From an uncultured Selenomonadales bacterium (GTDB taxonomy: Bacteria > Bacillota > Negativicutes > Selenomonadales > Selenomonadaceae), in contig CAMNPA010000001.1 in the NCBI GenBank assembly GCA_946547205.1, positions 1 to 45,170 on the forward strand: a stretch of DNA of 45,170 bases, written 5' to 3'. Shown here one piece after another: positions 1 to 45,170 of this stretch. The notes under the pieces were generated by a model. That model ran no database searches, was not told where the DNA came from, and saw only the letters and a list, made by a program, of their open reading frames with translations. Both the position numbers and the translations under genes were made by a program. Positions within the stretch are counted from its first letter, which is position 1; every line of letters starts with the position of its first letter.

Positions 1-136
1 TGTGTGCAGTGAATCGGACGACAGCTGCCAAATTCGGGCGCAAATTACTTTCGCACATGCTCGGACGCAAAAAGCTTTCGTCGTGAATCACTTTTTCTAT
101 TTCAATCGGCTCGGTGCCAAAATCATCTGCACGCAT
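1..136 (-). CDS. 5' end of an unidentified gene running off the window start (partial)
   Basis: ATG at 136 on the minus strand, 45 codons open to the window edge (MRADDFGTEPIEIEKVIHDESFLRPSMCESNLRPNLAAVVRFTAH). It falls below the 60-aa ORF-track cutoff. Third-position codon pattern resembles neighbouring genes more than the opposite + frame (2-160), which is rich in C-ending codons like an antisense shadow. Only 24 nt separate it from the divergent ATG at 161, so one of the two starts may be wrong. Confidence 0.3.
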   Translation of the reverse strand, partial: MRADDFGTEPIEIEKVIHDESFLRPSMCESNLRPNLAAVVRFTAH

Positions 137-160
137 TTACACATAAGCCGCCAATTCGAC

Positions 161-991
161 ATGAACAAAGATTATCGATTGGTCTTGTTGAATGAAACTG
201 CGTATTATCCGAAACTTCCTTGGGAAATTTTGTCGTACGGCGAAGATTTGCTGGAATTTATGAATTCGGGAGCGGTCTCGGAGAAAAGTTTTGTTTATGA
301 CGACGACTTTCAGTATCTGCTCGTTAATATGAAGTTCATTGAGCTTTTGGGCTATAAATCGATGACGGAATTCGCCAGGGAGCAAAATAATTCGTCGTTG
401 GCAAACATAAACGAGGCTGACAGAGCCGGTTACGTCGAATATCTTAAGAAACGCTACGAAAATAATTTGATCGGACGCGATGCGGTCGGAGAGTGTCAAC
501 CTTCAAGCACATATTACGTGAGTTATCGGCTGAAGTCGCCGTATTTGGTCGAGGAAGTTCGTGTTTTGGAATGCGGCAACTTTTTCACGCAGAACGGTCG
601 CACGACAATAAATTCTTTCGTGTTGAATCTCAACGAGGCTGAAAAGATCTCTGCGAATCAGAAATTTAATTCTTCGGTTCGCGAAGATTGCGGAATTCAC
701 ATCAAACAGAACGTCATAATTTATCCGCGCAGTCACAGAATCAAAATCGACAGTAAAATTATAGCGTTGACGCCGTTTGAAGGCGAGATATTCCTTGTGT
801 TGCTTGACAATCTGAATCGGCCTGTCATGCCGAAGAAAATTTACGAAACGATCTACAAAAATTCTTCAATGCACATTACGAGCAACGTCTTGCCAATGCA
901 TATCAGCAACATTCGCCGAAAACTGAGCTTTTGCAAAGATTTAATTCAAATTGTTTTCGTCAAAGCCGGCGGTTATTGCCTGCGAATGTGA
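161..991 (+). CDS. Transcriptional regulator: PAS-like N-terminal region plus C-terminal OmpR/PhoB-type winged-helix DNA-binding domain, no receiver domain
   Basis: The C-terminal ~90 aa (IALTPFEGEIFLVLLDNLNRPVMPKKIYETIY...HISNIRRKLS...IVFVKAGGYCL) has the trans_reg_C pattern (LTP.E..L...L......V......I........N.L..HI..LR.KL). The N-terminal FQYLLVNMKFIELLGYKSMTEF is PAS-like. First ATG is at 161. The ORF is open back to position 2 (GTG), so a longer form cannot be excluded. No clear Shine-Dalgarno. Confidence 0.6.
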   Translation: MNKDYRLVLLNETAYYPKLPWEILSYGEDLLEFMNSGAVSEKSFVYDDDFQYLLVNMKFIELLGYKSMTEFAREQNNSSLANINEADRAGYVEYLKKRYENNLIGRDAVGECQPSSTYYVSYRLKSPYLVEEVRVLECGNFFTQNGRTTINSFVLNLNEAEKISANQKFNSSVREDCGIHIKQNVIIYPRSHRIKIDSKIIALTPFEGEIFLVLLDNLNRPVMPKKIYETIYKNSSMHITSNVLPMHISNIRRKLSFCKDLIQIVFVKAGGYCLRM

Positions 992-2188
992 GACGTCGGC
1001 TTTTTTTGTCGTCAAAAGTTCTCCGCGAAAAGCCCGCGCCAATATCGATTTCTTCATCAGCTCGATACGCTCCAAAGTTTTTGTTGCAAGGTCTTTCGTC
1101 CGCTGTTCACGACCAAGCAAGTCGTCGAGCAGTCGGACGATTTCTTTTTGTTCGTCAAGCGGCGGCAGATTTATCGACGTGCCAAGAAATTCATCTTTTC
1201 TTATCGACGGAGAGTTGTCGCCTCTCATGAATTGCATCAAATAATTTATCGTTCCGTCGTAGCACAAAAATTGATAGAGAAATTTTGGCGATAATCCTTC
1301 CTTACATCTGCAAACAAAAAATCCTGTCGAGGCGATACAATCTTTTAAATCGTCGTCGATGAAGGCGATATTCTTCAGATAAGGTCTGACCATTGAAAAT
1401 AAGATGTTTCTTGATTCGACAGCGCGACTTGCTCGGCTCGGAGCTTCAATAGTTTTGATTATTTTCGGTGCTCTTACGGTTTGTCGCTCATTGTCAATCG
1501 AATCAATATCAATGTAACGAAAAGTTTCGCCAGTAGGACGTTTAGTTTGCATTGGCAAAAGCAGTTCCGACAAAAATTTTTTCTGCCAGGTGTCGAGAGT
1601 GAAGCCGTGTTCGTCGCGCCAAAGCTTGGTTAGTTCGCCGGCAAAAGCTTTGTGAAGGATAGCTGCCCGCCGAAGTTCCGAGCCGTCGACGACCGCTTGA
1701 GCCAGTGCCTTAGCCTCGTCGAGCTTGGCAAACAGTTCGTCGAGCAAAGAAACAATGCGTTGCTGTTCGTTGAGTGGCGGCAGCGGGATTTCAGTTTCTT
1801 TAAAAGGCTTCAAAGTTATGTGCACCATTCCGGAGCCGTGTGCTTTTTCGTAAAGATGATTGGTTATAAACGTTAGGTAATAATACAGGTACGATTTTTC
1901 GACACCGTTATTAGGAACAACTTTGAATATGTGTTGATTTAACCAAGCGTCTTCACCTTGCCAAATGTACGCGCCTAAAGTTGCTGACCATGAAAAGAGC
2001 AAGTCGCCTCTTGTCACTGAAAATTTTTCGTCGTAGTTTTTTGTTGTTCTATTGCAAATCTCGCTAGAGTTTGTGAGATTTTGAATGCGAATTATCGGTT
2101 TTCCGATTTTTTCCCATTCATTCGGCTTAAAAGCCCTGCCGTTTATGTATTTGGCAACAGAACCAAGTGTACTAATCTTGTCAGTCAT
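941..2188 (-). CDS. hsdS: Type I restriction-modification specificity subunit
   Basis: Two variable target-recognition halves, each followed by the conserved HsdS helix: LPPLNEQQRIVSLLDELFAKLDEAKALAQ...ILHKAFAGELT and LPPLDEQKEIVRLLDDLLGREQ...SILARAFRGELL. ATG at 2188 overlaps the hsdM stop (ATGACTGA). The ORF-track start at 2311 is an in-frame extension inside hsdM. Confidence 0.85.
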   Translation of the reverse strand: MTDKISTLGSVAKYINGRAFKPNEWEKIGKPIIRIQNLTNSSEICNRTTKNYDEKFSVTRGDLLFSWSATLGAYIWQGEDAWLNQHIFKVVPNNGVEKSYLYYYLTFITNHLYEKAHGSGMVHITLKPFKETEIPLPPLNEQQRIVSLLDELFAKLDEAKALAQAVVDGSELRRAAILHKAFAGELTKLWRDEHGFTLDTWQKKFLSELLLPMQTKRPTGETFRYIDIDSIDNERQTVRAPKIIKTIEAPSRASRAVESRNILFSMVRPYLKNIAFIDDDLKDCIASTGFFVCRCKEGLSPKFLYQFLCYDGTINYLMQFMRGDNSPSIRKDEFLGTSINLPPLDEQKEIVRLLDDLLGREQRTKDLATKTLERIELMKKSILARAFRGELLTTKKADVSHSQAITAGFDENNLN

Positions 2189-3596
2189 TATTTGCCTCCA
2201 GTGCACGCAACTTGTTGACGACGCCTTGAAGTAAATCGACAGCCTCTTGAAGGTCGTCAATCGCATCTTCGCCCAGTTCAATCGGATCGGGCAAGTCGTC
2301 AGCGTCAACAATCGAATCGTCGCGAATCAAGCCGAGGTCGAGCGAATTATTTTTTTCTGCAATCTGTTCCCGCGTGAAGACATTAAAGCGTTCGTCGTTG
2401 ACTGCGCGGCGGTCATCAGCCTCAAAAGCTTTTTCAAAATCGGTGAAGTGTTCGCGACGGAGCGGATTGGTCTTTCCAAAAGAAGGCATATTCGTCCGCA
2501 AGTCGTAAAACCAAACTTCGCGTGTTTTGTTTTCGTCAGTGGTGCCGCGAGAGAAGAACAGGACATTGGTCTTGACGCCTTGCGCGTAAAAAATTCCAGT
2601 CGGCAGTCTCAAAATCGTATGCAGGTTGCATTTGTGCATGAGGTCGACGCGAATTTTTTCACCGTCTCCGTCGGCAAAAAGAACGTTGTCGGGCAGAATG
2701 ACTGCTGCGCGTCCGCCGGGCTTGAGACTGCGATAAAAATGTTGCAGGAAGTTCAACTGCTTATTGCTCGTCGGAAAAGTGAAGTCGTCGCGGGTAGCTC
2801 GTTCGCCGCCTTTTTTAGTTCCGAATGGCGGGTTGCTCAAGATGAGATCGAAATTTTTCATGGACTTGCCGACTTCGCTGAGAGTGTCGCCCAAAATAAT
2901 TTTGCCGTCGAGCCCGTGCAACATTGCATTCATCAGCGCGAGGCGATGAGTATCGTGGACGAGTTCGCAACCGGTAAAGGCTTGAGTCTTCTCAAAATTC
3001 TTTTCCGCCTCCGACAAGTCAAAGAAATCATCGGTATGGTCGCGGACATATTGAGCGGCGGCTATCATGAAGCCGAAGGTTCCGCAAGCAGGGTCGTTGC
3101 AACGTTCGCCCGCCGTCGGTTTCATCAGCCGAACGATAACATCAATCAGCGCACGTGGAGTAAAGTATTGACCTGCGCCGGATTTTTTCTCGTTAGCGTT
3201 CTTTTCGAGAAGCCCTTCATAAAGGTTGCCGAGACCTTCTTCCCGCGCTGAATACCAGTCAAGAGCATCGATACTGGCAATAATTTTTTCAAGATTCTTT
3301 GGCTCGTCGATGTTTGTGGACGCGCCTTGATAAATTTCGCGGATACGTCCCGTACAATTTTCACCGAGATGATTCAGCAACGCCTTGTAAAATTTTTTGA
3401 GTTCAATGCCGCTCTTAGTCGAAAGATTTTCCCAGCGATAACCTTTAGGGATTTTATCTTCGGCACCAGTCTCTGACGCCATTTTGAGGAATAGGATATA
3501 AGTCAGCTCGGTAACGTACTGATGATAAGTGATGCCGTCGTCGCGCAGGACGTTGCACAAATTCCAGAGCTTGCCGACAATTTCTTGAGTGTTCAC
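2181..3596 (-). CDS. hsdM: Type I R-M N6-adenine DNA methyltransferase subunit
   Basis: HsdM N-terminal pattern MNTQEIVGKLWNLCNVLRDDG, SAM-binding motif NDPACGTFGF, catalytic NPPFG (LILSNPPFGTKKGG). GTG start overlaps the hsdR stop (GTGA). Confidence 0.95.
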   Translation of the reverse strand: MNTQEIVGKLWNLCNVLRDDGITYHQYVTELTYILFLKMASETGAEDKIPKGYRWENLSTKSGIELKKFYKALLNHLGENCTGRIREIYQGASTNIDEPKNLEKIIASIDALDWYSAREEGLGNLYEGLLEKNANEKKSGAGQYFTPRALIDVIVRLMKPTAGERCNDPACGTFGFMIAAAQYVRDHTDDFFDLSEAEKNFEKTQAFTGCELVHDTHRLALMNAMLHGLDGKIILGDTLSEVGKSMKNFDLILSNPPFGTKKGGERATRDDFTFPTSNKQLNFLQHFYRSLKPGGRAAVILPDNVLFADGDGEKIRVDLMHKCNLHTILRLPTGIFYAQGVKTNVLFFSRGTTDENKTREVWFYDLRTNMPSFGKTNPLRREHFTDFEKAFEADDRRAVNDERFNVFTREQIAEKNNSLDLGLIRDDSIVDADDLPDPIELGEDAIDDLQEAVDLLQGVVNKLRALEANND

Positions 3597-6217
3597 GCGA
3601 CATCTCCTCCGTCGTCATAAAGATAGCGATTCAGTTCGTCAAGGATATTAGCCAGCTTGCCGCCAAAAACCTTGTCAATACGTTTGAAGCCGCCCGCGTC
3701 CTTGAAGTGACTGCCCGTCTCGTCGAACACTGCGGGATTTATCAAAGACTCGCGGCGCAAAAATTTTTCGATACGGTCAAGCCATTTCAATTCGGTTGAA
3801 GAAAAATCATGAGCGGCTTTCAATCGGTCGACGGCATTTGAAATTTTATCGGCGTGATTGACGAGTTGAGCACCAATCGCATAACGACGAATCAAGCTAA
3901 TAATATCGGCAGTGATTTCGACGTTGGACAGCTGAGAAATTGCGGCGTTGAGTTGGTCGGCAGTAAAATTTTTTTCACTCAAGGCAAGACGCAAGCTCTT
4001 TAAGTCGGCGCGAGTCAAATCCTTCGGACGCGTGCAAACGATATTTAGCGCGGCAATTTCATTCCGATTCGTCGTAATAAATTTGGTGAACTCGTCAAGA
4101 TAATCTTGCGGTCGTTTACCTTCACCAAAATCGACTTCGTGAGCTGTCAGAAAATCTTCGTGCTCGGAAATGACAAACGTCCTGCCATGAGAAATTTTTT
4201 CTTGCAAAGAATCCGCATGACTTAGCAGAAAATCTCTGGCGTCGTGTGCGGTCAAAGTTTTGAGCGTGTCAATGAGTTCTTTTGTAGTATCGTCGAGGTT
4301 GCGACGGCGAAGCCTTGCGATAATTTGATTGACAAGATTTTGAACAGCTTTATCGTCGTCAAGATTTTTCAAGTTGTCAAGCAGCTGAGTAAAGGTCACC
4401 GACGAATTGGCGACGACAGGTTTCATTTCGCTGACAGGTTCGAGGGCTTCATAAATTCCAACTGCGTCAAAGATTCTGAAATGAGTTTTGCCAATGTCGG
4501 GACAAAGGCGGGTTGCACGACCAAGCATTTGTTCAAAAAGGATACGAGATTTGACGTGCCTCATAAAAACGAGTGTGTCAATCGCGGGCACGTCAATACC
4601 GGTCGTAAGCAAATCAACAGTCACTACAATATTCGGATAGCGTTCGTTTTTAAAGCGTCGTATGGCGTCCAGAACACGTTCCTTATCGCCAATGATTCCC
4701 GTGATTTTTGTAATGGCTTCATTGCTTATGCCACGCGCAGTGTAAATGTCTTTGAGAATCTGAACGATTAAATCGGCGTGCATGTCGCTCACGGCAAAAA
4801 TCAACGTCTTGCCGGAGCCTTCAGGGTCGATGTAATTTGAAATTTCCTTCAGCACTACGCGATTAAAATTCTCGTTGACGACTTGCCGATTGAAATTGTC
4901 AATATCAAAATCCAGCTCGTCGGCAAGCAGTTCGCTGACAAGTTCGCCGGTTGCAGTGTCGCACATCGTGACGGTCTCGCCGCGCCTGTAGTGAATGCCG
5001 CTTTCGGAAAGTTGCGTTTTCAAACGGTGCGGCGGGTCGTGGTCGACGAGATGACCGTCAACGACAGCCTCGCGGTAAGTGTACTTGAAAGCCGGCTTGC
5101 CAAAAATTTCAGTGGTGTGTAAAGCAGGCGTGGCAGTCAGCGCGATTTTCACGGCGTCAAAATATTCAATGACGGCGCGATATTTGCTTTGATAGTCGCT
5201 TTGGTCTTTGAATAAAATTTCATCGTCGGCAAGTTCACGATCGAGGATATAGCCACGATGTGCCTCGTCGATAATTATCAAGTCGTAATCCGTTACACCA
5301 GGAATAAAATCTTCACCGTAAAGAATTCTTTTGACCATGCTTTGAACGGTAGCAATTTGCAAGCGAGTTTCTTTGCCGAAAGTCTTGTCGCCGAGTTTGT
5401 TGACGTTGTAGATTTTATCGAGTGGCAATAAATCTTCGAGCTTGACGGTGGCGAAAACATCTTGAGCTTGTTCGCCGAGTGAATTCCTGTCGACGAGAAA
5501 CAAAATCCGGCGAAAACGCTCTGCCTTCAAGAATCGGTAAATCATTCCGAGGACAGTTCGCGTCTTGCCGGTGCCTGTCGCCATCGCGACTAAAATATTT
5601 TTCCGTCCGTCAAGAACAGCTTTTTCAACTGCTTGAACGGCTTTTATCTGGTAGTCGCGCAGATTTAATCCGTCATCGTCGCGCAACAAATCAAACGACA
5701 AACTTTGCAGCGTATCGTTGCCCGCCGAAATATCGCGTTCGAGCAGTTCAAGAATTCCCGTCGGACTTATCCAGCCGCGCAGGGCTTTTGGCGCGTTGTC
5801 AGGTTTACGCAAATCAAGAAACCAAATGCCGGATTTTGTTTCGAGCTGTTGGTTATAAGGTCTGCCATTAGTCGCGAAGACGAAAGGAACTTTAAAGCCG
5901 CACCAATCATCGAGCCGATAAATTTTATCTTCGTCGCGAAAAGTTCGCGAATATTCTTTGCACTGGCAATCAATGACGGCAGGAATGTCTTTATAACTCG
6001 CCTTAGCCTCAATCGTAGCAATCATTTTCGTCCCGACGAACAGTGCATAATCAACAAAGCCGCTGTCTGTCTGCCATTCAGCAATGGCAATGTTGCGCCC
6101 GTTTTGCGGACGAATGCCTTTGGAGTAGCGAAGATTTTCAGTATTGACATCCCAGCCGAATTTTCTAAGCTGCGCGTCGATAATTTTGCGCGTCTCGGAT
6201 TCATTTGACATAATCAT
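3593..6217 (-). CDS. hsdR: Type I restriction enzyme R subunit (nuclease/DEAD-box helicase), EcoEI-R-like C-terminus
   Basis: N-terminal PD-(D/E)xK-like region (ETRKIIDAQLRKFGW, VDYALF...IATIEAKA). Helicase motif I VAMATGTGKTRT, motif II LIIIDEAHRG. C-terminal tail resembles the EcoEI R C-terminal domain. The ATG at 6217 (or 6211) lies inside the last codons of the upstream phosphatase gene (ATGATTATGTCAAATGA). Confidence 0.95.
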   Translation of the reverse strand: MIMSNESETRKIIDAQLRKFGWDVNTENLRYSKGIRPQNGRNIAIAEWQTDSGFVDYALFVGTKMIATIEAKASYKDIPAVIDCQCKEYSRTFRDEDKIYRLDDWCGFKVPFVFATNGRPYNQQLETKSGIWFLDLRKPDNAPKALRGWISPTGILELLERDISAGNDTLQSLSFDLLRDDDGLNLRDYQIKAVQAVEKAVLDGRKNILVAMATGTGKTRTVLGMIYRFLKAERFRRILFLVDRNSLGEQAQDVFATVKLEDLLPLDKIYNVNKLGDKTFGKETRLQIATVQSMVKRILYGEDFIPGVTDYDLIIIDEAHRGYILDRELADDEILFKDQSDYQSKYRAVIEYFDAVKIALTATPALHTTEIFGKPAFKYTYREAVVDGHLVDHDPPHRLKTQLSESGIHYRRGETVTMCDTATGELVSELLADELDFDIDNFNRQVVNENFNRVVLKEISNYIDPEGSGKTLIFAVSDMHADLIVQILKDIYTARGISNEAITKITGIIGDKERVLDAIRRFKNERYPNIVVTVDLLTTGIDVPAIDTLVFMRHVKSRILFEQMLGRATRLCPDIGKTHFRIFDAVGIYEALEPVSEMKPVVANSSVTFTQLLDNLKNLDDDKAVQNLVNQIIARLRRRNLDDTTKELIDTLKTLTAHDARDFLLSHADSLQEKISHGRTFVISEHEDFLTAHEVDFGEGKRPQDYLDEFTKFITTNRNEIAALNIVCTRPKDLTRADLKSLRLALSEKNFTADQLNAAISQLSNVEITADIISLIRRYAIGAQLVNHADKISNAVDRLKAAHDFSSTELKWLDRIEKFLRRESLINPAVFDETGSHFKDAGGFKRIDKVFGGKLANILDELNRYLYDDGGDVA

Positions 6218-7421
6218 TTTCTTTGAAAGCCGACTGTTTTAAGAGCGCGGAGCAGCCGATAAAAATTTCTTTAAAAGTTTTACGATAGTCGCCGTCCGGA
6301 AAAGGATCGTCGACGTTAAACGCGCGCCCGTCTAAGTCTGTGAAGAGCCGAATTTTATTTTCAGGGTCGCCGCCGCAAATTTTCTTTGCCTGTCGCAACA
6401 TGTATTCATCGAGAGCGATAACACATTTGAATTTGCGATATTCTTCTGCGGTGAATCGTTTGGAAACGTGTTTGTCGAACGGAATGTTTTTTTCGCGCAG
6501 AACGTCGCGAGCCTTTCCGCTCATGGATCCGCCGCCGCGAGTGTTGCAGCCTGCAGAGTCGACGAAAATTTTTTCCGACAAATTATTTTGCTTGAGCAAG
6601 TGACGCATGATGTATTTTGCCATAGGCGAGCGACAAGAATTTCCTGAACAAACAAATAGGATACTGTCAATCTGCGCGGCATCGCTCTGCCAAAGTTCGC
6701 CGCTTAAAATGTCGACGCAAGAAAGTTGCCCGTCTTCTTTGGCATGAGTGTCGAGCATTAAAATATTTCTGCCGGGAATTTTGAGCGGAAGATTGAGATT
6801 GTATTTTTCCGAGCTGCCAAAAATTTTCTTCGGGCTCTTGTGTCCGACGACGATGACTGCCCTGCCCGAATAGTCGCGATAAAAATTTTTAAGCTTGGGA
6901 TGATCGAGCAGATAAGTTTTCGTTTGAGCGTCAAGCGGCGCGTTCACATTAACTCCTGCGTGACAGAAGAAATATTTTCGTCCGCCGATCGTAATTGAAT
7001 GACACAGCGGCAAATTCGTCAGGAAGTCGTAAATCTCTTGCGGGAAGTACGACTCCTTAAGCGCGACTGTCTTTATATCGCGGGCAACTCCTCTGTTTGC
7101 TCGTGACATTTTGCCGTCGTTGTCGAAGAGATGATAAATGTACGTTTCATCGACATTGCCGCGCAGAAAGATTATATTTTTCTTCTTCCTGTGCTCAAGA
7201 ATCCAATGCAGCGTCTCAATGTTTTTGTCGCCCAAGCCGTAAAGATAATCGCCCAAAAAAATTACAAGGTCGTCGTCGGTAACAGAAATTTTTTTCCAAA
7301 GCGAAGTCAGCTTGTCGAAGGCGGCATGAACGTCGCCGATTGCCAAAATTCTTTTGTAGGGCGAATCGTTTTTGGACGGAATAATTTCGTCGGCGTTGTT
7401 GATGAATTTTTTCTCGGTCAT
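6201..7421 (-). CDS. Fusion protein: divergent calcineurin-like (PPP/lambda-type) metallophosphoesterase domain plus C-terminal low-molecular-weight protein-tyrosine phosphatase domain
   Basis: The N-terminal half keeps the PPP scaffold, but key motifs are altered: GDVHA (GDxHG), GDYLYGLG (GDxxDRG), GNVDE (GNHE). CHAG and VVGHK are retained. The C-terminal half has a perfect LMW-PTP P-loop VCSGNSCRSPMA (CxGNxCRS) and a downstream DDPFPDG (DP loop). RBS GAAGGAG lies 9 nt before the ATG at 7421. The track start at 7439 is a TTG inside that RBS. Confidence 0.8.
   Translation of the reverse strand: MTEKKFINNADEIIPSKNDSPYKRILAIGDVHAAFDKLTSLWKKISVTDDDLVIFLGDYLYGLGDKNIETLHWILEHRKKKNIIFLRGNVDETYIYHLFDNDGKMSRANRGVARDIKTVALKESYFPQEIYDFLTNLPLCHSITIGGRKYFFCHAGVNVNAPLDAQTKTYLLDHPKLKNFYRDYSGRAVIVVGHKSPKKIFGSSEKYNLNLPLKIPGRNILMLDTHAKEDGQLSCVDILSGELWQSDAAQIDSILFVCSGNSCRSPMAKYIMRHLLKQNNLSEKIFVDSAGCNTRGGGSMSGKARDVLREKNIPFDKHVSKRFTAEEYRKFKCVIALDEYMLRQAKKICGGDPENKIRLFTDLDGRAFNVDDPFPDGDYRKTFKEIFIGCSALLKQSAFKENDYVK
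7332..7373. repeat. Near-identical nucleotide patch shared by the two phosphoesterase paralogs
   Basis: 7332-7373 matches 9429-9470 at 41 of 42 positions by eye (gtcgccgattgccaaaattcttttgta[g/a]ggcgaatcgttttt). It encodes KNDSPYKRILAIGD in both genes. Confidence 0.8.
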
Positions 7422-7435
7422 TTTTACGCACTCCT

Positions 7436-8641
7436 TCAAAAAATTTTACCTTCGCCGGTCAAGTCGGAAAGTTTTTTTTCGGCGAAAGTGTTGCCAAGTT
7501 CGGCGGCTTTGCGATAAAACTCAAGAGCTTTTTTTATGTCCGGTTCGAGAGAGCCGCAACCTTCCTCGTAAATCTCGGCGATGTCGTAAATAATGCTGCT
7601 GTCGGGACGTTCTTCCTTCGCAAGCTTCTTTGTCAAGAATTCCAAGAGCTTTTCTCCGTCAGCTTTGAAATTGGCTCCGCCGTTGCGATAAATCTTGGCG
7701 ACATCAATATAAGCCCAACTGTCGCCGTATTCATCAGCTTTTAGAAAATATTCAAGAGCTTTGGGAATGTCGTTGAGCTTGAAATAAATTTGAGCGACGA
7801 TCTTAAAAGACTCGGCAATTTCATTCTTAGTGATGAAAAGAAAATCATCTTCCTCATCGGTTATGCTGTTGCATTTCTTCTGCGCATACTCCAGAAAATA
7901 GCCAATGAGCTTGTGCCCGTAAACTTCGATGTCAATTTTCTCCTCGTTATAAAGTTCTTTCAGCCAATGAAACGCACAAAGATAGCCGCGCTCAATCGCT
8001 TGGATCAGATATTCAACGGCGCGTCGTCCGTCGATTTGCACAGAGCCGCAACCTTTGGCGTAGATGTCAACGATTCTGAACAATGCCGTACTTTCAAAGT
8101 GCACCTTATTTTTCCCGCCGAGCAATTCAATTTCATCCAATCGTTCATAAAGCGCAAGAGCCTTTTGACCGTCGGGAAGAACGCCGCATTTTCCGCAGCG
8201 ATAAATTTCGGCAATTTGCTTGTATGCGTTTTTGAGACGACTTTCGCTCCGATCGAAAAAGCGTTTGAGAATTCCCGGGTAGTTTTGCTCAACGTCTTCA
8301 TTGCTTGCGACAAAATTTTTCGTAAGCTCAATGGCTTTGTTAATCCCTTCGAGTGTCTGCGCGAGATATTCGAGAGCTTTGTAGCCGTCGGGCTGAACAC
8401 CGCCTTTGCCTTCAAGAAAAATTTCGGCGATCTCTTTCGGCATTGTGAAGTTGCAAATTTTTTCCACTGCGTCAAAATATTCGTTGGCTTGATTCATGTC
8501 GTCGTAACCGCTTTGAAAATATCTTGCAGTGATTTCGTCGAAAGTCTTGCCTATGTCGAGATTGCTCATGGCGCGAGTATTGCCGTTTTCTGCAAGCCGA
8601 TTTGTTTTCCATGAAAGATCACTCCTCTCCAAAATTTTCAT
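7436..8641 (-). CDS. Sel1-like repeat (SLR/TPR-fold) protein
   Basis: Several ~36-aa repeats of one pattern: IAEIFLEGKGGVQPDGYKALEYL, IAEIYRCGKCGVLPDGQKALALY, IVDIYAKGCGSVQIDGRRAVEYL, VAKIYRNGGANFKADGEKLLEFL, IAEIYEEGCGSLEPDIKKALEFYRKAAELGN. Start is uncertain: ATG at 8641 overlaps the upstream gene end by 23 nt, and ATG at 8569 is the alternative. The track start at 8758 is a TTG inside the upstream gene. Confidence 0.7.
   Translation of the reverse strand: MKILERSDLSWKTNRLAENGNTRAMSNLDIGKTFDEITARYFQSGYDDMNQANEYFDAVEKICNFTMPKEIAEIFLEGKGGVQPDGYKALEYLAQTLEGINKAIELTKNFVASNEDVEQNYPGILKRFFDRSESRLKNAYKQIAEIYRCGKCGVLPDGQKALALYERLDEIELLGGKNKVHFESTALFRIVDIYAKGCGSVQIDGRRAVEYLIQAIERGYLCAFHWLKELYNEEKIDIEVYGHKLIGYFLEYAQKKCNSITDEEDDFLFITKNEIAESFKIVAQIYFKLNDIPKALEYFLKADEYGDSWAYIDVAKIYRNGGANFKADGEKLLEFLTKKLAKEERPDSSIIYDIAEIYEEGCGSLEPDIKKALEFYRKAAELGNTFAEKKLSDLTGEGKIF
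8363..8434. repeat. Conserved nucleotide patch shared by two SLR paralogs
   Basis: 8363-8434 versus 9982-10053: about 65 of 72 positions identical by eye. Both encode EIAEIFLEGK[G/A]GV[Q/E]PDGYKA[L/I]EYL. Confidence 0.7.
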
Positions 8642-9527
8642 CAGACTGCCAATATTGCCCGCTGATGATGTCCACGGCAGAAATGCGACTGCGCCAAGAG
8701 CCCGTGTCCAACATGAGAATATTTCTGTTCGGCACGGCAAAAGGTCTGGTGTTGTCAAAAATTTCTTTCGGATTCATGTAGTCGACCAAAAATTTATCTT
8801 CAAGCGTCATCAGCACGGCACCATCTTTATCGCGTGTTGAAAGCGTCTGTGTCGGCGTGTGTCCCACGACGATTATTTCTTTGCCGTTGTAGCCTCTGGT
8901 TCTATGAAAAAATTCCTTGCGAATCCAAATCAAATCATCAACTGTCTGATCTTCAAGCGCGACGGTTGGTCTAACTCCTGCGTGACAAAAAAAATACGTC
9001 CTGCCGTCAACTTCAATCGTATAGCTCAGATCCAAATTCTTAATGAAGTTCAAGAACTCGTCAACGATAAATTCGTTTTTCCGTCGAAGTTTAAGCAAGG
9101 CGTTAATGGTTTTGTCGCCGCCGTTGAGCACCCACAAAGCCGCATCCACATATTCCTTGACATCTCGATTAGTGAATCGATCTTTCTCGCCGCTAAAAAT
9201 CTTGTCCAGCAACTCGCGATCGTTCTTAAAGGCGTCAACCAACATAAGCTCATGATTGCCGGCAAGGAACACGAAATTTTTTTTGGTCTGTTGCTCAATC
9301 AACCATTCCAGAGTTTCAGCGACATTATATCCGCGATCAATATAATCGCCGTGGAAGATACACAAATCATCATCAGCCACGTTGAGTTTTTTCCATAACG
9401 ACATGAGCTTATACCAACAGCCATGTATGTCGCCGATTGCCAAAATTCTTTTGTAAGGCGAATCGTTTTTTTGTGGAATGAGATTTTCCATGCCGCCAAG
9501 GAAATTTTTAGTTGTATAATTTTCCAA
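8619..9527 (-). CDS. PPP-family (lambda phosphatase/ApaH-like) Ser/Thr metallophosphoesterase, motifs intact
   Basis: GDIHGCWYKL, GDYIDRG, GNHE, CHAG and VVGHTP are all present. Start is ambiguous. TTG at 9527 sits 9 nt after AAGGAG. ATG at 9491 and GTG at 9620 (track start) are alternatives without a good RBS. Confidence 0.8.
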   Translation of the reverse strand: MENYTTKNFLGGMENLIPQKNDSPYKRILAIGDIHGCWYKLMSLWKKLNVADDDLCIFHGDYIDRGYNVAETLEWLIEQQTKKNFVFLAGNHELMLVDAFKNDRELLDKIFSGEKDRFTNRDVKEYVDAALWVLNGGDKTINALLKLRRKNEFIVDEFLNFIKNLDLSYTIEVDGRTYFFCHAGVRPTVALEDQTVDDLIWIRKEFFHRTRGYNGKEIIVVGHTPTQTLSTRDKDGAVLMTLEDKFLVDYMNPKEIFDNTRPFAVPNRNILMLDTGSWRSRISAVDIISGQYWQSDENFGEE

Positions 9528-9657
9528 ATGATTTCTCTCCTTTATAAAGCTTGCGATGTTATTTTTGTTGAGGTGTTTCCTCAAATACTTGGCGTCTAAA
9601 ACACTCGACAATTTTATCACAAATATGAGCGGCGACCACTGAATCTGTAGAAAATTT

Positions 9658-10830
9658 TTACACGATTCCTGCGCGGCTTAATTCTTTAAGTTTCATTTTG
9701 GCGCACCAATATTCCAGCTTTGCGCTCTTTCGATAGAAGTCAATCGCTTTGTGCATGTCGGGAGCGACAAAGCCGCAACCTTCCTCGTAAATATTTCCGA
9801 GTTCATAAAAAGCTTCGTCCGGTTCACTTATTTCGGCGAGCTTGGTTAAGCATTCAACGGCTTTATGACCGTCTTGAGTGACGCCGCCTTTACCGTTTCG
9901 CCAAATATCGGCAAGAACTTTCAGCGCATCGGACGGACTGACAAAAAAATTATTCGTTTCGTTACGTTCAATTATCTCTGTGAGATATTCAATGGCTTTG
10001 TAGCCGTCGGGCTCCACACCGGCTTTGCCCTCAAGAAAAATTTCGGCGATCTCCTTAAGTTTTTCAGTGTCATCTTTGGCAAGCTCCGATAAGTATTCGA
10101 CAGCTTTGTAGCCGTCGGGAACGACTCCAATTTTGCCTTCAAGGTAAAGTCGAGCGGCGTTTTCAAGAGCCTCTTTATAATTTTGGAGTCCTGAACTTTC
10201 TATCCCGAAGTCACGATTAACCTTAGCCCAATATTTGCCGTGACGAATCATTTCCTCATAAATTTCAAGCGCGCGTCGTCCATCGGCTTTAAACTTACCG
10301 CAACCTTCCGTGCAAATTTCAGCAATGCTCATCAGTGCCTGCTTATCGTCAAGCGCGTCGAGTTTCTCATAAAATTCAATGGCTCTGTAACCGTCGGCTT
10401 TTAGACCGCCCAAGCCTTCACGAAACATTTCAGCCGCAAACTTAAAACCGTTTTTGTTACCGTGCTCGGCAGCTTTGATGAAAAGTTCCAAGGCTTTTTG
10501 TCCGTCCTGTTTAAAATTTTGCTTGCCGTCGCGATGAAATTCAGCCAATCGAATTGACGCAAGATCGTCATCGAGTTCAACGGCTTGAATTAAAAATTTC
10601 AAAGCCTGCTGCGGCGATCGTTCGACTTCACAAAATCCGTTGAAGTAAACTTCCGACAGCTCATACAAGGCGCGGGCTTGCGAATGCAGTTGTTCGGGGT
10701 CTCTGTTCGTTGCAAACTCTTTGAGCTTTTGCAGAGCGTCTTTGTCGCCGTCGCGAACTTTCTTGCCTAAATCTCCCGAAAGAGAATCACCGTCGCTGTA
10801 AGTTGTTTTTCCGTCGCTGTAGGTAATCAT
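9658..10830 (-). CDS. Sel1-like repeat protein (paralog of 7436-8641)
   Basis: Same repeat type: LAEFHRDGKQNFKQDGQKALELFIKAAEHGN, AAEMFREGLGGLKADGYRAIEFY, IAEICTEGCGKFKADGRRALEIY, IAEIFLEGKAGVEPDGYKAIEYL, LGNIYEEGCGFVAPDMHKAIDFYRKSAKL. RBS AAAGGAG lies 8 nt before the ATG at 10830. The track start at 10848 is a TTG. Confidence 0.8.
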   Translation of the reverse strand: MITYSDGKTTYSDGDSLSGDLGKKVRDGDKDALQKLKEFATNRDPEQLHSQARALYELSEVYFNGFCEVERSPQQALKFLIQAVELDDDLASIRLAEFHRDGKQNFKQDGQKALELFIKAAEHGNKNGFKFAAEMFREGLGGLKADGYRAIEFYEKLDALDDKQALMSIAEICTEGCGKFKADGRRALEIYEEMIRHGKYWAKVNRDFGIESSGLQNYKEALENAARLYLEGKIGVVPDGYKAVEYLSELAKDDTEKLKEIAEIFLEGKAGVEPDGYKAIEYLTEIIERNETNNFFVSPSDALKVLADIWRNGKGGVTQDGHKAVECLTKLAEISEPDEAFYELGNIYEEGCGFVAPDMHKAIDFYRKSAKLEYWCAKMKLKELSRAGIV

Positions 10831-10905
10831 CTTGTTTGCTCCTTTCAAGAAAAAGAACGTGCCGAAAAATTTTTTGACCTTTCGACACGCTCAACATATT
10901 TTTTA

Positions 10906-12276
10906 TCAATCGTTATCGTTCAATTTTTTTCGCCACTCGGCGGCTTTAACTTTGTCTTGCGGAATTCCTTCGCCTAACTCGTACATCCACATAATTTTTT
11001 TGACTGCCTCGCGATGATAAGGCGTCCTGCCGTCACCTTGAGTAAAAGTTTTCTCGTAGAAATTCAGAGCCTTGACGAAATTTTGGCGCACACCTTCGCC
11101 GAGAAAGTAAGCGTCCGCGACTTTGTAAATAGCTTTTGGGATTGAGCGAACCGATTCATAATCTACGACTCTTTCAAGACCGCCGGCAACTTTGTAACGT
11201 TCAAAAGTCTCGGCAGGATCTTCGCGACAAACTTCGCCATCCTCCGACATTTTGGCGGCGTAATAGCGGGCAACGCTGTTGAAACGAAACGGGCTGAAAT
11301 GTCCGAAGTTTTCCCGCGTCCAAGCAATTTCCGAGAAGTTCTTAAACGCTTGCGGCAAATCTTGTTTGGTGCCGAGTCCGCGATAGATCATGAGCGTCAT
11401 TTTGATTTTCGCCATATTGTAGCCGAACTTTGCGGCGCGACTGTACCATTTGAACGCCTCAGCGTAGTCTTGCTCAATTTTGTTCTCGCCGATATAAAAA
11501 ACGTCGCCGATAATTGACATTGCCGCGACTGCCCACGAGTTTTGTCCGGTTTTCTTTTTGGTGCGAGCAGCTTTCTTGTACCATTTCAACGCGCCGACGA
11601 AATCATTTTTAAGAACGAACTCTTCAGCCATTCTGACCATTGCCATTGGGGAAGATTCGGCGGCTTGTTCCATCCAAGAACTTTCGCCGGTGATTTGAGC
11701 AATTTCCATTCTCGCCGAGTTCTCGTCATCTCTGTCAAGTTTGGCAAGCCACTCTTCGGCTTTGGCAATGTCTTTTTCCGTTCCGCGTCCGCAAGCATAA
11801 TTAATTGCCGTCTGCTTGATTGAATCCTGTTTATTCAATCCGGGCTTATCCAATTCAGCGGAAAGTTTGTACCATTTAAATTTATCTTCAGGGTCGTCCG
11901 AGATATAAGCTGTCACTCGCATCGCTTTAGGGTCGCCGGCTTCCGCGCCTCTGCGATACCAAATTTTGTATTCTTCGCCTTGCCAATTTCTTTCCGTGCC
12001 AATGCCGTCGTAAATTCGCCGAGCGGTTTCGGTCATTGATTCGGCGTCTCCTGCCTCTGCCGCCATACGATAATATTTGTAAGCCTTAGCCTCAAGTTCA
12101 GGGTCTTCTTTTGTTCTCGGCACCTTCAAAACTTCTTCAAGAGTTTGAACGGGAATAACATCGCCGACTTTATCTTCCAAAGCTCCTTTTGATCTTTGCG
12201 TATAAAAATTCGCAAGCGTCTTCATTGCAGACACATCGCCGGACTCGGCGGCTTGAATCAAATCTTTTTCGTTCAT
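10906..12276 (-). CDS. Sel1/TPR repeat protein
   Basis: Classical Sel1 signatures: YKYYRMAAEAGDAESM, WYRRGAEAGDPKAMR, ALKWYKKAARTKKK, AFKWYSRAAKFGYNMA, ALNFYEKTFTQGD. RBS GAAGGAG upstream of the ATG at 12276. Confidence 0.8.
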   Translation of the reverse strand: MNEKDLIQAAESGDVSAMKTLANFYTQRSKGALEDKVGDVIPVQTLEEVLKVPRTKEDPELEAKAYKYYRMAAEAGDAESMTETARRIYDGIGTERNWQGEEYKIWYRRGAEAGDPKAMRVTAYISDDPEDKFKWYKLSAELDKPGLNKQDSIKQTAINYACGRGTEKDIAKAEEWLAKLDRDDENSARMEIAQITGESSWMEQAAESSPMAMVRMAEEFVLKNDFVGALKWYKKAARTKKKTGQNSWAVAAMSIIGDVFYIGENKIEQDYAEAFKWYSRAAKFGYNMAKIKMTLMIYRGLGTKQDLPQAFKNFSEIAWTRENFGHFSPFRFNSVARYYAAKMSEDGEVCREDPAETFERYKVAGGLERVVDYESVRSIPKAIYKVADAYFLGEGVRQNFVKALNFYEKTFTQGDGRTPYHREAVKKIMWMYELGEGIPQDKVKAAEWRKKLNDND

Positions 12277-12300
12277 GATTAACGACTCCTTCCAATGAGT

Positions 12301-12864
12301 TTAAATTTTTTCAACCTGGCTGACATCCAAATCAACGGACATATTTCCAACCAAAACTTTGAGACGTTGCTTAGTATCATCGATACTTTTTACAATCCCA
12401 ATCTGATTTTCAAACGTGCCCTCTATAATCCGCACATTGTCATTGACCTTAAAGCCTTGAGTGTCGTCGCCAATACGTCTGTCAATCAAATCATTCAGAA
12501 TCCGTTCGGCTTCTTCTTTGCTCAACGGAATAGGATTTTTATCAACTCCGACAAAGCCCGTGACGTTAGTTGTATTGCGCACGATAAACCAAGAATTTGC
12601 ATCGACAATCATATCGACAAGAACATAGCCCGGAAAAATTTTTTTCTTGACGACTCGTCGCTTGCCGTTCTTAAACTCGGACTCTTCGCACATTGGCACG
12701 ATAACATCAAAGATAACATTTTCAAGCCCTTGCGCTGCGATTTTTTTCTTAAGCGCGTCTCTAACCGTATTTTCGCGACCGGAATAAGTTTTGACAAAAT
12801 ACCAAGCACGTTCAGAAGTTCTCTCCAATTCAGGAAGACTTTTCTTTTTGCTTGTCTTATTCAT
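12301..12864 (-). CDS. NusG-family transcription elongation/antitermination factor, probable specialised paralog
   Basis: NGN domain (AWYFVKTYSGRENTVRDALKKKI, IFPGYVLVDM, NVTGFVG) and KOW motif (FKVNDNVRIIEGTFENQIGIVKSID...LKVLVGNMSVDLDVSQVEKI). RBS AAAGGAG lies 7 nt before the ATG at 12864. Flanked by Sel1 genes, not by secE/rplK. Confidence 0.8.
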   Translation of the reverse strand: MNKTSKKKSLPELERTSERAWYFVKTYSGRENTVRDALKKKIAAQGLENVIFDVIVPMCEESEFKNGKRRVVKKKIFPGYVLVDMIVDANSWFIVRNTTNVTGFVGVDKNPIPLSKEEAERILNDLIDRRIGDDTQGFKVNDNVRIIEGTFENQIGIVKSIDDTKQRLKVLVGNMSVDLDVSQVEKI

Positions 12865-12876
12865 TATGTGCTCCTT

Positions 12877-13371
12877 TCAGTTCTCGGCTAAAAGTTTGCG
12901 AATACGCGCGGCAATTCTTCGACGCTCAACCGCTTGCAGATATTCCCATGTGCACTCATTGTGGCGACGCGTCTGAAATACCATCGTCCTTGCAAAAATA
13001 TTTCCGCGATCAATCAGATAAATTTCGTTATACGTCTTGTCAATCAGATTCAGAATAAAGTTGAGCGTGTCCTTATCATTTTTCGGAACGCCGTAACCTT
13101 GTTCTGCCATCTCCAAAATATTTTGCATTGACTCTTCGTCGAGAAAAGTTTCCGCCAGCTCTTTATACAAGGCAAGAGATTTTTCATAGTCGCCATTTCC
13201 GCGCAGAAGGTCAGCAAGTTCTTTCATCGCATCAAAATTTTTTGTCGTCGCCGATTTTGCCAGCCACTCGACATAGTTTTGCTGATCTCCTTCCGTCCGA
13301 TAAATGTTTGCGAGTTTGTACATGCAATCGCCGTCACCGTCTTGCGCCCAATGAATCAATTTTTCTTTCAT
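12877..13371 (-). CDS. Small Sel1/TPR-like protein, first gene of the NusG-led operon
   Basis: 164 aa. MYKLANIYRTEGDQQNYVEWLAKSATTKNFDAMKELADLL and YEKSLALYKELAE are Sel1/TPR-like. RBS GGAGG precedes the ATG at 13371. The stop at 12877 abuts the NusG RBS. Confidence 0.55.
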   Translation of the reverse strand: MKEKLIHWAQDGDGDCMYKLANIYRTEGDQQNYVEWLAKSATTKNFDAMKELADLLRGNGDYEKSLALYKELAETFLDEESMQNILEMAEQGYGVPKNDKDTLNFILNLIDKTYNEIYLIDRGNIFARTMVFQTRRHNECTWEYLQAVERRRIAARIRKLLAEN

Positions 13372-13556
13372 GATTGTTTGCCTCCGTTCTTTTAATGAAA
13401 TTGTTTTCTTGAGTATTTCAACTCCGCCGGTATTTTATCTAAGCCGCCGTCGGTCGCTGTATCGGATTCTCGGCGTCTCCGCTTAATCTCCCGATACCGA
13501 GGTCTTTCTGTACTCATTTGCAGTTTTCAAGGATCATTTGTGAATCCGCAATGCGA

Positions 13557-13565
13557 AGTATAGCA
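13557..13565 (-). promoter_or_regulatory. Candidate extended -10 promoter (TGCTATACT) for the NusG-led operon
   Basis: Minus-strand TGCTATACT (TGnTATACT) lies just downstream of the terminator at 13589-13627 and about 185 nt upstream of the ATG at 13371. No good -35 element was seen. Confidence 0.35.
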
Positions 13566-13588
13566 GAAATCAAAATGTCATTTCGTGT

Positions 13589-13627
13589 AAAAAAAATAGC
13601 CGACTGCATGTTTTGATAGCGGTCGGA
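13589..13627 (-). terminator. Rho-independent terminator after the WYL-Sel1 gene pair
   Basis: Minus-strand RNA CCGACCGC-UAUCAAAACAU-GCAGUCGG (8-bp stem, one mismatch) followed by CUAUUUUUUUU. It begins 18 nt after the stop at 13645. Confidence 0.6.
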
Positions 13628-13644
13628 AAAATTTTTGTTCGCAT

Positions 13645-14250
13645 TTAGCTTTCAATGTGAAGCTCCGCAAGTTCTTCAAGCTTTGTGGCGGCAAAGGCGT
13701 TTCCTTTTTGAGCAGCCAAGAAATACCAATGCTGCGCTTGTTCGTAATCCTGCGCGACAATTTCGCCGGTCTCGTAAATCGAACCGAGCTTGCACATTGC
13801 AATTACGTTGCCGTTGCGTGCCGCCTTGGTGTAATAATCGAGAGCGCGTTCATTGTCGATGTCCACGCCGTAGCCATACTCATACATTTCAGCCATACGA
13901 AACGCCGCGTTGACGTTGCAGCCGCAGCTGAACGCAAAAGAATACAAACCGAATGCTCTGGAATAATTTTGCTCGACGCCGCGACCGTAGAAATACATTT
14001 CGGCAAGAGTGTATACCGCCGGGGCATCACGCAAAAAAAATAAAGGCGAACGGTCAAGCCAACAAGCCGCCTTTTCGTAATCAACTTCCGTACCGATGCC
14101 GTTGTAGTACATCAAGCCGACTTGCGTTATCGCTTTGCTGTTGCCGAGTTGAGCCGCTTTAATGTAATGAGCAAGCGCATTTTCAAAATCTCCGGCGAAA
14201 TAATACTTGTCGGCAATTGAAAGCTCTCGAACACCTTTTCTGTCTGACAT
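13645..14250 (-). CDS. Sel1 repeat protein
   Basis: Textbook Sel1 repeats: ALAHYIKAAQLGNSKAITQVGLMYYNGIGTEVDYEKAACWL, ...ALDYYTKAARNGNVIAMCKLGSIYETGEIVAQDYEQAQHWYFLAAQKGNAFA. The ATG at 14250 is preceded by AGGAG. The track start at 14361 lies inside the upstream gene. Confidence 0.85.
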   Translation of the reverse strand: MSDRKGVRELSIADKYYFAGDFENALAHYIKAAQLGNSKAITQVGLMYYNGIGTEVDYEKAACWLDRSPLFFLRDAPAVYTLAEMYFYGRGVEQNYSRAFGLYSFAFSCGCNVNAAFRMAEMYEYGYGVDIDNERALDYYTKAARNGNVIAMCKLGSIYETGEIVAQDYEQAQHWYFLAAQKGNAFAATKLEELAELHIES

Positions 14251-14255
14251 AAAGA

Positions 14256-15530
14256 TCAGTCTCCTAACTTTTTCAGAGCCGCCATTAGTCTTTCGCGAAG
14301 TTTTTTCTTGATTTTCAGCGGGCTTATTACCGTGACTTTGTCGCTGTAGCGCATGAGCCATTGATAAAGTCCGTCGTTGTCCTGCACCGTCATTATCGTT
14401 TGAAATTTCTCGTTGTTGTTTGCAGACGGTCGGACGATTTGTTTCAAAGTCAGCTGCGTGAGTATCGTTTCCAAAAAATTTTTATCGAACTCAATCGTCA
14501 CGTCCACTGTCGGCGAAGTATTCGTAGCCATGTAAATATGCTCGCGCATGTAGCGATCCAGCGAAAAATTTTTGAAGGAAGTCTCATTCAATTTAAGGTT
14601 GTTCTCTATTTCGTCAAGTCTTGCTCTCGTTGCATTGTCCGTATAGTATGGATGAGATTCCATGGCATAGCGCGCGTAAAAATCAATTCGTCTAAGCGTT
14701 TCTGTGTTCTCTTCCAAGATTTTCAAGTTTGTTATCAGGGAAACTTTAAAATGTGTGAGCTGCTGTCCTTCCGCCGTATCGCAATTCGGATAATGCGAGT
14801 AAGCGATAAGATAACATTCGTCTTCTTCCCACGTCAAAAAATACGGCGAGACCCGGAAAGTTTCTGTGATTTTCTCGTGCGACTTTCGTTGTTTCTGCCG
14901 CGTTTGCAACGGAACTTTTTCATCCTCATATTTAAAACTTCGCTCGTAAAGGTTAAACGTCACCTGTCGTCCCTCGATTATGGCTTTCAGCAGCTCCGAT
15001 ATTATCGGCAAAATTTTTCGGTGCGTTTTGCGACGAATGCCCTGCCATATTTTAATCTGCTTATTTACAATGGCATAGCTGAACATGTCGCCGGTTGTGC
15101 CGATTAAGCTTTTAAATTTTTTGATGATGGTTTCGGTCTCTTCCGTTGAAATTGAAGGCGTTCGATAGAGCGCGATAACAATCAGCGCAAATTCTGCGGG
15201 CGTGAAAAGAAATTCTCTGCCTTCGTTTGCATTGTAATAGCCAAGCTTGTTGTCGGCGCAAGTCTCTATTTTGTAAAGTTCGGGCAGCAGATTCATATCA
15301 TTAACGATTCGACTTACGGTCGGCGGAACTTTGAACTTTTTAGGATTCATCAGCAATTCAACATCAGGTTTCGGAAAATCCTTTGGAAAAAGTTCGTGCA
15401 GCGTCGTTTCGACTTCCTTGATAATTTCCCGCGCTGTTTTCGGATTTTCTCTGTCCGTATTTTGCAGAGCATTGACTATCAGCAAATCTTTAATGAAATT
15501 TTTGGAAAAAATTTTGGCTTTAGAACTCAT
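14256..15530 (-). CDS. HTH-WYL-WCX type transcriptional regulator (BrxR/CapW/PafBC-like architecture)
   Basis: N-terminal winged-helix-like region. Central WYL-type strand pattern FRVSPYFLTWEEDECYLIAY. C-terminal MTVQDNDGLYQWLMRYSDKVTVISPLKIKKKLRERLMAALKKL matches the usual WYL-protein C-terminal extension. RBS AGGAG lies 7 nt before the ATG at 15530. Confidence 0.65.
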   Translation of the reverse strand: MSSKAKIFSKNFIKDLLIVNALQNTDRENPKTAREIIKEVETTLHELFPKDFPKPDVELLMNPKKFKVPPTVSRIVNDMNLLPELYKIETCADNKLGYYNANEGREFLFTPAEFALIVIALYRTPSISTEETETIIKKFKSLIGTTGDMFSYAIVNKQIKIWQGIRRKTHRKILPIISELLKAIIEGRQVTFNLYERSFKYEDEKVPLQTRQKQRKSHEKITETFRVSPYFLTWEEDECYLIAYSHYPNCDTAEGQQLTHFKVSLITNLKILEENTETLRRIDFYARYAMESHPYYTDNATRARLDEIENNLKLNETSFKNFSLDRYMREHIYMATNTSPTVDVTIEFDKNFLETILTQLTLKQIVRPSANNNEKFQTIMTVQDNDGLYQWLMRYSDKVTVISPLKIKKKLRERLMAALKKLGD

Positions 15531-15677
15531 GATAATTCTCCTGACTTTATATCACAGACGAACGACCGTATAAATGAAGAAAGCTCGACAGCGTTTCCGT
15601 CGCACTGCCAAGCTTAATCCGTTTAATGGTTTATTTCAAGAACTTTTGGGCAAAAATTTCAAGGCTCGAAATGCAAT

Positions 15678-16943
15678 TCAAATTTTTATGGGAATGGTCA
15701 CGATTACAACGGTTCCGCCGCCTTCGCGTGGTCGTATCGTCAATTTTCCGCCGCACATCATTTTCAGTCGTTGTTGTATGTTCGCCAAAGCTGTATGCGG
15801 TTCGTAATCGGCGACAGGCTCAAATCCCGGTCCGCTGTCTTCCACGACAATTTCACTGCCGAAATCTGTCTGCCGTGTTTGAATTGAAATGCAAAGCGGA
15901 GCGTGTTCCGGGTCCATGCCGTGCTTGACGGCGTTTTCTACGATTGGCTGAAGTGTCAGCGGCGGCAACCGAAAATTTTCGTGCGGCGTATCGTACTCAA
16001 CCAAAAGGCTGTCCTCGAACTGAACCTGCTCAATGGAGAGATAGGCGCGCGTGTGTTCCAATTCGTCGGCGAAAGGAATAGTCTCTTCGCTTGCAATGGC
16101 GGTGAAATTTTTGCGGAGATAAGTTGTAAAATCTAACGTGACTTGTTGAGCTTTTTTCGGGTCTTGCGCACAAAGATAGTAAATGCTCATCATGGCGTTA
16201 TAAATGAAGTGCGGTCGCATTTGCAGTATCATGATATTGGCGCGCTGATTGGCAATTTCCCGTTGCTGCTCAAAATACTGCTCAATCTGATCGTAAAGGA
16301 TGATGACGAACAGCGAAAGAATTGAAACGCACACGGTTAAAACGACGGTCGCGAGAAGTTCAGTAATAACACCATTGATAAACACGACGACCTGCAACGG
16401 CAGCAGATGAATCAGGAAAGCGACGTAATATTTTTTGGGCAACTTGTCGCGTCGCTGTATCACGCTTGCCGTATTCAGAAACATAACCACAAACATTGGA
16501 GCCACCATAAGCGAATGCCAAGAAACTTGTACAAATTGGTTGTCCGGCGTGACGTAATAAAAAATCGTCGTAAACGGTGCTGATGTCAACATGATAAAAT
16601 ATATTACCCACAAGGCGATAACAGTTCGGGAAAGTGAACTCTTCCGCAGGTCTTCGCCGCAAGTGTGTAACAGGTACGCCGTAAACATTGGCATCGGTAT
16701 CGAAAGGAACAGATATTCAAAATAGGCAACAATTTCTTCCACAAGTGCCATGCTCGGATCAGTGTAAACCAACAGGTCGACGAAAGCAGAAATCATATAC
16801 AACATTAAATCGGCAAACAAAATTACGAAGAAACGTTTGTTCCATTGATTCATGCCGGGAATCATGAAAGAAATCCAAAGTATCAGCACCGTCAATGTAA
16901 TTACCGCGCCGCATACGAAGAAATAAAAATTTTCCAAACTCAT
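15678..16943 (-). CDS. Membrane sensor histidine kinase, LytS/YehU-type (His_kinase + HATPase_c)
   Basis: About 6 N-terminal TM helices. His_kinase motif LQMRPHFIYNAMMSIYYL, N-box LQPIVENAVKHG, G1 box VVEDSGPGF. Its ATG overlaps the regulator stop (ATGA at 16940-16943). Confidence 0.85.
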   Translation of the reverse strand: MSLENFYFFVCGAVITLTVLILWISFMIPGMNQWNKRFFVILFADLMLYMISAFVDLLVYTDPSMALVEEIVAYFEYLFLSIPMPMFTAYLLHTCGEDLRKSSLSRTVIALWVIYFIMLTSAPFTTIFYYVTPDNQFVQVSWHSLMVAPMFVVMFLNTASVIQRRDKLPKKYYVAFLIHLLPLQVVVFINGVITELLATVVLTVCVSILSLFVIILYDQIEQYFEQQREIANQRANIMILQMRPHFIYNAMMSIYYLCAQDPKKAQQVTLDFTTYLRKNFTAIASEETIPFADELEHTRAYLSIEQVQFEDSLLVEYDTPHENFRLPPLTLQPIVENAVKHGMDPEHAPLCISIQTRQTDFGSEIVVEDSGPGFEPVADYEPHTALANIQQRLKMMCGGKLTIRPREGGGTVVIVTIPIKI

Positions 16944-17545
16944 TCATCTGCACCGCCCAACGGAAACGGATAGCGAAGGTTTTTCAGTTGCGCACGTACA
17001 TTTTCGGACGTAATCGGCTTTAGCAGGAATCCGCCGGCTCCTGTGCTCCACGCGTCAAAGGAATATTCGACGTACGCGGTCAGATAAACAACGTTCGTTC
17101 GCGGATTTATCTCAAGCAACGAGCGGGAAAGGTCAAAGCCGTTTGTTTTGCCCGTTCCCATTTCAATATCGAGAAAAGCCAGCGCAATTAAATTTGTCTT
17201 GGCGTATTCGATCGCTTCCAACGGTCGAGTAAAGCCCGTGATTATGGCATTGGGCATCACTTCTTCCAAAATCGGCAAGGCACCCGAAAGGAAAATTTTT
17301 CTGTCGTCCACCATGATAACTTTCGGTTCGTCGTCGCTTTCCAGTACAGCCGAAATCAATGTATTAACGTCCGTACCGAGGCAACGTGAGAGACGTACAA
17401 TCATTGCGGCGTCCGGCAAACGACTGCCGTTTTCCCAGCGAGCAACCGTCGAACGAGTCACGTACATTCGTTCTGCCAATTCCCGCTGAGAAAGTCCTTT
17501 GGCTGTGCGAAACCTTCTCAAGTTTTCTGCAAACAGTATACGCAT
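16940..17545 (-). CDS. Response regulator with N-terminal XRE/Cro-type HTH and C-terminal receiver domain
   Basis: HTH: LRRFRTAKGLSQRELAERMYVTRSTVARWENGSRLPD. Receiver: KVIMVDDRK, acceptor Asp in AFLDIEMG, VVYLTAY, FLLKP. Confidence 0.8.
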   Translation of the reverse strand: MRILFAENLRRFRTAKGLSQRELAERMYVTRSTVARWENGSRLPDAAMIVRLSRCLGTDVNTLISAVLESDDEPKVIMVDDRKIFLSGALPILEEVMPNAIITGFTRPLEAIEYAKTNLIALAFLDIEMGTGKTNGFDLSRSLLEINPRTNVVYLTAYVEYSFDAWSTGAGGFLLKPITSENVRAQLKNLRYPFPLGGADE

Positions 17546-17663
17546 TTTTTTTTGCTCACTTCAATTTTTTCTGTAGTTTAATCATGCAGGGCGTGAAAAA
17601 CAATACAAAGCAAGTGTGACATTGTGGAACGCATCAAATTCGAGACTGAAAATTTTTTTGCAA

Positions 17664-17699
17664 CAAAAGAGCCGCTCCGACGTTTGGAACGGCTTTTTT
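17664..17699 (-). terminator. Rho-independent terminator closing the RiPP/partner-switching operon (possibly bidirectional)
   Basis: Stem AGCCGUUCC/GGAGCGGCU with a 7-nt loop. It is followed by CUUUUGUUG on the minus strand and by UUUUUUAUUU on the plus strand. It lies about 90 nt downstream of the STAS stop. Confidence 0.55.
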
Positions 17700-17789
17700 A
17701 TTTGCAATGTCAATTGAAGTTCCGCTTTAATTCGGTTGCTTGATTGCCGCGCGATAATTTTCTATCCGAGATGCCGGCGATAAAAACTT

Positions 17790-18122
17790 TCAAGGCAAAT
17801 CTTCCGCCGTTCCATAAATTTTAACGAGCATATCCATTCCCGACGCTTCCAAAACTTCTTTGATCATGCCGCTCGCGCCGAACAGCACAAATTTTTTCTT
17901 GTCACGTTTGGATTTTTTCGCCATACGCAACAAAACTCTGAGTCCCGCGCTCGAAATGTAGTCCATCGCCGTCATATCAATCGCAATGTTTTCGTGCGCC
18001 TGCAGGAATTCGTTGCCGACCTTATCGACTTGCGACGCCGTCACAGTGTCCACGCGCCCGATTATCGAAAATATTGCCCAGTCGTTGTGTGTCGTGCTTT
18101 TAAATTCAAGTTCCTTGCTCAT
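17790..18122 (-). CDS. STAS-domain anti-sigma-factor antagonist (RsbV/SpoIIAA-like)
   Basis: 110 aa. Conserved phospho-serine context DYISSAGLRVLL and the typical length. ATGA overlap with the upstream gene. Confidence 0.9.
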   Translation of the reverse strand: MSKELEFKSTTHNDWAIFSIIGRVDTVTASQVDKVGNEFLQAHENIAIDMTAMDYISSAGLRVLLRMAKKSKRDKKKFVLFGASGMIKEVLEASGMDMLVKIYGTAEDLP

Positions 18123-18307
18123 TCGCTCTCGTCCTCCATAAATTTAAATTTTCTCGCGGCTGATACAGAATCCAATTCCTCTAAGTCAAGTTCACGGTCA
18201 AATTCGCGCCGGGCTTTCCGCACCGATAAAATCCTGCGCAATAATTCTTCGCGAACTCGGCTTAAACTCGCAAAGTTGATTCTTTTTAGTTCTTCCTCGA
18301 CGTTCAT
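18119..18307 (-). CDS. Small charged hypothetical protein (62 aa) between the RsbW-like and STAS genes
   Basis: MNVEEELKRINFASLSRVREELLRRILSVRKARREFDRELDLEELDSVSAARKFKFMEDESE. ATGA overlaps at both ends (18304-18307 and 18119-18122) argue that it is translated. No recognisable domain. Confidence 0.45.
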   Translation of the reverse strand: MNVEEELKRINFASLSRVREELLRRILSVRKARREFDRELDLEELDSVSAARKFKFMEDESE

Positions 18308-18747
18308 GACAAGCCTGCCCTGTCGTCCGAAAGTTTCATGCCCAATTTCAAATGGTTGCAAAATAATTCGCCGTCGCGCCCGAAGTGATACGACATTTCA
18401 TCGAAGATGCGCCGCATAAACGAAATGCCAAGCCCGCCGACTTTCGCCGACTCCAAGTCAGAAGGTTTTTCCTTAATCTCTTCTTTCAAGAGCGGATTAA
18501 ACGGCTCGCCGCTGTCTTTCAGCTCAATGAAGAAATGTTCAGCCTCGCGATACGCACGAATCGAAATTTCTCCGACTTCACTTCCCGTGTAAGCGTAGTT
18601 GATGATGTTCGACGCCGCTTCTTCAAAGCCCAACTCCAAATAAATCTGCTTGTCGTCGGGAACGCCTGCCTTTTCTGCCGACTCCATCACGAAATCCAGC
18701 ATCGAATAATATTCCTCGCGTGTTGCAGGAAATTTTTGCCATTTCAT
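18304..18747 (-). CDS. Anti-sigma regulatory factor-type Ser/Thr kinase (RsbW/SpoIIAB-like, HATPase_c_2)
   Basis: 147 aa. N-box-like EEAASNIINYAY, DSGEPFNP, and the ATP-lid GGLGISFMRRIFDEMSY. Confidence 0.85.
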   Translation of the reverse strand: MKWQKFPATREEYYSMLDFVMESAEKAGVPDDKQIYLELGFEEAASNIINYAYTGSEVGEISIRAYREAEHFFIELKDSGEPFNPLLKEEIKEKPSDLESAKVGGLGISFMRRIFDEMSYHFGRDGELFCNHLKLGMKLSDDRAGLS

Positions 18748-19506
18748 TATATCACCTCGCCGCCGATAGGTTTAGACGCCAACTCACAAAGAATTTCAAG
18801 TTCCGATTTGCCGTCGACTGAAATTTTATCAAGAAATTTATTGACCGCCGCATAAATTTTCGGACGTTCAAGCGGAAAAACTTTTTGGCAGTAGAATTGC
18901 AAGCGACCCGTGCATTTGTCGCCATCGAGCCCGAAAAAAAATTCTCTGCCTGTCCGAGTCAAAATTTCCAAACGTCGCGACTTGTCCGAGTGTGTCCGCC
19001 AAAATTTCGTCGAGTGCGTGATTTTTCATGCCGCCGAACAATCTCAACGTTTCGTAATGCGCCGACTCGTGTCGAAGTCTGATTGCGTGCGATTTTTCCG
19101 ACCAATCTTCCGCCGTCAACGACAATTTTTCTGCGGGAATGTTGCTGTACGGTGCGCGGTTGAGCAAAAGGATTCGGTGCGGCTCGCCGTCAATCGTCGC
19201 CGGTATCGTGAATGCGTTGACTGTCAGCGGTAAAATTTTTTTCTCGCGATTCATCAGCCACGCCGCCAATGTCGTGAAGTCGTCGTGATTTTCCGTGTCG
19301 ATGACGGGCAACTTTCCCGCCAGTGTTTGTGCGAATGAAATTTTTATCGCGCCGCGCAGTTTCAATTCCCTGCCGTAAAGTTCGGACAAAAATTTTATCG
19401 AATCGACTTCGCGCCATTTGACTAAAAATTTTTCGTCGGCAAGCGGCAAACTCGGCAAAATCTTTGGAACGTCGTAGCAGTGCGCCAAATATTCTTCAGC
19501 CGTCAA
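18747..19506 (-). pseudogene. HExxH-motif protein (putative metallopeptidase-like), split into two frames at a T8 run
   Basis: The 212-aa ORF (18868-19506; TTG start overlapping the upstream stop as TTGA) carries LRHESAHYETLRLFGGMKNHALDEILAD. Its reading continues sensibly in the 74-aa ORF frame (18747-18971: ...FFGLDGDKCTGRLQFYCQKVFPLERPKIYAAVNKFLDK...). That second frame ends in a TAATG overlap with the next gene. Removing one T from the T8 run (18934-18941) gives a single ORF of about 252 aa. Confidence 0.6.
18934..18941 (-). repeat. T8 homopolymer (A8 on the plus strand) at the frameshift point
   Basis: Plus strand ccgAAAAAAAAttc. The frame switch between the two ORF halves maps here. 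Confidence 0.9.
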
Positions 19507-21704
19507 TTTTTATCGCCACCGTTCCATTTCAAAGCCAACATCGTAATATCGTCGGACTGTTCGGCGTCGCCCGCGTGAAGTTTTATCGCCTCGCACATAT
19601 TCTCAAGCAAAATTTCAAGCGACTCCGATTTATCTTCGCCGTTCAGGACTTCGAGCAAATGATTTTCGCCAAAAAGTTTGCCCGCAACGTTCATTGCTTC
19701 CGTCACGCCGTCCGTGTACAGGAAAATCATATCGCCCGCCGACAAAACAATTTTCTTCTGCGGAAAAGGCACGTCCTCATCAATGCCGAGCATACAGCTT
19801 TTGCCAACGTCCATGAATTCAAACTTGTTGTCGCGACAGACAAGCGGCGCGTTGTGCCCGCCGTTGACGTAAACGAATTCGCCCGTCTGCAAGTTCAACA
19901 TTCCCATGAAAACCGTCACGAAAAGCATTTCGTCATTGTTTTTGCAGAGCTGTTGATTGGAAAGCGTCATCACTGCGGAAAAGTCGTCGGGATTATTCAT
20001 CGACAGCGCGAAGTTTTGCAGAATCGTTTTTGAATTTGCCATGAACAGCGCGGCAGGAACGCCTTTGCCCGAAACGTCGGCTATCGTGATGACCAAATGA
20101 TTTTCGTCGAGCAGATAGAAATCGTAAAAATCTCCGCCGACTTCTTTTGCCGCGTGCATCGTCGCGAAAATTTCAAAGTCCGTGCGGTCGAAATCAAAAT
20201 CATGCGGCAACATGCTCTGCTGAATATTCGTCGCAACGTTCAATTCGGTCGAAATGCGTTCGTTCTCGGCAGTCTCTTTCGCCAAGTTCGCCATGTAAAT
20301 TTTTAACTCGTCGGTCATTGCATTAAAGCACGTCGCAAGGTGTTCAATCTCGTCGCCCGTGTGAATGTCCAACTTTTTATCGAGATTGCCGCTTGAAATT
20401 TCGCGCACGCCGTCAGCCAGTTGATGAATCGGACTCAAAAATTTATTTGATTCGCGAATGGCGGAACGCAAAACGACAATCAACATGCCGACAATCAGAG
20501 CTGCGGAAAACAGCATTAAAAACATAAAGAGTCGTTCAATGTCGCCTTTGAAGTCGTTCATTTGCTGCATGATTTTATCTGTGGCTGTGCCGGCGGCAAC
20601 ATTAACGCTTTTATCTTCGATTATCCTGCCGAAACTCCAATTTGCAATTTTTATCGGCGCAAACGCTATGTAGTACTTGCCTTTAAAAACTTTGCCGTTC
20701 AATTCCAAGCTCACAACGTCATTTTCCATGTCCGTCATTCGCTTGAAGACCTTCGCCAAGTTTTCATCTTCACAAAGCCGCATATCGTTATCGCCGGCTG
20801 TAAAAATCCCGTCCTTTTCCGACGACATGATAATTTGTCCGTCTTGATTCACGATAACGGTTTTCATATCTTCATTTGAGTCCGAGTCCATCAGAAACTT
20901 GTAAACGTAATTGATCTCTGCACCGATTCCGACGCCGCCAGCAAAATTTCCGTCCGCATCGTGATAAGGATAAGCACCGTACAGAAAATAATTGCCGTCG
21001 ACGAGTTGCGGCTTGGTGAAAAGTCCGTTGCCCGTCTCTTTTATCGTTTGATACCAGCTCAATTTGTTTTGATAGTCGTCCGACAGCGTTACAAAAGTTT
21101 CGTTCGGATTGTAATCGACGCCGATGATATAATCGTTCTCGGAAACTATCATGATGTTGGCATTTTTGCCCGTATAATATTTTTCGGTCTGTGAAATTAT
21201 AAAATCGCCAATGTTCGACTCCAGATAAAGCTCCGCCAAAACTTCGGACGAAACGTCTTCCGCATTTTTATTGAGGAAGTGAGCATAAGCCTTTCCCACA
21301 GGAACTTTTTCATTTTTAGGATTCGGCAGGCGACGCGGAAGGTACTGCGACTTATTTTTTAAAATTGCTTCCATGTCAGCCGCGATGTATTCCACGTCCG
21401 TTGACAGCTCTTCCATTTTTCTATTGATAAGATCGGCGCGTATTTCTACTCTTTCGCGAATGTATGATTCTGTTTGCTCGCGATAAAGTTTTTCCGCCAA
21501 ATATGCCGTCTGTTCGCCCCATTGATAGCCGCGTGCGGTTATTTCAGATTCAATGAAATACAAAAACAGCGGCGCAGTCACCAATATAAAAAGGAACGTC
21601 ACCGCGACGCCTGAAAGTGACAGAAACAAAACACTCCGCCGCAAGCTCTTCTTTCGGAACGTCTTGTTAAGAAAATTTGTATATGCCTTGAGCTTTTCTA
21701 TCAT
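19503..21704 (-). CDS. Membrane sensor PP2C-type serine phosphatase (RsbU/SpoIIE family): TM, Cache-like extracytoplasmic domain, TM, HAMP, PP2C
   Basis: TM1 VLFLSLSGVAVTFLFILVTAPLFLYFI and TM2 LFMFLMLFSAALIVGMLIVVL flank about 330 aa. HAMP: IHQLADGVREISSGNLDKKLDIHTGDEIEHLATCFNAMTDEL. PP2C: ATNIQQSMLP, GGDFYDF, ITIADVSGKGVPAALFMA, NGGHNAPL, LYTDGVTEA, DDITMLAL. The ATG at 21704 lies 13 nt after the rSAM stop. The track start at 21725 is a TTG. Confidence 0.9.
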   Translation of the reverse strand: MIEKLKAYTNFLNKTFRKKSLRRSVLFLSLSGVAVTFLFILVTAPLFLYFIESEITARGYQWGEQTAYLAEKLYREQTESYIRERVEIRADLINRKMEELSTDVEYIAADMEAILKNKSQYLPRRLPNPKNEKVPVGKAYAHFLNKNAEDVSSEVLAELYLESNIGDFIISQTEKYYTGKNANIMIVSENDYIIGVDYNPNETFVTLSDDYQNKLSWYQTIKETGNGLFTKPQLVDGNYFLYGAYPYHDADGNFAGGVGIGAEINYVYKFLMDSDSNEDMKTVIVNQDGQIIMSSEKDGIFTAGDNDMRLCEDENLAKVFKRMTDMENDVVSLELNGKVFKGKYYIAFAPIKIANWSFGRIIEDKSVNVAAGTATDKIMQQMNDFKGDIERLFMFLMLFSAALIVGMLIVVLRSAIRESNKFLSPIHQLADGVREISSGNLDKKLDIHTGDEIEHLATCFNAMTDELKIYMANLAKETAENERISTELNVATNIQQSMLPHDFDFDRTDFEIFATMHAAKEVGGDFYDFYLLDENHLVITIADVSGKGVPAALFMANSKTILQNFALSMNNPDDFSAVMTLSNQQLCKNNDEMLFVTVFMGMLNLQTGEFVYVNGGHNAPLVCRDNKFEFMDVGKSCMLGIDEDVPFPQKKIVLSAGDMIFLYTDGVTEAMNVAGKLFGENHLLEVLNGEDKSESLEILLENMCEAIKLHAGDAEQSDDITMLALKWNGGDKN

Positions 21705-21717
21705 TGAAAATTCCGCC

Positions 21718-23112
21718 TTATGCAACTACTCGTTTCAAACCTAAACTTTTGGCAAGCGCAATGATTTTGTCGTAGTAGCCGCCTTTGAAAAAATTGCACG
21801 TGCTTTTATCAACGCCGAAAAAATCTCCGTCGCCATTGTCGTACATTGCCATTCCGCGACAGCCGCCGCCGCAACGATTTTTATAATCGCAGTCCGCGCA
21901 TTCGGGATGTTTTTTGAAATATTCGCCAAGTCGCGTGGTCATAAGACGCATATACGTTTCGTCGTCCAAAATTTCCTTCAAGCTCTTGTCCGTTATTCGA
22001 GAAAAAAATTTTTTGTTGCCTTGAGCATAATTCATCGGCATACACGGAACTACAGAGCCGTCGCAATCGATCTGCATGTAGTTTCGCGCGTGTCCGCACA
22101 CGCAATGATTGTCGCACTTAAAATTTTCAGCCATTTTGACAATCGGAATTGAATATTCGGTCGTGTCGTAAGCCGCAAACATTCCCGACAAATGCAATGG
22201 TATCGGCGCGCCGTCGGCAATGTATTGCGGAATATATTCAAGGAAAAAATCATCTTGTTCTGCTCGCGTCAAAAGTTTGTCTTGCATGTCGTAAGCCGCG
22301 CCCGCCGCAAAAATTCTTCCAATGCCTACCGAATCGACGCCAAGTTTCGCCAAAAGTTTCACGCTCTCGCGAACAGAGTCAAGGTTGCCTTTGTGCAGGT
22401 CGAAAGATACATGTATGTTAAGATTTCTCTCGTGCAACAGCTTGACCGCCCGATAAAAAGCTTTTTCCGCGCCGTTAAAGCCTCTAAGCCAGTCGTGGCA
22501 ACCGATTCCGTCAAAACTTATTTGAAAGCCCGGACGCCAATTCCGTTTCTCCATCTCGGCAAGAAATTTTTCGTTAATCAGAATTCCGTTGGTGAAAATT
22601 TTTTTGACTCTGATGTCTTTGGCAAACAGCTCGTCGACAATTTCCCAAAAGTCTCTGCGAATTAAAGGCTCGCCGCCAATCAACGACACGCTTTGAACGC
22701 CGCAGTCAGCCATTTGCGCGATGATGTCCATGCATTGCTCGTGCGTGAACTCTTCAACTTTTTGCGGCGACGACGACATATAACAATGTCGACATTTGCA
22801 ATTGCATCTGCCAGTTATCAGCCACGCAATCGCGCGCAAAAATCGGTTGTCGTGAAATTTATACTCCTGAGAACTTTCGAGCGGCGAAATTTTTTCTGTG
22901 GTCTCAACATAACCGTCCGCGATAAATTTTTCAATGATTTTGCGTTGCGTCTCGTCAAACGATTCGCTTGCCGTTTTTCCGTCGCACAACTTGAGCACGT
23001 TATATTTTTTCGTCGGAAAGAAATTGACCTTCCGATTCTCGCGATTAACCACGCCGGTCGGCAAAAGTTTCCAGCCGCGCAACATGTATTCGCTTTTGAG
23101 TCTGTAAAACAT
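21718..23112 (-). CDS. Radical SAM / SPASM-domain peptide maturase
   Basis: Radical SAM cluster motif GRCNCKCRHCY (CxxxCxxC). C-terminal auxiliary-cluster cysteines CDNHCVCGH...DCDGSVVPCMPM...CADCDYKNRCGGGCRGMA. The ATG at 23112 is preceded by AAGGTGA. An alternative ATG at 23184 overlaps the precursor stop (ATGA). Confidence 0.9.
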   Translation of the reverse strand: MFYRLKSEYMLRGWKLLPTGVVNRENRKVNFFPTKKYNVLKLCDGKTASESFDETQRKIIEKFIADGYVETTEKISPLESSQEYKFHDNRFLRAIAWLITGRCNCKCRHCYMSSSPQKVEEFTHEQCMDIIAQMADCGVQSVSLIGGEPLIRRDFWEIVDELFAKDIRVKKIFTNGILINEKFLAEMEKRNWRPGFQISFDGIGCHDWLRGFNGAEKAFYRAVKLLHERNLNIHVSFDLHKGNLDSVRESVKLLAKLGVDSVGIGRIFAAGAAYDMQDKLLTRAEQDDFFLEYIPQYIADGAPIPLHLSGMFAAYDTTEYSIPIVKMAENFKCDNHCVCGHARNYMQIDCDGSVVPCMPMNYAQGNKKFFSRITDKSLKEILDDETYMRLMTTRLGEYFKKHPECADCDYKNRCGGGCRGMAMYDNGDGDFFGVDKSTCNFFKGGYYDKIIALAKSLGLKRVVA

Positions 23113-23180
23113 TTCTTCACCTTGTCTGAAAAAAAAGGCAGGACTATTATTAATCCCGCCAAACAAATTTCTTTTTTTCG

Positions 23181-23477
23181 TCATTTGTTAAGATGTGGTG
23201 CACGGTTAGGATCACAGTCTCCGCCTTTGCCGCCTGCGACAGCTTCGAGTTCGTCGGCAGAAATTTCGCCTTCCTCGTCAGCATCTTGAGCCGCGAAATA
23301 AGCTTTTGCCTCGTCGAGAGAAATGTTGATGCCGAGTGTTTTGGCAAGTTCGCCGAGTTGAAGGATCTGCTCATCTGTCGCGTCCTCAACAGGAGTTTTG
23401 CCGATAATCTTTTTGACTTCAGCCCTGACCGCGTCGTCGCTCATAGCTCTCGTGTAGAATTCCTGAAACTTATCCAT
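23181..23477 (-). CDS. RiPP precursor peptide with Nif11-type leader and double-glycine cleavage site; predicted core KGGDCDPNRAPHLNK
   Basis: 98 aa. Leader MDKFQEFYTRAMSDDAVRAEVKKI...ILQLGELAKTLGINISLDEAKAYF resembles the Nif11 N-terminal domain. ISADELEAVAGG fits the double-Gly consensus (hydrophobic at -12, -7 and -4; E at -8; GG at -2 and -1). RBS GGAGG lies 9 nt before the ATG. Confidence 0.85.
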   Translation of the reverse strand: MDKFQEFYTRAMSDDAVRAEVKKIIGKTPVEDATDEQILQLGELAKTLGINISLDEAKAYFAAQDADEEGEISADELEAVAGGKGGDCDPNRAPHLNK

Positions 23478-23641
23478 AGTGAATACCTCCGTTAAATTTT
23501 TGTTGCTGTCGATTCAGCTTGTCCCTTGCGGCTCAAATTTTTACTTCCTAATCATATATACGCTCGAAAACGCAAACCGTTAGGGCTTCCGAAAAAAAAA
23601 TTTTTCGCGCCGAATTCGGTTGAGCCTCGCCGCCATTTTAC

Positions 23642-23669
23642 TTGACACAGAAAAAATTTCAACTAAAAT
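23642..23669 (+). promoter_or_regulatory. Near-consensus sigma70-type promoter for the GNAT-ACP-KS arm
   Basis: TTGACA (23642-23647), 16-nt spacer, TAAAAT (23664-23669), about 18 nt upstream of the ATG at 23687. It sits in the ~210-bp divergent region shared with the precursor gene. Confidence 0.5.
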
Positions 23670-23686
23670 TTACGCGGGTGATCATC

Positions 23687-24595
23687 ATGCGAAAAATAAT
23701 CAACGCTGCGTATCAAGATTATACTTTCTTGTTTCGGGACAGTCGCACGACTTATTCCGACTTGTGCGTAAAAAAATCTGCCGCCGAAAAAAATTTTTAC
23801 ATCATGATTGAAGACAATTTTCCTGCGGGCTATATCTGCGCGAGCTCTGAACGAAATATTCTTTATGTTAATTACGCGTACACCGTGCCGGAAAAAAGAA
23901 GTCGCGGGATTTTTACTTCGCTGCTGAAATTTCTGACCGAGCTTGAGGAAAATTCTGCAGTTATGGTTCAAAGCCCGGCTGCCGATAAAAAATATTCAAA
24001 GACCGTCGCCGATATCTGTGAAACGCTTGGCTTTCAAAAAAATTCCGTCTGCAGAACATCTTGCTCCGATTGGAACTGTCTTCGCGAGTGGAAAGAAATT
24101 TTTTTCGATAAGTTCATGGCGGACAAGGGCAATAAATATCTCGAATTCTTTGCGCGGCGTGATTTTAAAATTTTGTCATTTGCAGACGCGTCGTCGGAGC
24201 ATTTGGAGCAGCTCTATCATTCGCATGAAAATTATTTCGGCAATACCTTCGACGTGAGAAAATATTTCGACGGCTACGACAAAAATCTTGTAGACAATGA
24301 CTTGAGCTTTGTCGCCGTTAAAAATGACGAAGTCGCCGCGTACTTTCTGACACTCGCGGTCAATAAAAATAATCTTATCGCCGAACAAACTGCAGTCGCA
24401 AAAAAATATCTCGGCAGCGGCTTGATGTTCGTTTTGCTGAATGAATTCGTTCAGAAACTTTACGCTCGCCGGTGCGATAAACTTGCCTTTGCCGTTTACG
24501 AAGACAATTTCGCCGCGATTAAGTTCTACGATAAAATTACCGGGCAGCTCAAAACTTCGCACGGATATATTTGCAAATTCCTGTTGAAAAAATGA
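23687..24595 (+). CDS. Tandem GNAT-fold acyl/acetyltransferase (candidate peptide lipid transferase)
   Basis: Two GNAT-like halves. The first has VPEKRSRGIFTSLLKFL ... ICETLGF. The second has VAKKYLGSGLMFVLLNEFVQKL ... VYEDNFAAIKFYDKITG (acyl-CoA pocket R/QxxGxG/A and N..A..FY.K.G patterns). ATG at 23687. The track start at 23642 is the TTG of the -35 box. Confidence 0.6.
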   Translation: MRKIINAAYQDYTFLFRDSRTTYSDLCVKKSAAEKNFYIMIEDNFPAGYICASSERNILYVNYAYTVPEKRSRGIFTSLLKFLTELEENSAVMVQSPAADKKYSKTVADICETLGFQKNSVCRTSCSDWNCLREWKEIFFDKFMADKGNKYLEFFARRDFKILSFADASSEHLEQLYHSHENYFGNTFDVRKYFDGYDKNLVDNDLSFVAVKNDEVAAYFLTLAVNKNNLIAEQTAVAKKYLGSGLMFVLLNEFVQKLYARRCDKLAFAVYEDNFAAIKFYDKITGQLKTSHGYICKFLLKK

Positions 24596-24609
24596 TTGGA
24601 GGAACCTTC

Positions 24610-24882
24610 ATGACGAATCTTGAACAAAAAATTTTTGACAAGCTGATTGAGCGGCTGAACATTGCGCCGAGCGAACTTGAAGGCGTCGACGAAAATTCAC
24701 CGCTCTTTGAAGGCGAGACCGACGAACCGTCATTTAATCTGGATTCTCTCGACAGCCTGGAACTGATTTTTCTGATTGAAAGCGAATTCGGCTTTGAAGT
24801 GCCCGCAGAAGATATGAGCAAGTTCACGACGATAAAAGCAGTCGCGCAATACGTCGACGAACATTTGAGGGCAGGCAAATGA
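24610..24882 (+). CDS. Acyl carrier protein
   Basis: 90 aa. Phosphopantetheine-attachment motif FNLDSLDSLELIFLIESEFG. RBS GGAGG lies 7 nt before the ATG at 24610. Confidence 0.85.
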   Translation: MTNLEQKIFDKLIERLNIAPSELEGVDENSPLFEGETDEPSFNLDSLDSLELIFLIESEFGFEVPAEDMSKFTTIKAVAQYVDEHLRAGK

Positions 24883-26090
24883 ATCGCGCGGTAATTACCG
24901 GGATCGGTCTGATTTGTTCCAACGCCGAAAACAAAAAAGAATTCGCCGAAACATGTTTCAGCGGACGAGTCGGAATGAAAGAATGCAAAACTTTCACGAC
25001 CGCAGGGCTGACCACGCCTTTTTTCGGCGAAACCTGCGATAAATATTCTCTTGACGCGCCGTATGATAAAAATTCGCTCACTGACAACCGATATTATTGC
25101 ATGTTGGAAAAATCTCTGCGCGAAATGATGACTGACGCCGACATTGACAGAGATTATGTAAGTTCGCTCGGAAAGAGTTGCCGAATGTTTTTCGGGACGT
25201 TCATTTACACTGCCGAAGCCAGAAATTTGCGCCGCAGAGCACGAAAAATCGGCGAAGTTGATAATTCAATCGCTTTTGTCAATGATTATTCCGCCTTCGC
25301 AAAAAAAATTGTCGGCGTCAAAGGCACGGTCACGACGGTTACAACGGCTTGCTCTTCGTCCTCGGCGGCGGTCGGCATGACTTTTGATTATATTCGCCAC
25401 GGCATTTGCGATTGCGCGATCGTTGTCGGCGTGGACAATCTTTCCATTGATGATGCATACGGTTTTCACGCGTTGAGACTTTTGAGCAACGGCATTTGCA
25501 ATCCTTTCGACAAAAATCGCGACGGAATTAACATCGGCGAAGGCTCTGTCGCATTTTTTATTGAATCATTGGAGCACGCGAAGGCTCGGCAGGCGAAAAT
25601 TTATTGCGAATTGGTCGGCTACGCTCTTGGAAACGACGCTTATCACATAGTCAGTCCCGAACCTTCGGGCAAATCGGCTTGCAATGTGATGAAAAATGCT
25701 CTTGACGACGCCAAAATCTCAATTTCCGCCGTGGATTACATTAACGCGCACGGAACGGGAACAATTTTAAATGACTCTATGGAATTGAAGGCGATTGAAA
25801 AATTAATGGCTGATACCGACAAAAAAATTTGGGTGTCTTCCACAAAATCGATGATCGGGCATTGCATGGGCGCGGCGGGCGCGATTGAAATTGCGAGCGT
25901 TATCCTGTCGATGAATCACAAAAAATATATTCCGATGCCGAACTTGAAAAATCCTATTGAACACAGCGAAAAAATTTGCATGTCGAGTGAAACTTTTCCG
26001 CTTGAGATAAATTACGCGCTCTCAAATAATTTTGCGTTCGCCGGAAACAATTCCGCATTGGTTCTGAAAAATTTCAAGGACGGAGATTAA
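24879..26090 (+). CDS. Beta-ketoacyl-ACP synthase (KAS I/II-like, Cys-His-His)
   Basis: Active-site Cys in VTTACSSSSAAVG. His in NAHGTGT and STKSMIGHCMGAAGAIE. ATGA overlap with the ACP stop. Confidence 0.9.
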   Translation: MNRAVITGIGLICSNAENKKEFAETCFSGRVGMKECKTFTTAGLTTPFFGETCDKYSLDAPYDKNSLTDNRYYCMLEKSLREMMTDADIDRDYVSSLGKSCRMFFGTFIYTAEARNLRRRARKIGEVDNSIAFVNDYSAFAKKIVGVKGTVTTVTTACSSSSAAVGMTFDYIRHGICDCAIVVGVDNLSIDDAYGFHALRLLSNGICNPFDKNRDGINIGEGSVAFFIESLEHAKARQAKIYCELVGYALGNDAYHIVSPEPSGKSACNVMKNALDDAKISISAVDYINAHGTGTILNDSMELKAIEKLMADTDKKIWVSSTKSMIGHCMGAAGAIEIASVILSMNHKKYIPMPNLKNPIEHSEKICMSSETFPLEINYALSNNFAFAGNNSALVLKNFKDGD

Positions 26091-26093
26091 TTT

Positions 26094-27068
26094 ATGAAAC
26101 CGATTTACATTCAAGGCGTCGGAGTCATTTCAAGATTTGCGCTCAACTTTGAAGACTTGCTAAAAATCGCCGCCGATGAATCGTTTGCCATTAATTTTGA
26201 TAAGAAATTGTCTTTCGCGCCCAATGCGCCTTTGTCCAAAATCAGACGTGCTCCGCGTTATACTCGAATGGCAGTTTCTGCGGCGGCTCAAGCCAAAATC
26301 GACGCAAATTTATCTGACGACCAAGATAAAGCGCGCGTGGGAACGATATTTTCAAGCGGCTTCGGTTCTTTGGAAAGCACGTTGGAGTTTTCCGATTCAC
26401 TTTTGCCCGGCAAACCTGATTTGGTGAGTCCGATTTTGTTTTCTTATTCGGTTGCCAATGCGTGCGTCGGACAGATTTGCATTTTGAACGGCTTTACGGG
26501 CTTCAGCACATTGTTGACGGCAGGCGACCCTTTGGAATATTCCGCAATGTTGCTTGCGACCGATAAAGCTGACGTAATTTTTTGCGGCGCGACAGATGAA
26601 TACAACGAGGAACTTGACACTGCGATTAAGTCGTGCGGGATTTTGCAAGAAAAAATTTCTGACGGCGCGGCAGTGTTGATTCTTTCGACCAACGCAGAGA
26701 AAAGTTATTGCCGAATAAAAAAATTCTCTTCGGGCTCGCTGGCGGCATATCCTTACATTCACAAAACGGATACGGCTGACAGCGCGGAAGTTTTGGCGGA
26801 AATTTTTTCGGTTTATGAAGAGCCGGAAGTTATCTTAACGTCCTGCAACGGCTCTTACTTCGACGCGATAGAAAAAACTGTGCTGAAAGAAAAATTTAGA
26901 GCTGCCCGACTTATCGACGCGAAAAAATATTTCGGCGAGACTCTCGGCGGCGGCTATATGCTCAACGTGACATTGGGCGCGGCATTTATAAAGCTCGGAC
27001 GTTGCAAATCGTTGTTGGCTGCGGGAATCGACGTTCACGGCAATTATCTGACTGCATTTCTGGATTAG
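26094..27068 (+). CDS. KS-like partner lacking the catalytic histidines (chain-length-factor-like)
   Basis: 324 aa with a thiolase-fold pattern (SYSVANACVGQICILNG). The positions matching HGTGT and GH..GAAG read SCNGSYF and GETLGGGYM, so the His dyad is absent. Confidence 0.65.
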   Translation: MKPIYIQGVGVISRFALNFEDLLKIAADESFAINFDKKLSFAPNAPLSKIRRAPRYTRMAVSAAAQAKIDANLSDDQDKARVGTIFSSGFGSLESTLEFSDSLLPGKPDLVSPILFSYSVANACVGQICILNGFTGFSTLLTAGDPLEYSAMLLATDKADVIFCGATDEYNEELDTAIKSCGILQEKISDGAAVLILSTNAEKSYCRIKKFSSGSLAAYPYIHKTDTADSAEVLAEIFSVYEEPEVILTSCNGSYFDAIEKTVLKEKFRAARLIDAKKYFGETLGGGYMLNVTLGAAFIKLGRCKSLLAAGIDVHGNYLTAFLD

Positions 27069-27086
27069 ACAATCCGTCAACGTCAC

Positions 27087-29774
27087 TCAAGCAATTTGAC
27101 GCTTGACCAAATCGGAGAAAATTCCGTTCAGCGCAACGAGTTCATCAAACGTGCCGCTCTCAACGATTTTTCCTTTGTCGAGCACAATGATTCGGTCGCA
27201 ATCTTCAATCGTGCTCAATCGGTGCGCTACGACGATTCGCGTGACGTTCCGCTTGTTCAAACTCTCGGTGACAATGGCTTGAGTGCGATTATCGAGCGCG
27301 GAAGTTGCCTCGTCGAAGATTAAAATTGCAGGTTTGGCGGCTAAAGCTCTCGCGATTAAAATTCGTTGACGTTGTCCGCCGGAAATATTTGTCGAGCCTT
27401 CGCTGATGAAAGTTTGCATGCCCATCGGCATTTTTTTTATGTCTTCGTCGAGACCGGCGGCTTTTGCGGCTTCCCAAGCGTCTTCTTGCGTCAAAGCAGT
27501 CGCGCCGACAATGTTTGCAAAAATATCGCCGCTCATGAGTTGTCCGTTCTGCAAAACGACGCCCATTTGACTGCGCACCGACGAAACGTTGAGTTCCGAC
27601 AAGTCTTGACCGTCATAATAAACTGCGCCGCTTTTTGGCTCTTCAAAACCGAGCAGCAATCGGAGCAACGTCGATTTTCCGCAACCGCTCTTGCCGACAA
27701 TCGCAACGTTCTCGCCCGCCGCAATCCGAAAACTCATGTCGTCGACAACATTTGGCGAATCGGCTGTGTAGGAAAAAGTTAAATGCGAAACTTCAATCGC
27801 GCCGCTCAAAATGTCCGCGTCCGGCTTGTCGGCTGAAACTTCGGGCATCTCTTCCAAAATCGGTCGCAAGTTCTCTATCTGCGGCTGAATCACGAAGAAT
27901 TTTTCGATAAAGCCCGTCAGCGTGTTCAAAGCCATATTAAAACTCGTGAACGCTGCTTGAAACGCGATGAACTCCGCGAAGTCAATTCCCGATACGAAAA
28001 TTTCGCCGTTGAGTTCACCCAAAACGTAAAACGCCACGTAAAAAAGCAACAACGTCATTGTCAACGGCTGAATTGCCGCAAAAGTGTTGAGATATTTGGA
28101 TTGCAGACTCAGTGCATAATTCCATTTCCATTCCTCGCCGAAAACTTTGCTCCAGAGAAAATAAGCCTGCTCTTCCGCGCCGCCGATTCTGAATTTCGGC
28201 AAGCCCGTAAATATTTGCTGAACCATTCCCGAATTTGCATTCTTCGCCGCGACCCATTTGACTTGAAATTCTCCGAACTTGCGGCAGAGAAAAAACGTCA
28301 CTGCCACATAAAACAGCCACAAAACTAACGCCGCCGCCGTCAACTTCAAGCTGTACCAGCACATTAAAAGCAAACTCCAAAATGAAAACAGCACGTTGAG
28401 TATCGCCGCGATCATTTCGCCGCTTAAAATTTCTTTTATCTTTTCTATTCCCAAAATCCTCTGCGCCAGTTCGCCGGATTGAAAGCGTCGGAAAAAACTC
28501 GTCGGCAAAGCCAAGATTCTGCCCCAAAGTGCCGCTTCCGTCTGCATGTCGATATGCGACGTGATTCTCAGCACCGCGATTGAACGCACGATTGACACCG
28601 CCGCCATTGTGAACGCCGTGACGATTGAAACTTGCGTGACGATAACCAAGCCGCGCCTGTCGAGTATCGGAATTATGTCCGCGAAGATGCTTTGCGTGAT
28701 AATCGGCGTGACAATCGGAATTAAGCCCGCGACAAAACTTGCCGCCAAAATTTGACGATAATCGACGCGCCAAATGCGATTCAGCATGAATCTCATCAAG
28801 TCGACGAACTTCAACGGACGCAACGGCAAGCCCGCATAACATTGGAACGCGCTCGGCTCAATCTGCGCGGCAATTTGTTTGTCAATCAGAGTTCCGTCGA
28901 GATTTTTCGCGGTGATAAGTTTGTAAACGTCGGGACTTTGCGGAATGAACGCTGCAAGCTCTTTCTTGTCGCCGAAGTAGCCGATAAAAATTCCGCTGTC
29001 CTTTTGAAACCAGTCGCCTTCCAAAGTCACGAGTCGCATTTGCATATTTGCCTTTTGCACGAGACGACGAATCAAACCGATTTGATCGAGGTTCTTGGCA
29101 ATTTCCGGAGCAAGTCGCAGATTATTCGCGGGCATACCCAAAAATTTGGCGACACTCTTAACGAGGAAAGCAATTTCTTCCAATTTGCCTTCGCCGCCGG
29201 AATCTTCGCCGTACAGTGATTCTTCGCCGCGGAGATTGTCAATCGCCGCGTTGATGAGATTTTTTTTGTGACGACTGCGAGTTTCGAGCCGCATTTCCAA
29301 TCGTTTATCTTCCGCATCAAAACGCATGCCGAGCAGCATCGCGAAAATCTGTTCGTTTTCGGTGAAGTCGTCGAGCAAAGTTTCCAAGTCGTTTTCCGAG
29401 CCGCGCAGGACTTGTCCGTTTATCCACGGGATTAACACATCGTCGCCTTTGTCAGCCAAAAGTTTAAGCCACGGCAGCTTTATCAAATTTTGGAACCACG
29501 CGCGCATTAAATTTGCCTGTTCGAGCGGCGAAACTTCGTTGAACGATAAAATTTCAAGCTCCGAATCTTGCACGGCGTAAATTTGCATGTCGATTTGCTC
29601 AAATTCGTCCAGCGACGGATAAGCAGCTCCGTTTATCGGCAGCTCCATTAAAAAAATTTGTCGGAATGATTCTTTTAATTGAGTGACGGCGTAAACTTCA
29701 GCCGCGCCCGATTTCAGGCGAACAAATTTATTTTCGTCGTGCAGTTTAAATCGTTGTCCCGCCAAAAGTTTCAT
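27087..29774 (-). CDS. ABC exporter (TMD+NBD) with a ~330-aa N-terminal non-peptidase domain; second ABC of an NHLM-type bacteriocin export cassette
   Basis: Walker A GKSGCGKSTL, signature ISGGQRQRILIARAL, Walker B ILIFDEATSALD. The N-terminal extension has no C39 Cys/His motifs. The ATG at 29774 is preceded by GGAGG and overlaps the upstream stop (ATGA). The track start at 29945 is an extension inside the upstream gene. Confidence 0.85.
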   Translation of the reverse strand: MKLLAGQRFKLHDENKFVRLKSGAAEVYAVTQLKESFRQIFLMELPINGAAYPSLDEFEQIDMQIYAVQDSELEILSFNEVSPLEQANLMRAWFQNLIKLPWLKLLADKGDDVLIPWINGQVLRGSENDLETLLDDFTENEQIFAMLLGMRFDAEDKRLEMRLETRSRHKKNLINAAIDNLRGEESLYGEDSGGEGKLEEIAFLVKSVAKFLGMPANNLRLAPEIAKNLDQIGLIRRLVQKANMQMRLVTLEGDWFQKDSGIFIGYFGDKKELAAFIPQSPDVYKLITAKNLDGTLIDKQIAAQIEPSAFQCYAGLPLRPLKFVDLMRFMLNRIWRVDYRQILAASFVAGLIPIVTPIITQSIFADIIPILDRRGLVIVTQVSIVTAFTMAAVSIVRSIAVLRITSHIDMQTEAALWGRILALPTSFFRRFQSGELAQRILGIEKIKEILSGEMIAAILNVLFSFWSLLLMCWYSLKLTAAALVLWLFYVAVTFFLCRKFGEFQVKWVAAKNANSGMVQQIFTGLPKFRIGGAEEQAYFLWSKVFGEEWKWNYALSLQSKYLNTFAAIQPLTMTLLLFYVAFYVLGELNGEIFVSGIDFAEFIAFQAAFTSFNMALNTLTGFIEKFFVIQPQIENLRPILEEMPEVSADKPDADILSGAIEVSHLTFSYTADSPNVVDDMSFRIAAGENVAIVGKSGCGKSTLLRLLLGFEEPKSGAVYYDGQDLSELNVSSVRSQMGVVLQNGQLMSGDIFANIVGATALTQEDAWEAAKAAGLDEDIKKMPMGMQTFISEGSTNISGGQRQRILIARALAAKPAILIFDEATSALDNRTQAIVTESLNKRNVTRIVVAHRLSTIEDCDRIIVLDKGKIVESGTFDELVALNGIFSDLVKRQIA

Positions 29775-31984
29775 TGGCTTGCCTCCGCCGTATTTTTGGT
29801 GCTGCCTTGAATCAATCTGCGATAAGCTCCGTCGTGCTGAATCATTTCGCGATGAGTGCCGCGTTCGACGACTTTGCCTTTGTCCAAAACAATAATCTCG
29901 TCGCAGTCTCTGATTGTCGAAAGTCTGTGCGCCACGATAAAACATGAACAGCCGCGCCGCCGAATATTTTCCAGAACAATTTTTTCGGTCACGGGATCAA
30001 GTGCACTGGTTGCCTCGTCCAAAACCAGAATCGACGGATTGTTTGCCAAGGCGCGAGCAATTTCGAGCCTTTGACGCTGACCGCCCGAAAAATTCAAGCC
30101 GCCTTCGGAAACTTGAGCCTCGTAGCCGCCTTCGAGTTTCAAAATGTCGTCGTGAATGCAAGCGTCCTGCGCCGCGCGGATAACGTCATCTTTTTTGGCG
30201 GAAGTATCAAACAGCGTGATATTTTCGCGAACGGTGCCCGTGATTTGGAAAATGTCTTGGTCAACGGACGACAGCGAATTAACAATGACATCGCGCGGAA
30301 TTTCACGACGAATCACACCGTCAAAGAGAACGTCGCCGCTCCATTCCTCATAAAAGCCCGTCAAAATTTTTGAGAGCGTCGATTTTCCGGAACCGCTGAA
30401 ACCGACAATCGCGACCCAACGTCCCGGCTCCACGTGCAAATTAAAATTCTCCAAAAGCGGCGGCTCAAGCGGACTGTAGCCGAAATTTACGTTGCTCAAT
30501 TCAATTTCGCCCGATAAGCGCGTGCCGTTGAAATTATTTGCGCGAGTTTCTTCGGGATAATTCAAACCGTCGACTTGATAGCGATAAACGTCGTCGAGGC
30601 GTTGCATTTGCATTTCCGTCGTCTGCAAAGTCGTTCCGAGTTTAACCATTTTATCGACCGGCTCTTGAAACCTGCCCATCAAATTTTGAAACGCCGTAAA
30701 AATGCCCGCCGTCATCACGCCTTCCATAATCGAAAAGCCGCCGAGTGTGATTATCAGCGCGGAATTTATTCCCGTGAGCAGAGTCGGCAAAACATTCATC
30801 GTCAGCGACTTCATTTGAACTTCTTGCGTGCCGATTAAAGCTTTTGAGTGATAGCCTGCCCATTTCGCGAAAAAATCGCTTTCGTTGCCGTTCGCCTTGA
30901 TAGTTTCGATAATCGCCAGTCCGTTTACCGCAACTCCGAATTCTTTTCCGAGTGCCTGCTGAACTTGCATATTCATATCCGTAATTTGTCGGCGCAAAAG
31001 AAAAAAAACGATTAAATCTACGACGCTGAAGCTCACGCCGATAATCGTCAGTGTCACGCTGTATTGAAACAGCAACGCGAGATAAAACAGCGCGATAAGA
31101 AAATCCAAGACAGCCGTTGCCGCTTGATTCGCCAAAACTCTTGAGATTAAATCGATGAAACTTACTCGCGACGCTATTTCGCCCGCGTATCGTTGCTGAA
31201 AGAAAGTCATCGGCAATCTTAGGACGTGCCAAAAAAATCTTGACGAGTCGGAGAGCGTCAATTTCTTTTGCCAGCGCGTCAGCAAAATCGTTCGCAAAAT
31301 GTTGAGAATGCCCGTCAAAATGATTGTGCCGATCATCGCCAAACATAACTTCGGCATCCAATCGGGATGTTTGCCGCTCAAGATGTCGTCGAGAAAAATT
31401 TGATTGAACACGGGCGACGCCAGACCCGGAAAAATCATTGCCGCACCAATCAGCATGACGAAAATCATTGCAACTTTATCTTGAGCGAGTTTTTCCGAAA
31501 TGGCTTTGACGACGCTGTATCTTTGACCTTCGCGCCTAAAATTTTCGTCGGGCTTGAACGTCATCGCAATGCCGGTGTAAGACGTGGAAAAATCTTTCCA
31601 AGGAACTTTTCGCCGACCCATCGCCGGATCGTTAAGATATGCAACGTCGCCGATAATGCCTTCCAAAACGACGAAATGATTGAATTCCCAATGGATTATC
31701 ATCGGGAAAGTTTTTTTCTTTAAAGTGTCCGCCTTCCAACGAAAAGCTTTTGCTTCCAAGCCGAGATGTTTAGCCGCTTTTAAAATGTTTGCCGCTTTGG
31801 AGCCGTCGCGATTGACGCCGCATTCTTGACGCATCTTTTCGAGCGGAACCCAACGTCCGAAACTCGCCAAAATCATTGCCAACGCCGCCGCGCCGCATTC
31901 GACAGACTCCATTTGCAAAATCGTCGACACCTTCACGCGCGAACCGTCTTTTGCCGCGAAAAATTTTTTTATCTTGCCAATCAT
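29771..31984 (-). CDS. Bacteriocin-processing ABC exporter with N-terminal C39 cysteine peptidase domain
   Basis: C39 motifs: QMESVECGAAALAMILASFG (catalytic Cys) and IIHWEFNHFVVLEG (His). Walker A GFSGSGKSTL, signature FSGGQRQRLEIARAL, Walker B ILVLDEATSALD. ATG at 31984; the track start at 32053 is a TTG. Confidence 0.9.
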   Translation of the reverse strand: MIGKIKKFFAAKDGSRVKVSTILQMESVECGAAALAMILASFGRWVPLEKMRQECGVNRDGSKAANILKAAKHLGLEAKAFRWKADTLKKKTFPMIIHWEFNHFVVLEGIIGDVAYLNDPAMGRRKVPWKDFSTSYTGIAMTFKPDENFRREGQRYSVVKAISEKLAQDKVAMIFVMLIGAAMIFPGLASPVFNQIFLDDILSGKHPDWMPKLCLAMIGTIILTGILNILRTILLTRWQKKLTLSDSSRFFWHVLRLPMTFFQQRYAGEIASRVSFIDLISRVLANQAATAVLDFLIALFYLALLFQYSVTLTIIGVSFSVVDLIVFFLLRRQITDMNMQVQQALGKEFGVAVNGLAIIETIKANGNESDFFAKWAGYHSKALIGTQEVQMKSLTMNVLPTLLTGINSALIITLGGFSIMEGVMTAGIFTAFQNLMGRFQEPVDKMVKLGTTLQTTEMQMQRLDDVYRYQVDGLNYPEETRANNFNGTRLSGEIELSNVNFGYSPLEPPLLENFNLHVEPGRWVAIVGFSGSGKSTLSKILTGFYEEWSGDVLFDGVIRREIPRDVIVNSLSSVDQDIFQITGTVRENITLFDTSAKKDDVIRAAQDACIHDDILKLEGGYEAQVSEGGLNFSGGQRQRLEIARALANNPSILVLDEATSALDPVTEKIVLENIRRRGCSCFIVAHRLSTIRDCDEIIVLDKGKVVERGTHREMIQHDGAYRRLIQGSTKNTAEASQ

Positions 31985-31988
31985 GCCG

Positions 31989-32948
31989 TCACCTGCTCCT
32001 AAGCCGTTGACTGATCTTGTAAAAAACTTTTTCAATCGGCGGTTGTCGCTCAATGATTATCGAGCCCGTGCAAAAACTTCCGGGCGTTATCGGTTTGTGC
32101 TCTCCGACAATCGAAGTCCACAGGTAGCCCGACTCCGAATCTTCATCCTTAACCAAATCGAATTTAATTTCCATGAGCGCGCTGTTTTGAGAAGTTTGAA
32201 TCCACTGCGCAAGTTGAGCGTTGCCGAGTTTTTGACGGATGCTTTCCGCAGAAACGGGATATTGCGAGACTGCACGCACGACGCCGATTAGACTGCCTGC
32301 TTGCGAAGTGTCCACGCCGTTTGGAACAAGTTGAATCGTCATGCCCGGCTCAACACGCTTGCCTTTGTCGACAGGAATATAAAAAACGCCTTTCAAGTCG
32401 TCGCGATTTTGTGTAAGGCGAATCGTGCAGACAGGCGAGCCGCTTGAAATAACTTTGCCCTTCTCAATCAAAACTTCGTCAATAATTCCGTCGTAGTCGC
32501 TGTAAATGTATTCGGCAATGTTAAGCTGCTCTTTCTTCGCGCCGTATTGATAAACTCTGTTCAAAGCGTCGCGGTCGCTTGAAGCAAGTCCCATGCCGTA
32601 TTGCGCCATTCGAGTATCAGCCGATTGAGACGCCTGTTCGAGTTGCGCAATTAAATCGCCGCTATGAACATGAGTTCCGGTTTTTACGTAGACAGCAGAA
32701 ACTTTGCCGCCGGATATGTGCGAAACGTTCACGACGCCTGCAGAGTCCATGATAAGTCCCATGCCGTTAGCTTTGACCGTGAACGCGCCGAAGATTGACC
32801 ACAGCACGATTGAAAACAGCAAAAGCAAAATTGCCGCCATCATGACCCAACCTATCGGCGTCGTTATCGGAAAAAGCATGTCCAAACGTTCGGGCGAGCG
32901 CAATTTATTCAGTGCCTCTTTACTGAAGAGCCGATCTTGTTTAGCCAA
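31989..32948 (-). CDS. HlyD-family secretion adaptor (NHLM-type bacteriocin secretion protein)
   Basis: N-terminal LFSKEALNKLRSPERLD, then TM IGWVMMAAILLLLFSIVLWSIF, lipoyl-like ISGGKVSAVYVKTGTHVHSGDLIAQL, and a beta-barrel C-terminus. No ATG lies upstream of the TM. TTG at 32948 sits 9 nt after AAGGAG. TTG at 32966 or 32978 are alternatives. Confidence 0.75.
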   Translation of the reverse strand: MAKQDRLFSKEALNKLRSPERLDMLFPITTPIGWVMMAAILLLLFSIVLWSIFGAFTVKANGMGLIMDSAGVVNVSHISGGKVSAVYVKTGTHVHSGDLIAQLEQASQSADTRMAQYGMGLASSDRDALNRVYQYGAKKEQLNIAEYIYSDYDGIIDEVLIEKGKVISSGSPVCTIRLTQNRDDLKGVFYIPVDKGKRVEPGMTIQLVPNGVDTSQAGSLIGVVRAVSQYPVSAESIRQKLGNAQLAQWIQTSQNSALMEIKFDLVKDEDSESGYLWTSIVGEHKPITPGSFCTGSIIIERQPPIEKVFYKISQRLRSR

Positions 32949-34194
32949 TGTCGCCGTCTCCTTCAAGCGTAAAATCAACTTTCATACCGTCTTCAAGGTC
33001 TTCGGTGCCGCTCGTTACGACCAATTCATTTTCCTTCAGACCGTGCACGACTTCGATAAAATTTCCGTCGTCCGAACCCGTTTCAATCTCACGCCGAAAA
33101 ATTTTCCCGTCAGCTGCGACGAAAACTTCATTCCGTGCCGGCGAAGTCATTGCGCTAAGCGGTACCGTCAAACAATTTCGCGGGCTCATCATCTGCAAAG
33201 ACGGCGCGTTATACGTTTGCGGCTCAAGGAGACCTGCGCGGTTATCAATTTCCCAGAGAATTTTTCTGATGTTCGCGGGAACTTCAGGCGACGGAGTTAT
33301 TTCGATGATTTGCGCAGTAAATTTTTGCTCGCTGCCCGAATTGCCTGCCTCGTATTCCGTATCGTAAATCTTGGAAAAATTTGCGTGGCTGAAACGGAGC
33401 GTCGCCACATCTCCGATTTTAAATCGCTTGGTGAATTTGTCTTCAATGTCAACGGAAAAATTCAGCGTCCGAAAATCGCCGACCAAAGCCATCGCCGTTC
33501 CTGCCGTCACATACGAGCCTTGCGTTTTGTACAAAATCAAAACTTCGCCGTCAATCGGTGCGGTTATTTCGCTGTATGAACTCTCAATCAAGAGCTGTTC
33601 TTTCTGCGCGATTAAATATTCTTTCTGCACAAGCAACGATTTCTTTTGAAGGTGTGAATTTTGAAGATTAACCTGCGCTTCTTTGTATGTCGCTTCGATT
33701 TCTTCAAATTTTTCGGTCGAAACTGCGTCTTGAGCAATCAGTTGGCTGTAGCGTTCAAAATCACTCTTCGCGCGTACCAAATTCGTTTCCGACTTCATTA
33801 TTTCGTTGTCCGCCCGCAGAATTTCATTTTCAATCTTGAGAATGTCAATGTCAGCCTGCCGAAGTTTTACCGATTGCGTGTCGTTCGTCACCGTGAATAA
33901 TTTTTGCCCTTGAACAACGCGATCATTTTTCCGCACGTCAATTGAAGTTATTCTGCCGTCGAGCAACGCCACTGCGTCCGTCATTTTGTTTGAATAAAGA
34001 TTCAACGTATCGAGTGCCAGTCTCGGCTTGAGTTGTCGCATTTGAACTTTCGCGCCGCGCAGTGGAATTGTCTGGTTGCTCATTCGCTCCGCTATTTGAT
34101 TTTCGCCGCGCTGATTCAAATATGTCCCGTATGCCACCAGTGCGATTATCAGGACTAAAATAATTCCCAAGCCTATAAAAAATGGTCGTTTCAT
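32941..34194 (-). CDS. Second membrane-fusion (HlyD/RND-adaptor-like) protein
   Basis: N-terminal anchor MKRPFFIGLGIILVLIIALVAY. Lipoyl-like halves LDGRITSIDVRKNDRVVQGQKLFTV and ITAPIDGEVLILYKTQGSYVTAGTAMALV are separated by a coiled-coil region. Confidence 0.75.
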   Translation of the reverse strand: MKRPFFIGLGIILVLIIALVAYGTYLNQRGENQIAERMSNQTIPLRGAKVQMRQLKPRLALDTLNLYSNKMTDAVALLDGRITSIDVRKNDRVVQGQKLFTVTNDTQSVKLRQADIDILKIENEILRADNEIMKSETNLVRAKSDFERYSQLIAQDAVSTEKFEEIEATYKEAQVNLQNSHLQKKSLLVQKEYLIAQKEQLLIESSYSEITAPIDGEVLILYKTQGSYVTAGTAMALVGDFRTLNFSVDIEDKFTKRFKIGDVATLRFSHANFSKIYDTEYEAGNSGSEQKFTAQIIEITPSPEVPANIRKILWEIDNRAGLLEPQTYNAPSLQMMSPRNCLTVPLSAMTSPARNEVFVAADGKIFRREIETGSDDGNFIEVVHGLKENELVVTSGTEDLEDGMKVDFTLEGDGDIG

Positions 34195-34230
34195 TGAACA
34201 ACTACTTCCTCAAAATTTTTTTTACAAACT

Positions 34231-36765
34231 TTAAACTACGCGGCAATTCAGCAAGTCAATATTACTTAAAGTTTCTGCAGTCAACTCTACATCGTAACGC
34301 GCACACAAATTTTGAACCATGTCGATATAAACTGCAGTTGCTTTGGCATTTTCTCCCGCGCGAATCAAGGTATAAGTTTTCTCTATAAAATTCTTCCAAA
34401 GATCGCAGTAAATTTTTTCTGCATCAGTCTCCGAATTTATCTTTTGCACCAACAGTGGAGCAACTCGATAATATTCTTTGATAAGGTCGGCTATGACGGG
34501 ACTTTCCATTTTCATTTCGTCGCGATAAGCTCGAAGTGTGTTAAGTTCCTCGCAGTCGTCGGGCTTATGTAACGCCGCGCACGCCGCACCGGTGATGACG
34601 CAAAAGCTACTGCTAGAGGAAGATTCATGAGATATGTATTCTACTCGCGCCGTGGGTGTCTTCTTTTTTTCTTGAATTTTACGGGCGTTGGCGGATTTCC
34701 ATTTCTTTACTTTTGTAAACTCTTCGTCGGCTTTTTTGTGACCCAGAGACATTGCTTTTCCAAAAAATTTTTCTGCCGCGTCCAAATCCTGCGAAAAAAT
34801 TCCGTCGGGATATTGATACAATCTGCCGCGTTTGTAATAAGAATCTGCACTCTCGCATTGCTGCCACCATTCCAAAGCGCGCCGATCATCTTTTAAAACG
34901 TGATACAGATCGCCGATTCGTTCTTTAACCGAAAGATCGTTTCCGTCTTTTAAAACTTCTTGGTAAATTTGAATGCAGCTCATAACTTGATTTTTTTCGG
35001 CTTCAGTCAAAGCGTGTTGCCCGGCGTGAAGTTTAAACAGCCTTTTGGCAAAATCATCAGCCAAAATTTTTATCGCCGGAATGTAAGCTTTTACTGCCGC
35101 AAGTTTAAAATATCTGTTGGCAGCCGCGTAACGATTTTTTGCCAAATTCATCTCGCCCAGCGCGAAATTTGCTTCCGGAACCATTTGGTCGGCCAAAATC
35201 TGAAGTGCTTTAAAATCTCCGTCGGCAAGCTCAAAAAGTTTTTTTCCCGCCGGTGCAAAGTCCAATTTAAGTGCGCGCTTGTAATAGTTCACTGCATTTT
35301 TCTTATCGCCTGCGTGTTCTTCCCATAATCCGCGAAAATAATTTTCTTCGGGACTTTCAATTAAATTTATGTCGCGAGCGATTTGCATATAATCAAAATC
35401 AGAAAAACGCAATTCCTTGGTAAGGCGCAGTTTTGCACGCCGAATAAATTCGTTATCGGTTTCGCGACGCAAACGCATCAACGCATCTGAATTTACGTGT
35501 TCGCCCTTCGCCGATCGAAAAATCATTTCGTAAACATAGCAATAAACATCAGCGACTTGATTTAAATTTTTCATGTACTCCACAGCCATTTTAAAATCGC
35601 CCAAGTCCACTGCTTTAAAAAATATTTCGCGCCAAATTTCTTTTGTATGTTCGGAACAAGGCATAATTTTTTTAGAGCCCATGTGATTTTCAACGGCGCA
35701 TTCATATTTTCTTGCTTGCTCCAAAAGCGACAGAGAAGCCGCCCGCAACGTTTCATATTCGCGTTCGACGACATTAAGTTCTTGACGAGTTTCCGACTCC
35801 AAGTCCTTTATATTCTTTTTGGTTTCGCTCATCGTTATCAAAGTGATGTCGCGAATTATTTGGCTCTTATCGTCTCGCAGCTGTCGAATTCTTTTCTCGT
35901 AAAAATATCTGATGTCCAAGAGTCTGCTTCTTACCGTGTCGGCAAAATTGCAGTTTCGACGCAGGATATTCAGCTGCTCAAACGCGGAAAAAATCTTGTC
36001 TTCGAGCAGGATAGAAATTTCTTTAAGCTTGTCGTCCCGCCTCAATATTTCCACGTTCTGCGTGACACAGTTAAAAGAAATCGGATGCAGATTTTTACGC
36101 TTTAAAAACTCGTCAAGCAGTTTACGTTTTTTTATCTTGTCGGAAGGTTCGGAGATGAAAATTGAAATCGCGTTCAGCTTTTTTAAAATCGTCTCGGCAA
36201 ATGGAGTCTCCGCATAAAAATATTCGGGAAAATATATGACGGCGATATTTTGGAATCTTCCGGCTTGTTTCAGGAGAAAAAAACGCAGTATTTGCGGCAG
36301 CTTTATATCGCTGCGCCACAGCGAGCCGGTTGCTTGCCGGTATTCGCTCAAACTCAAATCAATCACGTTGCCGACATCATTTATCGCCGCAATCTTTTTA
36401 TTTCCCACAGTTAAAATCGCCATCAAATTTGTATCGAGCATCAAATTCTCTGCCGTTTCGGAGTCCGTGATATTTTCGATAAAATTTTTGATTAAAGTCC
36501 TGTCGAAGCCCACAATTCCGACAAAAGTTTTGCCGATAAGTTCAGGGAATGTCTCAAAAATTTCCATGTCGTCCGCAGCTTTTATGAGTTCCTCAAAAAT
36601 CTTGTCTTTTTCCGGAAAAGACGATTCTTCCAATGCCACACGAAAATTTTTGTTCAGTTCATTATAAAAAGCCTCGCGAACTTCACGGAAAAAATATTTC
36701 TGATTAGATTTGTCGGCGTTTAACAGCTTGGCTACGAGTTCAATGTTTTCCTGTGCACTGCTCAT
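34231..36765 (-). CDS. 844-aa multidomain protein: N-terminal dynamin-like region with degenerate P-loop, coiled coil, Sel1/TPR repeats, Ser-rich linker, Cys-containing C-terminal module
   Basis: FVGIVGFDRTLIKNFIENITD aligns position for position with the P-loop segment IVAIVGRFSAGKSGFINSLTTD of the upstream GTPase but lacks GKS. Sel1-like: AVNYYKRALKLDFAPAGKKLFELA, ANRYFKLAAVKAYIPAIKILAD, AEKFFGKAMSLGHKKADEEF. The tail SSSSSFCVITGAACAALHKPDDCEELNTLRAYRDEM...EYYRVAP has unknown function. Confidence 0.6.
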   Translation of the reverse strand: MSSAQENIELVAKLLNADKSNQKYFFREVREAFYNELNKNFRVALEESSFPEKDKIFEELIKAADDMEIFETFPELIGKTFVGIVGFDRTLIKNFIENITDSETAENLMLDTNLMAILTVGNKKIAAINDVGNVIDLSLSEYRQATGSLWRSDIKLPQILRFFLLKQAGRFQNIAVIYFPEYFYAETPFAETILKKLNAISIFISEPSDKIKKRKLLDEFLKRKNLHPISFNCVTQNVEILRRDDKLKEISILLEDKIFSAFEQLNILRRNCNFADTVRSRLLDIRYFYEKRIRQLRDDKSQIIRDITLITMSETKKNIKDLESETRQELNVVEREYETLRAASLSLLEQARKYECAVENHMGSKKIMPCSEHTKEIWREIFFKAVDLGDFKMAVEYMKNLNQVADVYCYVYEMIFRSAKGEHVNSDALMRLRRETDNEFIRRAKLRLTKELRFSDFDYMQIARDINLIESPEENYFRGLWEEHAGDKKNAVNYYKRALKLDFAPAGKKLFELADGDFKALQILADQMVPEANFALGEMNLAKNRYAAANRYFKLAAVKAYIPAIKILADDFAKRLFKLHAGQHALTEAEKNQVMSCIQIYQEVLKDGNDLSVKERIGDLYHVLKDDRRALEWWQQCESADSYYKRGRLYQYPDGIFSQDLDAAEKFFGKAMSLGHKKADEEFTKVKKWKSANARKIQEKKKTPTARVEYISHESSSSSSFCVITGAACAALHKPDDCEELNTLRAYRDEMKMESPVIADLIKEYYRVAPLLVQKINSETDAEKIYCDLWKNFIEKTYTLIRAGENAKATAVYIDMVQNLCARYDVELTAETLSNIDLLNCRVV

Positions 36766-36768
36766 AAA

Positions 36769-38034
36769 TCATACCTTCTCCGCTAAATGCATGAGATCAT
36801 CAAAATCCCTGTGAATCTTTTCGGCGAGATATTTAAATCTCTTCTTGTTTCCTTGCAACCTGCCGTATTTCTGACACACACGGCTATAAATGTGCACTAA
36901 AGATTTAATTGCAAGAATGTCCATGGCTTTATATACGCTGTCGCCCAATTCGTGTTGACGGTTTCCGGTCGATTCAATTGCCTTATCAAAATCTTTGTCA
37001 ATGGAACGAGTCAAGTTTTTCAATTCGGTTTCCACGTCGTGACTGCCCGCAGCATTTTGACCGGCGAAGTCCAGAAATTGCGCGACAAGATTTTTGCCGA
37101 AATATTCTTTTCCTTCATGCGACGAATAGGCCGTAATGCCGAAAATTTTAACGCCTCTGTTCTTTAGAATTTGCTGACCGTGCTCGACTATTGCCCGACA
37201 ATCGCTTTCCGTCTTTCTGTCTGCTTTGTTCACGACGACGAGCACAGGATTTTCTATCGCCACACGTTGAATGAAATCTATATCTTTATCAACGATGCCA
37301 TCATCAACTGTAACGAGCAATATCAAAAAATCCGCCGCTTTGACTTGTTGTTCGGCAAGATATTCGTCCGTCATGTTTTCGCGAGTATCAATGTCCGCTT
37401 TGTTATAGCCGGGCGTGTCCAGAAAAATAATTCGGTCTCGTTGCTTTGCGGGAAAATTCGGCGTGTATATCACAAGATTTCCTATGAAGCGCGAAAAGCC
37501 TATCTTGTACTCTTCAAAAAATCTGTGCGTCATCGCCTGCATTGCGTCCATATCCAAATTTATTGTTCGCCCGCCGGAATAAGCTTGAATTACTTCCTTT
37601 TGACCGCCGACAATATAAGTGGGAATTGAAGTGGTCGGGTTTTGGTCTTCAGGTAAAATAATGCGGCTGTCCGTCGTCAAAGAATTTATAAAGCCGGATT
37701 TTCCTGCGCTGAAACGTCCGACTATGGCAACAATCGATTTTCCAGACAGCAGGCGAACTTTTTTATACTCCATAATTTTATCGCTTAGCCGCGTGAGCTG
37801 ACGACTGAGCGCGAGAGTATTTTTTCCCAAGTCCTTAAGCGTCAACAGAATTTCATTGTCCAGCATGTAATCGAGTCTGCCGGCAATTTTGTCCGTGGAA
37901 GTTTTTTTCTGATTGTCCGGCAAAAGCTTTGCGATAAGCTCCAAACCTTTTTTCGGGTCGGCAAGATAAGGATTTTCTTCCTGCTCTGCGTCGGCGGTAT
38001 CGAGAACTTCATTAACGTCATCAAAAAAACCCAT
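36769..38034 (-). CDS. Dynamin-like GTPase (short, 421 aa)
   Basis: G1 IVGRFSAGKSGFINSL, G3 FLDTPGYN, G4 VVNKADR. Its start lies 3 nt after the upstream stop. Confidence 0.8.
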   Translation of the reverse strand: MGFFDDVNEVLDTADAEQEENPYLADPKKGLELIAKLLPDNQKKTSTDKIAGRLDYMLDNEILLTLKDLGKNTLALSRQLTRLSDKIMEYKKVRLLSGKSIVAIVGRFSAGKSGFINSLTTDSRIILPEDQNPTTSIPTYIVGGQKEVIQAYSGGRTINLDMDAMQAMTHRFFEEYKIGFSRFIGNLVIYTPNFPAKQRDRIIFLDTPGYNKADIDTRENMTDEYLAEQQVKAADFLILLVTVDDGIVDKDIDFIQRVAIENPVLVVVNKADRKTESDCRAIVEHGQQILKNRGVKIFGITAYSSHEGKEYFGKNLVAQFLDFAGQNAAGSHDVETELKNLTRSIDKDFDKAIESTGNRQHELGDSVYKAMDILAIKSLVHIYSRVCQKYGRLQGNKKRFKYLAEKIHRDFDDLMHLAEKV

Positions 38035-38037
38035 GAT

Positions 38038-40293
38038 TCATACTCCACGCAATTTGTTTTTGCATTCGGCGACGCGGGCAATAAATTCTTTGTAGCGTTT
38101 AATGCTGCCTTCTTTGTCCTGCAAATTTTTCTGTATGTGAGTAATTCGCGTCTCAATCGCCTTTTTAACATCGTCCGTGAAATAGATTGACTGTTCCTTG
38201 AGCGTAGCTTCAATTTGATTGGCTTTTTCTTCGAGCTTAGCGGTTATGTCGCCGGCGATTTTGTTTAGAACTTTGGTTTGTTTAAGTTCAAGGCGCGAAA
38301 TATCTTCATCTTGAACTTGCGCGGACGGGAACTCTTCAAAAATCATCTGATGATATTTTTCGGCGTCGACAACGGAAAAATCGGGAATCGTCACCTTTGA
38401 AAGCACCAGCTCGACGGGAATTAAAATGTCGTTTTCGTCAAAGTCGGCGTCTGCCCTTTGAAAAGCGCGAAGAACTACCTGTTTAATTCTGTTGCGAATC
38501 TCGCCGATGTTAATCGCAAATTTTAATCCCTCGGCAATATTTTTCTCGGCAGCGGCGATATAACTTTGCAGGTTCCTAACGACATCGCTCACATTCGCCG
38601 TGTGATAAATCACCGTGACTTCGTAGGGCACGCGTTCCGTAAAGAAAATCAAAAAGCTTTCCTCGCGATAACGAGTTTCAGTTTTCTGTCCTTCCGAAAT
38701 GGCTATGTCGGTGTGTTCGTCAGCCCGCGCCTTTATCTGTTGAGCAATCTCGACGATATATTTTTTCGTGTCAACTGCGCAAAGATCGAAGGTCTTTTCA
38801 ATGTCGCGGCGCATGGCGATAAGTGCGTTTTGACTTGTCTCCAATTTCTTTTGCAGCTCCGAAAAGTCGGTGGTTTCCGTCAAGCGCAACATCTGTTCGG
38901 CTTCGCTCTGAATCTCGTTAATTTGTCCGGCAAAAGATAACGTCTGGTCTTTTATAAATTCCCGGCTGCGTTCGGCGATAATGTTTTCCTTTTCAGCACG
39001 AATTTTTTTGAATTCTCTGTCGCGCAAACGGTCAATGTTGGCAAGTTCGCGCAAAAATTCGGAATCGGTATTCATTCCCGTAAAACGTTCAACCATCCGT
39101 GTTAAAATGTGCGCTTCCAACTCGTTCAAATCTTCTTTGGCGGAAAGTTTGCGTGAGGCACTGTAAAAAATCGACGATATGTAATAAAGCGACCTGTCTT
39201 CGGCAAGCTGACGTTTGGTTTCCTCTTCGACGCGCTTTAAAACTGCGGCATGTGAATAGGATTTTTCGGCTTGGCGTGCAGCTTCGATAACACGTTCCGC
39301 GCTCTCATTGAGCTTGCGCATCGTCCGCGCATAAACAACTTTAAGCGGCTCTCTGTTTCGCGAAGGATTGTCCAAAATCGCCGAATCAAATTTACTGCCG
39401 ACAATCACGGCGTGATTTATGCTCTCGCCCGGCAAAGTCTTAACGATCAGCGAAATATCCTCGTTGCTCATAAATTGCGGCGTGGGACTTAGAATGAAGA
39501 CGAGATCGCAAGCCATTAAAAATTCTTTCGTCTTCTCACTGCGCGACGTAATCGGATCGCCAAGACCGGGCGTATCGACAATCTCAATGCCTTTGAGCAG
39601 CTCATTTTTAACGGTCATTTCAATCCATTTCACGATTGGCGTATATTTGCCGTGTGCCCCTACGTATTGTTCCAAATCTCTTTGAAGATTGGAAACGGAA
39701 ATTTCTTGCGTCATGCCCAGCTTCGATAAGATTTTATCATCGTCGGCAGCCATGTCGGTTAATTCTTTGCAGGCGCGATATTGTGCAGGAATTTTGCTTT
39801 TTATGCTCTGAATCTCGCCGGGTGTCAACTCAATGTCTTGGCTGTAGTCCAAGTTGCGCTCTGCATTTGCCTTTTTGCGTGCTTTAAGGTTTGCTTCGCC
39901 GCGCTGCAGTTCGTCATCAAAAAGCTCGGAATTTCTTTCGATAACTGACCAATCGCTTGCGCTGTAAAAAACTACCTTTGCGCCGGGCCGGTCAGCATAT
40001 GAAATTTTTGTTAAAGCCGCAGTCATGGGCGTTGCCGCCTTGGGCAGAATGTCTTTGCCGTCAAAAATCAGCGCGTTCAAGAACGACGATTTGCCTGCTT
40101 TCACTTGACCGACTATGCCAATTTTCAAGTCGCGATTGGTAATCAGAATTTCTTCCGCATGAGTTTTCGCACGCCGAACTTTTTCTTCAAAGTCGCGGAT
40201 ATAATCCGGGTTGACAAAATTTTCTCCGCCTTTAAGCTTTTCGAGGATGCCTTCAATCTTCTGAAGGAACTCGGCGCAATTTTGATTCTCCAT
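38038..40293 (-). CDS. Dynamin-like GTPase (751 aa) with long helical stalk
   Basis: G1 GIVGQVKAGKSSFLNAL, G3 IVDTPGLGDP, G4-like VGSKFD. The C-terminal ~400 aa is helical and charged. The ATG at 40293 is preceded by AGGAG; the track start at 40380 is an extension inside the upstream gene. Confidence 0.85.
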   Translation of the reverse strand: MENQNCAEFLQKIEGILEKLKGGENFVNPDYIRDFEEKVRRAKTHAEEILITNRDLKIGIVGQVKAGKSSFLNALIFDGKDILPKAATPMTAALTKISYADRPGAKVVFYSASDWSVIERNSELFDDELQRGEANLKARKKANAERNLDYSQDIELTPGEIQSIKSKIPAQYRACKELTDMAADDDKILSKLGMTQEISVSNLQRDLEQYVGAHGKYTPIVKWIEMTVKNELLKGIEIVDTPGLGDPITSRSEKTKEFLMACDLVFILSPTPQFMSNEDISLIVKTLPGESINHAVIVGSKFDSAILDNPSRNREPLKVVYARTMRKLNESAERVIEAARQAEKSYSHAAVLKRVEEETKRQLAEDRSLYYISSIFYSASRKLSAKEDLNELEAHILTRMVERFTGMNTDSEFLRELANIDRLRDREFKKIRAEKENIIAERSREFIKDQTLSFAGQINEIQSEAEQMLRLTETTDFSELQKKLETSQNALIAMRRDIEKTFDLCAVDTKKYIVEIAQQIKARADEHTDIAISEGQKTETRYREESFLIFFTERVPYEVTVIYHTANVSDVVRNLQSYIAAAEKNIAEGLKFAINIGEIRNRIKQVVLRAFQRADADFDENDILIPVELVLSKVTIPDFSVVDAEKYHQMIFEEFPSAQVQDEDISRLELKQTKVLNKIAGDITAKLEEKANQIEATLKEQSIYFTDDVKKAIETRITHIQKNLQDKEGSIKRYKEFIARVAECKNKLRGV

Positions 40294-40303
40294 AAAAATT
40301 CTC

Positions 40304-41983
40304 CTATGCACGTTCAATTTGACCGATAATCTCTTCCAGCCTGTGAATGTCCGCCGACAGTTTCGATTTTTTTTGCTCAACGGCAGTCACGCGGTCAGCC
40401 TTTTCGTCTTTGAGTTGTTGAAGGGCAGATATTTCGTTGTCGAGTGTGGCCTGAAATTCTTCCTCAAGCTCCGTCAGTCGTTCGTCTTCAACTTTTAAAA
40501 GTGCCTCGCGAATCTCCGGCCGAAGCTTGTCGCAAATTTGCGGAATAACTTCATGTTCAATGCGCTCACGCAATTTTTCTTCTTTGGAGCGACCAAGCAA
40601 ATTGTTCAACGCGCCGACAATATCGGGCAAGAAAATTATAATCAATTCAAGCCACGGAGCTACTACACTTGTTGTAAGTGCCAGACCCGTCGAGAACATT
40701 TGGTACATGCCTTTATATTTTTTTGCCTTCGCGAAAATTTTTCCGCCTTCGACAATCGCTTTCAACGCGCCGGCAGTTTTTCTTATCTGTCCTTCCGCCT
40801 TGTCAACATCTATCGGCTCCTGTCGATCCGATTCTATAATCGTGTCAATGTAATTGTCAAAGCTCGCGTCAATGTTTTGTTGAGTGGACTGCAAAATTAT
40901 CGGGCGAATGATGTCGTTGACCGCCGAATTAAATTCCATGCTTCCCTGTTGAGCAGAGTAAACCAACGTTCCCATTTGCTTTTTGAGGCCGGCTTCCACG
41001 TCCTGCAGAATTTTTTTCGGAACTTCCTGCTGCAAGGAGTTATGTAATTTTTTCTTCTCGCGTTTCATCGACAGGATGACGGAATTTTTTCGTTGCTCTT
41101 GATTTCGAATTGCAAAGTCGAGATCGTGCGGATTGAATTCCAAAGCTGAAAGTTGCATTTCCAGCGTCTGAACGGTCTGCCTGAGCAGCGTTATAACTTT
41201 ATTGCCAAGTTTCTGCAAAAGAAGTTCGTCGGAAGAAAAATTTCCCAAAAGTGCCGCGACTTTTTCGCCGCAGTCCGAATCATGCTTCGAGGTCACGATA
41301 AGCGAAACGTTCTTGCCCAAAATTTCTTTCAGCGCAGTTTCTATGTTCTCCGTCACGTTTGCAACATCCGTCGGCAACAATTTATCGCGCTTGGTCAGGA
41401 CAAAGGCAATCGACGTGCTGTATTCTTTTATCTCGTTCAAAAAATTTAAGGTGCTTTCGCCCACGGTGCCCTTTTCCAAATTCACGACAAAAACATAGGC
41501 AGCGGCGTCACCAAGATATTGCAGCAAAGCTTTATTGTGTGCCTCGATGCCGGAATCAAAGCCGGGCATATCAACCGGAATCAGATCGTTAATTTTTTTC
41601 AACCGCTCGTTGTTAAGATGATAAATGCACTTGCCGTAATTTTTGGCAGGAATTTTTTCCGCGTGCTGCAACGAGTATTCGCAGCTTTCGCCGTCATCCG
41701 TGACGCAAACAATCTTTTCGGCGGGACTGTAAATCAATTCGGCAGACACGGCTGTTTCAGGCGGAATGTCTTCACGCAAAATTTCTTTGTCGCCCAAAAA
41801 TGAATTGAGCAACGCCGATTTGCCGGCACTAAAACTGCCGACAAATAAAATCTTGGCGGAAAAATCTTCGATATTTTTTTTGCGCTCCACAAAACGCGGT
41901 CGAAGTATATCATTTTCCGCTTGATGACTGATTAAAATTTCTTCCGCTTCGTTAAGACAGTGAAGCAATTCGGTTTTGTTCAT
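40304..41983 (-). CDS. Dynamin-like GTPase (559 aa) with membrane-insertion hairpin
   Basis: G1 FVGSFSAGKSALLNSF, G3 PVDMPGFDSG, G4 VLTKRDK. Hydrophobic paddle MFSTGLALTTSVVAPWLELIIIFLPDIVGAL before a terminal coiled coil. RBS AAAGGAG precedes the ATG at 41983. Confidence 0.85.
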   Translation of the reverse strand: MNKTELLHCLNEAEEILISHQAENDILRPRFVERKKNIEDFSAKILFVGSFSAGKSALLNSFLGDKEILREDIPPETAVSAELIYSPAEKIVCVTDDGESCEYSLQHAEKIPAKNYGKCIYHLNNERLKKINDLIPVDMPGFDSGIEAHNKALLQYLGDAAAYVFVVNLEKGTVGESTLNFLNEIKEYSTSIAFVLTKRDKLLPTDVANVTENIETALKEILGKNVSLIVTSKHDSDCGEKVAALLGNFSSDELLLQKLGNKVITLLRQTVQTLEMQLSALEFNPHDLDFAIRNQEQRKNSVILSMKREKKKLHNSLQQEVPKKILQDVEAGLKKQMGTLVYSAQQGSMEFNSAVNDIIRPIILQSTQQNIDASFDNYIDTIIESDRQEPIDVDKAEGQIRKTAGALKAIVEGGKIFAKAKKYKGMYQMFSTGLALTTSVVAPWLELIIIFLPDIVGALNNLLGRSKEEKLRERIEHEVIPQICDKLRPEIREALLKVEDERLTELEEEFQATLDNEISALQQLKDEKADRVTAVEQKKSKLSADIHRLEEIIGQIERA

Positions 41984-42024
41984 TCGAGATAACTCCTTTT
42001 TAGATTCGTGATTGAACGCTTGAA

Positions 42025-42074
42025 ATAATAACGAAAATTAACAAGCTCCGCAAGCACATTGACCTGCAGAGCTT
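42025..42074 (-). terminator. Possible terminator/attenuator hairpin between the RTX gene and the dynamin operon
   Basis: Minus-strand AAGCUCUGC-14 nt-GCGGAGCUU (9 bp including one G-U pair) followed by the U-rich GUUAAUUUUCGUUAUUAUUUC. The large loop and interrupted U-tract make this weak. Confidence 0.3.
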
Positions 42075-42095
42075 TGATGTCTTGTGAAGAAAATT

Positions 42096-45000
42096 TTATT
42101 TGGCAGTCCACTCACGTTGATTGTGGTTGGCAGAGAATTTGGAGCCGTCAGCGAGTTGATAAGTCACGTCCGATTTGCCGTTGACTTTGAGCGAGCCGCC
42201 GTCCGTGAAACGCAAATCAACAGCATCCGCCGTGATGTTCGCGCTGACAATCTGATCAAGCGAAATGTCCGCGAGGATGACAAAGTCGCCGTCGCGTGTG
42301 CTCGTGATTGTGTCGCTGCCGTTGCCGTTGCAATAGAAGAACAGGTTTTGACCTTTGCCGCCTTGGAGCAAATCGTTGCCGCCGTCGCCGCCCCACAAAC
42401 TCGCATCGCCTTTGCCGCCGATAATTTTGTTGTCGAGGTCGTTGCCCGCAAGTTCAACATTGACGACAGATTTGCTTGCGTCCAAAGTTTTGAAGTCGCC
42501 GACGAAATACGAGCCGTTTCTATCGGGATCGCTCAGCCAAATCACCGCGTTAGTCTCAACGTCTTTGCCGACCGTCAACGTCGCATTCGAGCCTGTCGCC
42601 ACGTAGAAGTTCGCCGTATCGTCAAACGCCACGTTCGTTTTGTCAACTTTCGCGACAAAGTCATTGATTCGGAAGTCCTCGCCTTGAGCGTCTTCAATCG
42701 TCAGCCAATCGCTGTCAATCTCCACGCGAACATTTCCATTGCTCACCAAAACATCCGTAACCGCGTTGTCTCCGACGTTGATTTTGTCCGTGCCGAAGTC
42801 AAAGTTTTTAATGGTGTCGTGACCGTCGCCAGTCGTGAAGAAAAATTCCGTCGCGCCGTCTTTTGCCGTCGATTTGTTGCCGACGAGGACATCGTTGCCA
42901 GCCGCGCCCCAAATGCTGTTCGAGCCCGTGCCCGCGACTAAAGTTTCCTTGCCGTCCGAACCGATGAGCGTTGCATTTCCTGTGCCGGCCGTGAGCTGAT
43001 TTATGCCGCGAAAATGTTCGGAGTCGCTCAATTCCGCGAACAAATTACCTTCAAAGCCCGTGAAGTCGACGCCCGAATTTTTGCCGACGTAAAGGTCCGC
43101 CTCGTCGTCGCCAACGGAAATTTTTTCGTCTGCTTGAGCAATCGCCGTCTTAATCTCATTGCCGTCCGTGACCGTCAAAATTTTTGCCGCGCCGCCGTCC
43201 GAAGAAATATTTTGCAGAATCGCTCTGGCGTTGTCGCTCGTGACGCTGACATTTTCGCCGTCGAACTTCCAATCGGCACTCGTCGCATCAACCGAAAGTT
43301 TATCTCCGTCGTCAAAGCCCGCGCTGAAATTTCTAACCGTGGTTATGCCGTTGCCGAGAACAATCGTCGCGCCGTCGTCATTTGTCTCTTCAATCTCAAC
43401 GTAGTTTCTGCCCGCGCCCGCGTCAACTTGACTGCCCGCGAATGCAAATATCGAATCATCGCCACTGCCACTGACGAGCGTCGAATATTCTTCGGCGTAA
43501 AGAACCCAATTCGCCGTTTCCGAGCTAAGATTAAGTGCCGTATTTTCAATCGCCTCGCCGGCTTTTTGAAGCTTGCCGTTCGCGTTGAAGAGATTGACAA
43601 GATTGTTGCCACCGCTTCCGTCAATGATGACAGCCTCGCCGATTGTAAGGTTGCCGTTGTCAAAAACAATTTCGCCGTCGTTAACCGCCGTGAAAATGTC
43701 GGGATAATCGGTGCGGAAGCCGCTGTCCGTCGTGGCGTCGTAGCCGTCAACAGTCATCTTGCCGCCCGAAGCAAAAATTTTAGTCGCGCCGCCCGCCGTC
43801 AAATCAAGTTCAACGTTTTTGCCCGCGCTGAAAATCGAATCGCTGCCGTCGCTCGCCGTGATGTTGACTTGTGCCGAAGTTTCGTCGACGACAACCACAC
43901 TGCCGCTTTCAAGCGTGATATTTTGCGTGTCAGTCGTGTCCGCGTCGATGAAAATAATATCGGCAGTTGAATTGCCGAGCAGCTCAGCAGAATTTGCCAA
44001 GCCAAGGAAAATGTCGTTCGCCTTCGCAGTCAATGTTTTGCCGTTGACGACGAAAGAGCCGCCCAAAGCCGTCTGCAAGCTCGCGCCCGAATCAAGGTCG
44101 GAAATCTCGTTGACGGTGCCGTTTTCGTCCGCCGTAAATTTTACCGAATCATCGCCCGTGACGTTGAAAGTGTTCTCGCCGATGAAAAATTCGCCGCTCT
44201 CTTTTGTCACGAAATTAACTTTGTCGGCTGAGTTGACGACTTCCGCGCTGTTCATCAAATCGGATACCGTCACTTCGCCGGCGACGACAGAAACTTTCAC
44301 TTCCGCCGAATTGTCGACGTAAATCAGCGCGTCGTTGATGATTTTGCCGTCCAGACCGTCGCAAGTGAACGAGCCGTTCTGAAGATTTTCAACCGCGATA
44401 ATTTCTTCGCCGTCGCTTGTCACGCTGAAGGTGTCGTCGCTGTCGATTGTGAGCCCTGCAAGTTCGAGTCCGCCGAGTTCGCCGCTCAACGTCCCGATGA
44501 AATTTTCCGCCGCATAAACGCCGTCCGAATTCATTTGCAGACCGCCTGTAAAGTCGTCCGACGTCGTGAAAGTTTTTTCGCCGACAATCACACTGCCATT
44601 GCCGAGCACCGTGACTTCAGACGCGCCGCCGCTCTCAACAACTTCAACGGTGTTGCCTTCCAGTATGACGCCGATCATCGTTTCGTCGCCGGTTAAAATG
44701 TTCGTGTCGTCAGTGCCCGTCACGCAGAATTTTTTGCCGTTGAAAATAATTTCGTCGGTGAAGTCGCCTTCAATCAAATAAAATTCTTCGTCGGGATAGA
44801 GATAAAATTTATCGGTCACGATTTCGCTGACGTTGCCGCTCTCGTCCAATTTGAAAATCGTCTTGTCGGCATAAGTATTGAAAGTTTTGCCGTTAATCGT
44901 GAAAGTGTCGAGCGCAGTCGTCTCAACGTAAACATTTTCATCGTCGCTCTTCACGACAAAATTTGTGCTGTCCGTCACCTTCACGAAGACGCCGTTGACC

Positions 45001-45170
45001 GTGAGACCTTCGCTGAAGTCGCCGAACACTTCTTCAAGCCCGTCCGTCGTCGAAAGATTCATCGTGGCAAGATTTTCGGTGCTCGTCGCGGTCGTCGTCA
45101 AAAGCTCTTCGGAATCGTCGGAAGAGAAATTTAAAGACTGCGACAACAAAACTGTAGCCGCGTTGCCAAT
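42096..45170 (-). CDS. Large secreted RTX-type repeat protein (5'-partial; ORF open to the window end)
   Basis: C-terminal Ca-binding nonapeptide repeats: GSNSIWGAAGNDVLVG and LAGNDLDNKIIGGKGDASLWGGDGGNDLLQGGKGQNLFFY. Upstream is about 800 aa of acidic, Thr/Gly/Asp-rich beta-repeats with a recurring [NG]G[KE][KT]F.[VT][TS].DD motif. No stop codon lies between the track start (TTG at 45149) and position 45170. Confidence 0.85.
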   Translation of the reverse strand: MGNAATVLLSQSLNFSSDDSEELLTTTATSTENLATMNLSTTDGLEEVFGDFSEGLTVNGVFVKVTDSTNFVVKSDDENVYVETTALDTFTINGKTFNTYADKTIFKLDESGNVSEIVTDKFYLYPDEEFYLIEGDFTDEIIFNGKKFCVTGTDDTNILTGDETMIGVILEGNTVEVVESGGASEVTVLGNGSVIVGEKTFTTSDDFTGGLQMNSDGVYAAENFIGTLSGELGGLELAGLTIDSDDTFSVTSDGEEIIAVENLQNGSFTCDGLDGKIINDALIYVDNSAEVKVSVVAGEVTVSDLMNSAEVVNSADKVNFVTKESGEFFIGENTFNVTGDDSVKFTADENGTVNEISDLDSGASLQTALGGSFVVNGKTLTAKANDIFLGLANSAELLGNSTADIIFIDADTTDTQNITLESGSVVVVDETSAQVNITASDGSDSIFSAGKNVELDLTAGGATKIFASGGKMTVDGYDATTDSGFRTDYPDIFTAVNDGEIVFDNGNLTIGEAVIIDGSGGNNLVNLFNANGKLQKAGEAIENTALNLSSETANWVLYAEEYSTLVSGSGDDSIFAFAGSQVDAGAGRNYVEIEETNDDGATIVLGNGITTVRNFSAGFDDGDKLSVDATSADWKFDGENVSVTSDNARAILQNISSDGGAAKILTVTDGNEIKTAIAQADEKISVGDDEADLYVGKNSGVDFTGFEGNLFAELSDSEHFRGINQLTAGTGNATLIGSDGKETLVAGTGSNSIWGAAGNDVLVGNKSTAKDGATEFFFTTGDGHDTIKNFDFGTDKINVGDNAVTDVLVSNGNVRVEIDSDWLTIEDAQGEDFRINDFVAKVDKTNVAFDDTANFYVATGSNATLTVGKDVETNAVIWLSDPDRNGSYFVGDFKTLDASKSVVNVELAGNDLDNKIIGGKGDASLWGGDGGNDLLQGGKGQNLFFYCNGNGSDTITSTRDGDFVILADISLDQIVSANITADAVDLRFTDGGSLKVNGKSDVTYQLADGSKFSANHNQREWTAK

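Follow-up and report, generated by a model that had tools for sequence, protein, structure and literature searches.

We consider it fairly probable that ten minus-strand genes of a rumen bacterium, all running in one direction (941-13371, ORF and gene calls; Table 1), form two units with differing histories placed end to end, namely a Selenomonadaceae-specific operon (unit 1, the module) and an ordinary type I restriction-modification (R-M) system (unit 2), whose adjacency is a local operon fusion rather than a conserved functional partnership, and that unit 1 has the roles proposed below. The window, that is, the whole stretch of DNA analysed, is 45,170 nt long. Pfam backed each of the domain labels that the first-pass annotation had attached to ten co-directional genes. 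The gaps at the gene junctions are, in operon order, 12, 24, 75, 130, -23, 14, -17, -4 and -8 nt, with SLR3 overlapping the 3' end of the PPP gene by 23 nt.

Table 1 Features of the region, ordered by position in the window
Feature	Coordinates	Strand	Evidence
hsdS, 415 aa, two target-recognition domains	941..2188	-	Pfam Methylase_S, 2 stretches; PADLOC Specificity_I 207.8 bits
hsdM, 471 aa	2181..3596	-	Pfam N6_Mtase 4.3e-74, HsdM_N; PADLOC MTase_I 703 bits
hsdR, 874 aa	3593..6217	-	NF008521 1183.6 bits vs 729 cut-off; PADLOC REase_I 670.7 bits
PPP-like::LMW-PTP fusion	6201..7421	-	Pfam LMWPc 2.2e-28, Metallophos 2.4e-16
SLR3, 401 aa	7436..8641	-	Pfam Sel1 1.2e-15 and gene call
PPP-family phosphatase, 302 aa, TTG start	8619..9527	-	Pfam Metallophos 2.6e-19
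SLR2, 390 aa	9658..10830	-	Pfam Sel1 5.1e-33
Intercistronic hairpin and U-tract, terminator/attenuator	10855..10892	-	Between SLR1 and the SLR2 Shine-Dalgarno
SLR1, 456 aa	10906..12276	-	Pfam Sel1 2.3e-27
Gene 2, NusG paralog, 187 aa	12301..12864	-	Pfam NusG and KOW
Gene 1, small SLR-fold protein, 164 aa	12877..13371	-	Pfam-supported small TPR/SLR protein
5' leader element, ~119 nt, conserved	13401..13517	-	Covariance model R1 and alignment
Extended -10 promoter element TGCTATACT	13557..13565	-	Sequence inspection
Intrinsic terminator closing the WYL-SLR0 unit	13589..13626	-	CCGACC...GTCGG hairpin (13600-13626) and T8
SLR0, Sel1-repeat protein, 201 aa	13645..14250	-	Pfam Sel1 1e-32, 4 repeats
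WYL/WCX-domain regulator, 424 aa	14256..15530	-	Pfam WCX 1.8e-08, WYL 3.8e-05

The Sel1-repeat/phosphatase module and its relatives

Unit 1, spanning about 13.56 to 6.20 kb on the minus strand, appears to be self-contained, with its own upstream terminator and promoter, and encodes predicted cytoplasmic SLR proteins, a lambda-PP-type PPP phosphatase and an altered-PPP::LMW-PTP fusion. Every module gene is under purifying selection (dN/dS 0.08-0.26). Related loci (L-numbered below) share its architecture of a small SLR protein, SLR1, a hairpin, variable SLR/LRR/PPP genes and the fusion, whose protein is 43-87% identical to that of the window; the core order smallTPR-SLR1-hairpin-SLR2 is conserved among them. 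SLR1 is the best-conserved module protein, with identities of 95, 84, 76 and 71% in L002, L094, L005 and L111, respectively, and ~31% in L010 and L090. Repeat-protein content varies among modules, some copies having LRR_5 gene insertions. Gene 1 opens every related operon; all of its 130 homologs that carry a source name are from Selenomonadaceae, and Pfam domains are absent from nearly all of the 130.

The AF2 model of the gene 1 protein (pLDDT 92.8) is closest to Sel1-repeat proteins in the PDB, with Legionella LceB and LpnE as top neighbours. These neighbours, the BspA-type LRR_5 proteins of relatives and a weak NCBIfam match to the Dot/Icm effector Wip would all fit a set of exported eukaryote-like effectors (SLR, LRR, PPP and PTP; cf. 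Legionella) directed against rumen protists or other cells. However, the structural matches stem from the generic SLR fold, the module proteins are predicted to have neither signal peptides nor TM segments, and no secretion genes are conserved alongside the module; the T1SS genes of the window lie ~14 kb off, and none occur near the module in the related loci examined. We therefore regard export as very unlikely.

The PPP phosphatase has canonical motifs (GDIHG/GDYIDRG/GNHE), and its closest solved relative is lambda phosphatase (1G5B), followed by PP2A/PP1 and Rhilph. The PPP domain of the fusion was rightly called degenerate: its corresponding motifs are GDVHAA, GDYLYG and GNVDE, and the family alignment indicated that every metal-ligand position is retained whereas the phosphate-binding DRG Arg and the catalytic GNH His are lost. 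Its LMW-PTP domain carries CSGNSCRS ... DDP, with class I LMW-PTPs as top PDB matches, and the fusion protein has 211 homologs. Judged by domain content, unit 1 may carry out SLR-scaffolded, regulated protein dephosphorylation, in which the SLR proteins (and LRR proteins in relatives) would scaffold or target the phosphatases. As with PP5 (TPR-PPP), the PP2A A-subunit and lambda-PP/PrpA-like enzymes, a canonical PPP is encoded with helical-repeat proteins that possibly target it. Here, the putative scaffolds and the catalytic domain reside on different polypeptides, which are candidate partners only, and the second PPP differs from those enzymes in lacking the DRG Arg and GNH His and in being fused to an LMW-PTP. 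The only kinase linked to any module is the Hanks kinase of L108, which lies 1 kb beyond the module on the downstream side, and no substrate is linked to the module.

A WYL gene had been reported immediately upstream of the operon; in fact SLR0, which was overlooked, intervenes, starting 5 nt past the WYL gene and ending at the terminator. SLR0 homologs likewise come after WYL in L002, L094 and L125. The regulator does belong to the locus, as unit 1 modules are usually accompanied by one: it is 74-75% identical in L094 and L002 and co-directional in L002, L094 and L125, while L010 and L090 have a divergently oriented WYL gene of 29% identity. No sequence-detectable relative of it was found in the PDB. 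Regulators of the WYL type are characteristic of defence loci. As in WYL-regulated loci of the BrxR/CapW/PafBC class, a WYL+WCX regulator stands upstream of or divergent to an operon that it probably controls; here, however, the regulator is predicted to be co-transcribed with a Sel1 protein, and PADLOC assigned the genes to no known system of defence or DNA damage. PADLOC did recognize the R-M subunits and the WYL regulator (2.5e-22) but had no model for the Sel1/phosphatase module, apart from a weak partial PDC-S10 match, which covers profile positions 10-87 of 223 around the PPP motifs.

The module could be an anti-phage or conflict system in its own right, controlled by WYL and with SLR/LRR sensors and phosphatase effectors, that came to lie beside R-M genes through defence clustering. 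The conserved WYL/WCX regulator, the variable repeat-protein content with its LRR_5 insertions, the PDC-S10 match and the defence or mobile neighbours in the window (R-M) and in L094 (D5_N primase, AAA_15 and T1RH-like_C) are consistent with this. Nevertheless, no PADLOC model fits any SLR protein or the whole operon, most contexts consist of housekeeping genes, the module lacks the usual effectors such as an NTPase or a nuclease, and the PDC-S10 match is confined to a generic motif region, so that we hold such a system to be unlikely. A role as a second defence layer is at most conceivable, as the L094 neighbours are mobile or defence-like and dynamin/Leo-like genes lie in the window, 23 kb from the module.

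The junction between the module and hsdRMS

Unit 2 is, by its predicted proteins, an ordinary and complete type I R-M system of the PRK11448 / EcoEI_R_C-type HsdR kind (HsdR domains HSDR_N/ResIII/Helicase_C/EcoEI_R_C), with three full-length subunits in the usual overlapping order and nothing unusual in the proteins. Only its 5' junction is odd, hsdR starting in an unrelated gene, and it has no evident promoter of its own; at the other end, hsdS overlaps a convergent Trans_reg_C gene by 51 nt. The R-M genes do not differ in composition from the remaining window and codon usage is uniform; a foreign origin of the R-M genes is not supported by composition.

The hsdR ATG (6217) lies inside the last codons of the fusion gene, as first described, with a 17-nt overlap to the stop (6201) within ...AAATGATTATGTCAAATGA. 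DNA similarity to L090 stops at window position 6237, which corresponds to the L090 stop codon, and similarity to L002 stops at 6299; homology with relatives thus breaks 20-80 nt ahead of the hsdR ATG. Since homology ends at the original stop codon of the fusion gene, the overlap seems to have arisen incidentally at a recombination junction, and the arrival of hsdRMS at this point would have extended the fusion ORF by ~12 codons into the hsdR start. The signal scan found no minus-strand promoter-like site from 7171 to 6217 and no terminator-like site at the junction. With neither a terminator nor a convincing sigma-70 promoter found between the units, hsdRMS is probably expressed in this strain by transcription reading through from unit 1 and by coupled translation, and its adjacency is thus best read as an operon fusion confined to one lineage.

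The first-pass annotation had instead suggested an undescribed accessory module, in which the SLR/phosphatase genes serve the R-M system by phospho-regulating HsdR/HsdM or by sensing anti-restriction, the coupling being deliberate. The overlap with hsdR, the lack of an obvious promoter or terminator in between and the nearby WYL regulator agree with this. The module is indeed conserved and undescribed, but its association with hsd is restricted to this lineage. Related modules occupy about ten distinct downstream or chromosomal contexts, mostly with housekeeping neighbours: PHO4 (L090), IF-2B/aldolase (L093/L099), rplS (L008), unknown+RdRP and then serS/aspS (L005/L103/L106/L107), DUF3102/primase (L094), cbiA/cobU (L132), M48-TPR/glycosyltransferase (L113/L114), GLUG/flgI (L010) and the Hanks kinase (L108). 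No tblastn match to HsdR/M/S was found at E<=1e-6 in 37 loci, and the Pfam gene tables of these contexts contain no hsdR/M/S; the SLR/phosphatase orthologs thus showed no association with R-M, an outcome that the first-pass annotation had itself named as telling against its proposal. Moreover, in L002, the other NusG-bearing locus, the fusion is followed by a gap of ~600 nt and an ORF that is unrelated, relatives are homologous only as far as the ancestral stop codon, and in L094 a different gene, encoding DUF3102, overlaps the same fusion 3' end by 34 nt. An accessory role in restriction is therefore highly improbable. PrrC is encoded within the hsd cluster, of which its gene is a stable part, and it binds to the R-M complex. 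The window resembles PrrC-type loci in joining non-R-M genes to a type I hsd operon, whereas its seven genes are upstream of hsd and the association is found in one lineage.

The junction is spanned only by assemblies of this lineage, the window and the 43,150-nt ENA scaffold_1288. It could be a chimera that arose during metagenome assembly at a repeated gene family, given that the fusion gene family is multi-copy and multi-strain in the same sample series (L093), that L098, an independent contig of 99% identity, ends ~90 nt short of the junction, and that the homology of the closest relative likewise stops there. Yet the two records holding the junction have different ends, the reading frames are unbroken across it, no repeat common to both sides was found and codon usage is uniform, which makes a chimera very unlikely.

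The NusG paralog and regulatory elements of the module

The operon had been described as NusG-led, whereas nusG is gene 2 and most related operons have no NusG. The gene is a paralog, as claimed, since it lies outside the secE-nusG-rplK locus; the same assembly has a housekeeping nusG in the order rpmG-secE-nusG-rplK-rplA-rplJ-rplL. Its product exceeded the cut-off of TIGR00922 (153 vs 135.7 bits) and is 68-73% identical to the housekeeping 182-aa NusGs, which are mutually 81-96% identical. Assignment to LoaP (81.9 vs 125 bits) or to UpxY or RfaH (under both cut-offs) was rejected. Only four clusters resemble the paralog at >=86% identity, and among the loci compared its gene is limited to the window and L002/L003: tblastn found none in L005, L010, L090, L094 or L111, and the Pfam gene tables of L128-134 list no NusG gene. 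Judged from these sequence comparisons, gene 2 is a young duplicate of the family's housekeeping nusG, present in the window's lineage only, where it would have entered between gene 1 and SLR1.

Before gene 1, both the terminator and the extended -10 claimed near 13.56 kb are present and conserved among related loci: the terminator is kept in L002 and L094, and TGCTATACT is identical in L002, both L094 copies and L125, in which it is duplicated. The generic promoter/terminator scan, taken alone, did not outperform shuffled sequence (23 against 18.4 and 22 against 23.3). Contrary to the claim that the operon lacks an internal hairpin plus U-tract, a strong one is found at 10892..10855, the top terminator-like site across the whole 16 kb. 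The stem has 16 pairs according to the terminator scan and 12-14 bp according to the RNAalifold consensus, TTTTTCTT comes next, and the site is kept in 8 loci, with one pair varying as A-U/G-U/G-C (compensatory). This terminator would keep expression of the first two genes above that of the distal genes.

LoaP paralogs read past intrinsic terminators within terminator-laden operons and require a leader hairpin (PMC12691694; PMC7819879). By analogy, the paralog in the window would act in cis as an operon-specific elongation/antitermination factor and would help RNA polymerase to pass the internal terminator. The likeness to the LoaP paralogs found in Bacillota (PMC12691694; Goodson et al. 2017, cited via PMC7819879) lies in a NusG-like gene in or beside the operon that it presumably serves, a hairpin 5' leader and an internal intrinsic terminator to be read through. 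In contrast to LoaP, the paralog is a recent housekeeping NusG duplicate (~72% identity) that passes the NusG equivalog cut-off, and its target is neither a polyketide nor a polysaccharide cluster. Moreover, the leader and the internal terminator both occur in NusG-less loci; therefore, neither needs the paralog and both pre-date it. With UpxY/RfaH/ActX/TaA and the eight NusG-SP clusters (PMC7593976, PMC7819879), the window shares NusG duplication with sub-functionalisation and a paralog encoded inside a long accessory operon, although its paralog diverged far more recently. In the literature searched, NusG paralogs were nowhere linked with Sel1.

The leader element scored 115-138 bits with covariance model R1 in the window, L094 (two copies), L093 and L125. 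It is thus conserved yet matches no Rfam family, and is possibly a structured RNA or a regulator site. By eye, its GGCGG string resembles the ops element only loosely.

Organization of the locus and its type I restriction genes

The gene calls of ENA record ERZ28612952 (SHIW14-1 scaffold_1288, a rumen-type metagenome) agreed with our ORF reading of the window, and Pfam, NCBIfam and PADLOC bore out every gene label of the first-pass annotation, with all genes on the minus strand. The observations of that annotation were largely accurate. The hsdR ATG lies, as described there, inside the final codons of the last gene of the module, which encodes a fusion of a PPP-like domain with an LMW-PTP domain (overlap of 17 nt), and the PPP-like domain is degenerate, reading GDVHAA/GDYLYG/GNVDE against GDIHG/GDYIDRG/GNHE in the neighbouring PPP phosphatase. 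Other parts of the description had to be revised. The operon is not led by the NusG gene, which is its second gene. The WYL regulator gene does not lie immediately upstream; it forms, together with the previously overlooked Sel1-like-repeat (SLR) gene SLR0, a separate unit ended by a conserved terminator. The operon was also said to contain no hairpin followed by a U-tract, but the strongest terminator-like site of the 16 kb scanned is located between SLR1 and SLR2.

The genes behind the module encode a complete, ordinary type I restriction-modification (R-M) system. HsdR contains HSDR_N, ResIII, Helicase_C and EcoEI_R_C (Pfam), corresponding to a nuclease N-domain, an SF2 helicase motor and a C-terminal assembly domain, and scored 1183.6 bits with NF008521 (cut-off 729) and 670.7 bits with PADLOC REase_I. 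HsdM contains N6_Mtase (4.3e-74) and HsdM_N (Pfam; PADLOC MTase_I, 703 bits), and HsdS contains two stretches of Methylase_S, that is, two target-recognition domains (PADLOC Specificity_I, 208 bits). The hsdR/hsdM and hsdM/hsdS junctions overlap by 4 and 8 nt. Neither base composition nor codon usage distinguished hsdRMS from the module or the rest of the window, so composition argues neither for nor against a horizontal origin, and HsdR found no match in viral contigs. In addition, the 3' end of hsdS overlaps by 51 nt (window 941-991) that of a convergent Trans_reg_C gene (OmpR-type DNA-binding domain), so that the R-M block is bordered as closely on the right as on the left.

Features of the locus in the window and of related modules in other loci (L-numbers)
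Feature	Record	Position	Strand	Remark
WYL/WCX regulator	window	14256-15530	-	Pfam/NCBIfam/PADLOC labels
SLR0, Sel1 protein	window	13645-14250	-	absent from first-pass annotation
Hairpin/T8 terminator	window	13589-13626	-	closes WYL-SLR0 unit
Extended -10 TGCTATACT	window	13557-13565	-	
Leader element, ~119 nt	window	13401-13517	-	
Small TPR/SLR protein	window	12877-13371	-	first gene
NusG+KOW protein	window	12301-12864	-	
SLR1	window	10906-12276	-	
Intercistronic hairpin and U-tract	window	10855-10892	-	between SLR1 and SLR2
SLR2	window	9658-10830	-	
PPP phosphatase	window	8619-9527	-	stand-alone
SLR3	window	7436-8641	-	
Metallophos::LMWPc fusion	window	6201-7421	-	last module gene
hsdR	window	3593-6217	-	
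hsdM	window	2181-3596	-	
hsdS	window	941-2188	-	
Leader element copies	L094	3955-4088; 5988-6122		
Leader element copy	L093	89-208		
Leader element copy	L125	1371-1489		
PHO4	L090			downstream of module
IF-2B/aldolase	L093, L099			downstream of module
rplS	L008			downstream of module
Unknown protein and PF05183 RdRP-family protein, then serS/aspS	L005, L103, L106, L107	pair at 11505-15914 (L005); 2483-6756 (L103); 1903-6246 (L106); 2909-7252 (L107)		downstream of module
DUF3102, D5_N primase, AAA_15, T1RH-like_C	L094	11209-19670		downstream of module
cbiA/cobU	L132			downstream of module
M48-TPR peptidase and glycosyltransferase	L113, L114			downstream of module
GLUG/flgI	L010			downstream of module
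Hanks kinase	L108	2368-4049		downstream of module

Genomic contexts of the module and its junction with hsdR

The fusion protein has 211 relatives, all of which, where a source is named, come from Selenomonadaceae; the only full-length match among species-representative genomes is in Quinella (L010). A profile search of genome contigs with an alignment of the whole fusion was dominated by generic LMW-PTP matches and gave no systematic survey. The comparison covers the contexts of fusion relatives at 87, 81, 75, 69, 67, 65 and 43% identity, 30 loci from a JGI metagenome scan, and L128-L134, which were reached through look-ups of the first-gene protein. Searches by tblastn with the window proteins revealed a recurring core of small SLR protein, SLR1, hairpin and SLR2, followed by variable SLR, LRR_5 and PPP genes, usually with the fusion gene last. 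A WYL gene is often found upstream of the module, either co-directional with SLR0 or divergent.

The first-pass annotation had proposed that the SLR and phosphatase genes are an accessory module of the R-M system, a proposal that by its own account would fall if orthologs were not associated with defence genes. HsdR, HsdM and HsdS gave no tblastn match at E<=1e-6 in the 37 loci searched, and none of about 10 distinct contexts of related modules contains hsd genes, the downstream neighbours being of quite different kinds (table). Orthologous modules thus occur without hsd neighbours, and the proposed partnership therefore fails. A PrrC-like conserved partnership would keep its hsd association across relatives, which the module does not. 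Had the SLR and phosphatase genes been an accessory layer of type I restriction, defence biology would have gained a new principle, but the comparative evidence opposes this, and there is no support for a functional union of the module and the R-M genes. The locus represents a family-specific operon not described before, which carries a newborn NusG paralog and in one lineage has become fused to a type I R-M system of the ordinary kind.

Some of the downstream neighbours deserve mention in their own right. Right after the module, four loci carry a convergent pair encoding a bacterial protein of the PF05183 (eukaryotic-type RdRP) family of ~1,100 aa and an unknown protein of 320-360 aa. The DUF3102 gene of L094 precedes a D5_N/Toprim primase, an AAA_15 ATPase and a T1RH-like_C fragment; in this second instance, as in the window, mobile or defence-like DNA directly abuts the module end. 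A Hanks-type Ser/Thr kinase is encoded co-directionally ~1 kb downstream of the fusion homolog of L108; no other kinase was seen in the neighbourhood of a module copy.

The junction itself can be read from the same comparisons. The DNA of the window is similar to that of L090 exactly as far as the L090 stop codon (window 6237), and to that of L002 as far as 6299. The fusion ORF of the window runs ~12 codons past this ancestral stop (...QSAFKENDYVK), and the extra codons hold the hsdR start. The overlap thus most simply results from where two DNA segments were joined, and the locus exemplifies that functional coupling should not be concluded from genes overlapping at a junction. In L094, it is the DUF3102 gene that overlaps this 3' end of the fusion gene, by 34 nt. 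Moreover, in the comparison of the window with L002, dS of the fusion gene (0.56) is roughly twice that of its neighbours (0.14-0.30), which points to recombination at that end of the operon. A chimeric assembly that merely places the module beside the R-M genes keeps a residual probability: L098, an independent contig of 99% identity, stops ~90 nt short of the junction, whereas the junction is present in two records with different ends. Since the consensus scan gave no minus-strand promoter-like site from 7171 to 6217 and no terminator-like site at the junction, hsdRMS is probably transcribed from upstream in the window strain. On the far side of the R-M block, ~300 nt of non-coding sequence without an Rfam match are shared in inverted orientation between the parent scaffold of the window (L001 17700-18200, ~300-800 nt beyond the window start and beyond hsdRMS and the Trans_reg_C gene) and L093 (2140-2600, directly after the fusion gene). 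This similarity is a hint that hsdRMS entered the locus as part of a rearranged ~7-kb block.

Conserved transcription elements and the NusG paralog

Consensus scans for sigma-70 promoters and terminators were overall no better than shuffled sequence, and we therefore used only sites backed by conservation in other loci. The SLR1/SLR2 hairpin is kept in eight related loci with almost invariant stem arms and a variable loop, and shows compensatory changes, one pair passing through A-U, G-U and G-C. It is likely an attenuator older than the NusG paralog. The leader element is almost invariant across loci that share only ~70% identity in their proteins and includes a hairpin of variable length with a GNRA cap in the short versions. 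Its occurrence is limited to modules of the WYL+SLR0 type, and L002 has an insertion with a 220-aa ORF in its place. Rfam searches at gathering and permissive thresholds found no match for the leader or elsewhere in the window, and this near-invariant element is one of three remaining points of interest of the locus. It might act as a structured RNA or be bound by a regulator; its five copies show no compensatory pairs and are too few and too similar for covariation to tell function at the RNA level from function at the DNA level.

The NusG paralog scored 153 bits with the TIGR00922 equivalog (cut-off 135.7) and stayed below the cut-offs of the profiles for LoaP (NF033641, 81.9 vs 125 bits), UpxY (NF033644, 43.8 vs 100) and RfaH (TIGR01955, 55.8 vs 144.5). 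Housekeeping nusG is found in secE-nusG-rplK-rplA (PMC7819879). The paralog gene lies outside such a cluster with SLR genes on both sides, and a separate scaffold of this assembly encodes a 72% identical housekeeping NusG (P0133) in rpmG-secE-nusG-rplK-rplA-rplJ-rplL. LoaP genes adjoin biosynthetic operons for secondary metabolites or polysaccharides and UpxY is the first gene of a capsule operon with UpxZ next, whereas the window operon consists of SLR, PPP, LMW-PTP and hsd genes, has NusG in second position and lacks capsule genes. RfaH is recruited through an ops element in the leader. LoaP antitermination depends on a leader RNA hairpin and bypasses NusA-dependent terminators; the window operon contains a leader with hairpins and an internal terminator.

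The nearest relatives of the paralog are four clusters at 86-96% identity, followed by hundreds of 182-aa Selenomonadaceae NusGs at 65-73%. Housekeeping NusGs are 81-96% identical among themselves and 68-73% identical to the paralog, whose lineage-specific changes are concentrated in the NGN domain and linker, for example Lys for the invariant His of WYVVHT. Only the window and L002/L003 carry the paralog. It was missing by tblastn from L005, L010, L090, L094 and L111, where SLR1 directly follows the small SLR gene, and the gene tables of L128-L134 likewise show no NusG between them. Its dN/dS of 0.08 (window vs L002) is the minimum of the operon. Identity to housekeeping NusG, lineage-limited presence and dN/dS together indicate a young, selected, lineage-specific duplicate, inserted in an operon that is older and was already equipped with leader and internal terminator. 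A poly-A run inside the gene reads A7 in the window (~12742-12750, minus strand) and A8 in L002 (~2995-3003) and L003, causing a +1 frameshift. We rejected the reading of the frameshifted copy as a pseudogene, as it differs by one extra A in this run and the rest of the gene evolves at the same low dN/dS; the A8 tract would stem from faulty assembly or else be prone to slippage, which could switch the paralog off.

In operons laden with terminators, LoaP carries transcription past intrinsic terminators and depends on a hairpin in the leader (PMC12691694). By analogy, the NusG paralog may aid read-through of the SLR1/SLR2 hairpin, which would make it LoaP-like in action, although it belongs to no named family. 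It has diverged from its housekeeping parent by only ~28%, evolves under strong purifying selection and resides in an older operon, and it represents a rare 'early-stage' case for the origin of specialists like RfaH, LoaP and UpxY.

Module proteins, their proposed function and other genes of the window

No signal peptide or membrane segment was predicted in the module products. The stand-alone PPP protein has GDxHG, GDxxDRG, GNH[ED] and the distal His ligands, and is closest to lambda phosphatase and PP1/PP2A. The N-domain of the fusion departs from the canonical PPP motifs but keeps the metal ligands D30, H32, D58, N89, H154 and H194, all six being invariant in 21 family members. Its C-domain (LMWPc, 2.2e-28) has the C-X5-R-S/T signature in an LMW-PTP P-loop and the DP motif in DDPF, and its best solved relatives are the classical LMW-PTPs 2GI4, 2CWD and YfkJ (4ETM). 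The P-loop (residues 258-265, CSGNSCRS; family consensus CSGNTCRS) has Ser/Thr where classical LMW-PTPs have Ile, a change associated with YwlE-type arginine phosphatases. Since overall similarity is higher to classical LMW-PTPs, a YwlE-type activity is no more than a lead. The first-gene protein was predicted to consist of three SLR repeats and a helical tail (AF2, pLDDT 92.8), and Foldseek matched the model to generic SLR/TPR folds and Sel1 proteins only, giving no support to a T3SS-chaperone-like role. No PDB entry is related in sequence to the WYL protein.

Based on domain content, the most economical reading is that the module carries out WYL-regulated cytoplasmic protein dephosphorylation, in which the repeat proteins would target the phosphatases and the conserved attenuator would set the stoichiometry of proximal and distal genes. 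The main alternative, a stand-alone defence or conflict system, appears quite unlikely to us. PADLOC-DB v2 WYL models match the regulator, and there are weak matches of SLR0 to PtuA (20.7 bits) and of the PPP motif region to PDC-S10 (partial; PPP 29 bits, fusion 16 bits). The small SLR protein, NusG, SLR1, SLR2 and SLR3 had no match in this database, and no system was recognised. Besides dephosphorylation, the operon might be a new WYL-controlled conflict/defence or phospho-signalling system, so far restricted to Selenomonadaceae and ruled by an undescribed structured leader RNA and the conserved attenuator, with a newborn NusG recruited in the window lineage; we hold this composite reading to be doubtful. 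If true, the recruitment would be an early snapshot of specialised NusG factors arising from the housekeeping gene, and read-through would put restriction in the window strain under the same WYL-sensed signal. The SLR, PPP and LMW-PTP genes form a cytoplasmic, family-specific operon that occurs in multiple contexts and is named in no database.

Elsewhere in the window, also on the minus strand, a partner-switching-type HATPase_c_2 kinase, DUF7005, a dCache-HAMP-SpoIIE (PP2C) phosphatase and a radical SAM/SPASM enzyme are encoded consecutively (18304-23184). A C39-peptidase ABC exporter, a second ABC protein, two HlyD-family genes and a 1,017-aa RTX-repeat protein (27087-34194 and 42096-45149) look like a type I secretion or bacteriocin-export cluster. 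In addition, three consecutive dynamin-family GTPase genes (36769-41983) follow that of an 844-aa TPR protein (34231-36765), and two of these GTPases weakly match PADLOC LeoA/LeoBC (Eleos-type) models (E 2.8e-11 and 5e-07).

Follow-up and report, generated by a model that had tools for sequence, protein, structure and literature searches.

Partner switches of the Bacillus RsbU/RsbV/RsbW-SigB and SpoIIE/SpoIIAA/SpoIIAB-SigF types combine a SpoIIE-family PP2C phosphatase, a phospho-serine STAS protein, and a GHKL kinase with a HATPase_c_2 domain. For group-3 sigma factors, RsbW-type kinases have an established anti-sigma role; we know of no tested case of such a kinase acting on an ECF sigma factor. 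Switches without a sigma factor include SiaABCD of Pseudomonas aeruginosa, in which a STAS-like partner and a kinase accompany a HAMP-PP2C sensor phosphatase, as well as SypE/SypA and HmpU/V/W. Among peptide pathways, NHLP/Nif11-class RiPP systems with an 'NHLM' export cassette (TIGR03794/03796/03797) were reportedly described by Haft and colleagues in 2010. The Bordetella btr locus encodes the ECF sigma factor BtrS, BtrA (an anti-sigma factor that is secreted), and BtrU/BtrW/BtrV, with intervening MFS and ABC transporter genes; the sigma factor drives cargo and apparatus genes, and BtrU/BtrW/BtrV control type III secretion rather than BtrS-dependent transcription, by a mechanism and via a target that are unknown (PMC7498569). 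The lantibiotic microbisporicin is controlled from within its RiPP cluster by MibX/MibW, an ECF sigma/anti-sigma pair whose dedicated ECF sigma factor exerts feed-forward, auto-inducing control over the biosynthetic operons (PMC4973701). For selidamide-type lipidated Nif11/NHLP peptides, the Nif11 cluster encodes a GNAT acyltransferase, and Lys is the first residue of the core (PMC8784127).

Here, we describe a partner switch that forms part of a RiPP operon in a Selenomonadaceae bacterium from the rumen, within a 45-kb stretch of DNA (the window). The original prediction did not recognize the arrangement as a described one, and full-text literature searches returned no paper on RiPP clusters that contain a partner switch. 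The switch has the three Bacillus components, but its phosphatase is a membrane Cache-HAMP sensor, an additional 62-aa protein (p62) is encoded between kinase and STAS, the whole module belongs to a RiPP/export operon, and there is no group-3 sigma factor, the family-linked sigma factor being of ECF type and absent from the window. The module resembles SiaABCD in its parts, and SiaA is the best NCBIfam match of the phosphatase, but at a score far below cut-off (76 versus 700 bits); the window operon lacks a diguanylate cyclase output gene, and the context differs. As in btr, the cluster family encodes an ECF sigma factor and a PP2C/kinase/STAS switch in an export-devoted locus; unlike btr, it serves C39-peptidase ABC/HlyD/TolC export of a RiPP rather than a type III injectisome, has no BtrA homologue (p62 is at most a candidate for a functional counterpart), and resides in diderm Firmicutes, with a window copy that lacks the sigma gene. 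A Nif11-like leader ending in GG, matches to all three export-cassette models, and an adjacent maturase gene are shared with NHLP/Nif11 systems, whereas full-text searches did not find a partner switch, DUF7005, p62, or an ECF sigma factor described as components of these. The dedicated ECF sigma factor inside the RiPP cluster recalls MibX/MibW, although the microbisporicin anti-sigma factor is a membrane protein without a PP2C/kinase/STAS layer and its hosts are Actinobacteria rather than Negativicutes. Like selidamide clusters, the window has a GNAT acyltransferase gene and a Lys-first core; unlike them, it has a dedicated ACP, a KS/KS-like pair, and an rSAM/SPASM enzyme.

RESULTS

Organization of the seven-gene operon

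Seven co-directional genes on the minus strand (23477-17790) encode, in order, a Nif11-type precursor, an rSAM/SPASM maturase, a Cache-HAMP-PP2C phosphatase, a DUF7005 protein (HExxH), an RsbW-like kinase, p62, and a STAS protein. ORF coordinates together with Pfam and NCBIfam searches, which back the gene identities, bear out both the gene run of the original prediction and its module of Cache/HAMP PP2C phosphatase, RsbW-like kinase, and RsbV-like STAS protein. The precursor and rSAM genes meet at an ATGA (23184-23181) or, alternatively, lie 68 nt apart if the rSAM gene starts at ATG 23112, which follows a GGTGA ribosome-binding site (RBS). The rSAM and PP2C genes are spaced by 13 nt, and the remaining junctions are TTGA (PP2C/DUF7005, 19506-19503), TAATG (DUF7005/kinase, 18749-18745), ATGA (kinase/p62, 18307-18304), and ATGA (p62/STAS, 18122-18119). 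All had been listed correctly, except that the TAATG exists only once a +1 frameshift in DUF7005 is corrected. The 4-nt kinase/p62/STAS overlaps recur in related clusters L001, L033, L036, and L043.

A strong intrinsic-terminator-like hairpin lies 3' of the STAS gene (17670..17694, minus strand; -24.6 kcal/mol, z = -5.4). It is not the sole such hairpin, as had been supposed: a second, terminator/attenuator-like one with a 10-bp stem and U8 (23160-23129, minus strand; -16.7 to -18.4 kcal/mol, z = -2.85) separates the precursor stop from the probable rSAM start, and a GC-rich hairpin with U8 occupies the equivalent position after the L036 precursor. Directly downstream of the operon lie genes (15678-17545) for a response regulator of HTH_3-REC type and for a LytS-type kinase, overlooked in the earlier statement that no other obvious output gene is present.

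Peptide genes and export cassette

The 98-aa precursor (23181..23477, minus strand), recognized by its sequence and RBS, has a Nif11-like leader ending in ELEAVAGG and the core KGGDCDPNRAPHLNK. By a family HMM it groups with 30+ VAGG-site precursors; Pfam Nif11 matches its homologues in L041 and L043, and the core of L036 precursor 2 begins EKGDCDPNSAPHLN. The radical SAM/SPASM peptide maturase (21718..23112, minus strand; start ATG 23112 probable, ORF open from 23184) matches Pfam Radical_SAM (3.6e-18) and SPASM (2.2e-9), reaches the cut-off of no NCBIfam maturase model, and is 82% and 55% identical to the L036 and L001 enzymes, respectively.

Four minus-strand genes form an NHLP/Nif11-class export cassette (27087..34194): an MFP/HlyD-type adaptor (32941-34194), NHLM HlyD (31989-32978), a C39 peptidase ABC transporter with the C39 Cys and His motifs (about 29771-31984), and ABC2 (27087-29774). 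NCBIfam scores exceed the cut-offs for TIGR03794 (216 > 156), TIGR03796 (994 > 853), and TIGR03797 (767 > 709). No TolC gene was found in the 45-kb window; TolC is needed for export from a diderm cell. Between cassette and precursor, on the plus strand, lies a divergent GNAT-ACP-KS-KS-like operon (23642..27068; Pfam and NCBIfam) with a sigma-70-like promoter (TTGACA-16-TAAAAT), its KS-like stop (27068) converging on the ABC2 stop (27087) across 18 nt. L036 and L033 have the block too, as does L028, where it adjoins a precursor; it probably comprises the peptide lipidation genes of the same cluster.

Switch proteins, p62, and DUF7005

The membrane sensor phosphatase (19503..21704, minus strand) consists of TM, periplasmic dCache_1, TM, HAMP, and SpoIIE-family PP2C segments (Pfam: dCache_1 2.1e-14, HAMP 5.5e-11, SpoIIE 1e-49). 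The RsbW/SpoIIAB-type GHKL serine kinase, which is anti-sigma-factor-like (18304..18747, minus strand; HATPase_c_2 4.2e-21), has RsbW (6m36) as its closest PDB relative and conserved N-box, G1 (DSGEPFNP), and G2 (GGLGI) motifs. The anti-anti-sigma-type STAS protein (17790..18122, minus strand; Pfam STAS 8.2e-17; TIGR00377 68.5 bits, cut-off 53.45) has a conserved phosphorylatable Ser58 (DYISSAGL) that aligns with the serine of the TM1442 DSAGL motif. Translationally coupled to both is p62 (18119..18307, minus strand), an orphan, soluble, highly charged protein without relatives in Pfam, NCBIfam, or PDB; a set of 1.84 billion proteins includes just 11 representatives. In its C-terminal half, a motif resembling a double-glycine leader, with AA replacing GG, is followed by a variable tail; invariant L40, L45, A50, and A51 correspond to positions -12, -7, -2, and -1 of a double-Gly leader and conserved V/I48 to position -4, and hhalign aligns p62 with the Nif11 leader end over 13 columns (P = 0.003).

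The DUF7005 protein (18747..19506, minus strand; PF22541 2.4e-30) has HESAH...NHALDE motifs. Its homologues measure 250-270 aa and are usually encoded directly after the ABC2 gene or overlapping the PP2C stop, and its AF2 model (pLDDT 92.8) found no significant fold match in the PDB. The HExxH gene had been read as one intact ORF; in the window it is broken by a +1 frameshift in a T8 run (18934-18941). Because three independent near-identical contigs have T7 there and encode an intact 252-aa DUF7005, the frameshift may be an assembly error.

A cluster family with a dedicated ECF sigma factor

The predicted absence of a sigma factor was confirmed across the 45-kb window by Pfam searches of 38 ORFs, including every large non-overlapping ORF, by a sigma HMM, and by tblastn with cluster sigma factors. 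As a property of the system, however, "sigma-less" does not hold: since an ECF sigma factor dedicated to the cluster, and lost here, is encoded in related clusters, the window operon is probably not truly sigma-less. In its full form, on one strand, the cluster (L043 and L040, the latter with its DNA cut after the kinase) reads adaptor-HlyD-C39 ABC-ABC2-ECF sigma-[promoter]-precursor(s)-maturase(s)-PP2C-DUF7005-TolC-kinase-p62-STAS. The window holds a derived copy of this conserved Selenomonadaceae family (L043, L040, L001, L036); in the window lineage the sigma and TolC genes have gone from the cluster and the GNAT-ACP-KS block stands between export cassette and precursor. L033 and L034, from different samples, share the layout that lacks sigma and TolC genes. 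The sigma gene directly follows the second ABC transporter gene in L036, L043, L040, and L001, and also in L005, L012, and L041; in Anaerovibrio L017 it adjoins STAS. L036 has the window's architecture, including the divergent block, plus a sigma gene exactly at the site of the 18-nt junction. The sigma family is discrete (58-99% identity within, then a drop to <=37%), and an unlinked member of the same clade, L042 (68-75% identity), shares its BioSample with the window-like contig L033.

Linkage of PP2C, kinase, and STAS with Nif11-type precursors, rSAMs, DUF7005, and the NHLM cassette recurs in Selenomonadaceae variants of differing gene order (L001-L004, L036, L040, L043) and, more distantly, in Selenomonas L025, Synergistaceae L029/L030, Anaerovibrio L017, and the unclassified MAG L032. 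Because orthologous modules adjoin both a sigma factor and RiPP genes, this survey tells half against the original prediction.

A putative ECF-type promoter motif is kept intact in the window, about 80 nt upstream of the precursor ATG (23557..23608, minus strand): an A5T9 tract (23605-23592) is followed by GCCCTAACGG, 14 nt, and CGTATATA, with AAC (23581-23579) and CGT (23562-23560) 16 nt apart (AAC-N16-CGT; 1 match observed versus 0.00 expected from shuffles). The motif with its A/T tract occurs 12 times across clusters, in about 10 distinct sequences, the other copies being in L001 (two), L036 (two), L040, L041 (three), L043, and L033/L034. All precede precursor or maturase genes or, for the second L036 copy, the PP2C-TolC-kinase-p63-STAS genes, and every motif-bearing cluster has an ECF sigma gene, except the window lineage.

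DISCUSSION

We tentatively favor, at somewhat short of an even chance, a reading in which the partner switch would feed signals into an ECF-sigma circuit that drives the RiPP operon, sigma factor and TolC being supplied in trans. Domain identities, operon structure, and the conserved 4-nt overlaps are consistent with it, as are (i) the presence of sigma factor, PP2C, kinase, p62, and STAS in one cluster in L001, L036, and L043, and STAS-sigma adjacency in L017; (ii) a discrete sigma family, and a promoter motif found only in sigma-bearing clusters or the window lineage; and (iii) the L036 architecture and the unlinked L042. Against it stand the lack of a sigma gene within 45 kb, and clusters L005 and L012, which have sigma factor, p62, and DUF7005 without kinase or STAS, so that the sigma factor does not need the switch. 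The distant switch clusters L025, L029/L030, and L032 likewise show no sigma gene in the DNA retrieved, paralogous Cache-HAMP-PP2C/STAS modules of the same family lie without a sigma gene beside enzymes or a two-partner secretion system, and the switch of Bordetella btr, the nearest analogue on record, controls secretion (PMC7498569).

As the main rival, which we consider live but less likely, the switch may by analogy with btr act post-translationally, gating peptide export or processing (for example through the ABC transporters, TolC, or DUF7005) rather than a sigma factor. Switch and export genes are intermixed, TolC lying between PP2C/DUF7005 and kinase, HlyD genes directly following STAS in L001, and DUF7005 directly following ABC2 in other clusters. 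In L025 the kinase domain forms a fusion with a MatE transporter, although the MatE-HATPase_c_2 match falls under the Pfam cut-off (25.4 < 27.4), and in L029/L030 it adjoins an MFS-domain protein; a paralogous STAS-PP2C pair adjoins the two-partner secretion system in L038. The STAS protein is weakly similar to NCBIfam MlaB (5e-5, below cut-off), and MlaB is a STAS protein regulating an ABC ATPase. Switches without a sigma factor in the window and distant clusters, and the Bordetella precedent (PMC7498569), also fit, but this reading would leave unexplained why, in the nearest clusters, sigma factor, promoter motif, p62, and switch occur so tightly together.

The original prediction held that the system is intrinsically sigma-less, that the Cache domain may sense the mature peptide itself, and that the output falls on maturation or export; we judge this improbable. 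NisK sensing nisin is a comparable autoinduction. The sensor does co-vary with precursor core and maturase: window and L036 share 72% identity in the sensor, 82% in the rSAM, and a GDCDPN core, versus 23%, 55%, and unrelated cores for L001, whose kinase, STAS, and ABC2 are as similar or more similar. The phosphatase is a mosaic, 86-90% identical to L001-type proteins in the catalytic domain and 20-28% in the sensor, the latter swapped as a block (20-28% versus 72%) while the catalytic domain holds steady at 77-90%. Support for peptide sensing is mixed, however: one sensor type (B, 71-88% identity within type) is paired with two unrelated maturase/precursor sets (L001/L002 versus L004 rSAMs, about 22% identical), adjacency alone could explain why precursor, rSAM, and the PP2C gene's 5' half were replaced together, and the sigma factor and its promoter belong to the cluster family. 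Degeneration of the cluster, with a hitch-hiking switch lacking any peptide-tied function, is least probable of all: sigma and TolC genes are lost and DUF7005 is frameshifted relative to sister clusters, and IS elements and resolvases flank several of the related clusters, but all other genes are intact, as is DUF7005 in the three near-identical contigs, promoter, RBSs, and overlapping junctions are kept, and L033 and L034 repeat the layout.

For the favored ECF-sigma circuit, parts, order, conservation, promoter motif, and motif-sigma co-occurrence are observed, and from these we infer all interactions. The Cache domain would sense a periplasmic cue and so set PP2C activity; PP2C would dephosphorylate STAS-Ser58~P; and unphosphorylated STAS would capture the kinase, releasing the family-specific ECF sigma factor directly or via the translationally coupled p62. 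In this genome, the sigma factor and TolC would come from elsewhere; the window lacks TolC too, so that some parts must be encoded in trans in any case. From the AAC-N16-CGT promoter, the sigma factor would transcribe the operon of precursor, maturase, and partner switch, the hairpin that follows the precursor gene would keep precursor mRNA in excess over enzyme mRNA, and, because the switch genes share the operon transcript with the precursor, the circuit would form a feedback loop.

Operon architecture and identity of the partner-switch proteins

Seven co-directional genes occupy the minus strand between the precursor start at 23477 and the STAS stop at 17790, as originally predicted, in the order precursor, radical SAM (rSAM) maturase, PP2C phosphatase, DUF7005, RsbW-like kinase, p62 (an orphan 62-aa protein) and STAS. 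Their junctions also agreed with the prediction (ATGA or 68 nt, 13 nt, TTGA, TAATG, ATGA, and ATGA), as did the strong terminator 3' of the STAS gene, and the 4-nt overlaps joining kinase, p62, and STAS are kept in relatives whose proteins are just 63 to 85% identical. However, this terminator is not the sole terminator-like hairpin, as had been claimed: a second one, with a 10-bp stem followed by U8, lies at 23160-23129, past the precursor stop and ahead of position 23112, where the rSAM gene probably starts (preceded by a GGTGA ribosome-binding site). Its location directly after the precursor gene points to 23112, rather than 23184, as the rSAM start. L036, one of the closest Selenomonadaceae variants of the cluster, has a GC-rich hairpin plus U8 at the equivalent position. 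The hairpin could serve as an attenuator 3' of the precursor gene, a common arrangement in RiPP operons, and it does not separate the rSAM and phosphatase genes. A scan of the whole window against Rfam returned no RNA family, and thus no riboswitch in the leader region.

The three partner-switch proteins of this diderm rumen Selenomonadaceae host were each assigned by database matches. The phosphatase (19503-21704, minus strand) has the architecture TM-dCache_1-TM-HAMP-SpoIIE(PP2C) and belongs to the PP2C/SpoIIE family of RsbU-type enzymes (Pfam SpoIIE, 1e-49, profile positions 2-191 of 192). The kinase is a GHKL protein (HATPase_c_2, Pfam 4.2e-21) with N, G1, and G2 boxes conserved in the alignment, and its closest solved structure is RsbW (PDB 6m36). 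The STAS protein scores 68.5 against the anti-sigma-factor-antagonist model TIGR00377 (cut-off 53.45), and its Ser58 (DYISSAGL) aligns with the serine of the TM1442 DSAGL motif, providing the predicted phosphorylatable residue. What the kinase lacks is a cognate sigma factor encoded alongside it: none was found in the 45 kb by Pfam on 38 ORFs (including every large non-overlapping one), by a sigma HMM, or by tblastn. No gene for a TolC-type outer-membrane protein was found in the window either.

The 98-aa precursor has a Nif11-like leader ending in ELEAVAGG, i.e., with a GG cleavage motif, followed by the core KGGDCDPNRAPHLNK; it falls below the Pfam Nif11 threshold itself, and the homologous precursors of L041 and L043 (related clusters) carry the Pfam Nif11 domain. 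Upstream of the operon, on the same strand, lies a canonical NHLP/Nif11 export cassette plus an extra MFP adaptor. All three components exceed their NCBIfam cut-offs (peptidase ABC, TIGR03796, 994 versus 853.3; ABC2, TIGR03797, 766.8 versus 709.4; HlyD, TIGR03794, 216.2 versus 156.2 bits), and the peptidase ABC shows the Cys and His motifs expected of a C39 active site. The ABC2 ORF (27087-29945) is listed as 952 aa; since its homologues have 895 aa, the true start is probably the ATG at 29774, which abuts the C39 ABC stop. About 340 N-terminal ABC2 residues before the membrane domain have no Pfam match.

Between cassette and precursor, a divergent GNAT-ACP-KS-KS-like operon (23642-27068, plus strand) is preceded by a near-consensus sigma-70 promoter. 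Precursor cores are mostly Lys-initial in clusters with a GNAT block: the core starts with Lys in the window, in the first L036 precursor, and in the related locus L028, and Lys is at position 2 in the second L036 precursor. This combination suggests that the product is a lipidated, rSAM-modified peptide. GNATs of Nif11 clusters are known as selidamide acyltransferases (PMC8784127). In the window, GNAT, ACP, and KS genes accompany a Lys-initial core, and the product may be selidamide-like.

Several other genes of the window were recorded. Directly 3' of STAS are genes for an HTH_3-REC response regulator and a LytS-type histidine kinase (15678-17545, minus strand; Pfam); the same pair (69 to 80% identity) lies convergent to a DUF7005 gene in L008, another comparison locus (1457-3312), and was not found after STAS in L036 or L043. 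Just 3' of this pair is a gene for a WYL/WCX-domain regulator (14256-15530, minus strand), and a NusG paralogue (12301-12864, minus strand) sits amid Sel1-repeat and metallophosphoesterase genes. The export cassette is immediately preceded on its own strand, across tiny gaps, by genes for a TPR protein (weak CFI-box-CTERM match) and three consecutive dynamin-family GTPases (34231-41983, minus strand); the cassettes of L040, L041, and L005 were not found to have these genes upstream. The window edges hold a complete type I restriction-modification system (HsdS, HsdM, and HsdR; 941-6217, minus strand) and an RTX calcium-binding-repeat protein of >1000 aa (42096-45149, minus strand).

Related clusters encode a dedicated ECF sigma factor

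Related clusters were collected by a DUF7005-anchored survey (32 genome loci), with further contigs reached via PP2C and sigma homologues. A partner-switch-anchored survey was built on PP2C homologues and contig look-ups, kinase profiles being limited to the domain, as long transporter proteins are otherwise recruited; a narrow kinase-alignment search of metagenome contigs gave a single locus, L039.

The original description of the module as sigma-less is not supported by this comparison, because the nearest cluster variants (L001, L036, L040, and L043) encode an ECF sigma factor. In L043, a single strand reads ABC2-ECF sigma-Nif11 precursor-rSAM-PP2C-DUF7005-OEP(TolC)-kinase-p61-STAS; L040 has the same architecture, preceded by two adaptors and the C39 ABC and enlarged by additional maturases, and in L001 the export cassette and sigma come after STAS. 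L036 shows the exact layout of the window, including the inverted GNAT-ACP-KS block, but its ABC2 and KS-like genes flank a gene for a 182-aa ECF sigma, and TolC separates PP2C from the kinase; where L036 has its sigma gene, the window has just 18 nt. Judged from these layouts, we regard the window as holding a cluster copy from which sigma and TolC were lost in cis.

The cluster sigmas form a discrete clade (58 to 99% identity, the next drop being to ≤37%), members of which are also found after ABC2 in L005, L012, and L041 and after STAS in Anaerovibrio (L017). An unlinked clade sigma (68 to 75% identity) lies beside KS III, AMP-binding, and LuxC genes in L042 (6105-6638), a contig from the same BioSample as L033, which is near-identical to the window; the promoter motif described below was not found near it. 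A PP2C of L005 (64% identical) was rejected as a member of that cluster, being 10 kb off and beyond housekeeping-type ORFs whose predicted products look like IleRS, DnaN, and RecF. Transposase, resolvase, and IS605-type genes flank several related clusters (L002, 6700-9000; L040, 1-1900; L041, 1000-2500), which suggests that mobile elements move or rearrange these clusters.

Upstream of the window precursor lies the sequence AAAAATTTTTTTTT-cggaa-GCCCTAACGG-N14-CGTATATA, in which 16 nt separate AAC from CGT, as is typical of ECF promoters. The motif, with its A/T tract, also precedes both L001 precursors, the L043 precursor, the L036 genes for the first precursor and PP2C, the L040 FAD-enzyme/precursor block, and two precursors and one FAD-enzyme gene of L041. 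The export/sigma operons have sigma-70-like promoters, and no copy of the motif was found upstream of them. Its position before the precursor operons of sigma-bearing clusters means that the motif occurs together with the sigma clade and these operons; the window has retained the motif and has no sigma gene. From this co-occurrence, we infer that the cluster ECF sigma reads the AAC-N16-CGT motif.

Exchangeable sensor domain and the DUF7005 protein

Comparison of the window phosphatase (19503-21704) with its homologues (P0121-P0190) revealed a mosaic: catalytic domains are 75 to 90% identical to that of the window, and at least four unrelated periplasmic sensor regions occur, with 20 to 30% identity between types. 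The window and L036 share 72% identity in the sensor and 82% in rSAM, and a GDCDPN core is common to both. Window and L001 are 84% identical in the kinase and 85% in ABC2; their sensors are 23% and their rSAM proteins 55% identical, and the cores are not shared. It looks as though the precursor and maturase genes were exchanged as a block that extended into the phosphatase gene and took in its 5' half. The proposal that the Cache domain senses the cluster's own peptide agrees with the sensor, rSAM, and core shared by the window and L036; however, sensing of the cognate product, while possible, is not supported in general, because sensor type B accompanies two unrelated maturase/precursor sets.

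The DUF7005 gene very often directly follows ABC2 or overlaps the PP2C stop. The junctions predicted for it in the window were correct, but it is not one intact ORF there, owing to a +1 frameshift: where the window has a T8 run at 18934-18941 (minus strand), three near-identical contigs of independent origin (L033, L034, and L035) have T7, and all of them encode an intact 252-aa protein. The frameshift stems either from an assembly error in the homopolymer, from a very recent mutation or recent pseudogenization, or from phase variation. HExxH and NHxxDE motifs are invariant in the family (HESAH and NHALDE in the window). An AlphaFold2 model (pLDDT 92.8) had no PDB match at E ≤ 0.001, its weak, non-significant matches being zinc-peptidase-like, and a full-text literature search on DUF7005 found nothing. 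A peptidase function is a reasonable guess.

p62 carries a leader-like motif

The p62 family is tiny, with 11 representatives among 1.84 billion proteins, and no relatives were found in Pfam, NCBIfam, or PDB. It is present in every sigma-bearing cluster with enough coverage (L001, L036, L043, L005, and L012). Its C-terminal half contains invariant L40, L45, A50, and A51 plus V/I48, which correspond to double-glycine-leader positions -12, -7, -2, -1, and -4, respectively, with AA replacing GG, followed by a variable tail of 10 to 20 aa. By hhalign, this stretch is in register with the end of the Nif11 leader (13 columns, P = 0.003, probability 10%); as the local match spans just these 13 columns, global homology was dropped and the likeness is treated as motif resemblance. 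p62 could be an anti-sigma adaptor, a leader mimic binding the C39 domain, or both. The tail as a pheromone for the Cache domain was also considered and rejected: the window tail RKFKFMEDESE resembles that of the related locus L003 (RNFVIMEDKSNEH), yet the sensors are 23% identical.

What the switch may control

We rank slightly highest the reading that the partner switch may feed into the cluster ECF sigma. Sigma, switch, and p62 occur together in the closest variants, STAS adjoins sigma in L017, and L036 has the promoter motif in front of its switch genes. Against it, L005 and L012 carry sigma, DUF7005, and p62 and lack both kinase and STAS. Moreover, to our knowledge, RsbW-type kinases are established as partners of group-3 sigmas only, which also counts against it.

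Alternatively, the switch may gate peptide export or processing posttranslationally, as its genes are interleaved with TolC, HlyD, and ABC genes. In distant clusters, with no sigma in the DNA retrieved, the kinase domain forms part of a MatE transporter or of the phosphatase, or adjoins an MFS-domain protein (L029/L030); the fusions are those of Selenomonas L025 (MatE plus a weak HATPase_c_2 at 4008-5816; dCache-HAMP-SpoIIE-HATPase_c_2 in one protein at 6798-9428), followed by STAS and DUF7005. Likewise, paralogous Cache-HAMP-PP2C/STAS(/kinase) modules of Selenomonadaceae (L037/L038), with no nearby sigma gene, adjoin either enzymes (GlcNAc 2-epimerase, DJ-1, TPP enzyme, and amylase) or a ShlB-type two-partner secretion system with an exoprotein of >5000 aa. 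The best documented analogue, the Bordetella btr switch, acts on secretion (PMC7498569). The sigma-directed and the export reading both depart from the original picture of an intrinsically sigma-less module.

An unlikely reading, the most novel of those considered, would make p62 a leader mimic coupling exporter activity to transcription in a three-tier STAS-kinase-p62-sigma partner switch. L-12, L-7, V/I-4, and AA(-2,-1) would dock p62 on the C39 peptidase domain or the C39-like ABC2 region, with the N-terminal helix of p62 retaining the ECF sigma or the RsbW-like kinase. An active transporter would then export or capture p62 and so free the sigma, a FlgM/BtrA-like logic in a RiPP ABC exporter, with the Cache-PP2C/kinase/STAS switch gating this step. 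If true, p62 would be an anti-sigma adaptor of a new kind.

Relation to known systems and significance

RiPP clusters are usually regulated by two-component systems or quorum peptides and, in actinomycetes, by ECF sigma/anti-sigma pairs. Our full-text searches found no paper that connects RiPP clusters, of the Nif11 class or any other, to partner switching or anti-sigma proteins, in line with the earlier remark that such an arrangement was not recognized as described. Lantibiotic clusters are known to include ECF sigmas of their own (MibX/MibW; PMC4973701). In the Bordetella btr locus, MFS and ABC genes are interspersed among those for an ECF sigma (BtrS), an anti-sigma that is exported (BtrA), and the BtrU/W/V switch, and BtrU/W/V control secretion by a still unknown mechanism (PMC7498569). 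As in btr, the PP2C, kinase, and STAS genes of the window lie within an export-system locus; btr has its ECF sigma in the locus; the window has none, its relatives L001, L036, L040, L041, and L043 have one plus the ECF-type motif before precursors, and the window has this motif as well. The btr anti-sigma is exported by the machine of its locus; p62, a candidate counterpart, carries a double-Gly-leader-like motif and has no homology to BtrA. SiaABCD is unlike the window: the phosphatase scores 76 bits against a SiaA cut-off of 700, and no diguanylate cyclase (GGDEF) gene is present in the operon or the rest of the window. The system joins a partner switch and an ECF sigma within a locus for export, in this case of a RiPP; the original prediction was largely right in what it observed and half right in how it interpreted it.

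A predicted serine-phosphorylation partner switch is wired into a Nif11-class RiPP and export cassette. Both this wiring and its companions, which are a dedicated ECF sigma, a recognizable promoter, an orphan leader-like mini-protein, and the HExxH protein DUF7005, are conserved across a family of abundant rumen bacteria. The sigma and promoter motif offer a handle for heterologous activation of silent clusters in the family, and the locus provides a second, genetically simpler system for asking what Btr-type switches in export loci bind, a question that is open in Bordetella. Its organization is that of chassis and cassette: the export and regulation backbone is conserved, and precursor, maturase, and sensor domain are exchangeable.

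Follow-up and report, generated by a model that had tools for sequence, protein, structure and literature searches.

A candidate gene cluster for a lipidated, radical-SAM-modified ribosomal peptide in an uncultured rumen Selenomonadaceae bacterium

We consider it fairly probable that positions 17790-34194, approximately, of DNA from an uncultured rumen bacterium of the Selenomonadaceae form one biosynthetic gene cluster whose product is a ribosomal peptide that is lipidated, macrocyclic and secreted. Positions are those of the window, the whole stretch of 45,170 nucleotides analysed. By sequence, the cluster encodes a precursor of Nif11 type that contains a GG site, a radical SAM (rSAM)/SPASM maturase, a tandem GNAT, an acyl carrier protein (ACP) and a ketosynthase/chain-length-factor (KS/CLF)-like pair, together with NHLM peptidase-ABC export proteins and regulators of the partner-switching kind, and the same parts travel together in related loci. 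A preliminary description had named precursor, rSAM, GNAT-ACP-KS-KS' and exporter within 21718-34194. All four elements lie where it placed them and their genes pass profile tests; the conserved span, however, is wider, its left edge reaching 17790 and adding regulatory and DUF7005 genes. We infer the acylation and the crosslink of the core from sequence. As an interpretation, an rSAM-crosslinked and acylated RiPP is supported, and sequence comparison turned up none of the observations that had been named as speaking against it.

Precursor, maturase and exporter

The precursor gene (23181..23477, minus strand) encodes 98 residues with a Nif11-like leader and a GG cleavage motif, ending in ISADELEAVAGG and the 15-residue core KGGDCDPNRAPHLNK. 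The leader had been called Nif11-like from this one sequence, which alone scores below the cut-off of 32.3 for TIGR03798 leader_Nif11 (13.3 bits, E 0.077); the assignment holds at the family level, where seven of eight aligned members match the model (best E 5e-11). Lys occurs within the first three core residues in about 15 of 22 cores, and at +1 in 10 of the 22, often directly after GG. The L001 core is essentially identical to that of the window, minus only the C-terminal Lys. Exactly one Cys is present in all 13 distinct cores from loci that bear an rSAM, and none in the Nif11-type cores of L025, L026 and decayed L002, where the rSAM is not intact.

Beside the precursor lies the radical SAM/SPASM peptide maturase (21718..23112, minus strand). 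Its long reading frame of 488 aa spans 21718-23184, and the true start is probably Met25, at 23112. Profiles (Radical_SAM, E 3.6e-18; SPASM, E 2.2e-09), the CNCKCRHC (CX3CX2C) motif and seven SPASM cysteines, invariant across 26 homologues, bear out the earlier reading of this gene as a radical SAM enzyme with a Cys-rich SPASM tail. The AF2 model has a pLDDT of 88.9, and the enzyme matches SkfB, SuiB, CteB and PqqE best, in sequence as in fold. A seven-Cys SPASM rSAM adjoining its precursor is shared with sactipeptide, ranthipeptide and other rSAM/SPASM RiPP systems (SkfB, CteB, PapB, SuiB), and cores with a single conserved Cys are a further likeness. Unlike those enzymes, the window rSAM stays below every curated NCBIfam equivalog cut-off (StsB 105 versus 625, PapB 75 versus 340, SkfB 67 versus 300), and a PqqD/RRE profile search of its N-terminal domain gave no match. 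In our proposal the rSAM would bind the leader-bearing precursor and join the one Cys of the core to a second residue, with a thioether as the likeliest bond. Relatives of the enzyme in L021 and L022 (57-59% identity) also adjoin GG-precursors, with cores devoid of Cys; a thioether is therefore not a safe assignment for the rSAM family overall. A terminator-like hairpin on the minus strand (23137..23160) separates the precursor stop from the rSAM start; it has 10 pairs, including 5 GC pairs, is followed by a T-run (TTTTTTTT) and may act as an attenuator.

The export genes, also on the minus strand, encode the NHLM ABC2 permease/ATPase (27087..29774, start as called in L004; TIGR03797, 766.8 bits), NHLM ABC1 with a C39 peptidase domain (29771..31984; TIGR03796, 994 bits; Peptidase_C39, E 4.6e-35) and an NHLM-type HlyD secretion protein (31989..32948; TIGR03794, 216.2 bits). 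Judged against the curated NCBIfam cut-offs, all three exceed them (709.4, 853.3 and 156.2, respectively). The set of C39-ABC, second ABC and HlyD first described is thus upheld, except that HlyD is not the only adaptor: a further gene encodes a periplasmic adaptor of RND_mfp type (32941..34194, minus strand; TIGR01730, 131 bits, cut-off 94.9) that is syntenic in L001, L011, L018 and L024.

The GNAT-ACP-KS-KS' arm

Within an intergenic gap of 209 bp, where a spacing of about 210 bp and a near-consensus promoter had been noted, lie overlapping divergent promoter-like sites (23635..23669). The plus-strand TTGACA-16-TAAAAT (23642-23669) is the best such site of the region, with 11 of 12 matches; its minus-strand counterpart is TTGAAA-16-TAAAAT, and both are kept in three other loci (L001, L002, L009). 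The GNAT gene follows (23687..24595, plus strand; 302 aa), its start being the ATG at 23687 and not the TTG of the long ORF. Profile searches and fold comparison agree on the tandem GNAT assignment made earlier: the predicted fold (AF2, pLDDT 83.5; Foldseek matches MAB_4324, VipF and MshD) is supported as a tandem GNAT, belonging to a distinct family. Directly downstream on the plus strand are a dedicated ACP with a DSLDSL Ser site (24610..24882; PP-binding 34.8 bits, below cut-off for NF006617 and the acyl_carrier models) and a FabF-like Cys-His-His ketosynthase (24879..26090; profiles, motifs TACSSS, HGTGT and GHCMGAAG), followed by KS', a chain-length-factor-like partner (26094..27068; PF13723). 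The GNAT and ACP genes lie 14 nt apart, ACP and KS overlap at ATGA, and 3 nt separate KS from KS', so that motifs and junctions match the initial account of a DSLD carrier protein and a Cys-His-His KS linked by ATGA or short gaps. The partner had been described as His-less; aligned to T. thermophilus FabF it lacks both His and, through a deletion, the catalytic Cys as well. It weakly matches PDB chains 6qsp_B and 6smo_C, which we take to be KS-partner subunits of aryl-polyene and anthraquinone type II systems, the PDB titles being silent on this.

The combination of a discrete Cys-His-His KS with a partner devoid of catalytic residues and a dedicated ACP recalls type II PKS and aryl-polyene systems, as does the FabG-like KR that follows KS' in most relatives; unlike those systems, the window cluster has no cyclase, DH, thioesterase or AMP-ligase. 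KR, DH, ER, acyltransferase and PPTase genes are all absent from the window clade. Of the lack of KR, DH and ER remarked on at the outset, that of the KR is peculiar to the window clade, with L026 as a further case, since relatives carry a KR after KS'.

What does the GNAT transfer? Its C-terminal half finds its top profile matches among RimI-type acetyltransferases, L007/L008-type loci have the GNAT without in-cluster ACP or KS, and PMC13647313 cites aphotorhaptin, an N-acetylated daropeptide, as an rSAM RiPP N-acylated by a GNAT. The enzyme might then merely acetylate the peptide from acetyl-CoA, as tailoring of the aphotorhaptin kind or for self-protection, leaving the ACP/KS pair to serve something else. 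We judge this very unlikely; it is hard to reconcile with ACP-KS-KS' lying directly 3' of GNAT, at closely spaced or overlapping junctions, in at least six divergent arrangements.

Related loci and the regulatory flank

Is the lipid arm part of the peptide pathway at all? At least six loci that differ in arrangement combine GNAT-ACP-KS-KS' with neighbouring Nif11-type precursors and peptidase-ABC exporters, and three lineages, namely the window clade, L024 and L028, have an rSAM as well, in keeping with the co-occurrence first proposed as a check. The block from STAS to MFP is whole in L001 (73-91% protein identity). L018/L012 have the order MFP-HlyD-ABC1-ABC2-sigma-GNAT-ACP-KS-KS'-KR-precursor, to which L024 adds five precursors, rSAM, OEP, STAS and SpoIIE on one strand; L028 reads ABC1-ABC2-DUF7005-GNAT-ACP-KS-KS'-KR, then four precursors and rSAM; L025 and L026 contain GNAT, precursor, ACP-KS-KS' and peptidase-ABC. 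KS' relatives of at least 39% identity occur almost only in GNAT/precursor clusters, and every examined arrangement at that level combines arm, Nif11-type precursor and peptidase-ABC, except L029; at 33% (L030) the context is an APE-like lipid cluster.

Two pathways lying side by side, one in which GNAT-ACP-KS-KS' yields a free lipid or a small N-acyl compound and one that leaves the peptide only rSAM-modified, would account for L029, which has ACP-KS-KS'/KR without GNAT or precursor, and for L002/L003, where the arm is intact and the rSAM and ABC genes are decayed; from that pattern, the arm may have a use without those genes. The window GNAT family also has no detectable similarity (hhalign probability 2%, no BLASTP match) to NpuN, a proven peptide acyltransferase. 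Such a division is nevertheless improbable. GNAT adjoins a gene with the same leader at every locus with enough flank, even without any ACP or KS (in L007, L008, L015 and L020 it directly follows that gene), exporter genes and precursors flank the arm on one strand in L018, L024 and L028, and the decayed L002 precursor still has leader, GG site and Lys1. Since some loci pair GNAT with a precursor only, the rSAM, GNAT and ACP/KS modules are separable and form no obligate set.

Left of the rSAM, on the minus strand, 14 nt downstream of its gene, begins a dCache-HAMP-SpoIIE (PP2C) sensor phosphatase gene (19503..21704; identified by Pfam in its L004 and L001 counterparts); SpoIIE-type genes recur near the related rSAM or GNAT loci L023, L024 and L026. 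The same strand encodes an RsbW-like anti-sigma kinase (18304..18747; weak RsbW matches, E 9.5e-09; Pfam HATPase_c_2 on the identical L004 product) and, at the end of the conserved operon, an RsbV-like STAS anti-sigma-factor antagonist (17790..18122; TIGR00377, 68.5 bits, cut-off 53.45). The STAS gene adjoins the cluster in L001 and L004, and STAS genes are also found in L023, L024 and L026. Translationally coupled between these two is a 62-aa ORF with the leader-like motif ELDLEELDSVSAA (18120..18308, minus strand), called in L004 and absent in L001; L024 has a similar 61-aa ORF (LSLDELDSVAAA) before STAS.

The remaining gene of the flank encodes a DUF7005 protein with a conserved HExxH...NHxxDE motif (18747..19506, minus strand; the intact L004 copy matches PF22541 with E 2.9e-33). 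Compared with L004, which is 99.6% identical, the window has an additional T near 18941 that shifts the reading frame. The protein may act as a peptidase or as a partner of the GNAT. DUF7005 is fused to the window-type GNAT family in P0238 and overlaps the GNAT start, translationally coupled, in L028, and HExxH is kept in 4 of 4 copies compared. Lipolanthines, goadvionins, lipoavitides and aphotorhaptins are N-terminally acylated after leader removal (PMC13647313), and the same product could arise in that goadvionin/lipoavitide order, a protease, possibly DUF7005, removing the leader before GNAT acylates the N-terminal alpha-amine instead of a Lys side chain. We hold this to be unlikely, if less so than the other alternatives: the export-coupled C39 peptidase would be bypassed, an alpha-amine target would not require a conserved Lys at or near +1, and DUF7005 is missing from most related loci examined and without a match in PDB or NCBIfam.

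Known systems and the proposed pathway

Selidamides (kamptornamide, phaeornamide, nostolysamides; GNATs KspN, PhaN, NpuN) share with the window a Nif11/NHLP leader with GG site and an NHLM-type HlyD and C39-ABC export set. NpuN is a predicted tandem GNAT acylating Lys1 of a Nif11 precursor in a cluster with the same NHLM genes (PMC13060382); both GNATs have about 300 aa and a tandem fold (NpuN by AF3 prediction, PMC13060382; the window GNAT by AF2), and Lys lies at or near core position 1, GG being followed by KGKSC in NpuA and KGGDC in the window. Apart from the dissimilar GNAT sequences, selidamides differ in drawing acyl groups from primary metabolism, without in-cluster ACP or KS, and in rings that are lanthionines made by LanM, where the window cluster has rSAM.

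In goadvionins and lipolanthines, too, an in-cluster ketosynthase chain is moved by a GNAT from carrier protein to peptide (PMC8784127, PMC13647313), the goadvionin enzyme GdvG taking an ACP-bound donor (PMC8784127). Those products come from actinobacteria, have class III lanthipeptide/avionin scaffolds and PKS-type assembly lines, and are acylated at the N-terminus after proteolysis; the window, compared by description, has a discrete type II KS/CLF pair, Nif11 leader, rSAM and C39 export in rumen Firmicutes. The lipoavitides (lpv) are likewise RiPP/fatty-acid hybrids, their acyl unit being made by non-modular FAS-like enzymes and attached to the peptide by an acyltransferase, but their KS III is of FabH type, the donor is linked to CoA and the scaffold is AviMeCys, and the available part of their description mentions no rSAM, Nif11 leader or KS/CLF pair (10.1101/2023.10.25.564083).

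Our literature searches found no publication that places an rSAM and a GNAT/ACP/KS lipid arm on one ribosomal peptide, and an rSAM paired with an ACP/KS arm is absent from the lipidated RiPP families listed in PMC13647313 and from the literature found. The combination was initially regarded as uncharacterised as a whole; because the GNAT-N-acylated rSAM RiPP aphotorhaptin is already cited there, the novelty lies in the dedicated ACP/KS/CLF arm.

In the lipidated-peptide pathway that we favor, the KS/KS' heterodimer would use malonyl units to elongate a primer carried by the dedicated ACP, and the missing steps would fall to housekeeping FabD, AcpS and FabG. The tandem GNAT would move the ACP-bound acyl group to a core amine, most likely the Lys1 side chain, by analogy with NpuN on its GG-KGKSC precursors. 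The C39 domain of ABC1 would cleave after GG during export, ABC2, HlyD and MFP would carry the product through the diderm envelope, and the dCache-SpoIIE/RsbW/STAS set would regulate the system. What the bacterium releases would then most likely be a small peptide, ring-closed by the radical-SAM enzyme and bearing a fatty tail from its own miniature fatty-acid/polyketide machinery.

A proposed acyl-chain arm and its acyltransferase

Could a peptide modified by a radical SAM (rSAM) enzyme also receive an acyl chain made within its own cluster? The preliminary description had proposed such a pathway at this locus, a lipidated RiPP with a Nif11 leader and a GNAT-ACP-KS-KS' arm (KS' denotes a ketosynthase partner, here likened to a chain-length factor, CLF). 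The gene set it listed was recovered, with ten genes at 21718-34194, and the conserved cluster reaches left to 17790; the long ORF starts of rSAM, GNAT, ACP, ABC1 and ABC2 were replaced by family-conserved starts. The observation is confirmed and the interpretation supported as far as sequence analysis reaches, the chemistry of the product being predicted.

The four-gene arm lies at 23687-27068 on the forward strand. Its first gene starts at ATG 23687 and encodes a GNAT of 302 aa, whose predicted structure (pLDDT 83.5) matches the solved tandem GNATs MAB_4324, VipF, MshD and the clavulanate tandem GNAT in Foldseek (E 1e-11 to 1e-15), in agreement with the tandem architecture first read from the DNA. 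When the GNAT profile was compared with PDB sequences, only marginal single-domain GNAT matches came back, and tblastn of plasmids with the GNAT as query only generic GNATs. In a scan of 1.84 billion proteins we retrieved 188 family representatives at E <= 1e-3 and 34 at E <= 1e-30; this small family falls into 20 clusters when grouped at 90% identity.

Functionally, its nearest analogue is the selidamide GNAT NpuN, of near-equal size and likewise a predicted tandem GNAT, which acylates Lys1 of a Nif11 precursor reading GG|KGKSC (PMC13060382). The npu locus carries the same NHLM HlyD and ABC1 genes, and the selidamide hallmark, a tandem GNAT of ~300 aa encoded beside a Nif11/NHLP precursor with an N-terminal Lys or Orn, is found in the window as well. 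The family profile fails to align to NpuN (hhalign probability 2%; no match by BLASTP or tblastn), so the GNAT is no demonstrable member of the selidamide clade. By analogy of context it resembles a selidamide acyltransferase, the clade comparison having been made with NpuN.

ACP, KS and KS' follow the GNAT directly, in an order conserved among related loci. The ACP bears its Ser in a DSLDSL site, the KS retains the FabF residues Cys, Lys and both His, and KS' shows a deletion at the Cys position and no catalytic His in the FabF alignment; the assignment of a Cys-His-His ketosynthase with a His-less partner thus holds. A reading in which KS' kept an active-site Cys (ANAC) was dropped in view of that deletion. 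A KS with the Cys-His-His triad, a partner lacking it and an ACP with a DSL Ser together constitute, judged by these residues, a discrete type II KS/CLF-style set. Relatives carry a FabG-like ketoreductase (KR), which points to a short acyl product, 3-hydroxy or 3-oxo in form, or to extension of a primer from fatty-acid synthesis; the KR is absent from the window clade.

A carrier protein and a ketosynthase within the cluster are also the gene content of the goadvionin type, and the GNAT may take an ACP-bound acyl group, a use of donor for which the goadvionin GNAT GdvG provides precedent (PMC8784127). Goadvionins are built on a class III lanthipeptide/avionin scaffold, whereas Pfam and NCBIfam detect no lanthipeptide synthetase domain in the ten proteins of the window cluster.

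Precursor peptides and the radical SAM enzyme

The precursor gene (23181-23477, reverse strand) encodes a product ending in ELEAVAGG|KGGDCDPNRAPHLNK, a double-glycine motif followed by a short core of predicted mass 1,565 Da. The double-glycine part of the earlier assignment stands. The Nif11 part does so at the level of the family: the window precursor by itself has no significant Nif11 match in Pfam or NCBIfam (13.3 bits against TIGR03798, cut-off 32.3, albeit aligned end to end), but seven of eight aligned relatives match this leader model (best E 5e-11). E76, L77, V80, A81, G82 and G83 are unchanged in all eight family members, and PF07862 Nif11 is among the domains listed for P0066, a relative of the rSAM.

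The predicted promoter TTGACA-16-TAAAAT is indeed the best-scoring site of the region. It is overlapped by a divergent TTGAAA-16-TAAAAT on the opposite strand, and both are kept in three other loci. Within what is presumed to be the 5' leader of the precursor transcript, four loci share an almost unchanged block of ~39 nt (CATATATACGCTCGAAAACGCAAACCGTTAGGGCTTCCG, 23553-23591), though its flanks are deleted in two of them. Rfam gave no match to this block, nor any across 17000-35000.

The rSAM (21718-23112, reverse strand) contains both Radical_SAM and SPASM domains, as had been claimed. Its CX3CX2C motif (C127, C131, C134) and seven SPASM cysteines (C363, C381, C429, C432, C438, C442, C463) are unchanged in 26 homologues, a Cys pattern that corresponds to a complete SPASM domain carrying two auxiliary clusters. 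The AlphaFold model (pLDDT 88.9) leaves residues 1-21 disordered and predicts with confidence a beta/alpha domain spanning residues 26-96. Together with the alignment of the 26 homologues, it places the probable start at Met25 (position 23112), which makes space for a terminator-like hairpin (23137-23160) between the precursor and rSAM genes. No PqqD-like RRE was matched by Pfam in the N-terminus even at E 10.

Which reaction might this enzyme catalyze? In sequence and fold it is closest to the thioether synthase SkfB, followed by SuiB, CteB, PqqE and anSME, and full-length alignments reach SuiB, SkfB and CteB. It attains no curated maturase equivalog (StsB 105/625, PapB 75/340, SkfB 67/300 and AlbA 61/850 bits). 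The GNAT loci with an rSAM encode 13 distinct cores, each with exactly one Cys (four from the window clade, five from locus L024 and four from L028), so that a single Cys-derived crosslink is the likeliest reaction. However, rSAMs 57-59% identical to that of the window, in L021 and L022, adjoin GG-precursors whose cores have no Cys. We give a thioether product about even odds, and these relatives may represent members of one rSAM family that form a different kind of crosslink. In both loci (L021:8701-10401; L022:4644-6308) the rSAM gene lies behind GG-leader precursors that are 64-65 aa long and have Cys-free cores such as ASPYSFGIGIDKDKNKSNQNYPGIVAT, beside a glycosyltransferase and an uncharacterized protein of 294 aa.

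Cys is likewise missing from the Nif11-type cores in L025, in L026 and in L002, a decayed locus. Lys is found at core positions 1-3 in ~15 of 22 cores, and 10 start GG|K, among them those of the window, L001, L002, L020 and L028. L004 is 99.6% identical to the window across 20.9 kb, yet the core peptides are unlike: KGGDCDPNRAPHLNK in the window (23181-23230) and KGGDCGPNRAPHRLRLNK in L004 (9486-9540) differ by an Asp-to-Gly change and a C-terminal indel.

Export genes and related loci

The export genes are the firmest identities in the region by profile score. All three NHLM families exceed their curated NCBIfam cut-offs: the C39-peptidase ABC matches NHLM_micro_ABC1 with 994 bits (cut-off 853.3), the second, peptidase-free ABC matches ABC2 with 766.8 (709.4), and HlyD scores 216.2 (156.2). 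The cassette proposed earlier is upheld in these members; its HlyD gene had not been told apart from a second adaptor gene at 32941-34194, which encodes an RND-type membrane-fusion protein (MFP). Selenomonads are diderm Firmicutes, and a HlyD together with an MFP adaptor fits this envelope.

Adjacent to the cluster, an 844-aa TPR protein (34231-36765, reverse strand) has at its C-terminus a domain resembling CFI-box-CTERM (35 bits, cut-off 40); in a fusion at L023:5622-6170 a similar Cys-rich domain follows a Nif11 leader with a GG site. Downstream of the TPR gene, three dynamin-family GTPase genes (421, 780 and 559 aa) stand in a row at 36769-41983 on the reverse strand; in L001 they are not beside the cluster. 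From 42000 to 45170 the GC content rises from ~0.44 to 0.52 over a 1017-aa ORF (42096-45149, reverse strand).

All relatives come from ruminant gut metagenomes, and the named records are Selenomonadaceae or Selenomonadales MAGs. The window, L004, L001, L009 and L014 share one type; in L001 the block from STAS to MFP is syntenic (73-91% protein identity) and the core is essentially the same except for the lack of the C-terminal Lys. A second clade, with GNATs 34-39% identical to that of the window, comprises L018/L012, L011, L010 and L017. Its gene order reads, on one strand, MFP-HlyD-ABC1-ABC2-sigma factor-GNAT-ACP-KS-KS'-KR-precursor, followed by more GG-leader peptides, so the exporter probably handles several substrates. 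At L012:4758-5254 these extra peptides, encoded behind the Nif11 precursor, combine a short GG leader (MSEESKKTELTEDALDNVAGG...) with a core of ~90 aa. We withdrew a reading of this clade as lacking an rSAM, because the L012 and L018 contigs stop less than 1 kb past the precursor and the rSAM of L024 and L028 sits downstream of the precursors.

L024 (KS' 57% identical) shares the L018-type order and carries in addition five Nif11 precursors together with an rSAM, an outer-membrane factor, STAS and SpoIIE. L028 (KS' 45%) reads ABC1-ABC2-DUF7005-GNAT-ACP-KS-KS'-KR-DUF2807, then four precursors and an rSAM. The proposed association of GNAT-ACP-KS-KS' with a Nif11 precursor and an rSAM therefore recurs, being seen in the window clade, L024 and L028. 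L025 and L026 (KS' ~40%) contain the GNAT, a Nif11-type precursor, ACP-KS-KS' and a peptidase-ABC, with a KR in L025 and no rSAM within 10 kb in either. L002 (1-8500) and L003 are decayed copies with rSAM and SpoIIE in fragments, scraps of ABC1 and ABC2 and a transposase-like ORF nearby; their GNAT-ACP-KS-KS' genes are intact (79-93% identity), and the precursor has a new Cys-free core with Lys first.

Four further loci, L007, L008, L015 and L020, have GNATs 53-73% identical to that of the window and neither ACP nor KS. Directly upstream of the GNAT they encode the same leader with GG, a short Lys-containing peptide (10-26 aa) and a Hint domain (L007:366-1121, L008:245-970, L015:416-1108, L020:74-763). 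This C-terminal Hint/intein-like domain opens with Cys. The fusion suggests a self-cleaving precursor, which could leave a C-terminal thioester.

Across the loci surveyed, the GNAT and a leader-bearing precursor thus form the invariant pair, a pattern broken only by L029, which has nothing but ACP-KS-KS'/KR, and by the distant locus L030, an APE-like lipid cluster at 33% identity. As judged from gene content, ACP-KS-KS', usually with a KR, is the usual companion of this pair, and the rSAM is an add-on in three lineages.

Control genes, DUF7005 and a possible lipopeptide class

A dCache-HAMP-SpoIIE gene begins 14 nt after the rSAM gene, and overlapping junctions join the next four genes, DUF7005, an RsbW-like kinase, a 62-aa ORF and STAS. 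L001 keeps the set from dCache-SpoIIE to STAS, and SpoIIE, STAS or RsbW genes appear again in L023, L024 and L026. An ORF of 61-62 aa before STAS (window 18120-18308, reverse strand; L024:16333-16518; absent in L001) contains a leader-like ELD(L/E)ELDSV(S/A)AA motif, which ends in AA rather than GG and has a short tail.

Compared with L004, the DUF7005 gene of the window (18747-19506, reverse strand) has a single inserted T near 18941 that shifts its frame. PDB and NCBIfam gave nothing useful for this protein, its ubiquitin matches being repeat artefacts, and we found no description of it in the literature. It is probably a member of the pathway, since the protein P0238 is a fusion of it with the tandem GNAT, and in L028 (L028:4758-5651) it is translationally coupled to the GNAT, whose start it overlaps. 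It has a conserved HExxH...NHxxDE motif and may be a peptidase. If so, the leader may be cut off first and the N-terminus acylated second. We favor transfer by the GNAT to Lys1 of the Nif11-leader peptide, a step in which DUF7005 may take part.

The GNAT-lipidated RiPPs known so far have lanthipeptide scaffolds, and most are from cyanobacteria, proteobacteria and actinomycetes. In the literature we found no account of a Nif11-leader RiPP that has its own ACP/KS/CLF arm, whether an rSAM accompanies it or not, nor of rSAM-GNAT-KS RiPPs or RiPPs of rumen Selenomonas. The recorded families are selidamides, lipolanthines, goadvionins, lipoavitides and aphotorhaptins (PMC13647313). Aphotorhaptin is an N-acetylated daropeptide according to work cited there, and on that secondary mention it would set a precedent for an rSAM RiPP N-acylated by a GNAT.

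Taken together, the loci could represent an undescribed class of RiPP-polyketide/fatty-acid lipopeptides in rumen and gut Firmicutes, a proposal we advance tentatively and regard as somewhat short of probable. A dedicated type II KS/CLF-ACP set, usually with a KR, would build the acyl chain, and the new tandem-GNAT family, with the HExxH protein DUF7005, would move it to Lys1. The scaffold would come from interchangeable modules, either a ring that the rSAM forms from the single Cys or a Hint domain that cleaves itself. The system would be controlled by a partner-switching circuit of the dCache-SpoIIE type, which would suit a role in signalling.

Ribosomal lipopeptides are wanted as engineerable alternatives to the non-ribosomal daptomycin and polymyxin, and to our knowledge very few natural products of strictly anaerobic rumen bacteria have been characterized. 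If true, the proposal would provide a compact and self-sufficient apparatus for making acyl chains (ACP, KS/CLF, KR), a new family of peptide acyltransferases that has a leader type of its own and an rSAM-made scaffold, all from such bacteria. The finding is of solid interest to specialists in natural products and in the microbiology of the rumen. The variants with and without rSAM, with and without ACP/KS, and with the Hint fusion would offer a natural experiment on the role of each part, and the cluster would give DUF7005 its first functional context.

Follow-up and report, generated by a model that had tools for sequence, protein, structure and literature searches.

There is demand for lipopeptides encoded by genes, which could be engineered and take the place of non-ribosomal ones. 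To our knowledge, the known acylated RiPPs, i.e. lipolanthines, goadvionins, selidamides, lipoavitides, and lipolasso peptides, all join acylation to lanthionine/avionin or lasso chemistry, and we know of no lipidation in sacti- or ranthipeptides. The locus analysed here lies in a window (the whole stretch of DNA under study) of 45,170 nucleotides from an uncultured bacterium of the Selenomonadaceae. Selidamides, above all the nostolysamides with NpuA and the GNAT NpuN (PMC8784127), share with this locus a long Nif11-type leader ending in GG, C39/ABC export, a GNAT, and lysine as the first core residue, which in nostolysamide was shown to be fatty-acylated by the GNAT (PMC8784127, section 11). 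Selidamide GNATs use the primary fatty-acid pool and are found beside lanthionine synthetases and/or arginases, unlike the GNAT of the window. In goadvionins and lipolanthines, as is proposed for the window, KS and ACP are encoded in the cluster and build the acyl group that a GNAT transfers, resulting in hybrids of RiPPs with fatty acids or polyketides. Their avionin rings, however, are made by LanKC/LanD-type enzymes, it is the alpha-amine of the N-terminus that is acylated, a large PKS/FAS set is involved, and the producers are actinomycetes. Sacti- and ranthipeptides (SkfB, CteB, PapB, StsB) have in common with the window an RRE-rSAM-SPASM enzyme with the full SPASM cysteine motif and a Cys-containing precursor with a GG leader. 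Triceptides (XyeB/GrrM/ChlB type) also share the rSAM/SPASM enzyme.

The features of the locus are as follows:

17790-18122, minus strand: STAS protein, one of the four genes of a partner-switching module (17790-21725) downstream of the rSAM gene and co-transcribed with it
18304-18747, minus strand: RsbW-like kinase
18868-19506, minus strand: DUF7005 protein with HExxH motif
19503-21725, minus strand: dCache-HAMP-SpoIIE (PP2C) protein
21718-23112, minus strand: radical SAM/SPASM peptide maturase, 464 aa (Pfam Radical_SAM, SPASM, Fer4_12)
23129-23160, minus strand: terminator-like hairpin GGCGGGA..TCCTGCC followed by T8, 10 pairs, 5 of them GC
23181-23477, minus strand: precursor gene, 98 codons
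23181-23183, minus strand: stop codon of the precursor
23184-23228, minus strand: core region KGGDCDPNRAPHLNK, by translation
23187-23189, minus strand: codon of Asn14
23193-23195, minus strand: codon of His12
23214-23216, minus strand: codon of Cys5
23226-23228, minus strand: codon of Lys1
23229-23477, minus strand: leader region, residues 1-83, divergent Nif11-like, double-glycine end ISADELEAVAGG
23635-23669, both strands: divergent, overlapping sigma-70-like promoter sites (consensus matches only)
23687-24595, plus strand: tandem-repeat GNAT acyltransferase, 302 aa from the ATG at 23687 (Pfam Acetyltransf_1 in the C-terminal half)
24610-24882, plus strand: acyl carrier protein with DSL phosphopantetheine-attachment motif (PF00550 and ACP NCBIfam models, sub-threshold)
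24879-26090, plus strand: FabF-like beta-ketoacyl-ACP synthase with Cys-His-His triad (TACSSS, AHGTGT, GHCMG)
26094-27068, plus strand: KS-like partner subunit, 324 aa (Ketoacyl-synt_2)
27087-29774, minus strand: NHLP/Nif11-type bacteriocin export ABC transporter, permease/ATPase (ABC2; TIGR03797, 766.8 bits, cut-off 709.4)
29771-32053, minus strand: C39 peptidase-ABC exporter (NHLM_micro_ABC1; PF03412, E 4.6e-35; TIGR03796, 994 bits, cut-off 853.3)
31989-34194, minus strand: two HlyD-family membrane-fusion proteins, 31989-32978 and 32941-34194

Judged from these genes, the cluster appears to combine lysine acylation of the selidamide kind with a dedicated ACP/KS of the goadvionin kind and a radical SAM enzyme, a combination not described so far. 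A published description of this cluster type was not found in the literature on rSAM, GNAT/KS/ACP, and Nif11 RiPPs. It would add a class in which minimal KS/KS-like/ACP acylation of lysine is joined to rSAM/SPASM modification in short, hypervariable cores. Compared to selidamides, the window has a tandem-repeat GNAT without detectable sequence link, its own ACP, KS, and KS-like protein, and a second maturase (rSAM/SPASM), and its host is a gut/rumen Negativicute, unlike the selidamide sources. LanKC/LanD-type domains (avionin scaffold) are absent from every ORF of the window cluster. Sacti- and ranthipeptides differ by several cysteines where the window core has one; in addition, the window family shows no conserved spacing between Cys and acceptor, includes members with Cys-less cores, and has an rSAM scoring below all cut-offs. 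The acidic residue beside the cysteine in the window is also seen in PapB and QhpD substrates. The H-L-N of the core fits the aromatic-x-Asn pattern of triceptides, but it occurs once instead of being repeated and is not conserved in orthologous clusters.

The translation of the precursor ORF is exactly MDKFQEFYTRAMSDDAVRAEVKKIIGKTPVEDATDEQILQLGELAKTLGINISLDEAKAYFAAQDADEEGEISADELEAVAGG followed by KGGDCDPNRAPHLNK, which bears out the initial annotation of an 83-residue leader and a 15-residue core. The core features named there are all seen: a single cysteine (C5) in the context D-C-D, Asn at C+3, Lys1, a further GG at positions 2-3 of the core, and H12-L13-N14. A ribosome-binding site, GGAGG, lies 7 nt ahead of the ATG. 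The precursor ORF is a real conserved gene and not a chance ORF, because 24 homologous proteins (62-88% identity) were found, the leader is nearly invariant among them including ELQAVAGG, the leader codons of the window and of locus L001 differ by 16 synonymous and 23 non-synonymous changes, and the gene order around the precursor is kept in independent metagenome contigs. The L001 core equals that of the window save for the last lysine, with 13 of 14 codons identical. No second precursor of the same kind is located within the window. The comparison covered some 20 close precursors and some 15 related loci, with gene contexts taken from 12 single look-ups. Scans of a genome collection with the leader profile and of metagenomes with the GNAT profile yielded only three and two loci, respectively. 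The cores of the family are very short, 9 to 20 residues, and hypervariable.

The class of the leader was revealed by scanning the whole family and not the precursor alone. TIGR03798 matches 15 of 22 family members (best E 4.2e-8) and PF07862 four of 22; on the window precursor, residues 2-83 align with positions 4-68 of the 68 of TIGR03798, at 13.3 bits compared to a cut-off of 32.3. By these profile matches the leader appears to be a divergent branch of the Nif11-like class. With the precursor alone, weak Pfam and NCBIfam matches to EF-hand and XopAW models were obtained, which were dismissed as compositional, arising from an acidic helix. The leader can be aligned over its whole length with a 68-position Nif11-like model, and its length, at first regarded as unusual, is not; Nif11-type RiPPs as a rule pair long leaders with short cores. 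Cleavage after AVAGG, as originally proposed, agrees with ISADELEAVAGG, which fits the double-glycine register (LSxxELxxIxGG) with hydrophobic residues at -4, -7, and -12, and with ELxAVAGG being nearly invariant across the precursor family. The suggested alternative cut at KGG found no such agreement: GG occurs at core positions 2-3 in just five of 21 distinct cores, and this cut would also strip off the conserved lysine. The proposed protease is the C39 peptidase-ABC exporter. A double-glycine motif together with an NHLM-type C39-ABC/ABC2/HlyD export set marks the Nif11 class, and the window contains both. The HlyD pair is conserved in L001, L003, L004, and L015. The ABC2 ORF as listed extends to 29945, but the probable start, judged by homologs with 895 aa, is close to 29774.

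The rSAM enzyme consists of an RRE-like N-terminal domain of about 95 residues, the CxxxCxxC motif, and the full seven-Cys SPASM motif, with one further, nearly invariant cysteine upstream of the latter. More than 1200 homologs were detected, mostly in Selenomonadaceae, Anaerovibrio, and Schwartzia. The cut-off of no NCBIfam model for a characterised maturase is reached, all scores being far below (StsB, 105.4 vs 625; PapB, 75 vs 340; SkfB, 67.2 vs 300; AlbA, 60.8 vs 850). The AlphaFold model (pLDDT 91.6) has its best structural matches in SkfB, SuiB (TMq 0.65), CteB, PqqE, anSME, and ChlB, a mixture of C-C crosslinkers (SuiB, ChlB), anSME, and thioether formers; SkfB is the best match by sequence and by structure. 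Sequence, PDB matches, and predicted structure all give a generic RRE-rSAM-SPASM enzyme and do not discriminate its chemistry. The start at 23112 is preferred because of the hairpin following the precursor stop, an AAGGTG site before the ATG, and the length of 464 aa in homologs. A longer rSAM ORF of 488 aa overlapping the precursor by four bases is probably an artefact. The hairpin stem (23160 to 23137, then T8) is located between the precursor stop and the rSAM ribosome-binding site, and from its sequence it is likely an attenuator setting a high ratio of precursor to enzyme.

The acylation genes are transcribed divergently from the precursor. In the intervening region, TTGACA-16-TAAAAT on the plus strand would serve the GNAT operon and TTGAAA-16-TAAAAT on the minus strand the precursor-rSAM operon; they match the consensus in 11 and 10 of 12 positions, and four such sites were found compared to 1.0 expected. 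The GNAT, whose start was placed by homologs, has only 20 relatives with at least 50% identity in a database of 5.8 billion proteins, and no characterised relative was found in that database, the PDB, or the plasmid collection. Its predicted structure is a tandem-GNAT fold like those of MAB_4324, VipF, and MshD. It is proposed as a candidate lysine N-acyltransferase. ACP, a KS catalytically intact by motif, and the KS-like gene always come after the GNAT, and the KS-like gene adjoins that for KS in L001, L003, L004, L007, L015, L022, and L031; the KS-like protein possibly has a role of the chain-length-factor type. While additional KR, DH, or carboxyltransferase genes are present in L007 and L015, KR, DH, and ER genes are absent from the window cluster. 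The dedicated ACP, KS, and KS-like proteins argue for an acyl supply other than the primary pool of the selidamides. In all loci recovered, the GNAT adjoins a precursor of this leader type. This arrangement spans GNAT identities from 23 to 79% and differing gene orders (L007, L015), and it persists in loci that have lost the rSAM and in those with a Hint-fusion precursor.

With modest confidence, we interpret the gene product as the precursor of a small RiPP that carries two modifications, acylation of lysine and modification of cysteine, and is released by C39 export. The 83-residue leader would recruit two cytoplasmic maturases. An acyl chain would be made on the ACP of the cluster by the KS/KS-like pair and moved by the tandem GNAT to the side-chain amine of Lys1, the first lysine of the core. 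The RRE-rSAM-SPASM enzyme would act at the single Cys5, where the most likely reaction closes a thioether within the peptide, with a residue close by as acceptor. Asp4 or Asp6 is the best guess for this acceptor in the window core, but its identity is not conserved. Finally, the C39-ABC exporter, ABC2, and the two HlyD proteins would cut after AVAGG and secrete a lipopeptide of about 15 residues. In this pathway we infer where and from which donor acylation occurs, that a thioether is made, in which order the steps run, and any biological role, e.g. as antimicrobial or signal.

The lysine is the sole core residue conserved throughout the leader family. It is present at position +1 in 82 of 141 representatives (58%, with a background lysine frequency of 8.3%), and within the first three core positions in all 17 precursors of this leader type located beside a GNAT homolog (one each in the window, L001, L015, L016/L031, L018, L021, L022, and L028, two each in L003 and L004, and five in L007), but in none of three precursors beside rSAM homologs lacking a GNAT. 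The window thus shows the arrangement by which selidamides are recognised, an NHLP/Nif11 precursor with Lys/Orn near one end of the core and a GNAT in the cluster. This distribution agrees with the earlier proposal of Lys1 as acylation site, for which the acylated Lys1 of nostolysamide is a published precedent, and it also makes it quite unlikely that the GNAT-ACP-KS-KS-like genes belong to an unrelated pathway for lipids or N-acyl amino acids, leaving the peptide to the rSAM alone. Such a mere neighbourhood would be in line with the divergent transcription of the acylation operon, the GNAT-less loci in which rSAM homologs pair with precursors, and the lack of detectable similarity between the GNAT and characterised RiPP acyltransferases, but it does not account for the GNAT being found next to this leader type in all recovered loci. 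The other part of the proposal, that a newly exposed Lys1 offers two amines, is not supported. The lysine is at position 1 in ten of the 17 GNAT-linked precursors, at 2 in five, and at 3 in two, often behind E, A, D, G, or VN, and therefore the side-chain amine, modified before export, is favoured over the alpha-amine. Acylation of the N-terminal alpha-amine once the leader is off, in the style of goadvionins or lipoavitides, is accordingly considered unlikely. The dedicated ACP/KS does recall goadvionin logic, in which GdvG takes only ACP-bound acyl groups (as quoted in 10.1101/2023.10.25.564083), and residue 1 of the window core is lysine. Such a reaction, however, would need no conserved lysine at all, and the seven precursors with Lys at +2 or +3 speak against it, as does leader removal by an exporter-fused C39 domain coupled to secretion, the GNAT being soluble and of cytoplasmic type.

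For the rSAM, the cysteine is the preferred target. Orthologous enzymes (72-97% identical) are intact in six loci, and each of these loci has a core with a cysteine three to five residues past the lysine, with an acidic residue no more than three residues from it in all six. In the sole single-precursor lineage without cysteine, (G)KQQYRNLLNENKED, the rSAM gene is deleted or frameshifted (L031, L016, L017) while GNAT, ACP, KS, and KS-like genes are intact; this correlation of Cys loss with rSAM decay comes from one lineage. In GNAT loci with Hint-fusion precursors, the rSAM gene is absent within the short contigs recovered. The cysteine of the initially suggested crosslink thus stands as a target, but a fixed acceptor at Asp6 or Asn8 does not, both being missing from the orthologous cores GKNDQHCGA and KAEACEPQRK, whose rSAMs are 72% and 81% identical to that of the window. 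Acceptor residues are not conserved, and some Cys cores from contexts not known have no acidic residue (KGGACQGKK). Cys-x3-Arg/Lys was discarded as a fixed crosslink motif, since GKNDQHCGA, ..KPCGQ, and ..GHCT have no residue at C+4. The family is not strictly Cys-dependent either, because rSAM homologs of 43-58% identity are found beside Cys-less cores (L009, L011); in L003 and L004, intact rSAMs are also accompanied by co-encoded Cys-less cores of 'type B' (KGEVSSTPPEEDGMDYLNDF). The second crosslink initially suggested, from His12 to Asn14, would make the enzyme a cyclophane synthase of the triceptide type with an incidental cysteine. ChlB is among the structural matches, H-L-N is kept in most cores of 'type A' (CDP[NH][SR]AP[HQ][LF]N, recurring in nine homologs), the co-encoded type B cores have a similar Y-L-[N/H], and the cores of the distant L007 cluster are rich in Tyr and His. 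Yet His12 is replaced by Gln in one homolog (P0003, QFN), the motif is found neither in GKNDQHCGA nor in KAEACEPQRK, both from single precursors, KAEACEPQRK has no aromatic residue at all, and several further family cores lack aromatic residues, which renders this reaction decidedly improbable. We regard as very unlikely an anSME-like conversion of Cys5, or of the type B serine, to formylglycine in a C/S-x-P-x-R-like motif, whose aldehyde could condense with an amine, e.g. of Lys1. CDPNR (in the window), CDPHR, and CEPQR fit the C-x-P-x-R sulfatase motif, Arg or Lys is found at C+4 in eight of nine local motifs from distinct cores in which four or more residues follow the Cys, Ser or Thr occupies the type A cysteine position in type B and P0019 cores (KGGDSPSTPP vs KGGDCDPN; S-T-P-P), and anSME, itself a SPASM enzyme, is among the structural matches with a TMq of about 0.55. 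The pattern, however, was noticed post hoc in cores rich in Lys and Arg; five type A cores have CDPNS, the C+4 residue is missing in GKNDQHCGA, AQIKNAKPCGQ, and ..GHCT, and the anSME model is absent from the 25 best NCBIfam matches. Moreover, the window rSAM has an RRE domain, and we know of no anSME enzyme with one. The comparison provides a compact rule, Lys with GNAT and Cys with rSAM, for which natural 'knock-outs' exist.

In L001, L003, and L004, the same partner-switching module comes after the rSAM gene, and in Anaerovibrio (L011) a related set of genes borders an rSAM and its precursor in a locus lacking a GNAT. The module is a candidate regulator or sensor of the RiPP system, a functional link that we infer, and its constant association with these genes hints at a signalling role. 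A doubtful extension of the preferred pathway would make the product a secreted lipopeptide signal and not primarily an antibiotic. The dCache domain of the HAMP-PP2C protein, being extracytoplasmic, would sense it, and the phosphatase would control a sigma factor via the RsbW-like kinase and the STAS protein, i.e. a loop of RiPP autoinduction. In a chemical variant, to which the same doubt applies, the rSAM would join the Cys sulfur to the acyl chain borne by the lysine; the resulting lipid-bridged macrocycle would explain why Lys and Cys, three to five residues apart, are alone conserved across otherwise unrelated cores. The hosts are Selenomonadaceae of rumen and gut and their relatives, anaerobes that are abundant yet poorly studied.

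The 98-codon gene at 23181-23477 (minus strand) is preceded at 7 nt by a GGAGG site, and its 98-aa product consists of MDKFQEFYTRAMSDDAVRAEVKKIIGKTPVEDATDEQILQLGELAKTLGINISLDEAKAYFAAQDADEEGEISADELEAVAGG and, directly after it, KGGDCDPNRAPHLNK. The division into an 83-aa leader and a 15-aa core, and every residue named in the initial annotation, are borne out by this translation. A search of 5.8 billion proteins revealed 24 relatives of 62-88% identity, and when 1.84 billion cluster representatives were searched with a profile, 348 proteins of this leader family were detected; no second precursor of this kind is present elsewhere in the window. The ORF is not due to chance. Alignment of the homologs showed near-invariant leader positions (M1, Y8, E20, G26, K46, K58, Y60, L77, A79, A81, G82, and G83), in contrast to a hypervariable tail. 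By sequence, the leader is probably a divergent Nif11-type leader: it aligns end to end with a 68-position Nif11-like leader model, with a score below threshold, and 15 of 22 family members match the model (best E 4.2e-8). Since short cores behind long leaders are the rule in this class, the leader length, initially considered unusual, is not exceptional.

The leader end, ISADELEAVAGG, conforms to the classical double-glycine register, LSxxELxxIxGG, having hydrophobic residues at -4, -7, and -12. Together with ELxAVAGG, near-invariant in the close family and in 141 parsed representatives, this argues for the predicted cleavage after AVAGG, and confidence in the parse and the cut site is high. 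The KGG suggested as a second site was rejected, because it is out of register, occurs in only five of 21 distinct close cores, and its use would remove the conserved Lys.

Comparisons of the cores revealed several kinds. Type A cores follow the pattern [K]xx(x)CDP[NH][SR]AP[HQ][LF]N, mostly extended by (Q/K)HIL(K/N)K; those of the window and of L001, a locus on another contig, are shortened, and the window core lacks the HILKK tail. Type B cores, K[GS]EV[ST]STPP[EK]EDGMDYL[NH]DF, contain no Cys and are encoded alongside type A in two further loci:

L003, 9603-9911 and 10001-10309: type A/type B precursor pair, near-identical leaders, unrelated cores
L004, 10001-10309 and 10400-10717: type A/type B precursor pair, near-identical leaders, unrelated cores

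The type A cores of these pairs contain Cys and end in ..APHLNQHILKK. Unrelated short cores are numerous in the family (KGGACQGKK, KAEACEPQRK, KGDNCETDRKAGRLK, GKNDQHCGA, and others). Codon comparison with L001 showed the type A core of the window to be better conserved than its leader (13 of 14 versus 44 of 83 codons identical), indicating constraint on the window core sequence.

Lys occupies core position +1 in 82 of the 141 leader-family representatives, compared to a background of 8.3%, and is found among positions 1-3 in 106. Of the 17 precursors that carry such a leader and are located next to a GNAT homolog, among them those of the five Tyr-rich cores of the distant locus L007 and the leader-Hint fusions of L022 and L028, all have Lys in positions 1-3. 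Next to GNAT-less rSAM homologs (n=3), cores start with ASPY.., NPAL.., and RHFA... There is precedent in nostolysamide, where the GNAT NpuN acylates core Lys1 of a Nif11-type precursor (PMC8784127). Lys as the residue acylated by the GNAT, as initially proposed, is thus well supported, and confidence is good. Of the two amines of Lys1 considered, the side chain is favored over the alpha-amine exposed by cleavage, since Lys itself is conserved even though other residues frequently precede it, placing it at +2 or +3.

The 302-aa GNAT is a tandem-repeat protein with a predicted fold like those of MAB_4324, VipF, and MshD; only 20 relatives, all at least 50% identical, were detectable in the 5.8-billion-protein database. 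Its gene belongs to a divergent operon with genes for an ACP, a FabF-like KS whose Cys-His-His triad is intact, and a 324-aa KS-like protein. Overlapping promoter-like sites are located at 23635-23669, between this operon and the precursor-rSAM side. In every case, the GNAT is accompanied by its own ACP and KS/KS-like pair, an arrangement resembling the logic of goadvionin GdvG, which, as quoted in 10.1101/2023.10.25.564083, accepts acyl groups only when ACP-bound. Genes for KR, DH, or ER are absent from the window cluster; therefore, the acyl chain would be either short or completed by housekeeping FAS enzymes.

Just past the precursor gene the following elements were predicted:

23160-23129, minus strand: terminator-like hairpin and T8 run, directly past the precursor stop codon
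AAGGTG, then ATG 23112, minus strand: start of the 464-aa radical SAM/SPASM gene

The longest rSAM ORF (488 aa) overlaps the precursor stop and is probably too long, as homologs measure 462-467 aa; the gene probably begins 24 codons inside it. With the hairpin and T8 run in between, the precursor transcript is likely in excess over that of rSAM.

The enzyme contains CxxxCxxC, a complete SPASM motif (C-x12-G-x4-C ... C-x2-C-x5-C-x3-C ... C), one more, nearly invariant upstream Cys, and, at the N-terminus, about 95 residues forming a beta-strand/helix domain. Its model (pLDDT 91.6) superimposes over the full length on SuiB (TMq 0.65), with further structural matches to SkfB, CteB, PqqE, TigE, anSME, and ChlB. 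In sequence comparisons the enzyme is no closer to one than to another of many SPASM families, scores far under every cut-off, and could be assigned to no characterised rSAM maturase family. As modelled, the architecture is that expected of a leader-guided RiPP maturase and does not indicate one particular bond. Homologs of 43-58% identity are partnered with Cys-less short cores and no GNAT, indicating that the wider family is chemically flexible.

In six clusters with intact rSAM genes (window, L001, L003, L004, L018, and L021; mutual rSAM identity 72-97%) a core with Cys 3-5 residues past Lys is encoded, GKNDQHCGA and KAEACEPQRK being the single precursors' cores of L018 and L021, respectively. 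Only one single-precursor lineage without Cys was found, with the core (G)KQQYRNLLNENKED; here rSAM is decayed and GNAT-ACP-KS-KS-like intact:

L031, 2685-3720: rSAM with internal deletion of about 130 codons and frameshift
L016, 3562-5190: rSAM with frameshift; precursor itself split
L017: rSAM with frameshift
L032: rSAM reduced to the last 48 codons; precursor almost gone too

That Cys loss tracks rSAM decay is suggestive and, coming from a single lineage, not proof. These data favor Cys as the rSAM target, with moderate confidence. The partner residue is another matter, and confidence in any particular acceptor is low. In each of the six intact clusters, Cys has an acidic residue no more than three positions away, which does not hold for all family cores. 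Asp6 and Asn8, candidates under the initial proposal of Asp/Asn as acceptor, are conserved only in type A, where Asn8 is replaced by His in the homologous precursor P0008 and in L004. The residues of the competing crosslink, His12 and Asn14, are likewise conserved only there, with His replaced by Gln in precursor P0003; all four residues are missing from the L018 and L021 cores. An aromatic cyclophane was rejected as the conserved reaction of the ortholog group, since KAEACEPQRK has no aromatic residue. H-L-N in type A and Y-L-N/H in type B could still mark a further modification site or serve in receptor binding.

Where at least four residues follow the core Cys, Arg or Lys is found at C+4 in eight of nine distinct local motifs (CDPNR, CDPHR, CEPQR, CETDR, CQGKK, CGDAK, CVGTR, CRESR; window 23202-23216), a pattern noticed post hoc and broken by cores with C-terminal Cys. 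Three motifs match the sulfatase formylglycine motif C-x-P-x-R, a resemblance also noticed post hoc.

From these analyses, the Lys side chain would be acylated under guidance of the leader, the rSAM enzyme would modify the core Cys, probably forming a thioether, and cleavage after AVAGG and export would follow; as a whole, this picture is modestly favored. The working mode would be most similar to that of selidamides (nostolysamide type), the acyl supply goadvionin-like, and the second maturase sacti-/ranthipeptide-like. Known acylated RiPP classes have lanthionine and avionin enzymes, which the window cluster lacks. A description of this enzyme combination was not found in literature searches, and the product would be an acylated Nif11-type RiPP, not something categorically new. 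The clean natural co-variation of Lys with GNAT and Cys with rSAM adds to its interest.

Gene order is essentially shared with the independent metagenome contigs L001, L003, L004, L018, and L021. Among named sources, Selenomonadales and Selenomonadaceae MAGs, Anaerovibrio, and Schwartzia are the closest; the context evidence comprises about 15 loci, many on short contigs, from related rumen/gut organisms. Distant, rearranged versions occur in L007 (Eubacteriales MAG; C39-ABC, ABC, DUF7005, GNAT, five precursors, rSAM, ACP, KS, FabA-type DH, KS-like, carboxyltransferase, KR) and L015 (GNAT, ACP, KS, KS-like, KR, precursor). Export genes encode an ABC2 subunit and a C39-ABC protein, both over the curated cut-offs of NHLP/Nif11 bacteriocin export models, and two HlyD proteins nearby. 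Four genes are located 3' of rSAM:

17790-21725, minus strand: partner-switching set of dCache-HAMP-SpoIIE (PP2C) protein, RsbW-like kinase, and STAS protein
18868-19506, minus strand (L001 14034-14798; L007 8230-9090): DUF7005 protein, conserved HExxH in RLRHESAHYE

The partner-switching set is also found past rSAM in L001, L003, and L004, and a similar one flanks the GNAT-less rSAM-precursor pair of Anaerovibrio sp. JC8 (L011); an ECF-like sigma factor is encoded in L003, L004, and L011. This constant linkage, even without GNAT, invites a signalling interpretation and suggests that the peptide is functionally coupled to the cascade. DUF7005, recurring even in distant L007, may assist the pathway as a metalloenzyme or protease; L003 and L004 carry an outer-membrane efflux (OEP) gene in its place. 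The window version diverges past residue ~190 and falls about 45 aa short of the L001 protein, suggesting a C-terminal frameshift.

Farther away in the window, other genes were observed:

7436-14361, minus strand: array of at least four Sel1-repeat protein genes, others interspersed
12301-12864: NusG-like gene amid this array
14256-15530: WYL/WCX regulator by the array
15678-17545: LytS-type histidine kinase and HTH-receiver protein by the array
34231-45149, minus strand: TPR protein, dynamin-family GTPases, and RTX protein, upstream of the HlyD genes
36769-41983, minus strand: three consecutive dynamin-family GTPase genes
42096-45149, minus strand: 1017-aa protein with RTX calcium-binding repeats

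Next to GNAT homologs of 55-61% identity, leader-Hint fusions are encoded (L022 2493-3221; L028 521-1213; also L023-L030), with P0208 from the leader-profile search as a further example. They consist of the same Nif11-like leader, here ending in MVAGG, a short Lys-first segment, KGGGSSESEKVAVEVAKKVIEVAGKALGG, and a Hint (intein/hedgehog-like) domain, CFVGESKISTPDG....; no rSAM gene is visible on these short contigs. Such a layout could reflect a route similar to that of hedgehog proteins: Hint autoprocessing would activate the C-terminus of the peptide, and the GNAT would lipidate the N-terminal Lys. Further double-glycine peptides, in which a short leader precedes a long core, such as MAVQEKFANEMLTDDELDNVAGG/GTRQTC... 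and MSEESKKTELTEDALDNVAGG/SFAQNQ... (slash, leader-core boundary), are encoded beside related rSAM or GNAT clusters (L012 9273-9638; L015 12521-12874 and beyond), and these loci apparently export several unrelated peptides of this kind.

Follow-up and report, generated by a model that had tools for sequence, protein, structure and literature searches.

The minus-strand gene run at positions 41983-27087 of the window (the whole 45,170-nt stretch of DNA analyzed, from an uncultured Selenomonadales bacterium) is, judging from sequence homology, made up of two blocks of separate inheritance, joined at the stop codon that ends the gene P4 (~34226-34246). The upstream block is a four-gene cassette, Dyn1-Dyn2-Dyn3-P4, which is autonomous and horizontally distributed in gut and rumen bacteria. 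The downstream block, module B (34194-27087 together with convergent GNAT/ACP/KS genes, a Nif11-type precursor, and an rSAM gene), is a lipo-RiPP cluster of the ordinary NHLP/Nif11 type, which brings its own exporter of four genes. We consider it likely that two mutually independent accessory modules have come to lie end to end in a single rumen/gut Selenomonadaceae lineage, the cassette being a membrane-protection/defense module; our comparisons of related loci indicate no conserved functional partnership between cassette and exporter.

Composition of the gene run

The run consists of eight tightly packed genes: three dynamin-family GTPases, P4, two membrane-fusion proteins, and two NHLP-type ABC exporters (Table 1). 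The intergenic spacings from Dyn1 to ABC2 are, in order, 10, 3, 3, 36, -38 (or about -8), 4, and -4 nt, and the upstream gene ends contain AGGAG/GGAG-type ribosome-binding sites, in agreement with an earlier note on this DNA that described an eight-gene minus-strand run with short gaps or overlaps and embedded ribosome-binding sites. Two starts deserve comment: that of Dyn2 is likely the ATG (MENQ), whereas the ORF list gives a TTG further upstream, and for MFP-B relatives favor a site about 10 codons further in.

Table 1. Features of the gene run and its borders (window coordinates)
Feature	Position	Strand	Description
Terminator-like hairpin, strong	42043..42074	-	13 bp, then T-rich tail; between the RTX-repeat gene and Dyn1
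Dyn1	40304..41983	-	559-aa dynamin-like GTPase, BDLP/Cj-DLP2/IniA type; gene 1 of the four-gene cassette
Dyn1 hydrophobic paddle	40589..40696	-	aa 430-465, ...STGLALTTSVVAPWLELIIIFLPDIVGAL...
Dyn2	38038..40293	-	751-aa dynamin-like GTPase, Cj-DLP1/BDLP1 type
Dyn3	36769..38034	-	421-aa short dynamin-superfamily GTPase; G domain and helical bundle, "mini-mitofusin"-like
P4	34231..36765	-	844 aa; pseudo-GTPase domain, coiled helical hairpin, TPR/Sel1-like solenoid, and CFI-box C-terminal domain; last gene of the cassette
P4 pseudo-GTPase domain	35833..36759	-	aa 3-311; degenerate Dyn3 paralog (hhalign)
P4 TPR/Sel1-like helical-repeat region	34666..35652	-	aa ~372-700
P4 CFI-box C-terminal domain	34390..34602	-	aa 722-792; C[FV]ITxAxC...DDCEEL...EYYR[VI]AP; Ser-rich linker before it
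Seam between inherited blocks	34195..34230	-	36-nt gap with GAGGAAG ribosome-binding site, without hairpin
MFP-A	32941..34194	-	417-aa periplasmic adaptor; TIGR01730, 131 bits
MFP-B	31989..32978	-	NHLP bacteriocin system secretion (HlyD-type) protein; TIGR03794
C39-ABC	29771..31984	-	C39 peptidase/permease/ATPase exporter subunit; TIGR03796, Peptidase_C39
ABC2	27087..29774	-	Second NHLP ABC permease/ATPase subunit; TIGR03797

Dyn1, Dyn2, and Dyn3 carry P-loops (GSFSAGKS, GQVKAGKS, and GRFSAGKS, respectively), G3 motifs (DMPG, DTPG, and DTPG), and G4-type motifs (TKRD, SKFD, and NKAD), and all three exceed the Pfam gathering score of 27 bits for Dynamin_N (52.8, 74, and 55.1 bits). When family profiles are compared with PDB, Dyn1 matches BDLP (2j68, 2e-13), Cj-DLP2 (5owv_C, 2e-11), and IniA (9e-10); the best relative of Dyn2 is Cj-DLP1 (5owv_A, 2e-22), followed by BDLP (6e-15); and Dyn3 matches mini-mitofusin-2 (6jfk) over nearly its full length (7e-6), with Der/Era G domains also matching. 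Within the Dyn1 family, G1 (GxxxxGK[ST]) and G3 (D[MT]PG) are retained in 24 of 24 members; the Dyn2 P-loop core VKAGKS is present in 24 of 26 aligned members and DTPG in all 26; in the Dyn3 family, G1 and DTPG are invariant (n = 28). The Pfam scores and the profile searches against PDB support the earlier note's assignment of three dynamin/BDLP-type GTPases with G1/G3/G4 motifs. The hydrophobic paddle that it ascribed to one of them belongs to Dyn1 alone: Residues 430-465 are the sole hydrophobic, membrane-insertable segment of the cassette, with Kyte-Doolittle 19-mer windows peaking at 2.06, and the segment is kept across 16 diverse homologs, with T438, P443, and P453 invariant.

For P4, no GTPase match was found in Pfam or NCBIfam. 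By profile comparison, its first 310 residues are homologous to Dyn3 (hhalign probability 98.6%, E 6e-16; 39 P4 N-terminal vs. 28 Dyn3 sequences) with G1, G3, and G4 lost: GFDRTLIK lies opposite GxxxxGKS and YFPEY opposite DTPG, and the P4 family conserves neither position. The best Foldseek matches of the N-terminal model are mini-mitofusin-1 structures (5gnt/5gns/5gnr, E 9e-4 to 5e-3). On these alignments, the domain is an ancient, inactive paralog of Dyn3. In the AF2 model of P4 (pLDDT 77), the repeat region forms helix pairs by DSSP, and Foldseek relates the model to TPR/Sel1 proteins (LceB 8sxq, 3e-6) and to BDLP (2j68, 6e-4); PF08238 Sel1 is present in some P4 homologs. The earlier description of P4 as a pseudo-GTPase/Sel1 protein therefore holds for the degenerate P-loop and, by structure, for the TPR/Sel1-like repeats, although the Pfam match to TPR_2 is subthreshold (26.4 bits), and it left unmentioned the C-terminal CFI-box domain (NCBIfam NF041770 CFI_box_CTERM, 35.1 bits, E 8e-9, under the 40-bit cutoff). 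The P4 family comprises 72 representative clusters, mostly of 820-880 aa. C722 is invariant in 16-sequence alignments; C722, C729, and EYY (764-766) show at least 90% conservation among 55 family members, and all members of a set of 39 have EYYR[VI]AP.

The exporter genes pass the NCBIfam equivalog cutoffs of the NHLP/Nif11 bacteriocin export system (TIGR03794, 216 bits vs. a cutoff of 156; TIGR03796, 994 vs. 853; TIGR03797, 767 vs. 709), and C39-ABC matches Pfam Peptidase_C39 at 5e-35; two membrane-fusion proteins and both ABC exporters do directly follow P4, as the earlier note had it. With its Nif11-like leader ending in GG, GNAT, and rSAM/SPASM enzyme, the cluster resembles GNAT-acylated RiPP "selidamide"-like clusters (PMC8784127), but as a Negativicutes form it additionally has an RND-type adaptor, MFP-A, and ACP/KS/KS-like genes of its own. 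The MFP-A/MFP-B/C39-ABC/ABC2 set of L010-L014 and L096-L098 begins with MFP-A, the first exporter gene in all relatives, of whose system the dynamin cassette is no part.

Distribution of the two blocks and their seam

Every related locus with upstream sequence has its cassette genes in the order Dyn1-Dyn2-Dyn3-P4. Among 23 metagenome loci, counted as those with a full or near-full P4 homolog, 19 are complete, three are cut by contig ends with the remaining genes in order, and one has no upstream sequence; L001-L004, L008, and L009 likewise show this order. Across these cassette loci, P4 identity ranges from 22% to 99% and locus GC from 27% to 58%, and no recurrent flanking gene family was found. 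The distribution of the cassette appears sporadic: Two loci were detected among 185,579 species-representative genomes with search patterns specific to close relatives.

In blastn comparisons with five independent cassette loci, homology is limited to window positions 34247-41997. Cassette homology stops at 34247-34283, and homology to the exporter and biosynthetic cluster starts at 34225/34223 and runs downwards. Three independent assemblies share the junction: that of the window itself, the separate record L016 (99% identity), and L007 (95% identity), which comes from another sample and has a deletion of its own. An assembly chimera, in which the two modules would be adjacent in no real genome, might be suspected since the sequences are metagenome assemblies, but this recurrence makes it extremely improbable; the physical fusion of dynamin set and NHLP exporter reported in the earlier note is real in this strain.

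That note went further, proposing the multi-dynamin set as a dedicated partner of the RiPP exporter, for producer self-protection or membrane repair against a membrane-active lipopeptide or to let vesicles carry the peptide or the RTX protein out of the cell. The presence of the arrangement in three assemblies fits this proposal, as do the 36-nt abutment without a terminator, the loss of the exporter's own upstream region, and two precedents, the response of DynA to nisin-like pore formers and the effect of LeoABC on vesicle release (PMC6104087, PMC4159319). The adjacency, however, is confined to one lineage (the window and the two near-identical contigs). The exporter is found in 0 of 17 non-redundant cassette loci outside this lineage and dynamins in 0 of six non-redundant relatives of the exporter/RiPP cluster. 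No dynamins accompany the exporter and RiPP genes of L010/L011, L012/L013, L096, L097, or L098, nor is there one upstream of the L014 exporter; L010 encodes a core peptide (KGGDCDPNRAPHLN) identical to that of the window. Upstream of the exporter, the dynamin-free relatives have type III CRISPR-Cas, resolvase, rSAM, and precursors among their genes. In L007, the portion of the cassette that the contig covers (Dyn3, P4, and the 3′ end of Dyn2) aligns uninterrupted, yet a 640-bp deletion damages MFP-A and MFP-B. A strong terminator, moreover, parts the RTX gene from Dyn1, and the RTX gene is absent beside the cassette elsewhere. The earlier note had named uniqueness of the adjacency as evidence against its own proposal, and the adjacency proved essentially unique to the window lineage. 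On this pattern of gene neighborhoods, with two separately inherited blocks, the partnership is, as far as conserved linkage goes, largely refuted, and we regard it as unlikely.

The exporter's usual upstream region is missing in the window lineage. Because of this, and because no terminator-like site or hairpin was found in the 36-nt gap between P4 and MFP-A, the exporter is probably transcribed by read-through from the cassette in the window strain; no promoter-like site was found within ~1.4 kb upstream of MFP-A. With such co-expression likely, a locally useful interaction is possible in this strain, for example protection from its own lipopeptide, in the way that DynA protects from nisin.

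Relatives, neighbors, and predicted role of the cassette

Among Sel1-repeat proteins is the HcpA family. [quoted passage not shown] The cassette differs in having four genes instead of three, with the extra short GTPase Dyn3, and in a repeat protein whose chain also includes a pseudo-GTPase derived from Dyn3 and a CFI-box, where the Campylobacter protein is small, secreted, and HcpA-like; sequence identity is low. LeoABC/Eleos ("Dynamins"; LeoA PDB 4AUR; PMC4159319) is likewise a multigene DLP operon on an accessory island, but it has two DLPs (one split in ETEC) and neither a pseudo-GTPase nor a repeat protein. The likeness to this validated defense system is remote, since the PADLOC matches are weak (LeoA vs. 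Dyn1, 41 bits; LeoBC vs. Dyn3, 27 bits) compared with 252-254 bits for true LeoA/LeoBC in L024, and LeoA was not among the matches of the Dyn1, Dyn2, and Dyn3 profile searches against PDB. For Bacillus subtilis DynA and Mycobacterium IniA/IniC, also dynamin-superfamily GTPases, the proposed function is sealing or remodeling of a damaged cytoplasmic membrane, and IniA is among the PDB matches of Dyn1. DynA, however, is a two-DLP fusion whose NCBIfam model gives a weak 33 bits, far under the 1600 equivalog cutoff, and IniBAC is a different gene set.

Outside the window lineage, the cassette's neighbors are often defense genes. L001 has BREX genes (BrxP, 801 bits; BrxC, 819 bits); in L024 a bona fide LeoBC (254 bits) and LeoA (252 bits) pair ends 4 nt before Dyn1; L029 has a type I restriction enzyme (1156 bits; type I R-M); and L037 has a DRT-type NERD-helicase (236 bits), with homologs directly downstream in L036 and L021. 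WYL regulators lie near the cassette in L029 and L023, RtcR in L030, and RtcB in L008. In the cassette flanks, PADLOC returned about a dozen strong matches among 130 ORFs, a frequency that, without a matched control, is suggestive only. Several loci adjoin housekeeping or metabolic genes, including lactate permease, alpha-galactosidase, ribosomal proteins (L003), and a class I tRNA synthetase of the Trp/Tyr family (L020). The last two would suit a Negativicutes housekeeping machine for membrane dynamics (division, outer-membrane or vesicle biogenesis, or sporulation-like engulfment) rather than a stress or defense module, as would the function of Streptomyces DLPs in cytokinesis (cited in PMC6104087). 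Housekeeping systems normally keep their synteny, though, and here the flanks differ at every locus, GC spans the wide range given above, defense genes are frequent nearby, and the occurrence is apparently sporadic, so we judge a housekeeping role quite unlikely.

We favor the reading of the cassette as a membrane-protection or defense module. Since none of Dyn1, Dyn2, Dyn3, and P4 has a signal peptide, all four are predicted to be cytoplasmic, and they may form a hetero-oligomeric, GTP-driven complex on the inside of the cytoplasmic membrane. In it, Dyn1 and Dyn2 would pair as canonical DLPs, with the Dyn1 paddle as their anchor, and Dyn3 and P4 as an active and a pseudo-GTPase, with the repeat and CFI-box parts of P4 recruiting or regulating the dynamin machine; the stoichiometry and pairing are guesses modeled on Cj-DLP1/2. 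Such a complex might tether or reseal damaged membrane. Because of the cassette's neighbors elsewhere, an envelope-protection or anti-phage role, in principle like that of B. subtilis DynA or Eleos (LeoA/LeoBC), would be most likely. The cassette is thus most likely an undescribed four-gene dynamin-like membrane-protection or defense module.

Layout of the gene run and its exporter

ORF listing, translation and a junction script all return eight consecutive minus-strand genes between 41983 and 27087, as the earlier note had read them from the sequence. Four genes for dynamin-like proteins (DLPs) and a related protein, here called the cassette (Dyn1, Dyn2, Dyn3 and P4), are followed by four exporter genes (MFP-A, MFP-B, C39-ABC and ABC2). 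The successive intergenic gaps are 10, 3, 3, 36, -38, 4, and -4 nt, and Shine-Dalgarno-like sequences sit within the 3' ends of the preceding genes. For genes 2, 7, and 8, internal ATGs (40293, 31984, and 29774) are the most likely starts, in preference to the first in-frame starts of the mechanical ORF list, and the overlap at MFP-B is probably about -8 nt, not -38, if its start is as in relatives. An Rfam scan of the whole window gave no matches.

The 36-nt gap between P4 and MFP-A (34195-34230) has a ribosome-binding site (GAGGAAG) and no hairpin. Regions of 345-415 nt that lie upstream of MFP-A in two exporter relatives (L010 and L014) are missing here, and prediction gives no sigma-70-like site in the ~1.4 kb before MFP-A. 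The simplest expectation from these features is that the exporter would be transcribed by read-through from the cassette.

The exporter scores above the equivalog cut-offs of three NHLP models (TIGR03794, 216 against 156 bits; TIGR03796, 994 against 853; TIGR03797, 767 against 709) and adjoins a GG-leader precursor, the combination that characterizes NHLP bacteriocin export. Since the convergent GNAT, ACP, and KS genes, the Nif11-like precursor, and the rSAM/SPASM enzyme gene accompany it, the exporter is part of a lipo-RiPP cluster, which is of the GNAT-acylated NHLP/Nif11 kind (PMC8784127). The precursor core is identical in L010 (83% DNA identity), the RiPP cluster's nearest relative without dynamins, and the lipidation genes are also found in L010/L011. 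In another relative, L012/L013, the GNAT/ACP/KS genes are missing and the cores differ: YTCQGIGTKGFCELVHW and, in addition, a second small peptide with a GG leader. The recurrence of a partner-switching set with this exporter family at several loci (see the table) suggests that the RiPP cluster has a conserved regulatory module. No OEP gene adjoins the exporter in the window.

Elsewhere in the window, the RTX-repeat ORF lies close to the edge, the window ending 21 nt past its first in-frame start, and the window showed no type I secretion genes dedicated to this protein. SecE and L11 genes, the usual neighbors, are absent around the NusG-family gene and present around a 71%-identical NusG gene on another contig (L003); the window gene may be a specialized paralogue or may mark a rearranged locus.

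Coordinates of features in the window and at the compared loci
Feature	Location	Strand	Remarks
RTX-repeat protein gene	42096-45149		upstream of Dyn1; ORF of 1017 aa
Terminator-like hairpin, 13 bp	42074-42043		strong; separates RTX-repeat gene from Dyn1
Dyn1	40304-41983	-	cassette
Dyn2	38038-40293	-	cassette
Dyn3	36769-38034	-	cassette
P4	34231-36765	-	cassette
MFP-A (gene 5)	32941-34194	-	exporter; RND-type adaptor
MFP-B (gene 6)	31989-32978	-	exporter; NHLP HlyD-type protein
C39-ABC (gene 7)	29771-31984	-	exporter
ABC2 (gene 8)	27087-29774	-	exporter; second ABC subunit
Lipo-RiPP cluster	21718-27068		Nif11-like precursor, rSAM/SPASM, GNAT, ACP, KS, KS-like
GNAT, ACP, KS, KS-like genes	23642-27068	+	convergent with exporter
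Nif11-like precursor, 98 aa	23181-23477	-	ends ...ELEAVAGG then core KGGDCDPNRAPHLNK; GG site
rSAM/SPASM enzyme gene	beyond GNAT/ACP/KS genes	-	same cluster as precursor
Partner-switching set and DUF7005 protein	17790-21725; also L012, L096, L097		STAS protein, anti-sigma-type kinase, dCache-HAMP-SpoIIE phosphatase
WYL/WCX regulator	14256-15530		
NusG-family gene	12301-12864		between Sel1/TPR genes; TIGR00922 153 bits; LoaP model 82 bits, below cut-off
Sel1-repeat protein run	7436-8758, 9658-10848, 10906-12276, 13645-14361		calcineurin-like phosphoesterase among 7436-14361
OEP (TolC-like) outer-membrane factor gene, distant exporter relatives	L096:18013-19452, L097:18024-19457		after ABC2 and DUF7005
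Type III CRISPR-Cas, complete-looking	L010:1-9585		Cas10, RAMPs, Csx19, Cas6, Cas1, Cas2; directly upstream of exporter
640-bp deletion (window 32843-33484)	L007:5364-6925		MFP-A without its C-terminal part, cut to 236 aa; MFP-B minus first ~45 residues
BrxP, BrxC	L001, downstream of cassette		PADLOC, 801 and 819 bits
LeoBC, LeoA	L024:1028-12574		PADLOC, 254 and 252 bits; bona fide Eleos pair directly upstream of cassette, on its strand; 4 nt from its end to Dyn1
Type I restriction enzyme	L029, cassette locus		1156 bits; specificity and methylase matches; WYL regulator
WYL regulator	L023, cassette locus		4 nt past P4
DRT-type NERD-helicase	L037, directly downstream of cassette		236 bits; homologous ORFs in same place in L036, L021
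RtcR-CARF; RtcB	L030; L008, cassette flanks		

Linkage between cassette and exporter

The earlier note had proposed the dynamin set as a functional partner of the exporter and had called for co-occurrence counts of dynamin clusters with C39-ABC/HlyD genes. The loci compared here show no conserved adjacency. Outside the lineage of the window (the window itself with L016 and L007), none of 17 cassette loci has the exporter, and none of six non-redundant loci with exporter relatives has dynamins. RiPP genes accompany the exporter in five of those six (L010/L011, L012/L013, L096, L097, and L098; MFP-A identity 53-84%); in the sixth, L014 (MFP-A 76%), the contig stops just past MFP-A. The exporter operon begins with MFP-A in these dynamin-free relatives, and what lies upstream varies: type III CRISPR-Cas, a resolvase with an HTH-methyltransferase, a Ser/Thr kinase, rSAM and precursor genes, or a relaxase with IS elements.

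The edges of the two blocks can be placed closely. In blastn comparisons, the cassette loci align to the window at 34247-41997 only, exactly the four cassette genes, and homology to the exporter relatives starts at 34225/34223. The boundaries thus converge at 34226-34246, which puts the seam at the P4 stop codon. Besides the window, this junction is common only to L016 (99% identity) and L007 (95%). In L007 the alignment runs uninterrupted through the cassette genes on the contig; the exporter beside them may be decaying, or the locus may be an assembly variant.

Taken together, the two zero counts and a junction confined to L016 and L007 make the adjacency in substance unique to this genome, the outcome that the earlier note had itself named as counting against its proposal. 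Partnership thus goes unsupported past a lineage-specific, probably co-transcribed juxtaposition, and we consider it very likely that the region consists of two independent modules. The searchable literature yielded no description of a link between dynamins and RiPPs.

Three dynamin-family GTPases and the P4 protein

Dyn1, Dyn2, and Dyn3 each have the G1 (GxxxxGK[ST]), G3 (DxxG), and G4 motifs and score above the Pfam Dynamin_N gathering score of 27 (52.8, 74, and 55.1 bits, respectively), which places them in the dynamin superfamily. G1 and G3 are retained in essentially all of the 24-28 diverse homologues compared for each protein. A conserved hydrophobic segment occurs in Dyn1 alone (aa 430-465), with none in Dyn2 or Dyn3. 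The dynamin-type P-loops and DxPG motifs of the first three genes, and a hydrophobic segment in one of them, a putative paddle, had thus been read correctly from the sequence.

We compared profiles of 16 diverse homologues with PDB sequences. Dyn1 matches Nostoc BDLP (2e-13), Fzo1, the Campylobacter jejuni pair (Cj-DLP2, 2e-11, and Cj-DLP1), IniA (9e-10, an alignment spanning aa 16-342), and SynDLP. Dyn2 matches Cj-DLP1 (2e-22) and BDLP (6e-15), and Dyn3 matches Der/Era-type G domains and, across its whole length, mini-mitofusin-2 (7e-6).

P4 (844 aa) is of a different kind. It has no GTPase family match in Pfam or NCBIfam, its Pfam TPR matches are sub-threshold, and the NCBIfam CFI_box_CTERM match at aa 722-792 is below cut-off. 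With deep alignments from the metagenome loci, P4 aa 3-311 nonetheless align to Dyn3 aa 26-371 with an hhalign probability of 98.6% (E 6e-16); the probability was just 57% with shallow alignments. In this alignment GFDRTLIK of P4 lies opposite the GxxxxGKS of Dyn3 and YFPEY opposite its DTPG. The P4 equivalents of G1, G3, and G4 are degenerate and vary across the P4 family. The N-terminal part of P4 (P4-N) therefore combines homology to a GTPase domain with family-wide loss of nucleotide-binding motifs, the hallmarks of a pseudo-GTPase, and its homology to Dyn3 with degenerate G motifs identifies it, by sequence comparison, as an old, inactive paralogue of Dyn3. This bears out the description of a fourth protein with a degenerate P-loop.

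The structural comparison suggested in the earlier note was made for P4. The full-length model (pLDDT 77) combines an alpha/beta domain and its flanking helices with a long helical hairpin, a solenoid of helical repeats, and a C-terminal domain that is also helical. TPR/Sel1 proteins dominate the Foldseek matches of the whole model, with BDLP at E 6e-4. For the P4-N model, which is weak (pLDDT 62), the top three matches are to mini-mitofusin-1 and are weak also (TM 0.22-0.27), and the P4-N sequence finds no meaningful match in PDB. The predicted structure thus agrees in outline with a pseudo-GTPase and would have been insufficient alone.

Cysteines C722, C729, C738, and C821 of P4 are conserved in close relatives; among 55 members, C722 and C729 reach at least 90% conservation. 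The CFI-box C-terminal domain (C[FV]IT.A.C ... DDCEEL ... EYYR[VI]AP) also ends many other proteins from gut and rumen metagenomes, independent of the dynamin cassette (L039-L095).

Distribution, neighborhood, and possible role of the cassette

When searched exhaustively by phmmer, P4 aa 1-380 match 72 representative clusters, for the most part of 820-880 aa; a restriction of P4 to close Selenomonadaceae, as indicated by a word-indexed search (18 clusters), was therefore dropped. Scanning metagenomes with a 16-sequence P4 alignment gave 23 loci where P4 has a full or near-full homologue. The order Dyn1-Dyn2-Dyn3-P4 is constant wherever upstream sequence exists (hmmsearch of ORFs): 19 loci have all four genes, three are truncated where the contig ends, and for one there is no upstream sequence. 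Exporter genes were detected in only one of the 23, L016. This constancy extends across P4 identities of 22% to 99% and locus GC contents of 27-58%, and all traced P4 homologues of 57-74% identity lie within the same four-gene order. An all-against-all comparison of ORFs flanking the cassette loci found no recurrent flanking family or conserved fifth gene. Among named relatives, those nearest to P4 and to MFP-A come from rumen-sample MAGs of Selenomonadaceae; these are diderm Firmicutes, in agreement with the periplasmic adaptors of the exporter. Cluster look-ups for distant members of the P4 family gave a single named one, from Selenomonas bovis.

A mobile-element origin of the cassette was also considered and set aside. 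P4-N has no match in 72,556 plasmids, and for Dyn2 there is just a tblastn match of its G domain (26% identity, E 1e-8) to an unannotated 386-kb Staphylococcus jumbo phage (OR844988.1:46408-47058). A viral contig, L015, has a 49-residue match at the contig edge, which we judged uninformative on this point.

Downstream of the traced cassettes we find, varying by locus, BREX genes, a histidine kinase, a chemoreceptor followed by ribosomal proteins, RtcB, or unknown genes. In a PADLOC scan of 130 flanking ORFs at 19 non-redundant cassette loci (E <= 1e-15), to which Pfam and ORF clustering were added, strong matches flank the cassette in at least six of the 19, with ordinary or housekeeping neighbors at several loci. 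Besides the neighbors listed in the table, they include DpdF and mad5. Judged from gene content, the cassette context is suggestive of a defense island. At L024, five dynamin-family genes and a pseudo-GTPase gene are consecutive.

Two known DLP systems invite comparison. LeoABC, of the LeoABC/Eleos defense system, amounts to two DLPs, with one of the two split (PMC4159319). Eleos models score 41 bits on Dyn1 (LeoA) and 27 bits on Dyn3 (LeoBC) and leave Dyn2 unmatched. Family-level scores, such as those of the Leo genes at L024, are not reached, and there are four genes rather than a two-gene arrangement; we therefore rule out that the cassette is Eleos.

HcpA-family proteins are Sel1-repeat proteins. 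For architecture, the closest precedent is the dlp1-dlp2 operon of C. jejuni, with the HcpA-like gene cj0413 as a putative member (PMC6104087); relative to it, the cassette adds a mini-DLP, and the repeat protein has a pseudo-GTPase and a CFI-box domain as fusion partners. We found no description of the cassette in the searchable literature.

All four cassette proteins are without a signal peptide, so their site of action would be the inner membrane, on its cytoplasmic side. There, Dyn1, with its putative paddle, and Dyn2 could form a membrane-tethering pair by analogy with Cj-DLP1/2. Dyn3 and its inactive paralogue P4 might make a second, asymmetric G-domain pair, with the TPR/Sel1 and CFI-box parts of P4 recruiting or gating the machine. 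The output would be resealing or remodeling of a membrane damaged under phage attack or by membrane-active compounds. A role in defense or membrane repair is a tentative reading, to which we give somewhat less than an even chance. A fuller version appears rather unlikely: that the cassette is a new membrane-based defense against phage or envelope damage, in which P4 would sense the insult and switch on a three-GTPase machine to reseal or remodel the cytoplasmic membrane, and that here a lipopeptide exporter operon has also taken it up as its promoter-proximal part, with repair and export co-expressed.

The striking 15-kb "operon" is thus best read as two accessory modules joined in one lineage; it serves as a caution and should not be read as a sign that RiPP exporters recruit dynamins. 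The object of interest is instead the conserved four-gene DLP cassette, with two full-length DLPs, a mini-DLP, and an ancient inactive mini-DLP paralogue whose fusion partners are a repeat scaffold and a domain with cysteines. It would offer a tractable system for the regulation of bacterial DLP hetero-oligomers, with the active/pseudo-GTPase pair as a candidate switch, and it could show whether membrane-repair dynamins are a broader class of anti-phage or anti-toxin defense.
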